Notes: generated by a model not told the origin, from the sequence alone. 56,732 nt of DNA from a virus (IMGVR_UViG_3300010373_000055:1-56732); one strand, 5' to 3'. Shown: positions 1 through 56,732, counted from the stretch's first letter. A program made the numbers and translations.

Positions 1-9
1 AAAGCTATC

Positions 10-282
10 ATGGATCATTTGAACGAGCGTCACGATATCGAGCGAACCAAGATGAGAAAGTATATGCGCAAGCACGCATTGTCAAATGGCGTCGATTTCT
101 CTGATACCGCCAGCACTGAGGGGGCGCTGCTGAAGTTGTGCGAAGCGCTGGAGAAACGGATGCGAGAAGTCTGCGCGGATATCCGTGATATACCAGAGAT
201 CAACAAGGGCAAGTGGCGGGACTTCTTAGATGGTGTGGCAGATCAGCTAGATGAGTTACTGCCAAATGATGAGGAAGTGTAA
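10..282 (+). CDS. hypothetical protein
   Basis: 90 aa helical ORF overlapping the next gene. Confidence 0.6.
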   Translation: MDHLNERHDIERTKMRKYMRKHALSNGVDFSDTASTEGALLKLCEALEKRMREVCADIRDIPEINKGKWRDFLDGVADQLDELLPNDEEV

Positions 283-772
283 AATATGCGGGCTGAAAAA
301 GCCAAAGTCTGATTTCCACAAATATAAATCAACGAGCAGCAAAGGCATCACATATGAGAACCTGCGAACCTACTGCATTGATTGCGAGCGCAAAAAAGAA
401 CTGCAACGTTACTATGCCAGCACAGCTGATAAAAAAGCCAGGATGCGAGAGCGCAACCGTGAGAGTGCGGCGGCACGACGACGGCGCGAAGGAAAGCCTG
501 TGCGTAAGATCGTCAATGGTGCATATGGAGCGGCACGTACTGGCATGGGCGGTAATGCACACGCAGACAATCTACCGTGGAAGCCGATGCTCAATGCGAT
601 CAAGGCGTCCGGCCTTACATTCAGAGAAGTGGCAGCGCGGACAGGACTTAGTGAACGCACATTCAAACGATCAGAAGAACTTGGCTATGTCACGATCTAC
701 ACGGCGGATGCTATGTGCATTGGAATCGACACGCACCTCAACTTTGTGTACCCGGAGCTAGCTGATGATTAG
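251..772 (+). CDS. Zn-ribbon plus C-terminal HTH DNA-binding protein (start probably 266 or 269)
   Basis: CKIC...CIDC cysteine pairs; HTH-like LTFREVAARTGLSERTFKR. Confidence 0.6.
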   Translation: MSYCQMMRKCKICGLKKPKSDFHKYKSTSSKGITYENLRTYCIDCERKKELQRYYASTADKKARMRERNRESAAARRRREGKPVRKIVNGAYGAARTGMGGNAHADNLPWKPMLNAIKASGLTFREVAARTGLSERTFKRSEELGYVTIYTADAMCIGIDTHLNFVYPELADD

Positions 773-1670
773 AGTTCGGTGTAATGATGAAGATTGGTAT
801 GTACTAGCGCAGGATATTCCGCGTGATCTGTACTTGCTTTGTAAGCAGCCACCAATGACTCCTGTGCAGTATGTAAGTGCCGATGATTGGGGAATACCAT
901 CCGAGTGGAATGGCACTTGGTTTGCAGGAGTGCAGATCGAAAGCGCAATGAGAGAACCAGATGAGCCTCTAGACGCTAAAGGGTTCATGGACCAGATGAA
1001 GCGTAACATGCAGGAGGCAGGAATCACGTATACAGATGGTGACCCAATCGACAAGATTGTCAAAGCGATGAGTACGGAGTTTTTCAAAATCATGAATTCA
1101 GCTACAGAGAAAACTATTAGTTTTGACAATGCACAGGAAGAATATAACCGTCTGACTGATCGTATGAGACAGAGATTTCTGAGGGAACAGGAAACCAAAA
1201 TGCGCCCACCAGACGCTTCATACACCATGCAGGATGCTCTCGATTGGGCGTTCAGGAGTGGTGAGGAGTGGTGGGGTTGGGTTGATCGCAGCCGAGTTCT
1301 GAAGTCGGGCGTCAAAGTCAAAGTATTGGGCGTCGGAGATTTGGATAAATGGGATGAGTTTACGCCCGACTTCGCCAAGGAGTACCCACAGAACTTTGCG
1401 CATGTTGGTGTAATCTGGACAGAACGTGATCTCACCGCCGAGGAGGCGGCACAGATCATCGACCCGAGCGGAGCGCTTAGCAGCAAGTTGAGCAGGCTGC
1501 GCACTGAAGATTGCGATAGCTTTGAGGCTGCTTGGGACTTCATCGAATACCTAGCAGATGAAGAAATGGGCGAAGCTAACTGTATCAAGAAGCAGAATCT
1601 AGTCTGTTACGTGAGGAGAGGGGCAGTTTGGCAGGCTATTCAGGAGGGACTGCCTGAGACAAGGCTATAG
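765..1670 (+). CDS. hypothetical protein
   Basis: 301 aa ORF, GGAG RBS, overlaps upstream stop. Confidence 0.7.
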   Translation: MIRVRCNDEDWYVLAQDIPRDLYLLCKQPPMTPVQYVSADDWGIPSEWNGTWFAGVQIESAMREPDEPLDAKGFMDQMKRNMQEAGITYTDGDPIDKIVKAMSTEFFKIMNSATEKTISFDNAQEEYNRLTDRMRQRFLREQETKMRPPDASYTMQDALDWAFRSGEEWWGWVDRSRVLKSGVKVKVLGVGDLDKWDEFTPDFAKEYPQNFAHVGVIWTERDLTAEEAAQIIDPSGALSSKLSRLRTEDCDSFEAAWDFIEYLADEEMGEANCIKKQNLVCYVRRGAVWQAIQEGLPETRL

Positions 1671-1772
1671 ACGTGCTCGGAGGCTTACAGAGGCAGGGGT
1701 AGGAGGCGTTTGCAGGGCTATAGGGCTACTACCCTACTACTAGAGGTCTAAAACGGCTTAGAAAGGACTACA

Positions 1773-2237
1773 ATGAGCAGACGAGGCGAAGAAATCAAGG
1801 CAGCAGACGAGCTACGTCGAGAGCTTTTTGAAGAAGGTTGGGAGCGGAATGAGGATGCGATTCCAGATTGTCGCCAGTGGTGTTGGGATTGTGCTTGCGA
1901 AGCGCGGTCTTTGGCGCTAGTTTCCAACGGAGAAAAACGCAAAAATTGGAACAAAATATCACACAGATTCTTGGAAGTTGTTGTGATCTTTGATGTCAAG
2001 TCTATATTTGAGTTGCGCAAAGACATGGAGGAACAGCTGACTGGCTCTGTGTTGATTTCAATTAGCTCTGAAAGCTGGCGCGAGGTTCAGGTGGAGCAGC
2101 TAAGACAGCGCATGATTGAGATAGCTAACTGGGCAATTGAGTACAAGAAGATGGGGCGAGAGGTAGACAAGGCTATTTTGAAGATGCACAATTTGGAGAA
2201 ATACTTGGGTGATATGATCGAACTTGATGGTAAGTAA
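1773..2237 (+). CDS. hypothetical protein
   Basis: 154 aa ORF, AAAGGA RBS. Confidence 0.65.
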   Translation: MSRRGEEIKAADELRRELFEEGWERNEDAIPDCRQWCWDCACEARSLALVSNGEKRKNWNKISHRFLEVVVIFDVKSIFELRKDMEEQLTGSVLISISSESWREVQVEQLRQRMIEIANWAIEYKKMGREVDKAILKMHNLEKYLGDMIELDGK

Positions 2238-2246
2238 ATTGGAGGC

Positions 2247-2413
2247 TTCGCGCGTATACGCGGGACGGAAGGACTCACTAGCGCGACAGCAGCTTATTGT
2301 CGAAACGATTTTTGCGGTGTGTGTGTGTGTTTTCGAGGCTTAGCGAAATCGAAAATTGCAATAGGGGTTAGCTGGGCTCGCGCTAGTGAGACTGTCCGTC
2401 CTATGCGTGCGAG
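2247..2413 (+). ncRNA. candidate long rod-like structured RNA (or DNA cruciform)
   Basis: Nested inverted repeats 2247-2258/2402-2413, 2263-2269/2395-2401, 2274-2286/2378-2390 (perfect 13 bp); (GT)7 at the centre. Confidence 0.45.
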
Positions 2414-2421
2414 GGGGTTTC

Positions 2422-2988
2422 ATGAAGCGATTTGAGGTTGAGAGTTCTGTTGGTGATTTGGTAGGGCGTTATGGTATAATGGGGCTTGATTTAGGAGGTG
2501 TTAGTGGTGTCACGACTTGGATTGGCGATGTACGATCTGGCGATTCGATCAGCGGTACGTTGCGGGCTGGGCGGTTTGAATGGACGCAGGTGGACTGTGG
2601 TAAAGGGACCGCTGATGGTGAGCGTCGGGGAGCGGAACGAATCGCAGGCGAATGGTTGGATTTTGAATTTGAGTGTTGTTTATCCTCTGTGCCTGTTGGA
2701 AATCGACTGTTGTGTATCGAGGATTACCGACTGCGCAGTAGACCGGGAGGCATGGCCGGGGGCTCGATGGCGCGGGTGGGTGTTTCTTCACCACGACTTG
2801 CTGGGCTGGTCGAGGGAATGTTGGTTAGAGCTATTCCAGGGGAGAGGATCATTCGTACAGTACCCGCTACCAGTAAGTCGTTTGCCACTAATGCGCGACT
2901 GAAAGACTGGGGGTTATGGTGTAGGGGCGGCGAGCACGCGAGGGATGCTGCGCGGCAGATTGCGGTGCAGGTCGCACGCTTCCTCTAA
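2422..2988 (+). CDS. RuvC-like Holliday junction resolvase
   Basis: IMGLDLGG, LCIEDY and HARDAARQ match the RuvC/RNase H acidic residue pattern. Confidence 0.7.
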   Translation: MKRFEVESSVGDLVGRYGIMGLDLGGVSGVTTWIGDVRSGDSISGTLRAGRFEWTQVDCGKGTADGERRGAERIAGEWLDFEFECCLSSVPVGNRLLCIEDYRLRSRPGGMAGGSMARVGVSSPRLAGLVEGMLVRAIPGERIIRTVPATSKSFATNARLKDWGLWCRGGEHARDAARQIAVQVARFL

Positions 2989-3091
2989 AATCGTTCCGCA
3001 GAAAAGTTGGGCTCTAAATATGCGTCGTGCGCGCGTGCAGGCGAGTAACTGTGCAATTTTGGTAATAAAAACCAAGTGCTACGCTACACAC

Positions 3092-3628
3092 ATGTCCTAT
3101 GTCGTTACCAGGCGTCGCAAGGGGAAAATGGTTACTACTGAGCCCTTGGCCGCTTGGCGCGTTGAGCGTGCTAGAGAGCGTAGTTATTTGGACACGCTCG
3201 ACAAGGCTGAGCTTGCAGATTGTATGCAGGAACTAATCAATGAAGTTGCCTTTGAGCTACGTTACGCAAACGCAGAAGTAGGACGCTTGAAGCCGGGTTT
3301 GAGTGAGAAACCATTCGACCCTGTAACCACTAAGATGGCTCACGAGTTGTGGGTTTCTGTGGATGTGAATGGTAACAGGATCGTTGACTTTTCTCTATGG
3401 ATCAAACGGGTAGATTCGCTTCAGGACAAGCTGTTCAAGATGGTAGAAGTGGCACAGAAACTGGGCCTCACCGACCGCCTCACCAAAGCCAAGGAGGCTG
3501 AAGTAGCATTGCTGGGCGAGGCGTTAGCGGCGGCATGTAGGCGCATAGGAATGGAGGAGGACGTACAGCGGGAGTTGGGTTCAGCACTGCGCAAGGAGTT
3601 AGCAGTCATCGAGGGTAAAGCAAAATGA
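3092..3628 (+). CDS. putative terminase small subunit
   Basis: Helical C-terminus (GLTDRLTKAKEAEVALLGEAL) resembles actinophage TerS; upstream of TerL; start uncertain (3092 or 3128). Confidence 0.5.
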   Translation: MSYVVTRRRKGKMVTTEPLAAWRVERARERSYLDTLDKAELADCMQELINEVAFELRYANAEVGRLKPGLSEKPFDPVTTKMAHELWVSVDVNGNRIVDFSLWIKRVDSLQDKLFKMVEVAQKLGLTDRLTKAKEAEVALLGEALAAACRRIGMEEDVQRELGSALRKELAVIEGKAK

Positions 3629-3783
3629 ATAAATTGCGAACACGATTTGCACTATGGATTGCACCATGGCTAGAAGAAGAGATAGATGATCCGTGGGAAG
3701 TTATTGATAAACTAACCGATGAAGTGTGTGGTAAACACTTCATTGATGAGCAGGGTAATATATACTGGGCGGCATACCAATAG
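3625..3783 (+). CDS. small hypothetical protein (52 aa)
   Basis: ATGA-coupled to the upstream stop; MNKLRTRFALWIAPWLEE... Confidence 0.5.
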   Translation: MNKLRTRFALWIAPWLEEEIDDPWEVIDKLTDEVCGKHFIDEQGNIYWAAYQ

Positions 3784-3790
3784 CAGATAG

Positions 3791-4198
3791 ATGAAACGAA
3801 CGGCACATTTAGAAGCGCTTAGGATTGCTGATAAGGAACTTGCAGCGGAGCGAGACCGCAGGTATGCAGCGGAAATAGTGGAGCGCGAAAAGGCATTGCG
3901 TATCAAGGATGAGGCAGACAAGACAGCCCTTGGACTTGAACGGGAAATCCAGGTTTACAAGGATGAGAAGGCTAATGAGCTACGCAGCCAGATCGAGAAA
4001 GAACGTGGAGAAATGGCTACCAAGGATGATCTTGCGGCCCTCAGCGAACGCTTTGATGTATCGCACAAGCCCGTGGTTGAATTCATGAGCGAGCAGAAAT
4101 CAGCACAGGCGAGTTTGGCACAGTTTCAGGCAAGGATGGTAGGACTTGTTGGATTGATGGTGTCTATCGGTGTAACCATAACGATTCTAACTCGATAA
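3791..4198 (+). CDS. coiled-coil protein with C-terminal TM helix
   Basis: Charged coil followed by MVGLVGLMVSIGVTITIL. Confidence 0.7.
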   Translation: MKRTAHLEALRIADKELAAERDRRYAAEIVEREKALRIKDEADKTALGLEREIQVYKDEKANELRSQIEKERGEMATKDDLAALSERFDVSHKPVVEFMSEQKSAQASLAQFQARMVGLVGLMVSIGVTITILTR

Positions 4199-4521
4199 TG
4201 GACGACCGCGATAAAACAGGTGAACGAGAATCTGGTAACATACGGATGCGGCAGATGGAACGCGAGCTTGCACGCATTGGAGAGCTTGTTGGCAGCGGAC
4301 GTGCAGACATTAGCTTGGTAACAAGCGTAGCTCTATTGCAATCAAGTGTGAAAGACTTACGAGACGATATCAAAAACTTGAAACGAGATTTTGATGAGCG
4401 AGAGAAGTTCCACGCAGACGAACGGAGGTCACTCAGGGTTGCACTCATAGGGCTTACAGCGACGATCATTGCAAGCCTGATTGCAGCAGCAGTGACACTC
4501 TACGTTTCGAGCCATCGATGA
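4198..4521 (+). CDS. coiled-coil protein with C-terminal TM helix (holin/XhlA-like topology)
   Basis: VALIGLTATIIASLIAAAVTLYV. Confidence 0.65.
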   Translation: MDDRDKTGERESGNIRMRQMERELARIGELVGSGRADISLVTSVALLQSSVKDLRDDIKNLKRDFDEREKFHADERRSLRVALIGLTATIIASLIAAAVTLYVSSHR

Positions 4522-4811
4522 CGGACTTTACCAAACACCACCTAACACTAATCACAACTACACTCACAGCTTGCGTCGCGCTGCTCGCGGTAACGGCGGT
4601 AGTACTGAGTGTATTGGCATTCACAAGTGCAAACAGCAGCATCAAAGGTAACTGCAACAACATTGAGGAAGTCAAGACTAGCCTGCGACAGATCATTGGT
4701 GAGGCAAAGACGCTCCAGGAAAAATCACCCGTGCGATCCAAACTAGAAAAGGAAGCATCCACACAGTTCTACACTGATACTCTTGGAAGGCTCAAGGGAA
4801 GGAATTGCTAA
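4518..4811 (+). CDS. membrane protein with N-terminal TM helix
   Basis: LTACVALLAVTAVVLSVLAF; two Cys in the soluble part. Confidence 0.65.
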   Translation: MTDFTKHHLTLITTTLTACVALLAVTAVVLSVLAFTSANSSIKGNCNNIEEVKTSLRQIIGEAKTLQEKSPVRSKLEKEASTQFYTDTLGRLKGRNC

Positions 4812-5185
4812 TGAACAAGCCTAAATCAAACTTTGACCCACCAGTGTTTGCACCAAAAGGTGGGGTTGAGGCTCGCGGGGACACTGCCCTGGCGCGCGCA
4901 GTACGGGGCGGAGCTTGCGTCAATTGTGGCAAAGGCTCTGCCCCGTTCTGCACTGATCGCTGCCGGGCAGAGTTCCGAGACAAGGTTGGGCAGCGCGCTT
5001 ATGAAGTAAAGCACGGTTGCCCGCCACCTGTAAGAGTTGGTGCGCCACGCAAACGACAGATCCACGCGAGGCAGTCGAAGATGGCAGGTTTACGCGGTGC
5101 CGAGGTCTCGACGTTCGGTGCACGCCGTAGTCCAAAGACAAAACCATATTCGCGCAGCGTGCATGGAAACTATTTGGTGAAATAA
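4811..5185 (+). CDS. basic Zn-finger protein
   Basis: CVNCG...FCTDRC. Confidence 0.55.
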   Translation: MNKPKSNFDPPVFAPKGGVEARGDTALARAVRGGACVNCGKGSAPFCTDRCRAEFRDKVGQRAYEVKHGCPPPVRVGAPRKRQIHARQSKMAGLRGAEVSTFGARRSPKTKPYSRSVHGNYLVK

Positions 5186-5865
5186 TGGCGATGACAAACG
5201 AAGAAATCCGTAAAGCTGCTCGACGGTATTGGGGTAAGTTGAAACGCACCGAAGAAATCCAGATGGAAGCGAACGGGATTCGAGCCGAACTGGAAAATGA
5301 AGGTGTCGATGTTGCTAACTGTGCACCAGGACAGATGGTAAAACGAACAGTGGTGGAAGTGGGATCGGAATAATGCCCGCACCTGGCTTCCCTTCACAGA
5401 ACCCAGCGCGCAACACTCCAGGCGTGCGCCCACCCACAAGCGGCGGCACACTACTGGAATGGCTAAAATGGAGGTTCCCTAGCGTAGCTACGCAGGTGGA
5501 AGGGATCAAGCACGATACCAGGGAGGATTACAAGAGCGCGGATTACGCTAAGCAGCACCCAGGTAAGACAGGAAGGACACCGTAATGGGTTTGTTACTAG
5601 ACATACTGATAATTGTAGTTGTGGTTTACCTGATAGTTTTCTTTGTGAGAAGGATTGGCTGATGTTTGTTTGGGAGAGCAAAGCTAAACGGGAACGTCGG
5701 GAGAAAGATATCCAGATGCTCTCGAATTGCTGCGACGCCTTTGGGGAGTTTTATGCTTGTCGCCAGGAGATATTCAACAACCGCAAAATCGTACCACGCA
5801 TGAATGAGGCGATGGAACGTCGAGTGCCACTGGTAAATGCACTGGACGATAGGATGCGACCATGA
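5185..5865 (+). other. four translationally coupled micro-ORFs (5185-5373, 5373-5585, 5585-5662 TM peptide, 5662-5865)
   Basis: TAATG/TGATG overlaps; 5585-5662 reads MGLLLDILIIVVVVYLIVFFVRRIG. Confidence 0.55.
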
Positions 5866-6275
5866 GAAAACAGTGTAAAACTCGTGGTATTCTTGGTGAG
5901 ACGAGTATAGGTCCACATCACATACCTGATTTTGCAATACCTGAGAAAGCTAAAGATGAAAATGACATGTTGCCACTGCCACTGCGTGATTTTCACTATA
6001 TTGCAGGAGCATGGGCGCGTAAGTATTTTCCCAGGTATGGTCTAGAATATTCACATCCAACGGCGTTTACTCTACCAGCATGAACAAACAGTGTAAAGAC
6101 ATGCGCGAATGGAAGCTCATATCACAGCCGGGCCGCATCTTTGCGCACGCGGGGCCAGCGTTCTCTGAGGCTGAGATATGGGTTGTGCCGAAAAACGCGC
6201 TGAAGACCTTGAAGCAGAATTAGCTTCGGTGCGTGCGTTTATGCGCGAACTAGCACAATGAGAAAACAGTGTAAA
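5862..6275 (+). repeat. three copies of ATGARMAAACAGTGTAAA starting consecutive micro-ORFs (5862, 6080, 6258)
   Basis: Copies at 5862 and 6258 are identical over 18 nt; the 6080 copy differs at 2 nt; all encode M(R/N)KQCK. Confidence 0.85.
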
Positions 6276-6594
6276 GAAGGAAACCATGTGTACAAAAGCG
6301 CAACACTCAAGTGTTGGTACTGCGGAAGGCCCAAGACATGATTCTAGTAATCGTAGTGGCGGGCACGCTAGCGCTAGCTTGGCTGCTAGGGAGAGTGAAC
6401 CCAACATGAAGCTATATCGGGTAAACGTTGATTACACAGAGAACGAAAACAAACGTAGTGGTTTCACTGTAACTATAAAAGCTAAGAATGGCGAAGAGTT
6501 ATTTGATATGCTGGGGAAAGACTTGAAGGAACACTATGGGGTAAATGCAGCAGATATTGTCAAGATCAAAACAGAGCTGGTTTGGTCGGAGTAA
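6258..6594 (+). other. coupled micro-ORFs: 6258-6341 Zn-finger peptide, 6338-6409 TM peptide, 6406-6594 hypothetical
   Basis: ATGA overlaps; C-x4-H-x8-C-x2-C in the first; MILVIVVAGTLALAWLLG in the second. Confidence 0.5.
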
Positions 6595-6596
6595 CC

Positions 6597-8030
6597 ATGT
6601 CGAGCGTTCTTAGTCGTGTCGCTGATTTTCTTGATCCTCTCCCGGTGGAACCTATCCGGGAGTGGATACAGACACGGCTCAAAGAGCATGTGTGGAAAAA
6701 GCAGGTGGAGATATGCGAGAGCGTCGAACGGAACCGATTCACAGCGGTCCAGTAGGCACACGGTACAGGGAAGTCATTTATCGCCAGTCGGATTTGCGCC
6801 GCGTGGTTGGACAGGTACGCTCCTGGCGAGGCGTTCGTAGTGACAAGCGCACCAAGCGACAAACAGGTAAAAGCAATATTGTGGAGGGAGATAGGACGTG
6901 CACACCGAAAGGGTAATCTTGAGGGAAGGATTACTCTGGACGCCAATTGGTACATCGGTGACGAAATCGTTGCTTATGGTCGCAAGCCTCAGGACCTTAC
7001 GGACCCTAACGAGGCGATGCAGGCGTTTCAGGGAATCCATGCCCGCTATGTACTTGTGGTGCTCGATGAGGCTTGTGGTGTACCTCCTTGGCTGTGGGTT
7101 GCAGCCGAATCCCTTGTCACAAACGCCAACAGCCGAATACTTGCGATTGGGAACCCGGATGACCCATCATCTGAGTTTGAGAAAAACTGTCGCCCTGGAA
7201 GCGGTTGGCATAATATCAAGATTTCAGCGTTTGATCTACCGTGGAACACTGGCGAGGTTATACCACCAAGCTTAGAAGATTTGCTCACAGGTCAGATGTG
7301 GGTGGAAGAGCGCAAACGTAAGTGGGGCGAGGAAAGCCCATATTACATTTCCAAGGTCCTGGGTTGTTTCCCGGAGGTCGCAGACGACACACTCATCTCG
7401 CCCGCGATGATCCGGGCGGCACACGAATACGAAACTCAGCACTCGCTGGAGTTTGGTGTAATGGGAGCCGACATCGCGCGGCTAGGCAAGGACCGCACTT
7501 GTGTATACCACAACCGTGGGGGAGAGGTACGCAAGATATACGAGGTCCACAAGCAGTTGACGGACAAGACTGGTGGCAAGCTGATGGCGCTACTGCGGCA
7601 GTTCGCAAATCGTGTACCAATGCAGATAGACGCCATTGGACTCGGAGCTACAGTTTACGACTTCATGAACGCAGTTGGTGCAAACGTGGTGCCATTCGTG
7701 GGAAGCGAAAAAGCACACGTCCGGCCCGACCGCTTCAAGAACAGGCGCGCGGAGGGTTACTGGAATCTGCGCGGCCTCATGGAGGAAGGACTAATTGATC
7801 TAGACCCAGCTGATGAAGATTTAGCTGCTGAGTTGTGCAATATCAAGTTCTGGCACGACACGGCTGGCAGGGTACAGATTGAGACAAAGGAGGAATTAGA
7901 AAAACGAGGATTACCATCACCAGACAACGCGGACGCAGCGATGATGAGTTGCGTGCGGCCACCGGAGTTTTACGTTGATCCTGACCCGTTGCCAAGTTTG
8001 ACGGGCGACCTACTAGACATGCCAATGTAA
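6597..8030 (+). CDS. terL: terminase large subunit (in-frame TAG at 6753-6755)
   Basis: Walker A AVQ*AHGTGKS, Walker B VVLDEA, AIGNP, nuclease GADIARLGKD and SPDNADA; the frame is continuous across the stop. Confidence 0.92.
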
Positions 8031-8046
8031 GGAAAGTGGAGGAGCA

Positions 8047-8241
8047 ATGCCCAAAAAGGTTTTAGAGACCAAGCCGTTTTACCTCTCATCTGAGTTCTAT
8101 GTGCTCATTGGCGCAGGGATTCAGACAGTAATCAATGGAGCACACGACCCCAAGAGCTTGATTCTGAACGGAATCGCAGCCATCTACGCAATCTCACGTG
8201 GACTCGCCAAGAGCTGCGTTTCACACACGACTGGACAGTAA
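8047..8241 (+). CDS. putative holin
   Basis: Two short TM segments; SSEFY...YAISRGLAK pattern; upstream of lysins. Confidence 0.55.
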   Translation: MPKKVLETKPFYLSSEFYVLIGAGIQTVINGAHDPKSLILNGIAAIYAISRGLAKSCVSHTTGQ

Positions 8242-8243
8242 CC

Positions 8244-8465
8244 ATGGCTTTCCTGCGACAGAGCATAGACAAGAAGGAGCGAGTAGCTGGCCTGCTCGAA
8301 GCTGTAGACGACGGCGGGCAGGTGCTCGCCAAAGGCCGCTTAGAGCTAGAGCTTGTGCTGGGTGCATCCCGGCATGGGTCTGTAGCGTTTGTCACAGCAG
8401 AGGGCGCAGGACCACCAGCAGCAGGACATCGCGCCGCGCTTGCGGGAGACGCACTGTTTGGCTAG
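8244..8465 (+). CDS. hypothetical protein
   Basis: 73 aa ORF filling the gap. Confidence 0.5.
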   Translation: MAFLRQSIDKKERVAGLLEAVDDGGQVLAKGRLELELVLGASRHGSVAFVTAEGAGPPAAGHRAALAGDALFG

Positions 8466-8478
8466 GAGCCCAAAAACC

Positions 8479-8817
8479 ATGATAGTACCAGCCACCGAAA
8501 ATCTACCGGCCATCACAGTTGGAGGAACGTGGGAAGTCACGTTTCAGCTTTGGGTCGATAAATACCACAAAGCAAAGTTCAATGCGACAGGGTGGACGTT
8601 TAGCCTTGTCCTCAAGACAGTAAAAACTTTGGTGTCTGGTAATGGTCTGGGAATCAACCCTGCCGAAGGGTTCATTGTAGCGGAATTGACAAAAGCAGAA
8701 ACCGAATCGGAGCCAATCGCAGGGCTCGATGAAATAGCTTACTACCTGAAGATGGAAAACGCAGAAGGCAAACCCCAGTACCCGCTAAAAGGCGTCGTGC
8801 CGATAAACATACCATGA
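8479..8817 (+). CDS. BppU-like beta-sandwich structural protein
   Basis: ITVGGTWEVTFQL...FNATGWTF...GFIVAELTKAET...YYLKM pattern; AGGAG RBS. Confidence 0.45.
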   Translation: MIVPATENLPAITVGGTWEVTFQLWVDKYHKAKFNATGWTFSLVLKTVKTLVSGNGLGINPAEGFIVAELTKAETESEPIAGLDEIAYYLKMENAEGKPQYPLKGVVPINIP

Positions 8818-9047
8818 GCGAACCACTAGATATCATAATCTCCTCGCCACCTGTTATCAGCGTCAATCTCGAACCGCTTGCTGAGATTGAGGTTGGTATC
8901 GGTGGACCGGAAGGAGCCAACTCGAAGCCCGGCACTGTGTACTTGGCGGCAGGACAGACAGAACCAAAATTGCCTGGACCGTTCGTTTGGTTGCAGACAG
9001 ATGGTAAAGAAAAAATCAAAGCGATCTGGACAGAAGGAATAGTGTAA
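8814..9047 (+). CDS. hypothetical protein (possible fibre-anchor peptide)
   Basis: 77 aa, coupled; GGPEG...VWLQTD. Confidence 0.5.
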   Translation: MSEPLDIIISSPPVISVNLEPLAEIEVGIGGPEGANSKPGTVYLAAGQTEPKLPGPFVWLQTDGKEKIKAIWTEGIV

Positions 9048-9865
9048 TGGCTGTCAAAATCGGCCCACTAATAATATCCAAGGCGGAAGATACATTTTTT
9101 GAAGGCTCCATGAAAGCTGTTGCTGAAACGGTGGTAATGGAAGTCATCAAAGGCATGAACCTTGTGTCGTTTTTCTTCTCGGGAGAATATAACACGGCCA
9201 CGGCAGTCGTTGAGTGCTCATACAATGAAGGTAAAACCTACATGGCGCTTATGGGTGCCAACACGGGAAGTGGCACAAGCACGTCAACTGCTCTGTCCGC
9301 ACAGACCAACACTCCGATCGGTTGGGAGGCAGCGATCCCGCCTGGAGTAACGCATGTGCGGGCGCGCTGTACGATTTTGACAAGTGGTACGATCAACGTG
9401 AAGATAACGCAGGGTGCCGGTTACTACGAGCCAGTTATCGGACTTGTCAACGGAACACTATCGGCAGCTGGTGCTGTAATTGGAGGAGTATTCGCTCCGG
9501 GCCAGTGGACCGATATTTCCAGCACGAACTTGACAAAAGGTTCGAGCATGGCAACTCCGGGAAGCGTAGACCTTGCGGTAGTAGCGACTGCTACGGCTTT
9601 TACTAACACCAGCATTGGTGTGGGAGAGGTACGACTGAGCGCTACTGCGAACTGTAAAGGCACGCTGTATTTGGAAGTAAGTAGGGACAACGCATTATTC
9701 AAGAAGATCAAGAGCGTCGAACTAGCGCAGGCCGTTGGCTGTGAATACTATGCGGAGATAGTCCATAAACCGTCAGTGCGATGGGTGCGGGCGGCATTTA
9801 CAAATGGCTTCGAAGCCGAACAGACATTTTTTATGTGTCAGATGATGAGGGTAGGCATAGCATGA
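9047..9865 (+). CDS. beta-rich putative virion protein with two similar domains
   Basis: T/G/S/V-rich; VECSYNEG..HVRARC and LEVSRDN..WVRAAFTNG. Confidence 0.5.
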   Translation: MAVKIGPLIISKAEDTFFEGSMKAVAETVVMEVIKGMNLVSFFFSGEYNTATAVVECSYNEGKTYMALMGANTGSGTSTSTALSAQTNTPIGWEAAIPPGVTHVRARCTILTSGTINVKITQGAGYYEPVIGLVNGTLSAAGAVIGGVFAPGQWTDISSTNLTKGSSMATPGSVDLAVVATATAFTNTSIGVGEVRLSATANCKGTLYLEVSRDNALFKKIKSVELAQAVGCEYYAEIVHKPSVRWVRAAFTNGFEAEQTFFMCQMMRVGIA

Positions 9866-10863
9866 AAACAATTAGATTCATATTACCGGGGTTACTTACA
9901 GCCAGCTTGGCATTTAGCGCTTGTGGTGAAAAGGAAACGCCGGAACACAAGGCATTGAAGCAGAGCCAGCAGTCTTGTCCGAGCGCAGCAGCAGGCAACG
10001 GGGCAATGGGTGTCTGTGCACCAGTCAAAATCAAGCAGGGCTTAGCAGCGCCACAGAGTAAGCGCTTTGGAGCGTTTCTCTCGCACGCAATCCAGTATCC
10101 AGATTTGAGCAACAATGATCCCGTGTCATGCCGAGGCATGGCAAGGATAAAGGCGCACGGACACCCAGGTGTAATTTTGAAGGCTAACCAGGGAACAGGA
10201 TTTATAGATGCCACATTTATCGGTATGGCTAAGTGTGCCCGCGCGCTTGGAATGGCAGTCGGCGGTTACGATTTCGTTTCATCCTATAATGCCTCTGAGG
10301 CTTACACTTTTATCAACCGACTCCGAGCCGCAGGAATCACACGTAACACTAGACGAACATTCCCGCCCACGCTTGACGTAGAGTACGGGGCGTTCAATTA
10401 TGCAGGATTAGAACACATGGTGCACATACTAAGGAGGACATATGGAAGGGTCAATATTTATAACGGCCAGTGGTACTACACGCCGCACGCTGGTTGTCGG
10501 TGGGTGCGAGGTACAACTGCATGGCTGGCTGGATATCCCAGCGCTCCGATCCCATGTGGGGTCCCGCGCAGTGCTTACAACTCACATCAGTTCTCCTCCA
10601 CTGCCTATAACGGGGCACTTTCGGGGGATATGAGCCTGTGGTTACGGAATACCAGCGCTTTTCAGACCTTTACCCAGCAGTCAGTACCTCACCCAACAAA
10701 AAATACAAGAGCAAAATTGATCGCGCAGCGTGAAGTAATTCGCGCTTTGATTCGCAAGCACAATTGCAAACCAGGACCACCTAAACCAATTACCTACCGG
10801 CACGCTTGTAAGGCATGGATCGCTAAAGGCGCCAAGATCAACCGCGAATTGAGGAACGCATGA
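9862..10863 (+). CDS. endolysin, GH25 muramidase with lipoprotein-type signal peptide
   Basis: YPDLS, ILKANQG, GGYDF, TLDVE, WLAGY and HQFSS GH25 motifs; N-terminus MKTIRFILPGLLTASLAFSAC. Confidence 0.8.
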   Translation: MKTIRFILPGLLTASLAFSACGEKETPEHKALKQSQQSCPSAAAGNGAMGVCAPVKIKQGLAAPQSKRFGAFLSHAIQYPDLSNNDPVSCRGMARIKAHGHPGVILKANQGTGFIDATFIGMAKCARALGMAVGGYDFVSSYNASEAYTFINRLRAAGITRNTRRTFPPTLDVEYGAFNYAGLEHMVHILRRTYGRVNIYNGQWYYTPHAGCRWVRGTTAWLAGYPSAPIPCGVPRSAYNSHQFSSTAYNGALSGDMSLWLRNTSAFQTFTQQSVPHPTKNTRAKLIAQREVIRALIRKHNCKPGPPKPITYRHACKAWIAKGAKINRELRNA

Positions 10864-11705
10864 CACCTACAGATGGTGGTTTGCATTTGGGTAAGAAGCC
10901 AGCGAGCTTCGATAAGCGCGATACGCTCTGGTCTGATTTTCGTCCTGGGCTAGTGCGCGCAGGTCTCCTGCCAAAAATACCGACTATACCGTGGGGTCAT
11001 GGAAATGACTTCTTAGGTGAAGAGTGGATGATGTTGGGCAATGGTCCTGACGAGTCTGTAGCGCCCGGATTCGATGGCTGCGGGGACTGTGCGTGGGCCG
11101 GACCTGCGCATGAGCATATGGCATTTGCCCGCAATGCAGTCAACGCCATACCGCCGTTCAAAGGTGACTGTGTTGTAACTGAATATGAACGGTACAGTGG
11201 ATTCAAACGTGAGACACTAGAAAATGACAACGGAACTGATTTGCATGAGCTATGCAAATGGCGCCAGAAGAAGGGCATCACGGATGACAATGGTGCAAAG
11301 CACTTCATTGGAGATTACATCTTTGGCGAGCCTCGCAACGTGCAGGACTTGCTGGAGATTGCTTATCTCTTTGAGTGTGCTGGAATTGGGATTGAATTTC
11401 CCGATACCGCCGACGCGCAGTTTGCACGCAATAAGCCTTGGTCGTATGTCGGCGGCTACCAGATCATAGGTGGGCACTACATACCTGTAATGGGAAGGCC
11501 AAGGGAAGGTGTTACCGCTCTCATCACTTGGGCACGTCGGCAGCTTATGACGTATAAGTTCTTTGAACACTTCAATGATGAGATCATCGCCTATGTTACC
11601 CAGGAGATGTTCAACAAAGTAACAGGCAAGACGTGGGAGGGACACAAAGCGGAACAGCTAGAGGAATATCTCCATCTGGTTGCGAAAGCGAAGATGAACG
11701 CATAA
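10860..11705 (+). CDS. papain-fold cysteine peptidase-like protein
   Basis: MLGN...GDCAWAG, DNGT, GGHYIP, ITW. Confidence 0.65.
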   Translation: MTPTDGGLHLGKKPASFDKRDTLWSDFRPGLVRAGLLPKIPTIPWGHGNDFLGEEWMMLGNGPDESVAPGFDGCGDCAWAGPAHEHMAFARNAVNAIPPFKGDCVVTEYERYSGFKRETLENDNGTDLHELCKWRQKKGITDDNGAKHFIGDYIFGEPRNVQDLLEIAYLFECAGIGIEFPDTADAQFARNKPWSYVGGYQIIGGHYIPVMGRPREGVTALITWARRQLMTYKFFEHFNDEIIAYVTQEMFNKVTGKTWEGHKAEQLEEYLHLVAKAKMNA

Positions 11706-12070
11706 TGGGAATGGATTGGCATACAACCCGAGAGTTGCACAAGGTAAGACGTGAAATCAAAGAACTCAGAGAGGTAATTGATATAGTCATGAGCGAACTC
11801 CAGGACACAATTGTAGCGTTTGAAAACCTCAAGACAGACTTGGCGAGCAAGTTTACAGAAATCAAAGATGAGATCAACCTGCTTGCGCAGGAACACAACA
11901 TCCCCGCAGAAAAACTCGAAGCCCTGCGTGGAATGGTGAAAGACCTTGACGACGCCGTGACAGGGTTCAAAGCCACTCCAGAAGAGGCCAAAAAAGAAGA
12001 ACCCGAAACCAAAACAGAACCGCCAGCCGAACCGACGGAAGAAAAACCCGCGCCCACGGAAGGCGAATAA
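11705..12070 (+). CDS. coiled-coil protein with Pro/Glu-rich tail
   Basis: TAATG coupling, heptad pattern. Confidence 0.6.
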   Translation: MGMDWHTTRELHKVRREIKELREVIDIVMSELQDTIVAFENLKTDLASKFTEIKDEINLLAQEHNIPAEKLEALRGMVKDLDDAVTGFKATPEEAKKEEPETKTEPPAEPTEEKPAPTEGE

Positions 12071-12076
12071 ACTAAA

Positions 12077-13603
12077 ATGAAGGTAAGGGCAAAAACCCCC
12101 ACGTCTGTGCGTGACATCGTTGCGGCGGCTGGCCCTGAGCTAGTCCGGGAAATATCCGGTGGGGGTATTTTGCCAAAGGAGACAGGTCCGCCCACAAAAG
12201 AGATTGGTGCGCAGACGAGCCTGGGTGTTCTCCCTTGGTCTCAGATGTGGGTGGGTGATCCGCTAGAGGTCGTGCCACAGCTAATGTGGCCGCAGAGTGT
12301 GTGGACCTACGCTGCGATGATGAATGATTCGCAGCTAGATGGGTTACACATAGGCAGTACCATACCAATACGCAGGTATAACTGGTTCATCGACCCGAAT
12401 GGATGTGATCCGAAAGCAGTAAAGAAGCTCGCGGCGGACTTCAATTTACCTCTTGAAGGCGAAGAAGATCAGCCGCGTGGACGCCTGCGCAAGCGCTTTA
12501 GCCATGATAAGCATATGTTCCATGCGTTCAAGGCGCTTGCGTTTGGCTTCTATTACATGGAGACATGCGGGGAAATACAGGATGATGGTCTCTGGCACAT
12601 GACAAAGTTGTCTCCGAGGCCCCCGCTTACCATTATGGACTTCGATATCGACGGTACAGGTGAATTAGTGGCAATTCGCCAGAATATCACGCAGCCAGGC
12701 GTTCCGGTGCAGCCGATTCCCGCGAGTAGGCTTGTGAAGTACATTTGGGAACAGGAGGGCGCAAACTGGACCGGACACAGTATGATGCGCTCTTTGTACC
12801 GAAATTGGCTGATAAAGGACCGTTTGCTCAGGGTAGATGCGCTAAAGCATGAGCGAAATGGCATGGGAATACCAAAGACTAAAGCTGCTCCAGGCGCAAG
12901 CAAAGTCGAGATGGAAGCCCTCAGCCGCGCAGCGCAGCAGGCGAAGGCAGGAGATGTTAGTGGTGTAACACTGCCGGACGGCAGCGATATGGAATTGATG
13001 GGGGTAAAAGGAACGCTGCCGGACACGATTGCCAGCATAAATTACCATGATGAGGCGATGGCGCGCAAGTATTTGATGATGTTTATGCAGCTTGGCTCGA
13101 CATTGCACGGAAGCCGGGCGCTAGGCAGTGAGTTTATTGACTATTTCCAGCTTGCACAGGAGACTTTGGCAAATTGGTATCGAGATACCACTAACGAGGA
13201 TGTAATTGAGGAGAATTGGCTCTGGAACTACGGAGAGACCGACACAGTACCGAGACTAGAATACCACCGCGAAGATGACCCGCTGCTTGCTATCGAACCG
13301 CTCGTCAAATGCGTGGAAAATGGCATTATCCGCGTAGATGACGAACTAGAGGAGACAGTACGCGAAGCTATGGACATATCTAGCTTCAAAGGGCCTGAGA
13401 GAGAGATGAAGCTACCGCCGATGATCTCGAAAACCAATAAAGACTTGCCAATACCTGGAGCACCGTGCACCCCATCGGCTCCAGATGAAGGCGGCGGTAC
13501 GCCTCCCACTGCGGCCACGGCAAGGCGGTTGGGGCGCGTGGGTCGGTGGCGGAAGGGTCTGGCTCGCGCGCTCCAGCCAAATGAGGAGAAAAACGATGCC
13601 TAG
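12077..13603 (+). CDS. portal protein (Mu gp29/DUF935-like)
   Basis: ALAFGF, NWTGHSMMRSLYRNW, ERNGMGIP, GSRALG; size and position. Confidence 0.88.
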   Translation: MKVRAKTPTSVRDIVAAAGPELVREISGGGILPKETGPPTKEIGAQTSLGVLPWSQMWVGDPLEVVPQLMWPQSVWTYAAMMNDSQLDGLHIGSTIPIRRYNWFIDPNGCDPKAVKKLAADFNLPLEGEEDQPRGRLRKRFSHDKHMFHAFKALAFGFYYMETCGEIQDDGLWHMTKLSPRPPLTIMDFDIDGTGELVAIRQNITQPGVPVQPIPASRLVKYIWEQEGANWTGHSMMRSLYRNWLIKDRLLRVDALKHERNGMGIPKTKAAPGASKVEMEALSRAAQQAKAGDVSGVTLPDGSDMELMGVKGTLPDTIASINYHDEAMARKYLMMFMQLGSTLHGSRALGSEFIDYFQLAQETLANWYRDTTNEDVIEENWLWNYGETDTVPRLEYHREDDPLLAIEPLVKCVENGIIRVDDELEETVREAMDISSFKGPEREMKLPPMISKTNKDLPIPGAPCTPSAPDEGGGTPPTAATARRLGRVGRWRKGLARALQPNEEKNDA

Positions 13604-15086
13604 CAGTTTGGTAACAATCCCCAAAGTCGAGCTAGTTTCCACTGGCGAGTGGGAGACCGCCATGACTGGGACGATTACGATTGTTGAGAAAGACCTCAAA
13701 GCGATTATTGCTAGCTTAGATGATCCTGCGGTCAAGGAGCCACGCCTGATAATTGGGCACACTGAGCTAGATTCTCCCGGTATGACTCCGTATGGTAATG
13801 AAGGGTTTTTTGGAGAGCAGCCATCGCTAGGCAAGTTCACGAACCTACAGCTTACCAATAACTGACAGACAATTTCTGCTGATCTAGTCGGCGTGCCGAA
13901 GTGGCTGGCTGAGATCATGCCCACAGCTTACGCTAGCAGGAGCGTTGAGGTTTGGAGAGATGTTATCTCCGCTACTGGCGCCAAACATAGTGCGATCATG
14001 CCACGTGTTGCTCTGCTAGGTATAAGTCTTCCAGCAGTCGCTACGAATGAGGACTTACAGATTATGTTCTCAGCCGAGGGACCGGAAGGAGTTGAAGTAA
14101 GGTCGGTTGGAGAGAAGGTGGCCGCATCGAGAGGAGTGACTATGCCAAAAATAGTCGCGGCGAGCGTGCAGTATGAGGACGTTCGGCGTGACTTCTACAA
14201 AGACTTTGCCACTGAGGAAAGTGGGCGATATTGGTGGTGGGTTTGTTCAGTGTATGTTGACCCACCACTGCTAATTGTCGATGATGATGAAGAAAACCTA
14301 TGGGCCGTGCCTTATTCAGTCGCAGGCGAGGGCGTCGAGTTCGGAGACCCAGTAAAAGTCAAAGTTCAGTACGCGGAGGATGATGGCGCAATTGCAGCAA
14401 GCGCAGGAGTGGAAAACTTCGATACTGGGCGCAGGTATTCGATGGCTGCAAGTCGGCCACCGGATCGAATCAGAATGGAGACGAACAAAGTGGATCTCAA
14501 AAAGCTCCGCGAGCGCCTTCAGCTGACTGAGGAGCAGTTGCCTGACGACGCAACCGATGAGCAGATAAACGCGGCGCTCGACATCGAGCTTCCCGAGCCA
14601 GAGGTCAAAGAGCCCGAGGCAAAAGAGGATGATGCCAAAACGGAGCCCGCAGAGTAAGTAAAAGAGGCCGTGCCCGAGGGTGAACCTGTCGCCGCTAGCG
14701 GTGTTACGGTTGACCGTGCGGCATGGGAGGAGACTCAGCGGACGATTGCTGATCTCACAAAAGAACGTGAAGAGCGCGTTGGCACAGACGATGTGGATTA
14801 CGTTGCCGCTTGCGTCAAAGAAGGTAAGATTCCGCCCGCCCGACGGGATCATTACATAAAACTAATGGGCAAGGATCGCACAGGCACACGCGAGTTTTTG
14901 GCGAGCCTGGAGGCCGGGGCAATTCCTGTGAAAGGTACAGAGATTGGCACGGCCGAGGACAACGCTGACGGAATTACCGGCGAGGCTTACGAGCTAAACT
15001 GGTTGAATGATGATGAGCGCGACCGTGTAATGGCGGCACGTTCAGGTAAAACGGGTAATCGCCCACGAATCATAGCGGAGGCATAA
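13596..15086 (+). CDS. capsid maturation protease/scaffold (Mu gpI-like); in-frame TGA at 13863 and TAA at 14655
   Basis: Three ORF-track pieces share one frame; VELVSTGEW, LIIGH, YASRSVE, VALLG.SLPAV, GKIPPARRDHY. Confidence 0.82.
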
Positions 15087-15089
15087 ATT

Positions 15090-15863
15090 ATGCCTGAACT
15101 AGAGTGCATTCCACTCTTTGAATCTGCCGACCGCGTAACGGTTGGCTGTGTCGGAGAAATCAAGGGTAAGAGGTTCGTGGCCCCGGTGGAGCTTCCGCTG
15201 AGCGGTCCCGGTATGCCTCTAGCCGCGCAGGTCGGAGCGTCCGATCCTGTAGACGGTGGAAACCTCATGTGTGCGACGTGCCCTGCCGGTGCAAGGGCTC
15301 TCGGAGTTAGCACATGGACTGGCAAGGAAGCTGAAAAGATAGGTGCAATCACTGAGGGTATTGTGCCGGTAACGGCAGGAGAAAACCTGGAAACAGGTGA
15401 AGAGATATCCGTTGGTGCAGAAGGCAAGGCGGTAAAAGCAGCGGCCACGAACGCGACCGCAGCTAGCATCGAAATCATGAAAGTCGCGGAAGGTAACGGC
15501 ATCAAGCTAACTGCTGTAAAACCTGGACCTTCGGAACTCAAAGTGATCGTGACGATGACGGGTAAAGAAACTGCCTTCACCGTCAAAACCGCCGCCAAAG
15601 TAATGACAATAAACCTACCGACCAACAAAGAAGAAAAATCAACCGTGACGGCAGCGGAATTGATTGCACTTCTGAATGCAAACTCGGTTGCATTGGAAAG
15701 CGTTTTCGCGGCCAATGCAAAAACCTCCAAAGGCGCGTTCCTGACGGAAGCCGTCGCTGAAACAGCGGCACTTGCAGGAGGCACGGCGGCAAACACACCT
15801 GTTGGTTTGGTTTGCATTGGCGCTACGTCCGGCAACGATGCTTACGTCAAGCTGCACTGCTAG
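15090..15863 (+). CDS. capsid decoration/cement protein (DUF2190-like) with internal insertion
   Basis: ALGVS...GIVPVTAGENL..GEEISVGAEGKAVK ... VGLVCIGATSG. Confidence 0.65.
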   Translation: MPELECIPLFESADRVTVGCVGEIKGKRFVAPVELPLSGPGMPLAAQVGASDPVDGGNLMCATCPAGARALGVSTWTGKEAEKIGAITEGIVPVTAGENLETGEEISVGAEGKAVKAAATNATAASIEIMKVAEGNGIKLTAVKPGPSELKVIVTMTGKETAFTVKTAAKVMTINLPTNKEEKSTVTAAELIALLNANSVALESVFAANAKTSKGAFLTEAVAETAALAGGTAANTPVGLVCIGATSGNDAYVKLHC

Positions 15864-15882
15864 GAAGGATGTGAATAACTAA

Positions 15883-16791
15883 ATGCCAAGTGTACCAGCA
15901 GCAGTACAGCATCCACTAGGGCCTCCGACAGTATCGGGAAGCCTTATCACGGTGGATCTTATGCTGAACCAGCCAACGCGGGTTACACGTATGATAATGG
16001 ATCTTTCTTTGCAGAGGTTCATTGCTGACCGTGTATTTGCATCGGCTGGCGGTGTAACAGGTGGAGCGGTCGTTTACGACCAGGCTCTAACCAACCAGTT
16101 GTACCTCACGCGCGACGTGCAGCGTGTGGCACCTGGCGAGGAATACCCGCTGGTTACGTCAGAACGTGTCACCCCGAAGGTAGCTGAAGTTGAAAAGTGG
16201 GGTGGTAAGGTATACGTTACTGATGAGGCCCGCGAACGTAATGATTCGGTCGGACTCACGAACCAGCTTCGCCAGCTAACTAACACAATCATCCGTAAGA
16301 TCAATGCCCGCGCAATTGCCGAGTTGGAGAAAGCGCTTGCGCTGTTCCCCAGCCAGACATACTCCGGGCATGACTGGAATACCTACAAACCAGCCGGTAC
16401 GGAACCGAGCCTTCTTGGTAACTCTCCGTATGCGGATCTGCTGACCGCTCAGATGTTGGCTGATAAAGATGAGCTTGGTGTTACATATGACACCATTCTC
16501 CTCAATCCTCTCAACGTGCTGCGTCTGCGTCAGCTTTACACTTCGACTCTGATCCAGGGGTTGGAGGACATAAATCTCACGGTGTTCTCATCAAACCGTG
16601 TGGCAGTCGGAACGGGTTACATCGTTGCCAGCCAGCTGGTTGGTGAGATGCGCCTGGAGAAGGTTCTAGGCACCGAGACGTGGCGGGAGCAGAGCACGGA
16701 GCGTAATTGGATACAGGCAAGTGTGCGTCCGGTTATGTATGTTACCAATCCGTTCTCTGTTCGTAAGATTACCGGCATAGGAGTTACGTGA
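15883..16791 (+). CDS. major capsid protein (HK97 fold)
   Basis: VAPGEEYP, KVAEVEKWGGKVYVTDEA, DTILLNP, VTNPFSVRKITG; position. Confidence 0.88.
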   Translation: MPSVPAAVQHPLGPPTVSGSLITVDLMLNQPTRVTRMIMDLSLQRFIADRVFASAGGVTGGAVVYDQALTNQLYLTRDVQRVAPGEEYPLVTSERVTPKVAEVEKWGGKVYVTDEARERNDSVGLTNQLRQLTNTIIRKINARAIAELEKALALFPSQTYSGHDWNTYKPAGTEPSLLGNSPYADLLTAQMLADKDELGVTYDTILLNPLNVLRLRQLYTSTLIQGLEDINLTVFSSNRVAVGTGYIVASQLVGEMRLEKVLGTETWREQSTERNWIQASVRPVMYVTNPFSVRKITGIGVT

Positions 16792-16795
16792 TCTT

Positions 16796-17290
16796 ATGGG
16801 TGAGGTATGTATTCGCCACGGACTGTTTCGTTATCACCATCCCGAGACGCAGATTGTCGGCGGGGAGGAAAAGAAAGTGCTCGTTGAGCGCATGGCGTTC
16901 CATAACGAAATAGTCGATATTCCCCGCGAGGCAGACATCGAACGGGGTGAATCAATGGGTGCTTTCTGGTCGGTAGAGCAGGCCCGCGAGCACTATGCCA
17001 TGATAGGGGTTCCAGCACCTGGGCTAGGCGCACCTGCGCCAGTCGAGGAGGTTGTGGTTGAGCAGGAAGTCGATCTGGCCGACCTACCTGATGACGAGTT
17101 GGTAGATTGGATAATGTCCACAGGACGTTTCGACGGACAGCCAACGCCCACTGTTGCGCAGGTTGTAGAAGCCAGTGATGGCGATCCAGCGATGGCTACA
17201 AGGCTCGAAGAGGCAGAGAAGCGCGCCAGTGGAGACGCACCACGAGCCGGGGTCATCCAGGGTCTGGAGAAGGTAAAGGAAGGCGCTTAG
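16796..17290 (+). CDS. acidic head-associated hypothetical protein
   Basis: Follows MCP; C-terminal EAEK...PRAGVIQGL motif. Confidence 0.6.
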   Translation: MGEVCIRHGLFRYHHPETQIVGGEEKKVLVERMAFHNEIVDIPREADIERGESMGAFWSVEQAREHYAMIGVPAPGLGAPAPVEEVVVEQEVDLADLPDDELVDWIMSTGRFDGQPTPTVAQVVEASDGDPAMATRLEEAEKRASGDAPRAGVIQGLEKVKEGA

Positions 17291-17296
17291 GTAAAA

Positions 17297-17779
17297 ATGC
17301 CCGTACTTGATTACACACCAACAGTAAAGGAAGTGGCCGCAATTCTCCACGCGCGCACTACTTCTCGGGGTGGAGGAGAGGCGGGCACTTTTACTGCCAA
17401 TACCAGGCCGACGCAGGAACAGGTCGAAGAAGTAATCAAAGATATCGTACAGGAGTGTTACACATCATTTGGACAGGATATACCTGATTCAAAGGGAGAT
17501 GAAAAGGACGCGCTACGAAATGCAGCCAAACGAGTAGTAGCGATGGGAGTTGCCGCAGAAATTGAGATCAGCTATTTCCCTGAGCAGGTTGCAACGCAGC
17601 GGAGCCCATACAAGATGTATCAGGAACGGTATCAGGAAGGTGTAAAGAAAATAAGCCGCGCAGTAGCTGATCTAGAATCAGGAGCAGAACCGGGTACAGA
17701 TGACAATGCTCAGCTTGCTTTGAGCGAAGGATTCCCGGTCGATGTCGGCGGCATGGTTGGTTGGGATACACTGTGGTAA
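17297..17779 (+). CDS. head-tail adaptor
   Basis: Helical, AAEIEISYFPEQ; position. Confidence 0.65.
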   Translation: MPVLDYTPTVKEVAAILHARTTSRGGGEAGTFTANTRPTQEQVEEVIKDIVQECYTSFGQDIPDSKGDEKDALRNAAKRVVAMGVAAEIEISYFPEQVATQRSPYKMYQERYQEGVKKISRAVADLESGAEPGTDDNAQLALSEGFPVDVGGMVGWDTLW

Positions 17780-18292
17780 TTCGTGCTCAGCTAGTTGGCG
17801 CTAAGCGCGTCAAAGATCGTCTTGAGGGGATGGTGATTCGTGCTGCCGACCCCTCGCCCATTTGGGAGAAGATTCATGATTACCTAATGGGTATCTCGGA
17901 AGAACAGTTTTTGACCGAGGGAGGACGCGGCGGTGAGGCGTGGGCTGATTTAGTAACGAGCACGGTGGAAGCGAAGATGCGCGAAGGGATGCGTCCCGAG
18001 ATTCTACGGCGTGAAGATACACTGTTTGATTCTAGCTTCCGAGGGTAATTTCCATGTGAAGAAGATAACTCCAGATTCTCTCCTATTTGGTACAAGTGAT
18101 CCAATAGGAGTATTTCACCAGGAAGGCACAATCCATTTGCCTGCACGTCCGCCTATCGCCTTGACGGATGATGACAGGATGCGGATAACAGAGGCAGTCA
18201 ACGCTTGGATATTCTTAGGTGTTGCAGCTATCAGCGCAGAGGGTGCAACAGGAAGCGCAGCAGCCACAACCGGGGTGGGTTTCTTCCTATGA
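17773..18292 (+). CDS. virion morphogenesis protein (Mu gpG-like), apparent frameshift near 18030
   Basis: EQFLTEG...WADL in one frame continues as FGTSDP..FHQEGT..LPARP in another. Confidence 0.7.
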
Positions 18293-18947
18293 GCCTGTGA
18301 CGATACTACAGAACATCGTTGATGCAAGTGTTCTTATCAACGGTCTACAGAAACACTTAGAACGATGGATTCCGACGTATTTGGCAGAAATTGACGAACA
18401 GCGTGGGCTATCTGAACGTGGATTTACAGAAATACCACGTAGCTTTCAGATCGTGCCCAAATTTGACAACCCTCTACAGGATCAGCTTCCGGCCATGCTG
18501 ATAGTTTGCCCAGGCAATAAAGAACCGCCAACTAAGAGCGGAGATGGTTCCTTTGAAGGAACATATGGCGTGGGAATTGCAGCGCTAGTAAAGGGCCAGG
18601 ATCAGGTCAACGCACAGGAAATAGCCAAGCGGTACGGCGGCGCAATTACTACCGCGATCATGCAGCGCAAGGGACTACAGATGAAACCAGAAATAATTGA
18701 GGATATAGTCCCGCGAGGAGAATCATTTACCGATATAAGCTCTGGAGATTCGCGTACATTAGCAAGCGTAACAGTGCATTTTGATGTTACGCTCAAAGGT
18801 ATATTCAACGAGCGCGGTGGTCCAAAGGCCCCGATACTTGGTGAACCATACGAAAATCCCAAACAGAACCCCACAGAACCATATACCGGGTGGGGCAAAA
18901 TCCCGGATGAAGAACATATCAGTGTTACGCTGGTGAAGAAAAAATGA
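18219..18947 (+). CDS. tail terminator/neck protein (start uncertain, near 18290)
   Basis: Position before the sheath; QLPAMLIV. Confidence 0.6.
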   Translation: MLQLSAQRVQQEAQQPQPGWVSSYEPVTILQNIVDASVLINGLQKHLERWIPTYLAEIDEQRGLSERGFTEIPRSFQIVPKFDNPLQDQLPAMLIVCPGNKEPPTKSGDGSFEGTYGVGIAALVKGQDQVNAQEIAKRYGGAITTAIMQRKGLQMKPEIIEDIVPRGESFTDISSGDSRTLASVTVHFDVTLKGIFNERGGPKAPILGEPYENPKQNPTEPYTGWGKIPDEEHISVTLVKKK

Positions 18948-18957
18948 AAGGCGTAAG

Positions 18958-19284
18958 ATGAGCAATTTCCGGTATATCGGAGCTTCGGCTACCGATCTGG
19001 ACGGTGGGCGTCCTCTGGCTCCGGGAGATTTTACCGGAGACATCGACGTGAGCGAGGACAGCCCAAAGAATAAGCACTTGTTAGATGATGGGTTGCTAAT
19101 TGAGGCACCTGATGGTGTCGAAACCGAGGAGCAGAAAGCTGAAACTGAGTTCCGGGAAAACCGCGAACGCGAAGAAGCTACAGATGGTCCACAGGGCAAA
19201 GAAAAAGATGCGAAAGAACAGCAGGAACAGCTAGACAAAACAATCAAAAAAGAGGAGCCGATCAAAGAAGGTGATGGCGAATGA
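18958..19284 (+). CDS. hypothetical protein
   Basis: DLDGGRPLAPG motif, charged tail. Confidence 0.6.
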   Translation: MSNFRYIGASATDLDGGRPLAPGDFTGDIDVSEDSPKNKHLLDDGLLIEAPDGVETEEQKAETEFRENREREEATDGPQGKEKDAKEQQEQLDKTIKKEEPIKEGDGE

Positions 19285-20744
19285 CGGCAACGCTCCCACG
19301 GCCAGGTTATTCAGTACAGTCTAGCCTCGCGCCGTCGCTCCCCTCTCCGCTAATCCGCACAGGCCGCTGGTTTGTTACCGGATTTACCGAAAAGGGGATG
19401 CTCGAAGCGCAGGTGGTAGGAAGTCTAACGCAGTTTGAAGGGCTATTTGGTAAAAGGCTTTCATACAGCATTTTGTATGATGCTCTGGATGAGTTTTTCT
19501 CCGATGGTGGAGTTGAAGCTATCATCGGTCGCGTTGTCGGACCTTCGGCAAAAACAGGCGAACTCAAATTGGAAGATTCCGGTGCTGCAACCTCGCTAGT
19601 AGTCAAAGCGAGGGGACCCGGCGAATTCAGCAAAGCATGGAAAGTCAAAGTCTACGGTACAGTCGAAAAATTTGGGTTGGAATTGGTCGAAGGTGCAACC
19701 GTTCTCGAAAAATCTCCTGAATTCACGACACAGGCCGCAGCCGTTGCTTGGAGCCTCAACTCACCTTACATCATTGTTACTTTGGGCGCTGGCGTACTAA
19801 ACCCTAAAGCGCAGGAACCAACAATGTCGGAAGGTAAAGATGAACACGGGGCAGCTACGGATGCAACGTGGAAGAATGGTCTAAACCTGTTCACTAAGGA
19901 AATGGGTCCGGGACAGGTAAGCCACGCTGGCCGTACAACCGCGCAGGGTTACATCGACCAGCTAGCTCACGCGTTTGCAAATAACAGGTTCGCCCTGTTG
20001 GATGCTCCAAACAGCGCAACTGCCTCGACGCTGACGGCAGCATCGCTAGCGCTACGTGGGACCAACGATACTTACGGCATGATGCTAGGTCGTTGGCCGG
20101 TTATCCCAGGCATCCTCCCGAACGTGCCGCGAGAAGTTCCGCCAAGTGCAGTTGCAGCGGCGCTTATCGCACGGTCGGAAGCGAATGGTAATTCGCCCAA
20201 CAAGCCAGCAGCAGCAAACAATGGTCGTAGTGTGCGAGCAATTTCTCTAGCGACTCCTCCGTTTGAAGAAGGATCGCTAGGAATCGAAGTCACCCGAGAC
20301 GAAATGTACACCAAGGGAATCAATCTGTTTACCATGGAAGGTACAGTCGTTGACCTCTACGGATGGCGCACTCTAACCGATCCGGCTGGAGCATTGCAGG
20401 ATTGGATAAATGCAGGTAACGCTCGACTACGGATGGCAATTGTTGCTAAGGCAGGCGCAATAGCCAAGTATTATGTTCTCGATGAAGTGGACGGAGCAGG
20501 GATCGTCCTTCACGAATTTGAAGGTGAACTCAAAAATATGCTCGCAGAATACTGGCCCAACAAGGGCTTGTATGGTAAAACGCCAGAGGAAGCGTTCTTG
20601 GTGAATGTCGGTCCAACAATCAATACTCCTGCATCTCTAGCGAACCTAGAAATGAAGGCGGAAATTGGTCTACGGATGAGCCCGGATGCCGAGATGGTAA
20701 TCATACTCATCTCCAAGGTTCCGATAACCCAGCAGTTGGCTTAG
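19281..20744 (+). CDS. tail sheath protein
   Basis: PRPG, FVTGFTEKG, FEGLFG, RFALLDAP, VPPSA, YGWRTL, AFLVNVGPTINT. Confidence 0.92.
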   Translation: MTATLPRPGYSVQSSLAPSLPSPLIRTGRWFVTGFTEKGMLEAQVVGSLTQFEGLFGKRLSYSILYDALDEFFSDGGVEAIIGRVVGPSAKTGELKLEDSGAATSLVVKARGPGEFSKAWKVKVYGTVEKFGLELVEGATVLEKSPEFTTQAAAVAWSLNSPYIIVTLGAGVLNPKAQEPTMSEGKDEHGAATDATWKNGLNLFTKEMGPGQVSHAGRTTAQGYIDQLAHAFANNRFALLDAPNSATASTLTAASLALRGTNDTYGMMLGRWPVIPGILPNVPREVPPSAVAAALIARSEANGNSPNKPAAANNGRSVRAISLATPPFEEGSLGIEVTRDEMYTKGINLFTMEGTVVDLYGWRTLTDPAGALQDWINAGNARLRMAIVAKAGAIAKYYVLDEVDGAGIVLHEFEGELKNMLAEYWPNKGLYGKTPEEAFLVNVGPTINTPASLANLEMKAEIGLRMSPDAEMVIILISKVPITQQLA

Positions 20745-20760
20745 GAAGGGTGTGATATAA

Positions 20761-21174
20761 ATGAGCCGACAGGATCAGTACAACGTAACAGTAACCATAG
20801 ATGGAATCCAGCTGGGGACCTTTGACACTTTCAAAGGTGGCGAGATTGATTCCGAGGAGACGAAGTACAAGCAGGGCGGAATGGTTCCTGAGATTAGTCT
20901 CGGCGGCAGCATTTCGGTTTCCAACATCATTCTTGAGCGACTGTACGTTTTGGTGCGGGACCATCCTCAGGTTGGTGTGATGAAGAGCAAGGTCGGGAAG
21001 GGAGAAGTAATAGTGGTGAAGCAGCCGCTGGATATAAATGCTGTGCCTTTTGGTGCGCCTATTGTGTACCAGGGAAAGTTGAAAAAGTATTCGCCACCCC
21101 CAACTGACTCGATGGCAAAAGGCACGCCAGCACTCTTGACAATCGAAGTCTCAACCGCAGGAATAGTAAGCTAA
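20761..21174 (+). CDS. tail tube protein
   Basis: 137 aa after the sheath; GGEIDSEETKYKQGGM. Confidence 0.82.
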   Translation: MSRQDQYNVTVTIDGIQLGTFDTFKGGEIDSEETKYKQGGMVPEISLGGSISVSNIILERLYVLVRDHPQVGVMKSKVGKGEVIVVKQPLDINAVPFGAPIVYQGKLKKYSPPPTDSMAKGTPALLTIEVSTAGIVS

Positions 21175-21192
21175 TCAAGCCGGGAGGCAATT

Positions 21193-21908
21193 GTGGACTC
21201 ACCAGCAGACATAAACGACCTAAAAATAGATGAGGACGAGGTAGTCGAGTATGCGCCCGCAGGGGATGAGCGCGGCGCAATTCTCGCGCACCTAGCAGAC
21301 ATCCACCAGGAAGTAAGGGCAGACCGTCATCTGGACTTAGATATTCCGGGATACCATGGGGTCATCTTCGCCAGGTTTCGTCCCTACGAGCTAGCTAAGA
21401 CAGAGAGCAAGCTCAAGGGCGTGCAGAGGCGCGTGCGGAAGAACGAACCTGTTCTACTGCGCGATGCCTGCGACACAATCATAGATGCGTGCGAGCAGCT
21501 ATTTGTCAGGAATCTCAAAACTGGCAAAGAGATGCCAATTGACGATGTTGTGCCAGTAACGTTTGAAGAACGTCTGGCAAAACTGCTCAAATTTTACGGG
21601 CCTGAAATTACGCAGGCTCGGCACGTTGTTATTGCGATGTTCCCAACTCAGCAGAGCATTCTTATGATGAGCAACGAAATCACACAGTGGTTGGCAGGTG
21701 CTCAGGAGGATGCAGATGAGGAGTTCTTGGGGGAATCGCAGGGCATGAGGCCGTGAAGCAGGGAATATCCATGGGCCTAGCGGGATTAGATCCAATATCT
21801 TGGGTGCAGACAGACGATCCCGTTCTGTCTCTGTATACCATTGCAATAGCGCGCGGTATACATGAGGCGCGTGCCGCTGCAATGAAGGAAGCGGAAGAGG
21901 GCCGCTAG
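21193..21908 (+). CDS. tail assembly chaperone (21193-21756) with -1 frameshift extension to 21908
   Basis: GGGGGAA at 21729-21735; the -1 frame is open to TAG 21906-21908, abutting the tape measure start. Confidence 0.8.
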
Positions 21909-23828
21909 ATGGCTGTTTCGCAGGAGGTAATGGGAATCCTCATTGAGTTGGAGGGAAAGTCTGCTTTCCTCGCAGGCGCTCAGGAGGAGACCCTAGCAGT
22001 TGACAAGTACACTGCCTCAGTCATGAAGATGATTGAGGCAGAAAAGGCTAGTGTCGCCTCCACTACGAAGAACATGACTGCTATGGGCCTCGTCAAGAAG
22101 GGTATGACGGGGATAGGTATTGTGGCGGCAGGCATTGTTGGATTCTCTGTAAAGGCTGCCATTAGCTGGTCAGATATGGCTAAGAAAATCCAGCAGCAGA
22201 CAGGTTATACTGGCAACAGTTTGGACTTTCTTGTAACAAGTATCAAGAAAGCCTCGCAGACCGCTCCTTATGCCATAAATGAAATAGCCGATGCCGCCGT
22301 GCTCTTGCGAACTAAGTTCAACGAGAGCGACGCTCAGGTAGAAAAATCTGCATCGTTGATGGCTGCGTTTGCGCAGCGTGCAGAATCAACAAGCAAGACA
22401 GCAGGCACAAGCCTGTTGAGTATTATGCAGGACTTTGGCGTACCGTTGAATAGTAATGTCTCTGTAATGGATAAGCTAATCGGAGTAGCGCAGGCTACGC
22501 AGAAGCCGATGGGTGGACTCCTGAAAATCATAGAAAACTTCGGGCCAAAGCTCCAGTCGATGGGGTTTGATTTAGACAGCACGGTAAAGCTGCTAGGAGT
22601 ATTCCAGGCAGCTGGTATCCCGACCACGATGATGGGGCGTGGGCTTTCTACCGCTCTTACTAAGGGTTTGAAGGAACACGAAAAGACAGGAGAACCAATT
22701 AGCGAGATAGTGCAGAGGCACTTGATGGAAATCGCTAATGCGGAAAGCAAGCAGGAAGCGCTCAATATCTCACTGCGAGACTTTGGAGCGAATGTTGGCC
22801 CTTCCTTTGCGCGAGCACTGTATGGAAATGCAACAGCGTTCCGCGAGGTCAACAAGGCGATGGAAGAAACTGGGCAGACGGAAGGCGTCCTGTCCGCGCA
22901 GCGCGCCGAGGTAGAGGGGCAGTGGCAGGAACTCAAGAACACTCTGAAAGTAGTTGGAGGAGAACTCGGAGAAAGCCTTGTGCCGATCCTCAAAGAAGTA
23001 ATTATCCAGAGTGCTGCCTGGGTGAAAGAATTGGTAGCGCTCGGTGGAGGAGCGAAAAACCTCGCCCCTTACATCTTTGGTTTGGTAGCGGCGTTTGTCG
23101 CGTATCGAGGTGCTTTGATTTTAGCTTCTGGCGCACAGAAGGCTTGGATAATAGCTACCGGGATAGCACGCGGAATAATCATCGCGTATGGCGCATCTAT
23201 CGCTGGCCTGCGAGTGTTGCTCGCTACAGGTGCTCTTGCCTGGGGCGTTTTCTCCTCCACGGTTGTCGGAGCTAACATAGCGATGGCAGCGAGCGCAGCA
23301 GCTACGGCTGCGAGCTTTGCCGCGATGCTGGCTCCTGTCGCAGCACTAGTGGCTGCCTACGTCGCTCTCAACAAGGTTCTGCCAGCAGGAGACCGCCCGG
23401 AAAACTTGCTTGGAGGAAACCAGCCGGGAGAATCCGGGCGCGAAGGCGAAGTGTATATGAAGGCTCACCCTGTTTCTCCTGCACAGATTCACGCTAAGGA
23501 AGCGTGGAATAAGAAGTTCAACGAACACTTCAATGAACTTTACCGTAAGCGGCATCATTTCGCTCAGGGTGGAACGATGACTGTAAGCGGGCTCGCACAC
23601 ATAAATGATGCAGGGCCAGGAGAGACCGTGTTCTTGCCTGGAGGTTCGAGCGTGCAGCCTAGCAATGCTGCGAGCATGATGATTCCGCGCGCGCACGCAC
23701 CTAACCCTACTCCGATCCCCGCTGCCGAACCGCATTGGCACCTTGAAGCCGATCTATACTTGCCGAATGGAGACAAGTTAGCTAGCTTGGTTACTAAGTC
23801 TCTATCCGCGCGGAGGGCAAGGAATTGA
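21909..23828 (+). CDS. tape measure protein
   Basis: 639 aa, Ala/Gly-rich helical, hydrophobic segment, FAQGG...GPGETVFLP. Confidence 0.9.
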   Translation: MAVSQEVMGILIELEGKSAFLAGAQEETLAVDKYTASVMKMIEAEKASVASTTKNMTAMGLVKKGMTGIGIVAAGIVGFSVKAAISWSDMAKKIQQQTGYTGNSLDFLVTSIKKASQTAPYAINEIADAAVLLRTKFNESDAQVEKSASLMAAFAQRAESTSKTAGTSLLSIMQDFGVPLNSNVSVMDKLIGVAQATQKPMGGLLKIIENFGPKLQSMGFDLDSTVKLLGVFQAAGIPTTMMGRGLSTALTKGLKEHEKTGEPISEIVQRHLMEIANAESKQEALNISLRDFGANVGPSFARALYGNATAFREVNKAMEETGQTEGVLSAQRAEVEGQWQELKNTLKVVGGELGESLVPILKEVIIQSAAWVKELVALGGGAKNLAPYIFGLVAAFVAYRGALILASGAQKAWIIATGIARGIIIAYGASIAGLRVLLATGALAWGVFSSTVVGANIAMAASAAATAASFAAMLAPVAALVAAYVALNKVLPAGDRPENLLGGNQPGESGREGEVYMKAHPVSPAQIHAKEAWNKKFNEHFNELYRKRHHFAQGGTMTVSGLAHINDAGPGETVFLPGGSSVQPSNAASMMIPRAHAPNPTPIPAAEPHWHLEADLYLPNGDKLASLVTKSLSARRARN

Positions 23829-24553
23829 GCAAGAACCAGCCCAGCCTCGGCGCAGTGTATTTCTGGAGCGATTCGCCCGCTTTCCATTTCCAGTGCTTGC
23901 TTGGCCCTGTCTCCCCAAACCCTGCTAAAGGTAAGCAGATGTATGGTGGTTGGAAAGAGGTAAAGCGCAAGCGTCGGCGGTCACTCAAGGAATGGGATGG
24001 CGTCGATGGACTTGCAATTGAAATACCAATCATCATCGACGGATTTGCGCAGGAAAAGAGTGTTGAAAACGAAGTCGCAACACTTGAGCATCTTGCAGGG
24101 AGGAAACAGAGCGGGCAGCAGAGCGAGGAGCCACCACTCATGTACTTCAACAGTGGTGGAGTCGTGCCCCACGATTATCACAAGAACCCTGGTATTGATT
24201 GGGTAATTGGTGATATTATTTGGGGAGATGCGGATAGGCGAGAAGATGGAATCCGCACGCGACAGGCGGCAACCGTCATTGTTGAAGAGCATGTTGAAGA
24301 TGATGTGCTCGGAGCGCTGACCTCTGCGCAGCGTAGGAAGCTCGCGCAGTCGAAGCGCGCCAAGAAGAAGGGTAAAGGCGCAAAGCAGGGCAAGGAGTCG
24401 CGTTACGTCGTGAAGGAAGGCGAGACGCTAGAGAAGATCGCAGCCAGTCAGTTAGGTAACAGTGCACGCTGGCATGAGCTAAAGAAGCTAAATCCCTCTA
24501 TCCGCGACCCCAATAAGCCATTGCGTGCAGGTACGATTGTGATAATGCCATGA
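23825..24553 (+). CDS. LysM-containing tail tube initiator
   Basis: YVVKEGETLEKIA...WHELKKLNP LysM. Confidence 0.85.
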   Translation: MSKNQPSLGAVYFWSDSPAFHFQCLLGPVSPNPAKGKQMYGGWKEVKRKRRRSLKEWDGVDGLAIEIPIIIDGFAQEKSVENEVATLEHLAGRKQSGQQSEEPPLMYFNSGGVVPHDYHKNPGIDWVIGDIIWGDADRREDGIRTRQAATVIVEEHVEDDVLGALTSAQRRKLAQSKRAKKKGKGAKQGKESRYVVKEGETLEKIAASQLGNSARWHELKKLNPSIRDPNKPLRAGTIVIMP

Positions 24554-26592
24554 CTGCCGCCAACAAGGAACTACAGCGCCAGAAGGGCGAAGCGTCCGAT
24601 GAGGACCTGGAGCGCGCAGCGGAGAGAGTCGAACTCGATAGCTTTATGTTGGATGTAGCGAGCCAGAAGGGTCTAACTGTCAACATCGCAGAATCAATTA
24701 CCGAAGGAAAGATCAAACGCACTATGGAAGGTGCAAGCACTCTCAGCGTTACTATCAACGATGGCACGCTCGAAATACTGCGCAGCGGTATCTTTGGTAC
24801 AAAAGATAACAAAAAGCTACCTACCATAGACGTCAAGGTTGATGGTTTATGGTTTAGACTAACTGAATTTGACAAGGAAGGTTATAGCCTCAAACTTGTC
24901 TTTGAAGATCGCATTGTCGCATATCTGCGCACGCACATCAAACACATGGTTGCAAAGCGGGGAAGTTGCACGCGAGCGCAGTTTATCCAGCGCCAGGTAA
25001 AGCAGGTCAAGGCAACCCACATTCGTTATGTGTCGCCAGAGCTTCACGTCAAACAGCCAGTAGAACACCAGAAGCCAAAGAAGATCAGCGCGCGAGAGCG
25101 CAAGGCGGAACAGCTAGGTGGGTTGCTTGCTACTACAGACCTAACAGTCAAGCACGTTGCCGCCGATAAGAACCAGCTGGAAGTATTCGAGCAGGCATTG
25201 GATCAGGGATCAAAAATGGGCGCCAATACAAAGGTGCTTGTCTCTGCCATTATGTGCATCATTCAGGAGTCAGATGCAAAAAACGACTTGAATAATCCTG
25301 CGACTGGAATTGGTGTGTTCTCGCAGGTAGATAATGGAGCCTGGCCTGCGAAACGCGAGGTTCCAGCAGACGCCGCAGGGTACTTCAAGCAGGCTATGCG
25401 TATCGACTCAGAAAAGCCTAACCTCAAAATAGAAGATTTGGTGCAGGAAGTACAGCACTCTGGCGCAGGCGCGACTAAGTATGGACCTTGGGAAGAAGAA
25501 TCTAGCAAGATCGTAGAAGAGTACGGTAAGCATGGAATTAGCTCTAGCGCTGAGCGCGTTGTCAATAAGGAATATGAATATCACCGTGGTCCCCCTGACG
25601 GTCCAGCAGGTGAGGACGCTTGGGAATGCACAGGTAGGATAGCGCGCGAAGTCAATTGGCGTAGGTTCGTTGTCGGACAGTCCTTTTATTTCGTCCAGGA
25701 CAAGGACCTGATGAAGAAGAAGCCGACGATGGAGGTAAGCGAAGAGTCTGAGGGGATCGAAAAAATTGATGGCAACATTGCAGCGGGCCAGCCGGTTGCA
25801 GAAGCCTCTATCAAATGTCGTGCCTCACGCTGGTTTGCGCCTCCTGGTTCGGTTGTCAAGATCAAGAATCATGGGCCATTTACTGGACGTTGGCTTGTCT
25901 TTAGGATTGAACGTGATATCTTTTCTCCTGAAACAGACATTGCTCTGCACATGCCTGAAGCTGCGAAGCCTGAGAAGGCTCCTGAACAGGAAACGATCCC
26001 GCAGAGTGGAGGCGTAGAATCCGGCCTAGTCGCTGGCGGCACGATCAGCGGTAAGACTCCGCGCGAACGGATCGTAAATGCTGCAAAGTGGGCGTTGGAA
26101 CACAAAGCCGATTTCAAATACGCCCAGGTTCGTCCGATGGCAAAGTCTCTGTTCTCACCAGATGCGTTTACAAAGACAGACTGCTCGGCATTTTCCACGC
26201 TCTGTTACAAGGCCGCAGGTGTGAAGGACCCCAATGGTCTCGGCTACGGCGGAGGCGGGAATACAGTAACTCTGAAGTCGAACGGTCGCAGCACACACTC
26301 ACCAGAACCGGGAGATTTGATCTTCTATGAGCACCCAGAACACGTTGCAGTTTACATTGGAGACGGAAAGGTCATCGAGCTAGGTGGAACTCCTGGTCCG
26401 AATGAAGAGGCAATCAACTACCGCACGGTTTCTCAGATGCGGACTTATTCGCTCGAAACAAGCTCGACGCCTAGCCCTGCGCCCAGCGCGCATGGCGGCG
26501 CACCTGTGCAGCAGGCAGAACTAGGCCCTGTCGGAGAACCGGGAGGCTCCCGTACACACTTGGGTGGACTCGAAGAAGTTGGGATTGGATAA
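24550..26592 (+). CDS. baseplate hub fused to lysozyme-like and NlpC/P60 domains
   Basis: GASTLSVTI hub start; IIQES...GIGVFSQ; DCSAFS...PGDLIFY..HVAVYIG. Confidence 0.8.
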   Translation: MTAANKELQRQKGEASDEDLERAAERVELDSFMLDVASQKGLTVNIAESITEGKIKRTMEGASTLSVTINDGTLEILRSGIFGTKDNKKLPTIDVKVDGLWFRLTEFDKEGYSLKLVFEDRIVAYLRTHIKHMVAKRGSCTRAQFIQRQVKQVKATHIRYVSPELHVKQPVEHQKPKKISARERKAEQLGGLLATTDLTVKHVAADKNQLEVFEQALDQGSKMGANTKVLVSAIMCIIQESDAKNDLNNPATGIGVFSQVDNGAWPAKREVPADAAGYFKQAMRIDSEKPNLKIEDLVQEVQHSGAGATKYGPWEEESSKIVEEYGKHGISSSAERVVNKEYEYHRGPPDGPAGEDAWECTGRIAREVNWRRFVVGQSFYFVQDKDLMKKKPTMEVSEESEGIEKIDGNIAAGQPVAEASIKCRASRWFAPPGSVVKIKNHGPFTGRWLVFRIERDIFSPETDIALHMPEAAKPEKAPEQETIPQSGGVESGLVAGGTISGKTPRERIVNAAKWALEHKADFKYAQVRPMAKSLFSPDAFTKTDCSAFSTLCYKAAGVKDPNGLGYGGGGNTVTLKSNGRSTHSPEPGDLIFYEHPEHVAVYIGDGKVIELGGTPGPNEEAINYRTVSQMRTYSLETSSTPSPAPSAHGGAPVQQAELGPVGEPGGSRTHLGGLEEVGIG

Positions 26593-26867
26593 TGTACGAG
26601 GACATTTTTCTAGATAGCGTCAAAGGTAAAGTTCAGGCTGACCGCCCCTTCCAGGGAGTAATCCACAAAGGCGTAAAAGAACAGCAGGAATTACTCTTTA
26701 TCAGGATACCAGATCTAGATAACGATATCAAGCGTGGACCTTGTTACTGGACCCCGCGCCCGAGTGTCGGCGGACCTGCTTTGCCTGCCGGTGGAGAGAA
26801 GTGCTTAGCAATAATGGATCACAAAGGACGATGGTGGGTTTTACAGTGGTGGCCCTACACAGGATGA
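26592..26867 (+). CDS. baseplate spike OB-fold-like protein
   Basis: IRIPDL...LPAGGEKCLAIMD..GRWWV; position. Confidence 0.6.
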   Translation: MYEDIFLDSVKGKVQADRPFQGVIHKGVKEQQELLFIRIPDLDNDIKRGPCYWTPRPSVGGPALPAGGEKCLAIMDHKGRWWVLQWWPYTG

Positions 26868-26873
26868 GATAAT

Positions 26874-27203
26874 ATGCCAAATGCAAATATTGTAAATCCA
26901 CATTTCGCAGTCCCTTTCAGAATCAGGGAAGGATCGGCGTTGTGTGTTGAACAGGATTCGCCCGAAGATATAATCCAGTGTGTATCGGCCATCGTCCGAA
27001 CTCAGAAGGGATTTCGACTAGAGATTCCCGGCTTTGGAATAGATAACCCGGTCATGCAGGAAAACGGACCATCAATTCCTGAACTAGAAGCAGCACTCAG
27101 GACTTGGGAGCCGCGTGCAGACTTCACCCTCGAAAAGAAAGAACTCGAAGATGTCCTATCACAGCTACTCAAAATAAAAGTGGGGGTGAGGGCAGGTGGC
27201 TGA
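26874..27203 (+). CDS. baseplate wedge gp25/GpW
   Basis: TQKGFRLEIPGFG, WEPRA. Confidence 0.82.
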   Translation: MPNANIVNPHFAVPFRIREGSALCVEQDSPEDIIQCVSAIVRTQKGFRLEIPGFGIDNPVMQENGPSIPELEAALRTWEPRADFTLEKKELEDVLSQLLKIKVGVRAGG

Positions 27204-28373
27204 ATATGTAAACACTCCCACGGAAACTGATCCCGATGCACTTGCACAGGATTCATTCGATTATCTTGAAACAAAGATGGCAGGTTGGAAACCTAGCGAT
27301 GGGCAGTTAGACACTTGGCTGATCGCGGCAATCGCGCGAATGATTGCGACGCTCAACGAAACTCTGACAGACGTGCAGACGAGCATCTTCCGTTACTTCG
27401 GCGCTCAGGTCATTGGCCTGCCCCCGCAGGAAGCGGTCGCAGCTACAGCTAACACGACGTGGAAACTCGAAGATTCGCTAGGCCACACGATCCCCCAGGA
27501 GACGGCGGTCGCCATTACTATGCCAGGTGGCGAAAAGGTTCCGTTTGAAACTCGCGCGACTTATGTGGTGCTGCCAGGTAAAGCTGAAACCGGCGCTGGT
27601 GAAGTGCAGATCGCAGCGTTGGAACCGGGGAAAGAAGGAACGAACCTCGGAACAGCCGGAACCAAAATAGAATTGCTAGATCAGTTTGCCTGGGTAAAAG
27701 AAACTGGCATTGAACTTACAGGTGCAACGGCTGGAGGACAGGATGCAGAGGAAGATGGCGCATATCTCAATCGTCTCGTCGCAGAGCTTCGTCTCCAGGC
27801 TCCACGGCCCATTATACCTAATGACTTTGCCGAACTTGCCCGAACCATACCTGGGTCGCGCGGGCACTTGCTATCAATGGGTATATTCCAGAAGGTGAAA
27901 AAGAAGGTAATGAACGTGCAGTCGGTATTGCAGTAGTCGATGAATTTGGGCACGCGCTCTCTGCCGAAGTAAAGGCCGAAGTCTCGAAAATGCTTTTGGA
28001 AAAGCGCGAGATCAATTTCATCGTCAATGTATTTGACCCCAAATACACAAAAGTCAAAGTTCTCTACGAAGTAAAGCGCTGGCCAGAATGGAAAGAAGTT
28101 GATGTGGTAAGTCGCTGCACAGAAGCAATTACCTCTTTCCTCAATCCTGCTAACTGGGGCCTTCCTCCGTTCGGGCAGGCAAGCCTTTGGTACGCGCGAG
28201 AAAAAGTCAAGATCAACGACATCATACAGGTGCTAGGTACAGTCGAAGGCGTAGAGGACGTGCTAAACGTCGAACTCGGAGAAGGCGCGGGAGCACTTGC
28301 CAAAGCTGACATTACCCTGTCGGGCAAGGCGGCACTCCCGGAACTCGGAGAAATCAAAGGTAAATCAATCTAA
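27196..28373 (+). CDS. baseplate J-like protein, apparent 1-nt deletion in GGG at 27853-27855
   Basis: GGQDAEEDGAYLNRL; restoring one G gives IPGVARALAING continuing into ORF 27990-28373. Confidence 0.85.
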
Positions 28374-29635
28374 TGGCTGAACCTACTGACGTCACAGTTG
28401 TTGGAAAAGAAGCGTATGAAGCGGTCAAACCGCTTGCCTATGCAGACGAACCCAATAACTGGGCGCTGCTTAGGTATTGTGACGCACTTGTTTTCAAGGC
28501 GCAGCAGGCAGCCACATACGGACGGGACAACGGAAGCGAACCCGGATGGGCTCTCTTATTCAATCCGCACAAATCTCCCGCAGAGACGCTGGAATGGTTG
28601 TCGCAGTTTGCCGGTGTAACTCTTGCATCTTTGAAGAAGGCGTTAGTAGCTGAACTCTCTAATTATATCAAGACCCCTAACTTCAAACATGCTGCCAAAG
28701 AAGCTGCCCCGCCGAACTGGAAAAGTGGAAGCGAAGAAACTGCCAACGCTGTTTTCAAAACGAAAGAAGCTGGTGGTGTCCTCGGATTGGAAATCGAAAC
28801 TGGGGCGCTTGCATCGGGTAAGGCATCCTGGGCGCAGGCGACAGGTCCGGTAACAGTCGCAGGCGTAGAAGGTTTGTTTATTGTCAAGGAAAAAGAAAAT
28901 TACTCATTCTACGCGAAAGCCAAAACGATTGCCGAAACAGGCAAAATGGAAATCTATGTCGAATTGGCTTGGTATAATATCAACGGTGAATTGCTCGGCA
29001 CGTCTAAAGACAACTTCCAGAAAGGTGTAGAAGAACACACCTTCAATCGAGTCTTTACCGCGCCTGCGGGTACTGTGGCAGCGCAGTGGCGCTTCAAGAT
29101 GAAGTCTGTCGAAGCTGCGAGCAAAGGCACATATCGTATCAACGAATTGATGCTCGCACCTAGCCCGACTAATGTGGCACTTCCTTATGGTGACGGTGAC
29201 ACTCCCGAATGGAAATGGGAAGAAGGGGAAGGCACTAGCGGCAGTAACAAGCTCGCGCTTCAGACCGAAGAACAGTTCATTGCATCGCAGCGCGAATATA
29301 TCCTCGCGTTACCCGCATCTAACCGTGGCACACTGAAAGCATTTGAAGAAGCTGCGCGCTTCTACCTCACAGGTAACAAGACTGTGTTCTTCAAGGAGCG
29401 CGACGGAGGAGCTTACCGGCTCACGGTTGTTACATACACGCTAGAGACCCCGAACGAAGCGCAGGTGCGGGCGGCACTAGAAGCGCAGGTGCCAGGTGGC
29501 ATTATTTTGACATACAACGTTGTACCAGGAGCAGCTTACATAATCATCCGCACTGCGTATCCCACATATAAAAAATTGTGGGAAACTGAATTTTTGACCT
29601 ACAATGGTTTGCGCAACAACCTTCCGGGAACTTAG
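28373..29635 (+). CDS. baseplate wedge (P2 gpI-like) with inserted carbohydrate-binding-like domain
   Basis: LEWLSQFAGV ... RGTLKA split by a ~215 aa beta domain starting NYIKTPNF. Confidence 0.65.
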   Translation: MAEPTDVTVVGKEAYEAVKPLAYADEPNNWALLRYCDALVFKAQQAATYGRDNGSEPGWALLFNPHKSPAETLEWLSQFAGVTLASLKKALVAELSNYIKTPNFKHAAKEAAPPNWKSGSEETANAVFKTKEAGGVLGLEIETGALASGKASWAQATGPVTVAGVEGLFIVKEKENYSFYAKAKTIAETGKMEIYVELAWYNINGELLGTSKDNFQKGVEEHTFNRVFTAPAGTVAAQWRFKMKSVEAASKGTYRINELMLAPSPTNVALPYGDGDTPEWKWEEGEGTSGSNKLALQTEEQFIASQREYILALPASNRGTLKAFEEAARFYLTGNKTVFFKERDGGAYRLTVVTYTLETPNEAQVRAALEAQVPGGIILTYNVVPGAAYIIIRTAYPTYKKLWETEFLTYNGLRNNLPGT

Positions 29636-29643
29636 GAGATACC

Positions 29644-30336
29644 ATGGGAGAAACAACTCGAAGGAAGCTCAAATGGCCGGAAGAGTCTGCGACACCAGAC
29701 GTACCAAGGGACATCCAGAAATTAGCAGAAGAACTCGACAAAGTTGGGTACTTCAATTCAGGCACGCTAGCCTCCCGGCCGGAAGCGGCGGCAAGCAAGG
29801 AAGGCGATAGGTATTGGGCAACTGACGACGCTAGCTTTTCTGCGGAAGGTACACCATACATTTTCTTTGCAGGTAAATGGGTGCGTGATCCTTTCTCGCT
29901 TGTTATCGCCTCGATGATTGGAAACGAAGCTGTAGAAAATAAACACATCAAGGCCGCCACGATAGCGGGATCGAAGCTCGTAGCTAAAGAACCAATCAAG
30001 AAACTTGTCATCCCACATACCTTCACAGTTGTCGGAGTCGTGGCAGCGGTTACTCTCCCGCCCTTCCCCGTGCCGGTGCCCGCAGCGCAGGCAGTCAAAT
30101 TCAAAGAAATCAGGCACAAGATCGAAGCGGGTACAAACTGCACTTGGAAAATCTTGCTAGGTGCATCGGAAGTTGAAGGTCTCAAAGCGATCAAATATAC
30201 CACGACTGCAACGACGACTAGTGCCACCGTAGGTAAATCACTATCAGCAGCAGAACTAATCTCGCTTGTTATAACTGCAATAGAAGGCGAACCCAAAAAC
30301 CTTACTGTTGCTGTTTGGCTAGAATATGAATTTTAG
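29644..30336 (+). CDS. short tail fibre protein
   Basis: N-terminus paralogous to 30970; GGAG RBS. Confidence 0.7.
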   Translation: MGETTRRKLKWPEESATPDVPRDIQKLAEELDKVGYFNSGTLASRPEAAASKEGDRYWATDDASFSAEGTPYIFFAGKWVRDPFSLVIASMIGNEAVENKHIKAATIAGSKLVAKEPIKKLVIPHTFTVVGVVAAVTLPPFPVPVPAAQAVKFKEIRHKIEAGTNCTWKILLGASEVEGLKAIKYTTTATTTSATVGKSLSAAELISLVITAIEGEPKNLTVAVWLEYEF

Positions 30337-30341
30337 TTATC

Positions 30342-30956
30342 ATGTCTGAATTTCCCTCCTGTATAATTCTAGATTCATTTATTCGTGCGGAAGAAAACCC
30401 GCTGAAAAACGGAGAACAGTGGACTGCCGCAGTAGGCGCTACAGATATTGGTGCTGTCAAAGGCGAAGGGTATAAGGCCAATCAGTCGCCTCCTCTACGA
30501 AGTGGTGCAGTTTGGAATCCCAAAAAATGGGTGGAACCAGCTGTGGAAATTACTGTTCCAACGCTAGGTGGTGCAGGAGCAGAACGTTTTGTCAAGCTCG
30601 GGTTCATGACAGAACTTGCAGCCAACACTGGCTATAAGGCGAACTTTGAAGAAACTGCTGTAGCAGGCAAATGGAAGTTTTTTCTGGAAATCTGGAAAGC
30701 GAATACTCCTACCAAACTAAAAGAAAATATTGAAGTAGTTGTGGCAAATGGTAACAAGCTAGGGTTTTGGTGTACCAAAGGCAAACTTCAGTGTCTTGTG
30801 TTCAACACAGAATGGAAATTGGTGGGAGAAATTGCCGATGCAAACTTCAAAGAAGGATTCGTGTTGATCGAAGCATCCGGGATCAATCCAAAATTCACAA
30901 ATTTTGGTGCAGCTGGTGTGGAACCAAAAATCGGCGCTCTAGGTATGATACTCTAA
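30342..30956 (+). CDS. beta-sandwich (lectin-like) receptor-binding candidate
   Basis: ILDSFIRAEENPL...W; beta-rich; between fibre genes. Confidence 0.5.
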   Translation: MSEFPSCIILDSFIRAEENPLKNGEQWTAAVGATDIGAVKGEGYKANQSPPLRSGAVWNPKKWVEPAVEITVPTLGGAGAERFVKLGFMTELAANTGYKANFEETAVAGKWKFFLEIWKANTPTKLKENIEVVVANGNKLGFWCTKGKLQCLVFNTEWKLVGEIADANFKEGFVLIEASGINPKFTNFGAAGVEPKIGALGMIL

Positions 30957-30969
30957 GGAGATTTGAGAG

Positions 30970-32355
30970 ATGGGAGAAACAACACGGCGAAAGCTGCATT
31001 ATCCAGAAGAGACCGATACGCCTGACGTTCCACGCGATATCAAGAAACTTGCAGAAGAACTTGATCTTGTAGCTACGTTCAAGAGTGGCACAATTGCCGA
31101 ACGCCCAGCAGTCGGCGCAAGCAAGGAAGGCGATATCTTTTGGGCCACCGATGATTTGACCTATGGTGCGGAAGGCACGCCTTCGATATTTCGCGCAGGA
31201 GCTTGGAAGCGACTGCCATTTGTCGAAGTGATTACTGGTATGATTGCGAACCTCGCAGTCACGGCGGCAAAGCTCGCAGCCGAATCGGTGGAAGAATCCA
31301 AGATCAAGGAACGTTCAGTCACTACCAAAAAGATCGGCAAAGAAGCAGTTACCGCAGAAAACATCATCGGCTCGATCAAATCAGGTACAGCTGAAACCCC
31401 ATCCCTCCGTAGGCTCGGGACAGGGGCCACAGAAGCGGCCGCAGGCAACGATCCGCGCTTCACCCTACCCGGTACTAACGCAGAGTCAATTCGTCCAGGC
31501 CAGCCCAAAAATACCGACTGGGTAGTAAATAACCCTGTTATTACAAATACAGGGACAGGGGCTTTCAAATTCAAAGCTGGTGGTAAGGCTTGGCTAAAGG
31601 ACTCTGGTTCTTCAGCTTTGGTATATACTGAAGTGGCTGAACAGGAATGGAACTTAGTTCCTCCTGCACTGCCCAAAGCAGGATTTTATTTGACATTTGG
31701 TATTGATCTAAGCTCTAGCATGTTAGAATGGGGCAAAGCTCCTGTAGTATCTGTTTCTCCAGCTTCAGTAGAACAGTCAACAGAAGCCTTGGCTAAAAAA
31801 ACTCCCGCAGGAGTAGCGGCGAATCACAATCGTATTTTAGATGTTATTATTCTAAATACTGCCGGGGTAATTTCATATGTAATTGGTATTGATAGGCGCA
31901 TTTCATCAAATGCTGTATTTGCTCCTGGTGTAATATTAGGATCGATGATCCCTGGTTTTGCTCCTTGGGGATTTTTGTTCTGCAATTTTGAAGCAGTAAG
32001 TCGTGCTCGCTATAGTGAATTGTTTGCAGAAATCGGGACTACTGCGGGTCCAGGAGTTGGGTCCAGCACTTTCAATGTACCAGAAGGTCAGAATAGGTTT
32101 TTACTAGGCTCGGGTTTGCAGACAATTGGTACGACAGGTGGCGCCGAAAACGTGACGTTGACAGAAGCGCAGATGCCATCTCACAAACATAAATTTGAAA
32201 AAGAAGTTATTTCGCAGCCAGGGTTAGTTGCAGTCGAAGGGGGATTAGGTATGATTGGTGGAGTTGCCCTGAAAGAAACCCCATCAGCAGGTGGAGGTTT
32301 GAGCCACACAAACATGCCCCCTTGGTTCGCAGGCAACTGGATCATCAAGACTTAG
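30970..32355 (+). CDS. tail fibre protein with C-terminal tail-collar domain
   Basis: APWGFLFCN..AVSRARYSELFAEIGT...TFNVP...GGAENVTLTEAQMPSHKH...NMPPW..NWIIKT. Confidence 0.85.
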   Translation: MGETTRRKLHYPEETDTPDVPRDIKKLAEELDLVATFKSGTIAERPAVGASKEGDIFWATDDLTYGAEGTPSIFRAGAWKRLPFVEVITGMIANLAVTAAKLAAESVEESKIKERSVTTKKIGKEAVTAENIIGSIKSGTAETPSLRRLGTGATEAAAGNDPRFTLPGTNAESIRPGQPKNTDWVVNNPVITNTGTGAFKFKAGGKAWLKDSGSSALVYTEVAEQEWNLVPPALPKAGFYLTFGIDLSSSMLEWGKAPVVSVSPASVEQSTEALAKKTPAGVAANHNRILDVIILNTAGVISYVIGIDRRISSNAVFAPGVILGSMIPGFAPWGFLFCNFEAVSRARYSELFAEIGTTAGPGVGSSTFNVPEGQNRFLLGSGLQTIGTTGGAENVTLTEAQMPSHKHKFEKEVISQPGLVAVEGGLGMIGGVALKETPSAGGGLSHTNMPPWFAGNWIIKT

Positions 32356-32417
32356 TTGCTCACGCAACCAAAAGATTTATCAAATCTTTAGGTTCTCTTT
32401 AGATTCAATGCTATGCT
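32353..32417 (+). promoter_or_regulatory. repeat-promoter copy 1 (50-bp repeat plus -10 TATGCT)
   Basis: 32353-32402 is identical to 36451-36500; 11-bp-period GATTTAT/TCTTTAG/TCTTTAG; -10 at 32412. Confidence 0.7.
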
Positions 32418-32450
32418 GCTCCTAGTTGGTAAACTAACGAAGGAGTGGGC

Positions 32451-32792
32451 ATGGCAAGCAATACGAAGCAGACTAGGCATGACAAGCTCGCAGGACGAGT
32501 GGCTAAGCTCGTCAGCGAGGGAAAGCCGTTCGGGGTGATCGATGCGCGATTGAAGCTCCCTCCGGGCACGACATACCGCATCAACATCCGAAATGAAGTG
32601 GCGGCGAATCCGAAGCTGCGCATCAATTGGAGGACAGATGGACAGCTTCTCTCCCGCATACAAACTGCACGTATGCGGCGAGATGAGTACAGCAGCTGGC
32701 ACTGGCTCGCTGGCCGCACAGGCGTTTCTGTCGGCAAGCTGAAGCGTCTGGCTCGTGAGGCAGGTATGGAAACAGACGAGCGAGGCCGATAA
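32451..32792 (+). CDS. double-HTH-like DNA-binding protein, paralog of the 33478 gene
   Basis: AAGGAG RBS; GTTYRINI and YSSWHWLAGRTGVSV. Confidence 0.75.
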   Translation: MASNTKQTRHDKLAGRVAKLVSEGKPFGVIDARLKLPPGTTYRINIRNEVAANPKLRINWRTDGQLLSRIQTARMRRDEYSSWHWLAGRTGVSVGKLKRLAREAGMETDERGR

Positions 32793-32801
32793 GAGCACGC
32801 C

Positions 32802-32839
32802 GAATAGACCCTCTGCATTTTTATGTGGAGGGTCTATTC
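32802..32839 (+). terminator. strong hairpin (terminator or processing site)
   Basis: GAATAGACCCTC/GAGGGTCTATTC perfect 12-bp arms, extendable with G.U pairs; no U tail. Confidence 0.6.
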
Positions 32840-32859
32840 ACAAGGAAAGAGAGTATACT

Positions 32860-33444
32860 ATGGCTGAGTACAGGCATGTGTTAGCAAATCGGTTGGAGCA
32901 TGGGCAAGAGATGCGGTATGCAGGCATGAATCGAACTGTGTTGGCTGTTGCGCATCGCAGAAATACTGTCGAGGTAACATTGGACACTGGTGCGAAGGTG
33001 TTATTGCATCCTGACGAGGTAGTGTGGGTCGTTATATGAGACGTGCAAGGCTATATGTTGTACCAAATGATAGCAAAGATATGTGGCAGGTTTGGTACGA
33101 TGATGGCTTTGGGAATGTACGACCGATCAGTTCTCCCTTTACGGATGAGCTACAAGCTAGACGGTTGATCCGTGTCATACAAGACAATCTTAGCAAGGCA
33201 TATTTAGAAGTGCCCCCTCCTGGGGCATAAATTATTCAATCAAAAGGGGGTATCAATGAAAATTGGAGATTTTGTCCATGACATTTTGGATAGAGAGCTT
33301 GTCGATGAAGGGCTTGAGCCTTGGCTAGGAGAGATACTTGATATAGATGTGGGATATGAGTATCCAATCTTAGTTCGGTGGCATACAGGGGCACAAGAGC
33401 GGTGTACGGGCGCACAGCTAAAAGTAATCGAGTTGCCTGGCTAG
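32860..33444 (+). other. three small genes (32860-33039, 33036-33230, 33256-33444), beta-barrel-like
   Basis: RBS or ATGA coupling; 59-64 aa; alternating beta-strand patterns. Confidence 0.6.
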
Positions 33445-33471
33445 ACAAGCATAGTGAGTTTGTGCTATAGT
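33442..33471 (+). promoter_or_regulatory. sigma70-type promoter, probably leaderless
   Basis: TAGACA-18-TATAGT with extended TG; ATG 6 nt after the -10. Confidence 0.7.
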
Positions 33472-33477
33472 TGAGCC

Positions 33478-34365
33478 ATGGCGCGACTTAGCCAGCCAAT
33501 CGAGGTTCGAGGAGGGGTGATTCTTCCGCTCTACGGAGAGCGCAGGGGATACCTAGCCAGCCGGATAGGTGAGGCTGCACAGTCGTTTCACTTGACGAAA
33601 GAGGGCGCAGAAGCGTACTTGCTGAAAACAGACCCGGCTACGCGCATGTCTTACAAAGACTACCAGCGCCTGCCTGTTAGACTCAAACGTCGTATCTACA
33701 AAAGAACTAGAACCAAGAAAGCGGAGGCACACAGAATGGCCCGAGTAATTGTCAAAAAACGTGCAGCGCAGGCAGAGGCCCCAGCCGAGAAACGTGGGCG
33801 CGGTCGTCCACCGAAAGCTGCCAAAGCAGCGAAAGCGAAAGTAGCAGCGAAAAAAGCTCCAGCTAGCGAGCGCGTGAAATACGTCGATGACGAGAAACTG
33901 CGCGCGAAGGTCGCCGCCTTTGTCGAGAAAGGCATGGGGCTGAACGAGATAGATGAGGCGTTAGACCTCACCAGCGGCACGTCCTACCGTATCAACATCG
34001 CCAATGTTGTCGAGGACACGCCAAAACTAAAGATCAAATTCAGCGATGAGGAGGAGCTTGTCGAGGCAGTCGCAGAGGCCCGCGAGGAAGCGGGCGACTA
34101 TTCTTCGTGGTACTGGCTGGCGGGACGTACAGGCGTCAGCGTTCCAACGCTCAAGAAGATTATGCAGGAAGCGGGCACAGACACCAGCGCCAAAGTTGCC
34201 GAAGCTCGCGCCGCTGCCAAGGCAGAGGAGGATGATGACGAGGAGCCTGCGCCCAAAGCCAAAAAAGCGAACAAACGAGGAGTGAAAGTAACCAGCAAAG
34301 CCAAAAAAGTAGTCGGAGCGCGGCGCGGTCGTCAACCGAAAGCTGCCACCGGGGACCCTTCCTAA
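33478..34365 (+). CDS. histone-like/AT-hook protein with double-HTH core (second start at 33736)
   Basis: KRGRGRPPK, AKAAKAK tracts, YSSWYWLAGRTGVSV; GGAGG RBS before 33736. Confidence 0.75.
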   Translation: MARLSQPIEVRGGVILPLYGERRGYLASRIGEAAQSFHLTKEGAEAYLLKTDPATRMSYKDYQRLPVRLKRRIYKRTRTKKAEAHRMARVIVKKRAAQAEAPAEKRGRGRPPKAAKAAKAKVAAKKAPASERVKYVDDEKLRAKVAAFVEKGMGLNEIDEALDLTSGTSYRINIANVVEDTPKLKIKFSDEEELVEAVAEAREEAGDYSSWYWLAGRTGVSVPTLKKIMQEAGTDTSAKVAEARAAAKAEEDDDEEPAPKAKKANKRGVKVTSKAKKVVGARRGRQPKAATGDPS

Positions 34366-34370
34366 CAGGG

Positions 34371-34676
34371 TTGTCCCATGAGGAGGTTTCTGAGAGGCTA
34401 AACGGGAGGCGCATCTACACGATGCACAAGGAACCCGGAAGCAGCGTCATCTTTGAGCAGGAATATAAGGTGGGGCGCTTCCGGCGTTTCTTGGAGCCTA
34501 CAGAACCGGACGATCCTGAGCGAGGCTCCAATCCAGCCAAACGTACACAGAGGCTCTTGCAGTTCTACGAGCCGGACGAACGCGCATCGACAGGCCGCGT
34601 GTATTCAGGCGTGATGCACACTGTCGCAGTTGCGGATATAGCAGACGTGAGTAAAAAGCCGTTTACAAATATATAG
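34371..34676 (+). CDS. hypothetical protein
   Basis: 101 aa; start uncertain. Confidence 0.5.
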   Translation: MSHEEVSERLNGRRIYTMHKEPGSSVIFEQEYKVGRFRRFLEPTEPDDPERGSNPAKRTQRLLQFYEPDERASTGRVYSGVMHTVAVADIADVSKKPFTNI

Positions 34677-34685
34677 GGAGCCGAC

Positions 34686-34865
34686 ATGACACAATATCGC
34701 GCAGCAGAACTCAAAGTTGGTTCTATGGTTATGCTGCCAAAATACTTCATTGCGCAGGAAGTCGAGAGCATTCTTGAGCATAGTGCGCAAGGACACATCA
34801 TCTTCCAGTTCAGGCATAACAAGTATCTTTTCCACAGTGACGATTGTGTATTGGCGGAGCTATGA
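34686..34865 (+). CDS. small SH3-like beta protein (59 aa)
   Basis: GGGAG RBS; RAAELKVGSMV pattern. Confidence 0.55.
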   Translation: MTQYRAAELKVGSMVMLPKYFIAQEVESILEHSAQGHIIFQFRHNKYLFHSDDCVLAEL

Positions 34866-35176
34866 AATACAGAGGGATTCATTTCAAACTGTGCTCGCCG
34901 TTGATTGGCGTGCATCTCGGGCGCAATCCTGTAAGCGGGGAGCGCTTCTTGCACATTGCTCCGTTCCCGTTCATCTCAATCGAGTTCTCCGAGCGCGATA
35001 CAGAACCACAGCGCGATATACCAATTGGATATTTTTAAGGTAAGCCATATTATGATGCAATGCCAAAGATGGTCGTAGGAAGGTCTACTATGAGCGTAGG
35101 TGTGGGCGAGGATGTTATAGTCCGCCTTGAACCTATGCGGAATCCAAATGAGATGATCGAGGGATACAATGGTTGA
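34862..35176 (+). CDS. hypothetical protein with probable spurious TAA at 35036
   Basis: Frame continues GKPYYDAMPKMVV... to TGA 35174, overlapping the next start. Confidence 0.45.
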
Positions 35177-36095
35177 CGAGACAATCCCACAGGAGGAAAC
35201 TAAGCATCAGAAAATAATGTCGCGCGTGCGCGCGCTACTAGCGAAGGCGGACAGTACGACGGAACCGGGAGAGGCGGAACGCTTCCGTGAAGGCGCAGAC
35301 AAATTGATGACTCTGTATGCCATCGAACAGTGGCAGCTAGACGCACACAAAGATGAACCCCGCGCTGTCAAACCTATTCGGCGCGACTTCGATATGAAAT
35401 GGTATATGGGTAATCCGTTGCGCAATGACTTGTGGGCGATGATGAGTAACGTTGCCGCCCACTGCCGGGTCAAGCTCGTTTACTGGAAGTTCAGGGGTTT
35501 CATTCCGGCCGTGGGAATTACCAGCGACTTGGATTATTTCGACATGCTTTTCACAACGCTAATGCTAGAGCTAGGCAAGGGCCTAGAGCCGAAGCCTAAA
35601 CCAGATGTGAGCTTAGTAGAGAACCTAGTTGTGTTGCGCGAGGCCGGGATGACTTGGAATCGGGCGGCAGACCTGCTAGAGAAGATCGACCAGTGCGATA
35701 CGTTCGATACCAAAACTGGCATGGAATGGACGAAGCTCTACACGGCTTATTGCCGCGAGCACAACCGCGCGCGCGTGCGTACAACGCCTAGCGTCTACCA
35801 GGCAAGCTACGCCAAGGGTTTTGTCACCGAGATTCGCAAACGTCTACGGCGGCAGGAGGAGAAGTCAACAGGTAGCATGGAGTTAGTGCTGCGCGACATC
35901 CGCGAGGTAGTAGAGGACGAGGCAGCGAAGCTCTTTGGTGCCGATCCCGAACGGTACGCAATGGAGAAGAGCGGCTATGTAGACCCTGCCGCCTATCACG
36001 CAGGATCAGTTGACGGTAAAAAGGCTCGCATCGCAATGAATCCTAACGAGACGATGGAACACACTGCACGCGCGCCGAAGGAGATAGAGTCATGA
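35169..36095 (+). CDS. DUF2786-domain protein
   Basis: RVRALLAKADST..PGEAERFREGADKLMTLYAI; AYHAGSVDGKKA. Confidence 0.75.
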   Translation: MVDETIPQEETKHQKIMSRVRALLAKADSTTEPGEAERFREGADKLMTLYAIEQWQLDAHKDEPRAVKPIRRDFDMKWYMGNPLRNDLWAMMSNVAAHCRVKLVYWKFRGFIPAVGITSDLDYFDMLFTTLMLELGKGLEPKPKPDVSLVENLVVLREAGMTWNRAADLLEKIDQCDTFDTKTGMEWTKLYTAYCREHNRARVRTTPSVYQASYAKGFVTEIRKRLRRQEEKSTGSMELVLRDIREVVEDEAAKLFGADPERYAMEKSGYVDPAAYHAGSVDGKKARIAMNPNETMEHTARAPKEIES

Positions 36096-36240
36096 AAATC
36101 TTCACGGCACTAAAGAAATTGATCGCTACAGAACTTTGGATCTTAGCGTTTCATATAAGCAAACAGACCATAATTGATTTATCCTTTGAATTAGTAAAGG
36201 CATATGAGCACGGCTTCAAACAGGGCAGGATGGGTGACTC

Positions 36241-36453
36241 ATGAGCCGAACGGCGATGACAAGCACTCTACCCTGTTGGATTACGCAGAAGGGGGAAGGT
36301 GGTACACTGCGCATCACCTGTCCCCGCTGTGGTGGTAAGGCAATCGTCAATGCGCACAAGTGGTACAAAGGGGGTGGGCAGTACAAGGGACCGATGATAG
36401 GCCGGTCTTGTACTTATTGTTTCTTCACAAATCGAATCCCGGAGTCAAAATAG
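36241..36453 (+). CDS. small Zn-ribbon protein
   Basis: CPRC...CTYC. Confidence 0.6.
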   Translation: MSRTAMTSTLPCWITQKGEGGTLRITCPRCGGKAIVNAHKWYKGGGQYKGPMIGRSCTYCFFTNRIPESK

Positions 36454-36516
36454 TTGCTCACGCAACCAAAAGATTTATCAAATCTTTAGGTTCTCTTTAG
36501 GTTGGTGAACTATAGT
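36451..36516 (+). promoter_or_regulatory. repeat-promoter copy 2 (50-bp repeat plus -10 TATAGT)
   Basis: Exact copy of 32353-32402; TATAGT at 36511. Confidence 0.72.
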
Positions 36517-36546
36517 TGGACCTACAAATCAATCTAAAGGAGCATC

Positions 36547-36729
36547 ATGATAAGCGTAGCGACAGCAAGACAGGTTCGGGCAATCGCCGAACGTTGGTCC
36601 GAGGAGTACGATGTGCCAATGGGCGATGTTCATCAACTATTCAAGGAATTGCAGCGCGCCAAAGGCAATGCAAGTTTCACGCAGTCCGTTGTGTTGCTCA
36701 ACAAAGTTCTAGACCAGAAGGGGAACTAA
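36547..36729 (+). CDS. small helical protein
   Basis: AAGGAG RBS. Confidence 0.6.
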   Translation: MISVATARQVRAIAERWSEEYDVPMGDVHQLFKELQRAKGNASFTQSVVLLNKVLDQKGN

Positions 36730-36730
36730 A

Positions 36731-36946
36731 GTGCTCCGTCGAATTGGCATAGTAGTAGCAGCAACCCTCATCGTTCTCGCCATCGTGTTGGTGATCGAAA
36801 ATGTCGGAGGGCATAGCCCGGCCAACACCTATCTACAGCAGGCCCCAGCATTGCAGCACGAAGCAAACGAAAATGCACGGCAGGCAGTTGAAGCTGAGAA
36901 AGAAGCCATCGAAGTCGAGCGGGAAGCTACCAGAAAGATTCCATGA
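36731..36946 (+). CDS. small membrane-anchored protein
   Basis: IGIVVAATLIVLAIVLVI. Confidence 0.6.
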   Translation: MLRRIGIVVAATLIVLAIVLVIENVGGHSPANTYLQQAPALQHEANENARQAVEAEKEAIEVEREATRKIP

Positions 36947-37557
36947 TATCAATTACAAATATACATAAATTGGAGATTGAAGAACGGCCAACTGGAAAGC
37001 GATTCATAATTGTAGATGAACGAACCGACAAACACATTGGTTATGTAGAAGCGCACGAACCATTGCGCCGTCACTTCTATTGGCGCGATTGGGACCCGAA
37101 GCGCGACGAACCAGAGTATGGAACAGTCGAGGTTAGCATCGGCAAGATTCTTCCAGAGCCAGAACATTCAGCTGCCATTTCGATAGCGGTACAGATTGCA
37201 GTTTCGTTCGTTGCCGCGCTCAATTCGCAGAACGCCTTCGCGCTCAAGGAGCAGTTCCGCCAGCGCCAGATACACCAGATAGCGCAGGCAACACATAATC
37301 GGATGGTTGAGGAGCGGCGTAAAGAAATTGAGGATAAACTGAAGTGGTATCTAGGGCAGAAGTTCAAGATGAGGGTGGCAGGTCGCAAGTCTACCGTGTT
37401 CGGCACGATTGATAACGTCACGGCAGATCGTCTATACTCTACAAGCGAGCAGTACCGGGGCATGACTACGAACCTCAACGCCATCCAGGAGCTTTGGGTC
37501 ATGTATCCGGGCGAGAAGCGCTACACGAACATCATCAAATCTTTATCAGATCTTTAG
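36943..37557 (+). CDS. hypothetical protein
   Basis: 204 aa, coupled. Confidence 0.65.
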   Translation: MISITNIHKLEIEERPTGKRFIIVDERTDKHIGYVEAHEPLRRHFYWRDWDPKRDEPEYGTVEVSIGKILPEPEHSAAISIAVQIAVSFVAALNSQNAFALKEQFRQRQIHQIAQATHNRMVEERRKEIEDKLKWYLGQKFKMRVAGRKSTVFGTIDNVTADRLYSTSEQYRGMTTNLNAIQELWVMYPGEKRYTNIIKSLSDL

Positions 37558-37573
37558 GTTTGGACTCTATAGT
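37534..37573 (+). promoter_or_regulatory. repeat-promoter copy 3 (partial)
   Basis: ATCAAA TCTTTAT CAGA TCTTTAG, then 10 nt, then TATAGT; ATG 6 nt downstream. Confidence 0.62.
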
Positions 37574-37579
37574 TGAACT

Positions 37580-37944
37580 ATGGCAACAAACGAAAGGAAC
37601 AAGATGAGCTACGAAACGATGGTTGATAGGATGGTGCAGCAGCGCCTTGAGGCAGATAGTGCTTATATAAATGCTGCTACCATCGAGGAGCAAAGTGCAC
37701 GGGAACAGCAGATCGTTGAAGAGGTTGAAGATCAGATCAACTACGGATATGATGAGCGCGACTAATGAGCCTCTCCAAGAACATAGAGCGAGCTTCAGCA
37801 AACGTATTGTGTATGCTCGATGAGGTCAAGCATGATATCAAACATGGAAACTATCAAGGGGCGCGCGAAGCCGCAGAATTGCTTCAGATGGAATCGGCAG
37901 AGTTGATGGCGCTTGTCGCTGAACTGGAGCGGAGGCACCGATGA
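37580..37944 (+). other. two small genes (37580-37765, 37765-37944)
   Basis: TAATG/ATGA coupling into the helicase. Confidence 0.55.
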
Positions 37945-39815
37945 TCGCGTTCGTAGACCTCAACGAGAAAAAGGACCGAATCAAGGTTACGTTCCCTTAC
38001 GAGCCCTCAGCCGTCCACGCGATCAAAAGCGTGCAGGGAGCAAGGTTCAAAGATAAAGGAGGACCGCACTGGCTCTTGCCACTAGACATCTCTAGCGCAC
38101 GCGAACTTCGCGCAGCGTTCACAAGAGCAGGGCATGAGCTAACACTCTCTCCTGCCGCCAAGAAGTGGGGCCATGCAGCGGTCCGCAAGGAGGAAAACCT
38201 CACGCAGCTAGGCGCAGCCGATGACGCTGAGCTAGAGTTTTTGCCAAAACTATGCCCGAAGCTCGCTAAGTGGCTACGTCCTTACCAGCGTGCAGATGTC
38301 GCATTCCTTGCGCGAGCAGATGCTATCAACGCGAACCACCCCGGTCTAGGCAAGACTGCCGAGGCAATCGGTGCAGTGTTCGAGGCGCAGCTACACAACG
38401 CGCCTAAGCTAGTGGTAGCGCCAAAGAGTAGTCTAGAGACTGTGTGGCTTGAGGAACTAAAGCGCTGGCAGAAACAGCGCGTATTGGTAACGTCTGGAGA
38501 CGATACACATAAGCAGCGACAGGCAATTATCGAGGCAGCTTGGGAAGCTGTTGACGATGACGAACCTTTCTGGCTCGTTATCAACCACCACATGCTGCGT
38601 TATCAGCGTGACCGTACAGCTAACAAGGTTATGGAGCATGGACGCGAGGAGTACCCACTGATACCTGTGTTTGGAGAGCTTTACAACATCCCGTGGTCCT
38701 ATGTGATCGTAGACGAGTACCACAAGATGGGTCTAGCAAACAACAAATCCTTGATGGCTCGTTCGCTGCGCGATGTCCCGCGCGAGAAGCTACTGCTGAT
38801 GTCCGGTACTCCAATGGGCGGCAAGCCTATCAAGTTGTGGTCTGCGCTACATCATATAGAGCCTGCTAAGTTCACAAGCAAGTGGCGTTGGGCGGGCATG
38901 TGGTTGGAGATTACAGACCACGAAGCTGCCGGACAGGTGCATAAGACCATCGAAGGCATCCGCCCTGAGCGCGAAGAAGCCTTCTACAAGGAGCACGCGC
39001 CGCACCTGCTACGGCGGACTAAGGCTGAGGTGTTGCCGCAGTTGCCCGCCAAGCAGTACACCATTGTTACCTGCAAGATGACGAAGAAACAGCGCAAGCA
39101 GTATGATTCTGTAAGTGCCGATGCGGAAGTCAAGATTGCAGATGAGCACCTGTCGATAGTCGGCGTGCTTGCCGAATACACAAGGCTCAAGCAGTTCAGC
39201 AACAGCCACCACATAATCAAGCATATGGCGAAAGGTGAGCTAAAGCTATTGCCGACAGGCGAGGGCGGCAAGTTTCCACAGTTGTTGCGCATTCTAGAGG
39301 AGAATGGAATTACAGGAGAACAGGAAAATGCTGAAGGTGATGAAAAGGTTGTGGTGTTCTCACAGTTCTCCTCTATCGTGGATTGCATTTGTGACGTGCT
39401 TGAAAGGGAGGGCATTGAGGTCAGCAAGATCACAGGTAGCGTAAATCGCAAGGGAGAGCGTACACGTATCCAGCGCGAGTTTCAGGGTGAGGACGGACCC
39501 CGCGTAATTTGCATGACAACCGGAGCAGGCGGTGTGAGCGTGACACTTGATCGCGCATCCACCGTTGTCTTTTTCGATGAGACGTGGGACCCGGACGACC
39601 AGGAGCAGGGCGAGGACCGTGTTCACAGGGCTTCGCGGATGAACCAGGTGATGGTTTATTATCTACGGTCGGAGGATTCAATTGAGGAGAGAATTGCTGA
39701 AGTTACAGGAGGCAAGAAACTCACCAATAAGCAGATACTTGACGCGATCCGTCTAACTTTGAAGATCAAAAAGGCAGAGAAGGAACATCAGCAGGCGCTA
39801 GAAGAGGCAGTGTAA
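37941..39815 (+). CDS. SNF2-family helicase
   Basis: LRPYQ, PGLGKT, VDEYH, SGTP, LRRTK, VVFSQF, QGEDRVHR. Confidence 0.9.
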   Translation: MIAFVDLNEKKDRIKVTFPYEPSAVHAIKSVQGARFKDKGGPHWLLPLDISSARELRAAFTRAGHELTLSPAAKKWGHAAVRKEENLTQLGAADDAELEFLPKLCPKLAKWLRPYQRADVAFLARADAINANHPGLGKTAEAIGAVFEAQLHNAPKLVVAPKSSLETVWLEELKRWQKQRVLVTSGDDTHKQRQAIIEAAWEAVDDDEPFWLVINHHMLRYQRDRTANKVMEHGREEYPLIPVFGELYNIPWSYVIVDEYHKMGLANNKSLMARSLRDVPREKLLLMSGTPMGGKPIKLWSALHHIEPAKFTSKWRWAGMWLEITDHEAAGQVHKTIEGIRPEREEAFYKEHAPHLLRRTKAEVLPQLPAKQYTIVTCKMTKKQRKQYDSVSADAEVKIADEHLSIVGVLAEYTRLKQFSNSHHIIKHMAKGELKLLPTGEGGKFPQLLRILEENGITGEQENAEGDEKVVVFSQFSSIVDCICDVLEREGIEVSKITGSVNRKGERTRIQREFQGEDGPRVICMTTGAGGVSVTLDRASTVVFFDETWDPDDQEQGEDRVHRASRMNQVMVYYLRSEDSIEERIAEVTGGKKLTNKQILDAIRLTLKIKKAEKEHQQALEEAV

Positions 39816-39823
39816 TCTAGGGG

Positions 39824-39852
39824 TTGCAATGCTCGCGGCGATCTGCTATACT
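39824..39852 (+). promoter_or_regulatory. sigma70-type promoter
   Basis: TTGCAA-17-TATACT with extended TG. Confidence 0.72.
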
Positions 39853-39854
39853 TC

Positions 39855-39958
39855 GAGAGGCAACTCAGAGCCTCAGCGCTCCCCGGTTGGCCTCTCATAA
39901 CAGATCGGGGAGCGCGAGAGGCAAAGAGTATATTATCAAAATAAAGAAGGGCTCTGAG
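39855..39958 (+). ncRNA. candidate cis-regulatory structured 5' leader
   Basis: Stems 39864-72/39950-58 and 39876-85/39906-15; loop GCCTCTC complementary to GAGAGGC (two copies). Confidence 0.5.
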
Positions 39959-40479
39959 ATGAATATCAATGATGCACTTGTAACGCTGCACCTAAAATTG
40001 GATATCCCAAAGGAGCGAGTCCGATATCTTGGACGAAGCTCTAGAGAAGGACCCTGCTGAGGCAATCCGCGAGGCAGTCGAGGCAGACACAGACAGCTTT
40101 ATGATCTACTGCCACGACGATCCCGAGATAGACGTAACAGTCTGATGGACGTTATAGTCTGTCAGAAGGTTGAAGATGGACCGGCATTTGTCGAGTCGCA
40201 CAAAATTGAGTGCAAAGGTTGCGGCAAGGCGTGCTGGATAAGCAGGGCAACAAAGAAATCAGCAGGTCCCGATCCAAACATAATGTGTCCCAAATGTCTA
40301 GAGGAATGGCTGACGATTCAGTCGTGGGATAAACCGAGGACAATGTGATGGAGAAATACCCGAAACTCGACGCATGGGGATTGGTAATGATGTGCTTTGC
40401 TATATTCATGCTTGTGATTTGCACACTCCTGTTAGTTGGAATGGCAATCATCAAGATAATTGATTTGATAGGAGGATAG
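39959..40479 (+). other. three small genes (39959-40145 with apparent frameshift near 40015; 40145-40348 Zn-ribbon; about 40348-40479 TM peptide)
   Basis: TGATG coupling; CKGC...CPKC; hydrophobic stretch. Confidence 0.5.
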
Positions 40480-41154
40480 GTGTTACTGCCGGATTTCCAG
40501 ATAGAGCGCGGAGTTGAGCGCCACAATCTAATCGAGCCGTTCGACAAAGATTGTCTCCAGCCAGCTAGCTACGACTGTAAGCTATCAAATGAGTTCATTT
40601 ATGTCAACCCTCCAGAAAAAGAAATCAAGGCGCATCCCGACGTTGAGGAAGTGGTTGACCCTCTAAACTTGCCGAACGCATCCGTAGCGTCCGAATGGAT
40701 GAAAGTAAAGACTGAATGGTTTGTGATAATGCCAGGGCAGTTTGTACTCGCCAGCACGCAGGAGTTCTTCAACTTCCCTTCGCACACTGCCGGACGTGTT
40801 GAGGGTAAGTCCTCGCTAGGGCGGTTGGGCCTGCTTGTGCACGTTACGGCGGGGTTCTTCGATCCCGGATTCAAAGGCACCGCAACGCTGGAGATTGTCA
40901 ATCTGTTAGGGCGACCGATCATCCTCAAAAAAGGCATGAAAATTTGCCAGATGTCCTTCCTCATGCTTGCTAGTGAAGTTAGCAAAATGTATGATGGACA
41001 ATATCAGGGAGACAAAGGCGCAGCAGTAAGTCGATACAAGAGCCTAGTTGGCCCTGTCGAGGAGGGTCAGGAGTTTGGCAAGCCTACAAGGAAAGAAGTC
41101 TTGGACAAACAGCTTATTCCACATGCGACAATAGATATATCTCGCATGGAGTAA
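40480..41154 (+). CDS. dcd: dCTP deaminase
   Basis: LQPASYD, EGKSSLGRLGL, TAGFFDPGFKG..TLE, ICQM. Confidence 0.92.
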   Translation: MLLPDFQIERGVERHNLIEPFDKDCLQPASYDCKLSNEFIYVNPPEKEIKAHPDVEEVVDPLNLPNASVASEWMKVKTEWFVIMPGQFVLASTQEFFNFPSHTAGRVEGKSSLGRLGLLVHVTAGFFDPGFKGTATLEIVNLLGRPIILKKGMKICQMSFLMLASEVSKMYDGQYQGDKGAAVSRYKSLVGPVEEGQEFGKPTRKEVLDKQLIPHATIDISRME

Positions 41155-41156
41155 CA

Positions 41157-41348
41157 ATGCTTGCCTGGTGGAACATAGAGGGTACTTACGAGTCTGCACT
41201 TGTGGCCGCTGAGGATGCGATAGAAGCCATGGAGCTAATTCGATTCCACAATAACTACGGAGGGACATGGAGGTTTGCAACACCAAAGCGTGTCAAATTG
41301 CCAGGGCCACCAACTGTGGCAGGAGTGTACCATTACTATGGTGAGTAA
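41157..41348 (+). CDS. hypothetical protein
   Basis: 63 aa, GGAG RBS. Confidence 0.55.
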   Translation: MLAWWNIEGTYESALVAAEDAIEAMELIRFHNNYGGTWRFATPKRVKLPGPPTVAGVYHYYGE

Positions 41349-42332
41349 CGATTTACCTCTATTGCGAACGTCGGAGCGCATGGCATACCAGAAGTGTCGG
41401 TGGGCTTGGTGGCATGAGTATGTCGAATGTCAGCAGCCGTCTACCGCTGCTCCTGCCCTGCGCTTCGGCCATCTAATCCACAAGACTCTAGAGGCGTACT
41501 ACATCAAAGGTTCTAAGCGAGCCAAGATTGATCTTGCTGATTACTTTTTGTTACTGTACGAAAAAGAGTTGAAGCAGGCAGAAAAGGGAGGCTTCCGCGA
41601 TGCCGATGGGCAGTGGAATAATGCCGCCGATCTAGGCGCGGTAATGATGGAGGGTTACGTCGAGAAGTACGGGGACGACGAACGCTGGCGCGTACTCGCC
41701 ACAGAGATGCCTTTCAAGGTTCCCGTTATGCACCCCAGGACAGGCAAGCCGTGGTTTACTACGTCGGCATAATCGACTTGGTTGTAAAGGACACACAGAC
41801 AGGGTTTATCTTTCTAGTGGACCACAAGACTACTAAAGATGATCCGACCAAACAGCCCTTCCTCACACTAGACGAGCAGGCAGGCGCATATTGGCGGTAC
41901 GGTCGGCAGTTCTTGTATGACAACGGTATACTCAAACCTACAGGGCATGGTCTCAACGGTATTCTCTTCAACTTTATGAAGAAGGCTGAACCAGACGTGC
42001 GCAAGAAAAACAAGGAGGGTTACAGTCTCAATCAGGATGGTAAAGTTAGTAAGCAGCAGCCGGGAGCGCTGTTCTTCAGGCATCCGGTATTTCGTAACGA
42101 TGCCGAAGGGCAGCGCGTAGGCGAAAGGGTGCTGAGCCAGTACAGCGAGATTCGCAAGGCACGTCGGCGGCAGATGGCAATTTACAAGAGTCCAAGCAAG
42201 ATGAACTGTGGTACATGCTCATACCGGGATATCTGCGAACTTCATGAGAGCGGAGCAGATTGGAAAAGTATGCGCAACGCAACAATGGGCGAATGGGAAC
42301 CTTACAGTGAGCACGAGTTGGAGGCTGCATGA
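41338..42332 (+). CDS. PD-(D/E)xK RecB/Cas4-like exonuclease, apparent 1-nt deletion at TTT 41755-41757
   Basis: LRTSER..YQKC, FGHLIH, ATE, GIIDLV, VDHKT, C..C.Y..IC. Confidence 0.85.
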
Positions 42333-42523
42333 TGCACAAAAAGCGCGAGCAGTGTGGGCTAATGTATTTGGCACCTGCAATCGACCCATTCGAGCCACCG
42401 GAACAGGTGCATGTCCTACCGCTCTATGCTTTGATAATGGTTCCTGCTACATCGCTTCCAGATGGTAGTTATATGTTAGACCACATACATGCAGAAGTTG
42501 TCGGACAGATGGTGATGAACTGA
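42329..42523 (+). CDS. hypothetical protein
   Basis: 64 aa, coupled. Confidence 0.5.
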   Translation: MMHKKREQCGLMYLAPAIDPFEPPEQVHVLPLYALIMVPATSLPDGSYMLDHIHAEVVGQMVMN

Positions 42524-42740
42524 TGAGGTGTGGAGGCAAGTTACCTCATATTGGGCGACCCCCGATAAGCGACCTCGTAGCTTGTCTCCACACGTCACCA
42601 GTCCTGCCAATTGGACGACGTATCCGCTTCGGCCTTCGCCTCAGCGCACTTGCATGGGGCGCGACGATCATGGGCCATAGGATAAGATGCACGACTGCGC
42701 CGTTTGCTCCTTTTCGTCTTACGGTCGCATCTCGGATATA
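42519..42740 (+). ncRNA. candidate multi-stem structured RNA
   Basis: 17-bp stem 42528-44/42577-93 with G.U pairs; TATCCG/CGGATA closes further hairpins. Confidence 0.45.
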
Positions 42741-42758
42741 AAACCGGAGGTAGTCAAA

Positions 42759-43535
42759 ATGTTACATCCAGGAATAACCGATCTACAGTCCACAGGAAAG
42801 TGCAACCTTTTCTTGTATGGAGACCCAGGGGTCGGTAAGACCAAAATGATTGGAGGGTGGGATAAAACTCTAATCATTCGACCTCCCACCGACCACACAG
42901 ATTCGATCCCGCGCACAAGCAAGGCAAAGGAGTGGGTTGTGGAGCGATGGGAGGAAATGGACGAAGTTGAGGAGTTCGCAAGGCACAACCCCGGAGCTTT
43001 CGATTGGTTCTGGCTCGATAGCATCTCGTTGATGCAGGATCACTTGCTGTACGACGTGATGGCGTTTGTCGAAGCCGCCAAGCCGCACCGTAAGGGCGGG
43101 CCGATAGATCAGGGTGAGTATCAGGCGAACTTTGTACGCATTACCAAATGGGTACAGCAGATGGTTGGGATGCCAGGATTCAATTTCGGAATGACTGCGC
43201 ATCCTGCCGAGTTACCCGACAATCTAGGTGTGAAACTAAAGCGCCCTTGGATACAGGGTAAAAACATGAGCTTCAAGATAAGTGGGTTCATGAACATTCT
43301 CGCTTATATGGAGGTAGTCGAATCGAAAGGAGAACAGCGCCGTGTGTTGCGTCTCGACAAGACGAAAGTCTACGATGCTAAGGATCAGTTTGGTATAGGT
43401 AAAGAAGGTCGGATGGTCGATCCTTCGATGAGCAAGATAATGGCAGCATTGCCAGAAAACAAGATAAGGCCAAAGCGGACATCCGTTCGTAAAATAAATA
43501 GCGCGCCCAAAAAGCGCGTCATCAAGCGGAGGTAA
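42759..43535 (+). CDS. AAA_24/Sak4-like ATPase (recombinase)
   Basis: YGDPGVGKT, WLDSIS, MTAH, AKDQFG; GGAGG RBS. Confidence 0.82.
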   Translation: MLHPGITDLQSTGKCNLFLYGDPGVGKTKMIGGWDKTLIIRPPTDHTDSIPRTSKAKEWVVERWEEMDEVEEFARHNPGAFDWFWLDSISLMQDHLLYDVMAFVEAAKPHRKGGPIDQGEYQANFVRITKWVQQMVGMPGFNFGMTAHPAELPDNLGVKLKRPWIQGKNMSFKISGFMNILAYMEVVESKGEQRRVLRLDKTKVYDAKDQFGIGKEGRMVDPSMSKIMAALPENKIRPKRTSVRKINSAPKKRVIKRR

Positions 43536-43537
43536 TT

Positions 43538-44359
43538 GTGAAGGTAAAGTATAATGTCAAAGGGGTAAAGGCTAGCTCAGGTAACTTTGAGCCGATCCCC
43601 AAGGGAGTCTATCCATTCACGGTAGAGTCCTGCGAGGTAACAAAGCCTAAAGGCATGGACCAGCGCATTGAGGCGGTCTATGTGATTGAGGACGGCGATC
43701 AGGAGGGGCGCAAGCTGTGGGACTACATAAACTTGGAGTCCGATGAGTCCGCCTGGAAGGTCCGCCAGTTTCTAGAAACATTTGGAATCGTCACTGAGGA
43801 TGAGGAGGTTGGTGAATTTGATCCAGCCGACATTGTTGGTGAAAAAGGCATGGTGCGCGTTGTGCACCAGCCAGGTCGGGCAGGCACGCAGTGGGAGGGC
43901 ACGATCCAGAGCAAGGTCGGCGGCACGTTCGCGCCGGACGGAGACGAGGAGAAGGCCGAGGAGGACCTAGACGAGGAGAAGGAGGCAGAGGAGCCAGAGG
44001 AGGACGCTGAGGACGGCGAGGAGGACGCGGGAGTTGACCTAGACGAGCTAGACCGCGCAGGTCTAAAGGCTCTCATCAAGGAAGAGGAGCTTGAGATCAA
44101 AGTCCTCAAAAAAATGTCAGATGATGACATCCGCGAGGCAATCACCGAGGCCATGTCTGACGATGAGGACGCAGAGGACGAGGATGAGGAGGACGAGGAG
44201 GAGGAGAGCGAGAAGCCCGATTATGACGAGATGAGCAAAGAGGAATTGGTCGCCACTTGCAAGGAGCGCGGACTCAAGACCACCGGCATTGTCAAAATCC
44301 TACGCGCTAGGCTCGTGACGGATGACGAATCAGGAGATAAATCAGGAGACCCTTTCTAG
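43538..44359 (+). CDS. DUF669-like ssDNA-binding protein with acidic linkers and SAP-like tail
   Basis: FEPIPKGVY, EGRKLWD; YDEMSKEELVATCKERGLKTTG; ends DPF. Confidence 0.75.
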   Translation: MKVKYNVKGVKASSGNFEPIPKGVYPFTVESCEVTKPKGMDQRIEAVYVIEDGDQEGRKLWDYINLESDESAWKVRQFLETFGIVTEDEEVGEFDPADIVGEKGMVRVVHQPGRAGTQWEGTIQSKVGGTFAPDGDEEKAEEDLDEEKEAEEPEEDAEDGEEDAGVDLDELDRAGLKALIKEEELEIKVLKKMSDDDIREAITEAMSDDEDAEDEDEEDEEEESEKPDYDEMSKEELVATCKERGLKTTGIVKILRARLVTDDESGDKSGDPF

Positions 44360-44363
44360 ACCG

Positions 44364-44705
44364 ATGAACAACGGGGCATTTCATACGAATGACCTAGCGC
44401 TTGTTACTTACCTACACTGTCGGTCGTACAGTCATACCGAAATGCGCAGACCAGCACGCAATGTGGTTTGGTATTTTGAAAATACTAAGGCATTGCAGGA
44501 TGAGTTAGACGAGTACCGCCGAGGCGAGGCCCTGGTGGACCCGATTGAATTCATGAAGGCGCTAGCTAGTGTTCGTGGCGAGATGTTTGAGTACATAAAA
44601 ACCCTCGACGTTTACAGTTGGTATGCGTGCTGTTTCCAAAAAACATCTCGACTTACTCGCCCCATATCTTGTTGGAGAAAAACCTACGATCCGAGGAGAA
44701 GATGA
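44364..44705 (+). CDS. DUF5659-like small protein
   Basis: FHTNDLALVTYL pattern; the 3' end overlaps the primase and is doubtful. Confidence 0.5.
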   Translation: MNNGAFHTNDLALVTYLHCRSYSHTEMRRPARNVVWYFENTKALQDELDEYRRGEALVDPIEFMKALASVRGEMFEYIKTLDVYSWYACCFQKTSRLTRPISCWRKTYDPRRR

Positions 44706-47439
44706 ACACTGGGAGTGGGATATGTACTGCCCACTCCACGAAGATAATCAGCGGTCCAGTGGAATCAATCTCGACGCAGGTGTTTGGAACTGCCAGAAGG
44801 GATGCGGAGGCGGGAGGGTTATCGACCTTATCGAGCGACGGTCCGAGTGGGTCGATCCTCCCACCGCAGCATCGAATGGACATTCTGGCAGATCAAATAG
44901 CAAACCCCGATCTGCTGAGAAAATCTCTGATGGTGCTGTTGCGGGATGGATTAGTAGCCTATGGGCATCAGATGAGGCAGTCGATGGACTGATGATCGTG
45001 CGTGGGCTCGAAGAGAAAACAATCAAAGACTACGAACTAGGTTGGGACAAGGAACGAAAATGCTATGCGATACCGATACGAAACGCAGACGGAGAGCTAG
45101 TAAATATCCGCCGTTACACATTAAACCCAGGTCCCGGTACTAGGAAGATATGGAGTGTTGCAGGAAAGGGCAAGCCCGAACTCTATCCGATGAAAGTGCT
45201 TGCATCCGATCCACACAACATCATTATCTGCGAGGGTGAGTTAGATGCGCTCATCAGTATCCAGAATGGTTATCCGGCAATTACACGCACGGCTTCGGCA
45301 TCGACTTGGAAGCCAGAGTGGGGCTCTTATTTTCAGGACAGGGTTGTACTCCTCTGCCATGATATGGATTCTGCCGGACAGGACGCCAACCGCAAGGTGC
45401 GCCGAGCACTACAGCGCACCGCACGCGAGATACACACTATCACACTACCATATCCGCTTAGGCCAAAGCACGGCAAGGACCTAACTGACTTCTGGTTAGA
45501 GTATGATAAGCGCGATTTTTGGGAGTTACTAGCAGAAGCCTCCGACCTGTCTCACGCCGAAGAGGAGATAAAGAAAGTTGGCGAGGGACAGGCGGCAGTC
45601 ATTGATGCCTTCGATGCTTCAAATGTCGGCATCCCATTGGAGCTTACTGTAACGATCACAGGTAAGCGCGAGCCGGGTTACAACGTACCGCACAAAAACC
45701 TGCTCACTTGTACCCGCGACGCAGGCGAGAAGTGCGCCGTCTGTCCGCTCTATCCTAAGCACGGCGAGGACGTACTGATTGTACCGCCTAACGACCCTGT
45801 GATCTTGTCGCTAGTAGAGAGCACCGATAAGCAGGTGTTTGAGTTACTACGTGAACTATATGGTATACCCAAATGTAACAAATTGGTAATTGAGACAACT
45901 GACAAGCAGAGTGTTGAGGAGCTATTCGCACGACCGAGCATCGACCACAGCAATGGTAAAGGAGAGGACTACAAGAATATCAAGATAATCTCAGTCGGGC
46001 GGCATGACAGCAGCACCAACACAACCGTCCGTGTTGTCGGCTCTCTCTTCAATGATCCACGGCGGCAGCTAAACAGCTTCCAGGCTTGGGAAATCAATAA
46101 GCTACAGACAAGCGTTGATCACTTTGATGTAACACCGGAGATAGCTAATCAGCTAAAGATATTCCGGCCGAAAAAAGGAGAACGTCCACTAAAGAAGCTA
46201 GGAAGGATAAGCCGTGATATCGCAGCACACATTACGAAGATATATGGTCGCCCTGAGTTGCACGCTGCACTTGATCTTGTTTGGCATAGTGCTCTATCTT
46301 TCGACTTTGACGGTAGCCGTATTGGTCGTGGTTGGCTCGAATTGCTTGTCGTGGGTGATACTCGTACTGGTAAGTCTGAGGCGGCGGAGAAGATTAGCCG
46401 CCATTATCGAGCAGGCGAGATCATTTCCTGTGAGTCCGCGACATTTGCCGGTATTATTGGCGGAGCTAAGCAGTTTGGAGCAGGGCGAGAGTGGACTATC
46501 AAATGGGGAACAGTCCCGCTGAACGACCGCCGTCTAGTTGTGCTCGATGAGGTCTCGGGACTAACGCAGGAACAGATAGCAAAGATGAGCAGTGTACGAT
46601 CTAGTGGCACTGCTGAACTAACAATGATAGAGCAGGAGCGCACTTATGCTAGAACACGACTCGTTTGGCTTGGTAATCCTCGTGATACTAGGATGTCTGA
46701 TTATACCTACGGAGTACGCGCTATCAAGCCACTTATTGGTAATAGCGAGGATATTGCAAGGTTTGATTTTGCTATGTCTGTGCGCTCTGATGAAGTTGGG
46801 AGCGAGGAAATAAACCGGAGCCACGAAGAGAGTAAACTCACCTATGGCTCCGAGGCGTGCAGCATGTTGGTGCGATGGGTCTGGTCGCGTAAGCCCGAGC
46901 AGATACGGTGGGCGAGCGGTGCAGAGGCAGCAGTGTACGACTGCGCTAAAGAGTTCGGCGAGAGATATACAGATGACCCACCGCTGGTACAGTTTGCAAA
47001 TATCCGCGTGAAGATCGCACGGGTTGCGGTTGCGCTTGCCGCCCGGTTGTTTAGCACAGACTCGACATTTGAAAACATCGTTGTGCGCGTTGAGCATGTC
47101 GAAGATGCGATGGCGTTCGTTGATATGCTGTACCGGATGGATGGATTTGGTTACGCAGACCTAAGCAAAGAAGCGATCAAACTCGATTCAAAGGCGCGCG
47201 ACCACAGCAACCTAGATGAGATCAAAGGGTTCTTACAGTCGCGCACAGATGGGCTTGTCGGCTATCTACGGGGCGCTTCAAAGTTCAAGCGCATCGATCT
47301 AGAGGAGGTACTGAACTTAGACCGAGACGAGGCGAAGGGACTAATCAGCACATTGCATGAAAGCGGGATGATCCGAACTGAAGGTGGTTTCTATTACATC
47401 ACAGGGCCATTACATGAGATGCTCAGGGAAATAAAATGA
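44623..47439 (+). CDS. primase-helicase fusion (CHC2 Zn finger, TOPRIM, MCM-like AAA+)
   Basis: CPLHED..C...C, ICEGELD, HDMDSAG, KDLTD, VGDTRTGKS, VLDE, LGNP, ARFDF. Confidence 0.85.
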   Translation: MRAVSKKHLDLLAPYLVGEKPTIRGEDEHWEWDMYCPLHEDNQRSSGINLDAGVWNCQKGCGGGRVIDLIERRSEWVDPPTAASNGHSGRSNSKPRSAEKISDGAVAGWISSLWASDEAVDGLMIVRGLEEKTIKDYELGWDKERKCYAIPIRNADGELVNIRRYTLNPGPGTRKIWSVAGKGKPELYPMKVLASDPHNIIICEGELDALISIQNGYPAITRTASASTWKPEWGSYFQDRVVLLCHDMDSAGQDANRKVRRALQRTAREIHTITLPYPLRPKHGKDLTDFWLEYDKRDFWELLAEASDLSHAEEEIKKVGEGQAAVIDAFDASNVGIPLELTVTITGKREPGYNVPHKNLLTCTRDAGEKCAVCPLYPKHGEDVLIVPPNDPVILSLVESTDKQVFELLRELYGIPKCNKLVIETTDKQSVEELFARPSIDHSNGKGEDYKNIKIISVGRHDSSTNTTVRVVGSLFNDPRRQLNSFQAWEINKLQTSVDHFDVTPEIANQLKIFRPKKGERPLKKLGRISRDIAAHITKIYGRPELHAALDLVWHSALSFDFDGSRIGRGWLELLVVGDTRTGKSEAAEKISRHYRAGEIISCESATFAGIIGGAKQFGAGREWTIKWGTVPLNDRRLVVLDEVSGLTQEQIAKMSSVRSSGTAELTMIEQERTYARTRLVWLGNPRDTRMSDYTYGVRAIKPLIGNSEDIARFDFAMSVRSDEVGSEEINRSHEESKLTYGSEACSMLVRWVWSRKPEQIRWASGAEAAVYDCAKEFGERYTDDPPLVQFANIRVKIARVAVALAARLFSTDSTFENIVVRVEHVEDAMAFVDMLYRMDGFGYADLSKEAIKLDSKARDHSNLDEIKGFLQSRTDGLVGYLRGASKFKRIDLEEVLNLDRDEAKGLISTLHESGMIRTEGGFYYITGPLHEMLREIK

Positions 47440-47910
47440 GTGACGTACCTACATCAAACATGGGCGCTTGGGCTATGCAGAAGCTAGCGTTGCAGCATCC
47501 CGAGCTAACGTTCCATCAGCTTGTAAAGATGATGACTGAGGCGCAGTGGAAAATCGGAGCAGAGACTATTGAGTGTTTGATAGTGTTGCCAGTTGATGAG
47601 AAAGTAGTCAAAATTGAGATAAAGCAGCAGGCCGATGATAAATGGTGAGCATCTAATGGAGGCAGAGGAAGCCCTGTCTCGCACCTACAAGCTGGTGGCA
47701 GGGATGCAGGCGCATGAGCGCGTGCTTGCAAGGGCGCGCGTAGACCCTGAGGCTTTCGAGAGCTTCGCTAAGCACCACAAGCAGATATTGTTCAAAGAAT
47801 ACACACCAAATATCGACCCGCGCGACGAAGCCGCCGTAATGACGATGCTCTTGCATTTCTTTGTGGTCGGCGTTGTCGCACAGCGATTGATCGAAGGGAG
47901 GCCAGCATGA
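47436..47910 (+). other. two small hypothetical genes (47436-47648, 47635-47910)
   Basis: Overlapping ORFs in the operon. Confidence 0.55.
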
Positions 47911-48698
47911 GAGTTGCAGTGCTAGGGTGCGGACCTGCGGGCTTGCTCGCGGTACATGCCGCCAAGCTCGCTGGCTATCATGTTGATTGCTATAGTAAGG
48001 ATGAGAAGAGTGTAATGAGAGGCGCGCAGTATTTACATGCACCGATTCCACATCTAACTAATCCAGCTAAACGTAAGACCATAACGTTTGTCAAGGTCGG
48101 CACACGCAAGGGCTACGCAGAGAAGGTGTACGGTAAACCAGATGCACCTTGCAGTTGGGACCTTTTCAAAGAGGGTCCAAAGTCAGCGTGGCCGATAGTA
48201 GCAATGTATGACATGCTGTGGGCGTTGTATAGCCACAAGATTGCACATGCTGCGTTTGGGCATAGAGATTCACCCTTGGCAGATATTGTTTCCGACTATG
48301 ATGTGGTGTTTAGTACGATACCTGCGCGCGTCCTGTGCGTCGATCCAGAGCATCACTTTTTCAACAGCCAGCATGTGGTTTTTACTGGCGGATACGCAGC
48401 TAAAGAACCATTAGCCAGCTTTGAGAATGTAGTGGTATATAACGGAGACCTTAGCAAACGGTGGTATCGGACTAGCCGTATCTTCGGTGTGGAGCAGACA
48501 GAGTACGCAGGGCACCACACCTAGGAACTAAACAGCATTGCTGGTGGCAAAGACGTACTACATGGCTTCAAGCCAATCAACACCAACTGTGATTGCAACC
48601 CTAAAATAATCCGCCTCGGGAGGTTCGGACAGTGGAAGAAGGGAATCCTAGTCCACACCGCATACAAAGGGGCCTGTGATGCTCTGCACGCGCTGTAA
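47907..48698 (+). CDS. FAD/NAD(P)-binding oxidoreductase (in-frame TAG at 48522)
   Basis: VAVLGCGPAGL, GAQYLH, VFSTIP; the LGRFGQW motif lies after the TAG in the same frame. Confidence 0.78.
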
Positions 48699-49344
48699 AG
48701 AGATAATCAAGCCTATCGTTGCTATCGACATCGATGGCACGCTAGGAGACTACCATTCGCACCTAATCAATTTCGCCTGTAGCTGGCTAGGGATAGAATC
48801 TAAATCGAAAATGTGGAAGTACGATGGCGCTGAGCATTTTCGTATTTGGTTTTGTAAAACGTTTGAGGTTGATGTAACAACGTTCCGTCTCATCAAGCTC
48901 GCCTACCGCCAGGGTGGGATGAAGCGGTCGATGCCTCTATTTGATTATGCACCAGAGCTAGTCGCAGGTGTACGCGAGGCAGGCGCAGAGGTCTGGCTCA
49001 CCACCACTCGCCCTTACCTACGCTTAGATAATGTGGACCCTGATACACGCCACTGGCTGGCATTATATGGTATCGAGTATGATGGTATTTTGTACGATGA
49101 GGACAAGTACAAAGTGCTAGCTGATCTAGTCGATCCCGAGCGCGTTGTATCGGTACTCGATGACCTACCCGAGCAGTACGACGCAGCAGCGGCAGCCTTT
49201 GGCGAGGACATACCGCTGCTACGCAAGACAGTTTTCAACAGCGGTGTAACTCGTCCCTGGTGGGTGGAGAACCTTCCTATAGCTTCATCAATAATGAAAG
49301 AGTCTATCAAGTATTGGAGGACACACCACGATGCACATAACTGA
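48679..49344 (+). CDS. HAD-family phosphatase (5' nucleotidase-like)
   Basis: AIDIDGTL, LTTTRP, K, VLDD. Confidence 0.82.
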   Translation: MLCTRCKEIIKPIVAIDIDGTLGDYHSHLINFACSWLGIESKSKMWKYDGAEHFRIWFCKTFEVDVTTFRLIKLAYRQGGMKRSMPLFDYAPELVAGVREAGAEVWLTTTRPYLRLDNVDPDTRHWLALYGIEYDGILYDEDKYKVLADLVDPERVVSVLDDLPEQYDAAAAAFGEDIPLLRKTVFNSGVTRPWWVENLPIASSIMKESIKYWRTHHDAHN

Positions 49345-49699
49345 AATTGAGCGCCACACAGCAGAGACAATGTGTGAGGCGGTAGATGTACCGTTTGGCG
49401 ACACGTACCTGGAGCAGGCGGTTATCTTCCTGCGCGCACTGTCAATAAATCATGACCGCGAAATAACATACAATGGACTGTGGAAAGAGTATGGCCTGCC
49501 CGATGTAGCAATGCACGCCAAGAGTAAGGCTGCGCGCATGAATAATCATTCGCACAACCTCGCAGGTCCGTTTGTGGCTGATGATCCAGAGGAGGGATTC
49601 AAAGAAGCCGACCATGAGCAGCAGATAAAAGACAAGGCAGTTGACGACGCTCTTGACTTGGTGAATTATGGCGCGTTCTGTGCCCGACTGTCGTATTGA
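49331..49699 (+). CDS. MazG-fold nucleotide-modification-associated protein (Nmad1/DUF1599-like)
   Basis: REITYNGLW...SKAARM...DDALDLVNYG. Confidence 0.6.
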   Translation: MHITEIERHTAETMCEAVDVPFGDTYLEQAVIFLRALSINHDREITYNGLWKEYGLPDVAMHAKSKAARMNNHSHNLAGPFVADDPEEGFKEADHEQQIKDKAVDDALDLVNYGAFCARLSY

Positions 49700-49803
49700 T
49701 AAACTAGGCAGAGAGAAGCAAAGTCATCAGCAAAAGCCAATGTCTGGCTCCAAAAAACGACAGAGAAAACTACACCCAACTGCAAAGAAAAGAGAAAAGG
49801 GGC

Positions 49804-49950
49804 ATGGCTAAGAAAGAGATAGAGAAAATGATTGAGGACTATTGGGATGCAGTTGATGAAGAAGAAGATGCTAGTAGCAGCGCCAGCGCATTGCGCGAGG
49901 ATTTAGAGAATGTTGGTATCGAGGTAGATAAGACAGACAGGCCAAAATGA
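49804..49950 (+). CDS. small acidic protein
   Basis: 48 aa, ATGA-coupled to the next gene. Confidence 0.45.
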   Translation: MAKKEIEKMIEDYWDAVDEEEDASSSASALREDLENVGIEVDKTDRPK

Positions 49951-50471
49951 TAAGTAAGAAAGAAGCCGCAGAAGGCGACCCTATGAAAAAAGCTGTAGCG
50001 CAGGCTTGGAAGGACCACATGACGCAGCGCGACAAACACGCAGAGGATTCGATGGAGGGCGCTGTAGGTCCTGAGCGGCGCACGCTACAGGGCACGCGCA
50101 GCGGTCCGACAGTCAAGCTAGAGGTCGGCGGCGTAGAGGGTTACATCACAGCGAACGGCTTCGAGGACGGACATTTGGGGGAGGTTTTCTATCATGGATT
50201 TGGAAAGGAGGGCAGCACGCTAGAGGGGTGGACGCAGGGATTCGCAATGATGACGAGCATTGCTTTACAGTATGGGGCGAAACTCGACATGCTGGCGCGT
50301 AAGTGTGCTCACATGCGCTTCGAGCCTAACGGAGAAACTAACGATCCAGACATCCCGTGGTGTGCAAGCGTAATTGATTACACGATGCGCTGGCTAGCCA
50401 AGCACTATGGTGATGCAAAACTCAACGCCGAACTAGACGAGATAACCCGCAAAATGAGGAAACCGCTATGA
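49947..50471 (+). CDS. stand-alone TSCPD-like domain (class II RNR C-terminal domain)
   Basis: GYITANGFEDGHLGEVF...KEGSTL...SIALQYG...MRFEPNG...SVIDY..RWL. Confidence 0.78.
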   Translation: MISKKEAAEGDPMKKAVAQAWKDHMTQRDKHAEDSMEGAVGPERRTLQGTRSGPTVKLEVGGVEGYITANGFEDGHLGEVFYHGFGKEGSTLEGWTQGFAMMTSIALQYGAKLDMLARKCAHMRFEPNGETNDPDIPWCASVIDYTMRWLAKHYGDAKLNAELDEITRKMRKPL

Positions 50472-50884
50472 AGATATACGTGGGAGGCGCGATAGATGAC
50501 ACGTCTATCGAGCGCGTGCGGCAGGTGCAGGCGCACGTAGCGCGTTGTGGACATAAGATAACGTTCGATTGGACCACACATAAGATCGACCCACACGCTT
50601 CGGAGACTTGGCGCAAGCAGGAGCTAGCGCACATGGAGCTTGCAGGCGTAGAGCGAGCAGATATTTTGATTGCATTGTATCCTGACGGTCGTGGTTTGTC
50701 GATGGAGATAGGTTACAAGATGGGCAAGATGCTAAGTAACGAACAGCTACCTAATGGTAAGCCGCCAATATGGGTTGTCGATCCGAAGCGACCTGCCTTG
50801 TTTTATTCCCTACATTGCATCAAGGTTGTCGATTGGGATGACCTGGCTAAAGAGATAGAGAATCTTCCAGACTTGGAACGATAA
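50468..50884 (+). CDS. nucleoside 2-deoxyribosyltransferase-like protein
   Basis: KIYVGG, ITFDWT, ELAGVERADILI, GLSMEIG. Confidence 0.75.
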   Translation: MKIYVGGAIDDTSIERVRQVQAHVARCGHKITFDWTTHKIDPHASETWRKQELAHMELAGVERADILIALYPDGRGLSMEIGYKMGKMLSNEQLPNGKPPIWVVDPKRPALFYSLHCIKVVDWDDLAKEIENLPDLER

Positions 50885-51165
50885 TGGCAGTCTACGTTGA
50901 CAACGCAGAAATCCCTTTTAGCAACATGACGATGAGTCATTTAGAGGCTGATAAATTACCGGAGCTTCATCATTTCGCCGCACGTTTAGGATTGCGAAGA
51001 AGTTGGTTTCAGAATAAGTCTGTACCACACTATGATGTAAGTCGTGCTAAGCGCTTGCAGGCAATAAAGATGGGAGCAATTGCTGAGGATTGTTATAGCT
51101 TTAGAGATAATAAAGTGCGAGACGAACGTCACGAACGTTGGCGCAAAATAGGTAAAGGCAAGTAA
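50884..51165 (+). CDS. DUF4031-family protein
   Basis: MAVYVD...SHL.AD...ELHHFAARLGLRRSWFQ...HYDV. Confidence 0.82.
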   Translation: MAVYVDNAEIPFSNMTMSHLEADKLPELHHFAARLGLRRSWFQNKSVPHYDVSRAKRLQAIKMGAIAEDCYSFRDNKVRDERHERWRKIGKGK

Positions 51166-54100
51166 TGGGCGATAAGGTAGACCTAACTAAGAGCGCTGCC
51201 TTTGCAGGGCGGCAGAAGTCAGAGTGTTCACACGAACATCAGACGGTAACTGTGCGAGCGCAGCGGCGCCAGAGAGCGGCGGCAAGGGCGCACGTAGGGC
51301 TAAAGCCGATGCGCTTTGTGTCCCTCCACCACCACTCGACTCTAGGCTCTTATATGGACGGATATCAGCTACCGGAGGCGCACGTTAGGAGGGCCACCGA
51401 GATAAACATGAGTGGGTTGGCGATGACCGAGCACGGCAACATCGACAGTCACGTCAAGTTCGAGGCAGCGGCAGAAAAGCACAACATCAAGGCGATCTTC
51501 GGATGTGAGTTCTACACAGGGAGGGTTGGAGAACATGCGACGCAGAGTAAGTATCACCTTACCGTATTGGCCGCAACACAGGAAGGGTATCGAAATCTAC
51601 TTCAGCTCGTCACCAAGTCTTTCTCTGAGGGTTTTCATTATCACGCTACCATTTCCGGTGAGATGCTCTATCGTCACCGAAAAGGGCTCATTATACTAAG
51701 TGGTTGTCAGGGAAGTTTATTGCATTGCTCAGCAGTTGGTGGTAAGATGATAAAGGAAGAGGATGCGAGTTATGAGCGGGCGCGTAAAGTCGCTGAATGG
51801 TTCAAGCGAAAGTTTGAGGGCAGTTACTACATTGAGGTTCAGGGATTTCCCGAGCTTTCCGCCACCAAACGATTCGCTCCCATGGCAGAGCGTCTATCGA
51901 ACGAGTTACACATTCCGCTGGTGGGGAGTATGGATTGTCACTACACCGCTCCAGAGGAGGTTGAGCTTCAGCAGGTCCTCCACAATGTCAGGCCGGGTGA
52001 GAAGAAGACTTTGGAGGAGCAGATTAGGTCTTGGGGTTATACAGTACCTCTGTGCCCACCACCCACGGATCGCGCGCTATTTAGGCGATTGGTTGACACG
52101 GGACTTAGTAAAAGAGCCGCCAGCGAGGCCATCATAAATACAGAGGTTATCGCGCAGCAGTGCAACGTTACTCTGCCAAAGTTGCCAATGGTCGAGTTTC
52201 CGCTACCTGTTGGATTCGATACTGCGATCAAATTTTGGCGCCATCTAATAAAGGAGGGGTGGAGGTATCGAGGCTTCAATAAGTTACCAAGAAATGAGAG
52301 AGAGAGATATCGTGCGCGTCTGCTCTATGAGATGGAGATCATTGAGAAAAAGGGATTCGTCGGTTACTTGCTCATCGTTGCCGACTCAATTGTATACGCT
52401 AAGGAAAATGAAATACCATGTCACTGCCGAGGTAGTGCAGCCGGGAGCTTAGTTACTTACTGCCTGCGCATCACTGAGGTAAACCCGATGCTATTCCCCA
52501 ATCTAGTGTTCGAGAGGTTCATAGATGTCAGCCGTGCTGATTTACCTGATATTGATGTTGACTTTGATAGTGACCGCCGTCACCTTGTGCGCGAGTACAT
52601 GGTTGGTAAGTATGGCGAGCGTTGCGTTAGCAATATCGGGACCTTCACTTACTATAAGTCTCGCCTTGCTCTTGATGATGTGGGAAGAGTATTTCAGATT
52701 CCAAAATTTGAAATCGAGATTGTCAAGGCTCGACTAATTGAGCGCTCGTCAGGTGACATCCGTGCGAGCGCTACGATTGAAGATACCGCCGAACAGTTCG
52801 AGGACGCGCGAGCAGTGTTCGAGAAGCACCCCGATCTATACAAGGCAATGGATCTAGAGGGTAACGTCAAGGGGTTCGGAGTACATGCGGCAGGTCTGGT
52901 AATTAGTAACAGGCCAATTGAAGAGATGTGCGCGGTATATTCGCGCATTGTCAACAAGCAGCTTATCTCCTGCGTCAGCATGGATAAGTACGATGCCGAG
53001 CGACAGGGCTTGCTAAAGCTCGACTATCTAGGGCTGAAGACGCTAGCGATGATCGCTGAGAGTCTAAGGCAGATCGGCAAGCCGCTGACTTTTCTCTACA
53101 ATTTACTATTAGATATGGAGGAGGTTTTAGATGGGTTCCGTGAGAATGATGTTACAGGTGTATTCCAGTTCGACGGTCTTGCCATGCGGTCGGTTTGTGG
53201 AGCACTCAAACCCGATAGCTTCAAGGAGATATGCGACGTCAATGCACTCTCCCGACCAGGCCCCCTTCACAATGGAGCCGCAGATGAGTATATCGAGATC
53301 AAGCGTGGCTCGAAGAAGCCGGAGCTTATTCACCCTGCTTTGGACTCCATCACGGCCGACACTCACCACCAGATCGTATATCAGGAGCAGATTTTGCGAG
53401 TCGTCACCGAGGTCGGTAATTTTGACTGGACACATGCTAGCTATATACGCCGAATTATTTCCAAGAGCCTTGGAGTAGAAGAGTTCAACAGGCAGTGGGC
53501 TAGGTTTTGGGAGGGCGCTAAGGAATACCACAAACGTAACGGTGGTGAGCCGATCAACAAGGAAATCGCTAAATTGATTTGGTCTCTGTGCATAACGTCC
53601 GGCACCTACGCCTTCAACGCTGCCCATTGTGTTAGCTACGGCATGTTAGCTTATTGGACAATGTGGATAAAGCGTCTCTACCCAATTATCTTCTATGCCG
53701 CCAGTCTTCAGAAGATGTCCGACAAAAAACCGAAGGGACAGAAAGATGCCAGCATCAAGATGGGTCGCCACGCCATACTGCTACGCGATGCTGCGGCAGG
53801 CCGGGGAAAACGCGCACCAATACGAATCCTGCCGCCCCATCCGACTAGAAGCGGGGTGGATTGGAGAGCTACAAACTCCGGGCTTCAGAGCGGTTGGCGA
53901 CAGGGAGGAGCAGCAGCAGTCGGAGCACGCGCTATCGAGTACCGCGAAAGCAATGGTGTAGTAAAAGACTGGAAAACCTATTTGGCAGTGCCCGGTATTG
54001 GTCCGAAGACAGTAGCCAAGATGGAAGAACTAGAGAAAATGGATGACCCATTTGAGGTCCTGAAGCTAAGCAAAATGATCGCAGAGGTAAAGCGTAACCT

Positions 54101-54485
54101 TACTCGGTGGGGCATCCCGCAGGCAACGCACACAAGCATGGAGGTTCCTCACGCACGCGGTAGCGACACACGGGTGGTGTGGGTTGGCATTGCAATCACA
54201 CGCAATCTGCGCGACATCTACGAGCACAACCGCGCGCACGGCGGCGATGAGCTAAAACGCGATGAGATAAAACATCCAGAGCTAAACGAGCTAATGATAA
54301 TGAGGGCTACCGATGGTGAAGAGCAGATTGCAGTTCGCATCGACAGGTTCAAGTATCCACATTTCCGCGAGGCCCTGTGGGGCTTACGACTAGGGCACGA
54401 TGCTATAGTTGTCGAGGGGATAAAGCCGGGGTGGCGCACGTCCCGTGAAATATACATAAAAAACATGTGGGTAGTTTCACCATGA
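51165..54485 (+). CDS. dnaE: DNA polymerase III alpha subunit (DnaE-like)
   Basis: SLHHHS PHP domain, RGSAAGS, FERF, PDIDVDF, GVHAAG, KLDYLGL, IVYQEQI, YAFNAAH. Confidence 0.95.
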   Translation: MGDKVDLTKSAAFAGRQKSECSHEHQTVTVRAQRRQRAAARAHVGLKPMRFVSLHHHSTLGSYMDGYQLPEAHVRRATEINMSGLAMTEHGNIDSHVKFEAAAEKHNIKAIFGCEFYTGRVGEHATQSKYHLTVLAATQEGYRNLLQLVTKSFSEGFHYHATISGEMLYRHRKGLIILSGCQGSLLHCSAVGGKMIKEEDASYERARKVAEWFKRKFEGSYYIEVQGFPELSATKRFAPMAERLSNELHIPLVGSMDCHYTAPEEVELQQVLHNVRPGEKKTLEEQIRSWGYTVPLCPPPTDRALFRRLVDTGLSKRAASEAIINTEVIAQQCNVTLPKLPMVEFPLPVGFDTAIKFWRHLIKEGWRYRGFNKLPRNERERYRARLLYEMEIIEKKGFVGYLLIVADSIVYAKENEIPCHCRGSAAGSLVTYCLRITEVNPMLFPNLVFERFIDVSRADLPDIDVDFDSDRRHLVREYMVGKYGERCVSNIGTFTYYKSRLALDDVGRVFQIPKFEIEIVKARLIERSSGDIRASATIEDTAEQFEDARAVFEKHPDLYKAMDLEGNVKGFGVHAAGLVISNRPIEEMCAVYSRIVNKQLISCVSMDKYDAERQGLLKLDYLGLKTLAMIAESLRQIGKPLTFLYNLLLDMEEVLDGFRENDVTGVFQFDGLAMRSVCGALKPDSFKEICDVNALSRPGPLHNGAADEYIEIKRGSKKPELIHPALDSITADTHHQIVYQEQILRVVTEVGNFDWTHASYIRRIISKSLGVEEFNRQWARFWEGAKEYHKRNGGEPINKEIAKLIWSLCITSGTYAFNAAHCVSYGMLAYWTMWIKRLYPIIFYAASLQKMSDKKPKGQKDASIKMGRHAILLRDAAAGRGKRAPIRILPPHPTRSGVDWRATNSGLQSGWRQGGAAAVGARAIEYRESNGVVKDWKTYLAVPGIGPKTVAKMEELEKMDDPFEVLKLSKMIAEVKRNLTRWGIPQATHTSMEVPHARGSDTRVVWVGIAITRNLRDIYEHNRAHGGDELKRDEIKHPELNELMIMRATDGEEQIAVRIDRFKYPHFREALWGLRLGHDAIVVEGIKPGWRTSREIYIKNMWVVSP

Positions 54486-54601
54486 CGCAGTACAACCGCA
54501 ATACTTCTTTTGCCCAAAATGCAAAGGATCATATACTGTACGCAATAATGGTAGACGCTATTGTATGACCTGCGAAAATAAAGAACGAATTAGGAGGCGC
54601 A

Positions 54602-55495
54602 ATGAAAGAAGAGATAGCAAACTGGGCCGATAAGGCGATGTATGATGCGGCGCCAATGCAGAGCATAGAACCACAGGTGCACCTTTTGAGCGCGACTCCT
54701 GACCCGCTAGGAGCCATTGCGGCGGCGTGCAGGATGTATGAAGGCAAGCCCACATATGCCCTAAAGGACATCACGGACGAAGAACGCGAAGCTGCCTGGC
54801 AGCAGGTAAACGAGACACACCTAAAGGCACCGCTAGAGTTCGTGGACCTTCATTTCTTTATCGAGGGCGTCACGCGCAGTAATACTCACCAGATGGTGCG
54901 TCAGAGGACCGCAGTCTATGCGCAGGAGTCCCTACGCTTCGCGGTCAAGGGCGAAATGTCGAAGGAGGTAGCGCTCCCACCGTCCCTACAGGGCGGGGAC
55001 AAGAAACGTGCTAGGGATATGTGGTTGCTTACAACCGAGAACTTAGAGGAGGTTTACAACGCTCTGATCGGTGAAGGTGTTCCCGCCGAGGATGCGCGGG
55101 GTCTACTACCGCACGCCATCACCACACGTCTCAATTACAAGACCAACCTCCGCAATCTACTAGAGCACGCGGGCAATCGCCTGTGCACTCAGGCACAGTA
55201 CGAGTGGCGGGCAGTGTTCGCAGGCATCGTCAAGGCCATCCACGACTACTCGCCACCACAGTACGAACCGCGCAGCGTGCACGCACCGATAGTACAGAAA
55301 TGGAATAAATGGCAGTTTGAGCTAATTGCAGGATCAGGAGTTTTCAAGCCTGTGTGTTTTCAGCTAGGCCACTGCCCATTCAACGCCAAATTTGATCGTG
55401 GTTGCACTATCCGTAAACGTGTTGAAGAAGGTAGGTTCGATCAGATCAATTATGAAGAGTGGATGTACTACCCGACAGCGGGCCGAGTTCTGTAA
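54602..55495 (+). CDS. thyX: ThyX-like flavin-dependent thymidylate synthase homolog
   Basis: APLEF, GVTRS..HQMVRQR..YAQESLRF, EDARGLLP, RLCTQAQYEW. Confidence 0.82.
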   Translation: MKEEIANWADKAMYDAAPMQSIEPQVHLLSATPDPLGAIAAACRMYEGKPTYALKDITDEEREAAWQQVNETHLKAPLEFVDLHFFIEGVTRSNTHQMVRQRTAVYAQESLRFAVKGEMSKEVALPPSLQGGDKKRARDMWLLTTENLEEVYNALIGEGVPAEDARGLLPHAITTRLNYKTNLRNLLEHAGNRLCTQAQYEWRAVFAGIVKAIHDYSPPQYEPRSVHAPIVQKWNKWQFELIAGSGVFKPVCFQLGHCPFNAKFDRGCTIRKRVEEGRFDQINYEEWMYYPTAGRVL

Positions 55496-55508
55496 TCAAT
55501 CTAGGAGT

Positions 55509-56174
55509 GTGAGAGGTATCAAGCCATGGAAACCGTATATATTGCTCTCGCTATTTGGGCTCTGTTTATTCTTGCTTTCTGCTTCGGCATCTGCTTGGCA
55601 GGTCGCAGGAGCAAGCGTCTACGGAGGAAAATGTGAGTATGGATCGACAGGCTATCGAGGAGACAATCTCAATTCTGTGCCCTGGTCCTTTGCCGAGTTG
55701 GACATGGGTACAGCTATGGGGAACTTACGTTACGATGAGGGCATTTTACTACGAGACAAAAGCACGCACAGGATGGCCGTGGTTCGCAAGCGAGATATCG
55801 GAGGAGGCGGCGATGCAGTAAATGGAGTTCCACGTAGGATCGACTTATGGATGCCAGTAGCAGAATATTTATCAAACGCAAGTTGCACATGGACAGGAGT
55901 TGTGGAATGGCGAAGGTTGTCAGGAAAAAAGCGCAGGCCAGACGGTCCAGTACGAAAGCGACGCGCACACCACAGGATGAAGCCAACGCGAGTACAAGCA
56001 AAAGCGATAATGATCGGTTTGGGGCAGAAGTTAGGAGCGTTGCAGATAACTTCGCCATCATTGGCAAGCGACTACGCGAGTCCGGCGACGACGAAGGCGA
56101 GCGGTTTGTCAACGCCTTTGGTGGTCTCCTTATGGGATGTTGGCTTGAGCTTCACAGGATTGCTGATGCGCTAG
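55509..56174 (+). CDS. secreted RlpA-like double-psi beta-barrel protein (both ends uncertain)
   Basis: Signal peptide ending SASASA; ASVYG, KRDIG, RRIDLW. Confidence 0.6.
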   Translation: MRGIKPWKPYILLSLFGLCLFLLSASASAWQVAGASVYGGKCEYGSTGYRGDNLNSVPWSFAELDMGTAMGNLRYDEGILLRDKSTHRMAVVRKRDIGGGGDAVNGVPRRIDLWMPVAEYLSNASCTWTGVVEWRRLSGKKRRPDGPVRKRRAHHRMKPTRVQAKAIMIGLGQKLGALQITSPSLASDYASPATTKASGLSTPLVVSLWDVGLSFTGLLMR

Positions 56175-56269
56175 ATCATAAAGCAGCGCTCGACTTTATC
56201 CGCGAATACGAAGGTAAATCTGGACCAATCCAGTTTATGGGTTCGAGTAAAGAATCGGCAAGCAAATGA
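55907..56269 (+). CDS. hypothetical protein
   Basis: AGGAG RBS; ELHRIADALD. Confidence 0.55.
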   Translation: MAKVVRKKAQARRSSTKATRTPQDEANASTSKSDNDRFGAEVRSVADNFAIIGKRLRESGDDEGERFVNAFGGLLMGCWLELHRIADALDHKAALDFIREYEGKSGPIQFMGSSKESASK

Positions 56270-56354
56270 AAATCTGCTGGGTATGTAAAGGTCTTGGGCA
56301 TTTATGTATCTGGCAGAATAATGGGCATGGGCAACAGGAACAAGTAAAGCGCCC

Positions 56355-56630
56355 ATGCCAAGACTGCCACGGATTAGGGGTGACGCCAAAGTGAGACGAC
56401 GCAAGCAGGGCCGGTTACGCAAGCTCAACTATTTAGATCGACAGCGCAAGAAAGCGCGCAACGAACGGCGCGGACGCATTAGCAAAGTAGTCGCGTGGGA
56501 GAAGAGTCACGTACATAAAATGTTCAAACCGTGGACTGACACGGACGTGACAAAGAGCAAAAAGAAAATCGCAGTTGATTCGTTAGTTGATGCTTTGAAA
56601 ACACTTGGTGATGCGAAAGGGAGGGAGTGA
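56355..56630 (+). CDS. highly basic hypothetical protein
   Basis: Arg/Lys-rich 91 aa; followed by a partial ORF running off the window. Confidence 0.55.
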   Translation: MPRLPRIRGDAKVRRRKQGRLRKLNYLDRQRKKARNERRGRISKVVAWEKSHVHKMFKPWTDTDVTKSKKKIAVDSLVDALKTLGDAKGRE

Positions 56631-56732
56631 TGGAAGAGGGAGAGCAGATTGGTCCCGGCCTCAAATACCAGGGAGACTTGGATGACGGCAAAGTTTCTCC
56701 GTTCGCTCGCGTACAGACACCGGAGGAAACCG

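Follow-up and report, generated by a model that had tools for sequence, protein, structure and literature searches.

Selective Loss of the Glutamine Codon CAA from the Conserved Genes of a Soil Phage Genome

Genome Organization

The window analyzed here comprises an entire virus record, 56,732 bp long and with a GC content of 51%. The phage is present in one soil metagenome run, and no match to the window was found among cultured phages. Translation with the standard code 11 gives intact genes, and all credible genes lie on the + strand. A crude gene set consists of the longest ORFs. A dynamic-programming gene caller, in which CAA and CAG carried a weight of zero, predicted 102 genes (CAA 15 / CAG 543), and correction of three starts by sequence reading resulted in the final set of 101 genes. 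Some tests (the binomial test and the orphan tally) used an earlier tally of 16 CAA in 558 Gln codons. The main features are the following:

1..56732, +, whole phage genome with in-frame CAA purge, CAA 17 / CAG 543 in 101 genes
10..9865, +, left arm with small, mostly uncharacterised genes, CAA 3 / CAG 82 (earlier tally)
9862..32355, +, lysis and structural (late) module, CAA 0 / CAG 239, with a GH25 lysin, a Mu-like portal (12077-13603), the MCP (15883-16791), the sheath (19281-20744), the tape measure (21909-23828) and fibre genes at 29644, 30342 and 30970
32353..32405, +, 53-nt repeat copy 1, presumed early promoter/operator
32451..37944, +, presumed early block, 17 genes of small to medium size, CAA 11 / CAG 50
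33442..33480, +, promoter-like TAGACA-18-TATAGT with a TG
36451..36503, +, 53-nt repeat copy 2 (98% identical), ahead of TATAGT and gene 36547-36729
37534..37582, +, repeat copy 3 (partial), followed by TATAGT
37941..39815, +, SNF2 helicase, CAA 0 / CAG 26
37941..56630, +, replication and nucleotide-metabolism module, CAA 2 / CAG 172, with a split PD-(D/E)XK nuclease, AAA_24, a primase-helicase (44623-47439), DnaE (51165-54485) and ThyX (54602-55495)
40480..41154, +, dCTP deaminase with one in-frame CAA at 40999

CAA Avoidance in Conserved Genes

Glutamine is encoded almost exclusively by CAG. In the crude set, 37 CAA stand against 548 CAG, while GAA/GAG (715/751) and AAA/AAG (548/657) are used at a ratio of about 1:1, so that CAA alone is depleted. 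The same set makes use of ATA (259), CTA (328), TTA (116), AGA (75) and AGG (167), and also of CGA (180). An earlier note on this sequence had described the avoidance as acting on the codon, with free use of GAA, AAA and these ATA-to-AGG codons, and the counts bear this out: out of frame, CAA is plentiful and not depleted (343 in the +1 and 693 in the +2 frame of the crude ORFs). The portal, MCP, sheath, tape measure, SNF2, primase-helicase and DnaE genes and both fibre genes named in that note have no CAA each; its terL, however, was identified by no family search of the window proteins.

The size of the effect is considerable. Genes of at least 150 aa contain 3 CAA and 406 CAG (final set), and conserved genes outside the early block, conserved meaning that a homolog is present in the closest genome, G001, have CAA at 0/410 Gln codons. 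With an expected share of 0.47, the pooled A share of Glu and Lys codons, at most 16 CAA among 558 Gln codons would occur with a binomial probability of 6e-125. Among 13 A/G codon pairs, that of Gln alone is affected, the other A-ending codons being at 25-67%. The bias is as absolute in replication genes as in structural genes, with no grading by expression level and no spread across codons, unlike ordinary codon adaptation to a host's tRNA pool.

The purge is specific to this genome. In G001 (60% GC), CAA makes up 17-24% of Gln codons in every module, and six relatives of 46-48% GC use it at 40-53%. None of 75 non-redundant related loci, each of at least 2,000 codons, shares the CAA purge, and the window alone was flagged. 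At 193 aligned Gln-Gln sites, CAA occurs 23 times in G001 and never in the window. The AAA share of Lys is 40-53% in the window versus 9-17% in G001, so the avoidance of CAA opposes the genome's own third-position drift towards A. Since AAA has risen to that level and CAA has fallen to zero in conserved genes, selection and not mutation bias is indicated.

Two further causes would be selection against nonsense mutations, with a cytosine deaminase turning in-frame CAA into the stop TAA, and an artefact of assembly or deliberate recoding. The record does contain probable errors, as it differs from the run's contigs by 29 substitutions and two insertions over 20 kb, and one of these changes falls within a CAA codon. 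At the ten other early-block CAA and at all compared CAG sites, however, the record and the contigs agree. Moreover, assembly errors are blind to the reading frame, so a frame-specific purge is not such an artefact, and CAG (543) and CGA, which are likewise one step from a stop codon, are freely used. Together with the undepleted out-of-frame CAA, this makes both causes scarcely credible.

CAA is read by tRNA-Gln(UUG) alone, whereas tRNA-Gln(CUG) can serve CAG. If this one tRNA were absent, very scarce or inactivated in the infected soil host cell, CAA would become unusable, and selection would swap every CAA for CAG in the conserved genes, counter to the drift towards A-ending codons. It is probable that CAA is effectively unusable in the infected cell for one of these reasons and that the conserved genes were purged in response. 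A cause at the tRNA level, tied to the host, is the most likely one. We infer tRNA-Gln(UUG) as the cause, the host and not the phage as its source, and the timing of the loss.

Remaining CAA Codons and the Presumed Early Block

The few CAA codons left are clustered. The presumed early block has them at 32661, 32905, 33153, 33180, 33394, 34333, 34692, 34788, 36634, 37691 and 37855, all in frame in called genes as previously listed, although 34333 is doubtful, reading CCA in the contigs of the single run containing the phage. Six of the 17 CAA fall outside the block. Of the scattered sites reported earlier, 3778, 4339 and 40999 lie in called genes, and 6256 does not hold, being in frame solely within a 27-aa ORF (6178-6261) that overlaps the preceding gene. 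Site 404 counts only if gene 269-772 has its upstream start, rather than being gene 500-772; a Zn-ribbon-like N-terminus makes this upstream start likely. The left arm has a further, doubtful site at 6332. The dCTP deaminase gene has no counterpart in the relatives G001 and G002, and its CAA is unchanged in the run's contigs.

Enrichment between 32.4 and 37.9 kb is clear, with CAA/CAG at 11/50 versus 6/493 elsewhere (Fisher OR 18, p 7.9e-8), and none of the 12 other A/G codon pairs shows a comparable one. The CAA-rich genes lie behind repeated, predicted promoter/operator elements; the earlier note had placed most of them just downstream of promoters. Copy 1 of the repeat contains a hairpin, the palindrome AAAGATTT-ATC-AAATCTTT and TTTAGGTT boxes; directly after it come a TATGCT -10-like hexamer and gene 32451. 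Gene 33478-34365 has its ATG 6 nt past the -10 hexamer, and in gene 37580-37765 the ATG follows TATAGT by 6 nt; with this spacing, both mRNAs are probably leaderless. At all four promoter-like sites, the genes that come first are CAA-bearing. The early status of the block is presumed from promoter-like motifs only, and a consensus promoter scan gave 20 sites versus 17.8 in shuffled sequence, which is no excess.

Leftover CAA, almost wholly in small lineage-specific genes and mostly directly behind the presumed early promoters, could either be translated ahead of the loss of the tRNA or lie in young or dispensable genes awaiting purge. The latter would fit a permanent host trait: the host would have no or little tRNA-Gln(UUG) and itself avoid CAA, the phage would have adapted, and the CAA-bearing genes would be recent arrivals, newborn ORFs or dispensable genes in which the purge is pending. 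We regard this as quite possible, if short of probable. The former would fit a tRNA-targeting defence of the host that inactivates tRNA-Gln(UUG) on sensing the infection; genes of the first minutes may then keep CAA, later-translated genes must be free of it, and the phage would escape by codon purge rather than by a tRNA of its own. This is possible but rather doubtful.

The phylogenetic distribution speaks for the permanent trait. Genes without a G001 homolog, called orphans, hold 14/16 CAA, the other two being 32661 and the doubtful 34333, so "early" is confounded with "young or accessory". The CAA-bearing orphans have no relative in the compared family loci or viral contigs. Unassignment or reassignment of CAA would agree with its absence from the conserved Gln positions; as for the residual codons, a single CAA can be aligned to G001, and it faces a Val where identity is 38-42%. 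On the other hand, the enrichment persists among orphans alone (9/29 in the early block versus 5/88 elsewhere, p 0.001) and among small genes alone, as expected under a triggered defence, and orphans outside the block have thus been purged too. CAA-bearing small genes resemble other small genes in GC, GC3 and synonymous usage (p 0.2-0.4), which does not favor recent arrival; synonymous usage is so flat, however (mean log-likelihood of 0.028 per codon, long genes included), that composition cannot reveal whether these genes are foreign.

Transcription units tell a similarly mixed story. The larger conserved genes of the early block have CAA at 0/7, 0/10, 0/4 and 0/3, and genes 36731 (0/4) and 36943 (0/10) come after the CAA-bearing gene 36547. 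The start of SNF2 overlaps the end of the CAA-bearing gene 37765-37944 by 4 nt, which places them in the same operon. This operon contains two CAA-bearing genes, yet SNF2 is at 0/26, which favors a permanent trait. Tolerance is therefore not common to all genes of one transcription unit, and timing within the operon cannot part gene 37765 from SNF2, which weakens the triggered defence. A permanent trait meets its own difficulty in the ten confirmed CAA of nine well-formed promoter-proximal genes, one of which has distant homologs: with strict absence of the tRNA, these nine intact genes would be untranslatable. At some stage, CAA can probably still be decoded. Ordinary translational selection would grade the bias and would not bring CAA down to zero in replication genes of low abundance. 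The idea that early genes are exempt is partly supported, by the enrichment; it is countered by the orphan confounding, by SNF2, by the conserved genes of the block and by the lack of an early exemption for ACA described below.

The earlier note had also considered a phage-encoded shutoff factor. Here, an early phage protein would inactivate tRNA-Gln(UUG), and the phage's own later genes would be immune by removal of CAA. The codon pattern would be the same as under a host defence, and among the early orphans several of 50-70 aa occur in this phage only. However, neither Pfam scans of 70 window proteins nor PHROGs scans of 20 of these gave a match to an RNase, PIN, HEPN, RelE-like or tRNA-modifying family, and the predicted folds of 36943-37557 (pLDDT 78) and 35169-36095 (pLDDT 61) had no PDB match at E <= 0.001. 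These searches produced no RNase or tRNA enzyme as a candidate, and such a factor is improbable. The same Pfam/PHROGs scans (70/20 proteins) found no RNA ligase or kinase-phosphatase family, and the window has 0 tRNA genes and 0 Rfam matches at E <= 1. A contest over tRNA thus has no marker among the scanned features of the window, be it a tRNA, an RNA ligase, a kinase-phosphatase or a nuclease, and this counts against the tRNA-level explanation.

ACA Purge in Related Phages

Three relatives (G002, G003 and L016) have lost another codon, the Thr codon ACA, and again only in frame. ACA makes up 2/850 Thr codons in G002, a complete genome, 6/601 in G003 and 0/171 in the long ORFs of L016. Out of frame it is common (L012 112+35, L016 71+17, L084 83+54; in the survey of the 75 loci, 557 in G002 and 322 in G003). 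CAA and ACA are the only codons purged in the window and its relatives. Both depend on one U34 tRNA each, their synonyms being read by other tRNAs. In E. coli, ACA is read by a single isoacceptor, tRNA-Thr(UGU) (PMC12445682).

G002 carries a gene for precisely this tRNA-Thr(UGU) (ARAGORN; Rfam 64.4 bits), which links the ACA purge in the relatives to that tRNA gene. No other tRNA genes were found in the window, in eight further loci or in 60 family loci. The ACA-purged relatives lend indirect support, by analogy, to a tRNA-level cause of the CAA purge; the parallel comes from other phages and is not evidence on CAA in the window itself.

G002 and G003 have seven protein matches (23-44% identity), mostly between replication genes, and their structural modules are otherwise unrelated. 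Their common replication genes (SNF2, PD-(D/E)XK nuclease and AAA_24) also occur in unpurged genomes. A common ACA purge without any common lineage-specific gene points to the host, and argues further against a phage shutoff protein. In the genes upstream of SNF2 of the ACA-purged relatives, ACA occurs at 0/64 Thr codons, so early exemption is not general. This complete purge is in line with a permanent host trait and runs against a triggered defence. The tRNA gene of G002, in turn, would suit a defence that is countered by a phage tRNA, and is awkward for a permanent trait, as G002 retains a tRNA for a codon absent from its usage. That a phage avoids ACA and yet has the tRNA that reads it is unexpected under every simple form of the model.

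A ribosome-dependent mRNA nuclease of the host, a RelE/HigB-type toxin that cuts CAA in the A site, would leave the same frame-specific signature, and this class of toxins is codon-selective. We know of no CAA-only enzyme of the class, however, and with ACA, a phage that carries its own tRNA-Thr(UGU) speaks for the tRNA rather than the mRNA. This explanation is very improbable.

Comparison with Known Systems

Defences that cut tRNAs are the closest parallel. PARIS AriB and P2 OLD each cleave tRNA-Thr(UGU), with ribosomes stalling at ACA, and a phage tRNA-Thr(UGU) rescues infection (PMC12409363, PMC12445682). Triggered tRNA cleavage and phage tRNAs as countermeasures, tRNA-Thr(UGU) included, are established, in favor of a triggered host defence. 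In PrrC versus T4 Pnk/Rnl, AriB versus the T5 tRNA-Lys/Thr/Asn and P2 OLD versus a phage tRNA-Thr, the weak point is the sole isoacceptor for an A-ending codon, where ribosomes stall, and ACA with tRNA-Thr(UGU) is the exact pair of G002/G003. The known escapes are a resistant phage tRNA or tRNA repair, whereas the window removes the codon and has neither a tRNA nor a repair gene. Against such a defence, the only cutters of tRNA-Gln in the descriptions compared (retron Eco2, and P2 OLD in vitro) also cut many other tRNAs, and AriB left tRNA-Gln(UUG) uncut (PMC12409363).

Codon removal could itself be an anti-defence strategy, in which soil phages delete the codon of the targeted tRNA (CAA here; ACA in G002, G003 and L016), and the earliest genes, translated before the nuclease is triggered, are exempt and would then switch themselves off. 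We put this forward as a doubtful possibility. Should infection lead to destruction of the tRNA, codon removal would be a third escape route from tRNA-targeting immunity, beside phage tRNAs and tRNA repair, and the genome sequence alone would read out which tRNA the host defence attacks. If, instead, the hosts permanently lack tRNA-Gln(UUG) or tRNA-Thr(UGU), moderate-GC soil bacteria with an unassigned sense codon would exist; phages would be a cheap means of finding them, and the codon fingerprint may serve host prediction.

Codon loss of the latter kind is found in Micrococcus luteus, where AGA and AUA are unassigned and the tRNA set is reduced. There, too, a sense codon vanishes as no tRNA reads it, but such cases involve extreme GC pressure and many A-ending codons, whereas the window is of moderate GC and CAA alone is missing. 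In Streptomyces, the regulated bldA tRNA gates the single codon TTA. One codon and one tRNA likewise split the genes into two classes, but TTA marks late regulated genes and its tRNA appears late, whereas in the window CAA would be the mark of the earliest genes and its tRNA would vanish. A regulated tRNA was not observed here. Stop-recoded phages read TAG or TGA in late genes by means of suppressor tRNAs, which likewise sets early and late genes apart in codon use and ties this to a tRNA. Their late genes gain a stop codon read by a phage-borne tRNA; in the window a sense codon is lost and code 11 yields intact genes.

No description of a single-codon purge in a phage was found in the full-text literature searched, a body from which most subscription journals are missing. 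The mycobacteriophage Patience, a phage of 50% GC with a host of 67% GC, carries tRNA-Gln(UUG) as its sole tRNA (PMC4324244). It is alike in being a low-GC phage with relatives among actinobacterial phages and with CAA decoding at issue, and the window takes the opposite course.

Genome Content

The window sequence was found in one DNA run, a soil metagenome, and the phage is therefore uncultured; no RNA runs containing the sequence are listed. The window spans the whole of a virus record (56,732 bp) and has a GC content of about 51%. Both GC skew and AT skew are positive along its entire length, and all credible genes are located on the plus strand. The window has no tRNA genes and no Rfam matches, even at an E of 1. 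The following genes were named by the family scan.

Genes of the window with a family match
9862-10863, +, GH25 lysin
12077-13603, +, Mu-like portal
15883-16791, +, major capsid protein
19281-20744, +, tail sheath
21909-23828, +, tape measure
35169-36095, +, DUF2786 protein
37941-39815, +, SNF2 helicase
40480-41154, +, dCTP deaminase
41338-42332, +, PD-(D/E)XK nuclease, two ORFs
42687-43535, +, AAA_24 ATPase
44623-47439, +, Toprim/MCM-like primase-helicase
51165-54485, +, DnaE
54602-55495, +, ThyX

No candidate for the large terminase was named by any family search of the window. The 396-aa ORF at 6840-8030 has no Pfam family, and its sole match is a PHROG of unknown function. It adjoins a 52-aa ORF (6597-6755), and the homologs of both are likewise adjacent in G001, the closest complete relative genome. 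Judging from this arrangement, the two ORFs may be one gene that a shift or insert has interrupted, possibly the large terminase. Nearby, the tandem small ORFs at 5862, 6080 and 6258, the third of which is short (27 aa), have the same “M-R/N-K-Q-C-K” start, located on a 28-nt repeat. Two fibre-like genes have a common 95-nt 5' end (29644-29738 and 30970-31064, 75% identity) and thus paralogous N-termini. A nucleotide-metabolism set (40480-41154, 49947-51165, 54602-55495) comprises the dCTP deaminase, a TSCPD-domain protein, DUF4031, ThyX and, below the Pfam cut-off (E 2e-4), a weak resemblance to nucleoside 2-deoxyribosyltransferase. This set may hint at a changed supply of pyrimidines or at modified DNA.

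Errors are probably present in the record. Between 31000 and 50999, 29 substitutions, nine of them A>C, and two insertions separate it from the run contigs (depth about 220-240). Eighteen of the 26 genic substitutions are protein-changing, and two of the substitutions make stop codons sense (35036 and 48522). The PD-(D/E)XK nuclease, which is split over two overlapping ORFs in the window, is encoded by one gene (372-394 aa) in two relatives (G002 and G003); an additional T after 41754 in the contigs joins both ORFs in one frame.

Avoidance of the Glutamine Codon CAA

The gene set was built in three ways, to keep the outcome from hinging on CAA and CAG themselves. A crude tiling with the longest ORFs gave 37 CAA and 548 CAG; many of these CAA fell where a 5' end was over-extended or where the frame had poor coding signal. 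A dynamic-programming caller, for which long genes served as training set and both glutamine codons had zero weight, yielded 102 genes with 15 CAA and 543 CAG. Three starts were then corrected by reading the sequence: the start at 32860, which is preceded by a hairpin; those at 33478 and 37580, both probably leaderless; and that of the Zn-ribbon/HTH gene ending at 772, which was moved upstream. The final set of 101 genes contains 17 CAA and 543 CAG, and only 3 CAA for 406 CAG in genes of at least 150 aa.

Other A-ending codons are not affected. GAA and GAG occur 715 and 751 times in the window genes, AAA and AAG 548 and 657 times, and there is ample use of ATA, CTA, TTA, AGA and AGG. Out of frame, CAA itself has 343 and 693 occurrences, one figure for each of the remaining frames. 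If glutamine had the pooled A share of glutamate and lysine, the probability of so few CAA would be 6e-125. The avoidance is therefore at the codon level, specific to one codon and extreme, which bears out the claim of an earlier note that CAA is purged, and even more strongly than it was put there. The GAA share differs between modules, with 66% in the late genes (9862-32355) and 29% in the replication genes (37941-56630). Since G001 shows the same split (57% versus 26%), this is a family trait, separate from the CAA purge.

Codon Use in Related Phages

A capsid-protein search retrieved 80 viral contigs with 50-86% identity, and their long ORFs contain 2,136 CAA versus 7,481 CAG. Six relatives of 46-48% GC have a CAA share of 40-53%. 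The capsid tree places the window together with G001 and L001, neither of which is purged. G001, a 60% GC genome of 53.6 kb with terminal repeats, is syntenic with the window, and its CAA share is 17-24% in all four modules, early and late alike. At 193 aligned Gln-Gln sites, CAA is present 23 times in G001 and never in the window, whereas the AAA share of lysine is 9-17% in G001 and 40-53% in the window. The lineage therefore shifted to A-ending codons while eliminating CAA. This combination speaks for selection rather than mutation bias.

A regression over 75 non-redundant loci for single-codon deficits flagged five strong ones: CAA in the window, the threonine codon ACA in G002, G003 and L016, and, more weakly, TCG in L019. 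In the latter, the serine codon TCG is found 3 times versus about 26 expected; its clade also includes L020, L021, L026, L027 and L063, at 46-48% GC.

In G002 (L183, L184 and L185; complete, 50.8 kb) and G003 (L186 and L187; partial, 36 kb), the genes were called blind to threonine codons. ACA represents 2 of 850 threonine codons in G002 and 6 of 601 in G003, three of the latter in a probably over-extended 5' end, and 0 of 171 in the long ORFs of L016. Here too, ACA is common out of frame, and other A-ending codons are freely used. Because CAA and ACA are both plentiful out of frame, a DNA-motif cause (restriction, MazF-like) was rejected.

On the capsid tree, the ACA-poor L012 (belonging to G002), L016, L014, L113 and L126 form one clade, with the unpurged L006 as sister. 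G003 has no capsid homolog, and all it has in common with G002 is seven protein matches (23-44% identical), for the most part involving replication genes. The presence of the ACA purge in two such dissimilar genomes points to a shared host property rather than an inherited phage gene.

G002 also carries a tRNA-Thr(UGU) gene (L184:7188-7261; Rfam 64.4 bits). No other tRNA gene was detected in the window, in eight loci or in 60 further family loci. The sole tRNA in about 70 family loci thus reads the very codon that its carrier avoids, which ties these purges to the tRNA, and not to mRNA or DNA. Compared with Actinomycetota genomes, this tRNA matched none of five, then 2 of 401, weakly.

The host search gave the following results. 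Neither megablast with a 20-kb stretch nor tblastn with the lysin and a baseplate/fibre protein returned a match among cultured phages. The portal matches only Gordonia, Mycobacterium and Arthrobacter phages, at less than 40% identity, and a portal scan of genome contigs gave no match. When the same contigs were scanned with an alignment of the major capsid protein, 14 loci matched at 49-62% identity; most of them are in records of Actinomycetota (Micromonospora, Nocardioides, Catenuloplanes). These loci inform on the family, not on the window phage itself. G001 remained the closest relative after a metagenome scan, and no close viral contig was found for the lysin and the dCTP deaminase.

Residual CAA Codons and the Presumed Early Block

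The remaining CAA codons are concentrated in the block of presumed early genes (32.4-37.9 kb), with 11 CAA and 50 CAG, versus 6 and 493 elsewhere (OR 18, p 7.9e-8). The enrichment reported in the earlier note is thus recovered, and all 11 sites it placed there are in frame in called genes. At ten of them, the record and the run contigs agree; at 34333, the contigs read CCA, which is also the reading in the second copy of an internal 27-nt repeat. Outside the block, record and contigs agree on the CAA at 40999, and the site at 6256 is in frame only within a doubtful 27-aa overlapping ORF. None of 12 other A/G codon pairs shows a similar enrichment in the block, where GAA is lower, not higher.

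A 53-nt repeat marks the block: its copies at 32353 and 36451 are 98% identical, and a third, at 37534, is partial. Within the repeat are a hairpin, TTTAGGTT boxes and a palindrome of 19 nt, and a hexamer of the TATAGT or TATGCT type follows every copy. From these motifs, the repeat-linked sites are putative early promoters. An ATG is located 6 nt past TATAGT at both 33478 and 37580, which suggests that mRNAs starting there are leaderless. In a scan for consensus promoters and terminators, sites were no commoner than in shuffled sequence, and the exact motif CTATAGTTGA, with 2 mismatches allowed, was no more frequent than by chance. The 213-nt intergenic gap 3' of the SNF2 gene (39816-40028) has a promoter-like TTGCAA-17-TATACT with TG and, by eye, GC-rich inverted repeats; the run contigs have two additional letters after 40021.

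Availability of tRNA-Gln(UUG)

CAA and ACA are each read by one U34 tRNA, while their synonyms have other readers. In the best-supported reading, which we consider likely, the window phage has no tRNA-Gln(UUG) at its disposal in its host. The tRNA-level cause proposed in the earlier note is thereby retained as likely; neither the temporal gating nor the phage shutoff it proposed is established.

The tRNA may be lacking permanently as a host trait, the CAA-bearing genes being young, and this we hold as a tentative possibility. Fourteen of 16 CAA are in genes without a G001 homolog, these CAA-bearing orphans have no relatives in the family loci or viral contigs searched, and CAA accounts for 0 of 410 in the conserved genes outside the early block. 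SNF2 and other conserved genes of the same operons carry no CAA. The ACA-purged relatives show no early exemption either: in two of these genomes, the genes upstream of SNF2 have no ACA in 20 and 44 threonine codons, and the chance of 0/64 is 6e-7 at the roughly 20% share of unpurged relatives of similar GC. Compositional tests of whether the CAA-bearing genes are foreign had no power, because synonymous usage is nearly flat.

Alternatively, tRNA-Gln(UUG) would be lost upon induction of a host defence, with the early genes exempt, which we consider rather unlikely. Location in the block matters among orphans (CAA 9/29 versus 5/88 elsewhere, p 0.001) and among small genes (10/38 versus 4/113, p 0.0002), and it is the promoter-proximal genes that bear CAA. 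Nine of these genes, one of which has distant homologs, are intact with a normal coding signal and would be untranslatable had the tRNA never existed. In addition, the tRNA retained by G002 reads a codon that its genes do not use.

A shutoff of tRNA-Gln(UUG) encoded by the phage itself is very improbable, as no effector was found in family, fold or Atlas searches of window proteins. Pfam (70 window proteins, 20 of them also searched with PHROGs) revealed no PIN, HEPN, RelE or colicin-type nucleases and no tRNA-modifying or repair enzymes. The RNase or tRNA-modifying fold sought among the early proteins did not appear: models of 36943-37557 (pLDDT 78) and 35169-36095 (pLDDT 61) have no PDB match at E ≤0.001. 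Weak fold matches are generic small barrels and KH-like pieces overall. For 36943-37557, Sm/SH3-like barrels (Hfq, Rpp29; E 0.02-0.04) were set aside as a generic fold, and a DruA lead in the ESM Atlas (0.88) was below the acceptance bar; the Atlas gave no lead for 765-1670. A protein homology search with 36943-37557 and 33478-34365 returned only the query itself. The early proteins 32451-32792 and 33478-34365 have a common C-terminal domain, also found in one gene each of G001 and G002. The second contains a Lys/Ala-rich, histone-tail-like stretch and the internal 27-nt repeat. By eye, both look like DNA-binding regulators.

Comparison with Known Systems

PARIS AriB and P2 OLD cut tRNA-Thr(UGU) and stall ribosomes at ACA, and both are countered by a phage tRNA-Thr(UGU) (PMC12409363, PMC12445682). 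The dependence of ACA on a single tRNA is stated there for E. coli (PMC12445682). Such tRNA-targeting immunity and the phage counter-measures follow the same logic, except that the tRNA is supplied there, whereas here the codon is removed. Codon removal as a counter-measure would be new, and no published single-codon purge in a phage was found among the texts returned by a topical full-text literature search.

The purge also resembles the unassigned codons of bacteria with reduced tRNA sets, but the window differs by its 51% GC and by having only one codon involved. The pattern is the reverse of bldA/TTA gating. Mycobacteriophage Patience, likewise a phage of roughly 50% GC, has tRNA-Gln(UUG) as its only tRNA and has kept CAA (PMC4324244). 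It represents the opposite solution, keeping the codon and carrying its tRNA, whereas the window phage drops CAA.
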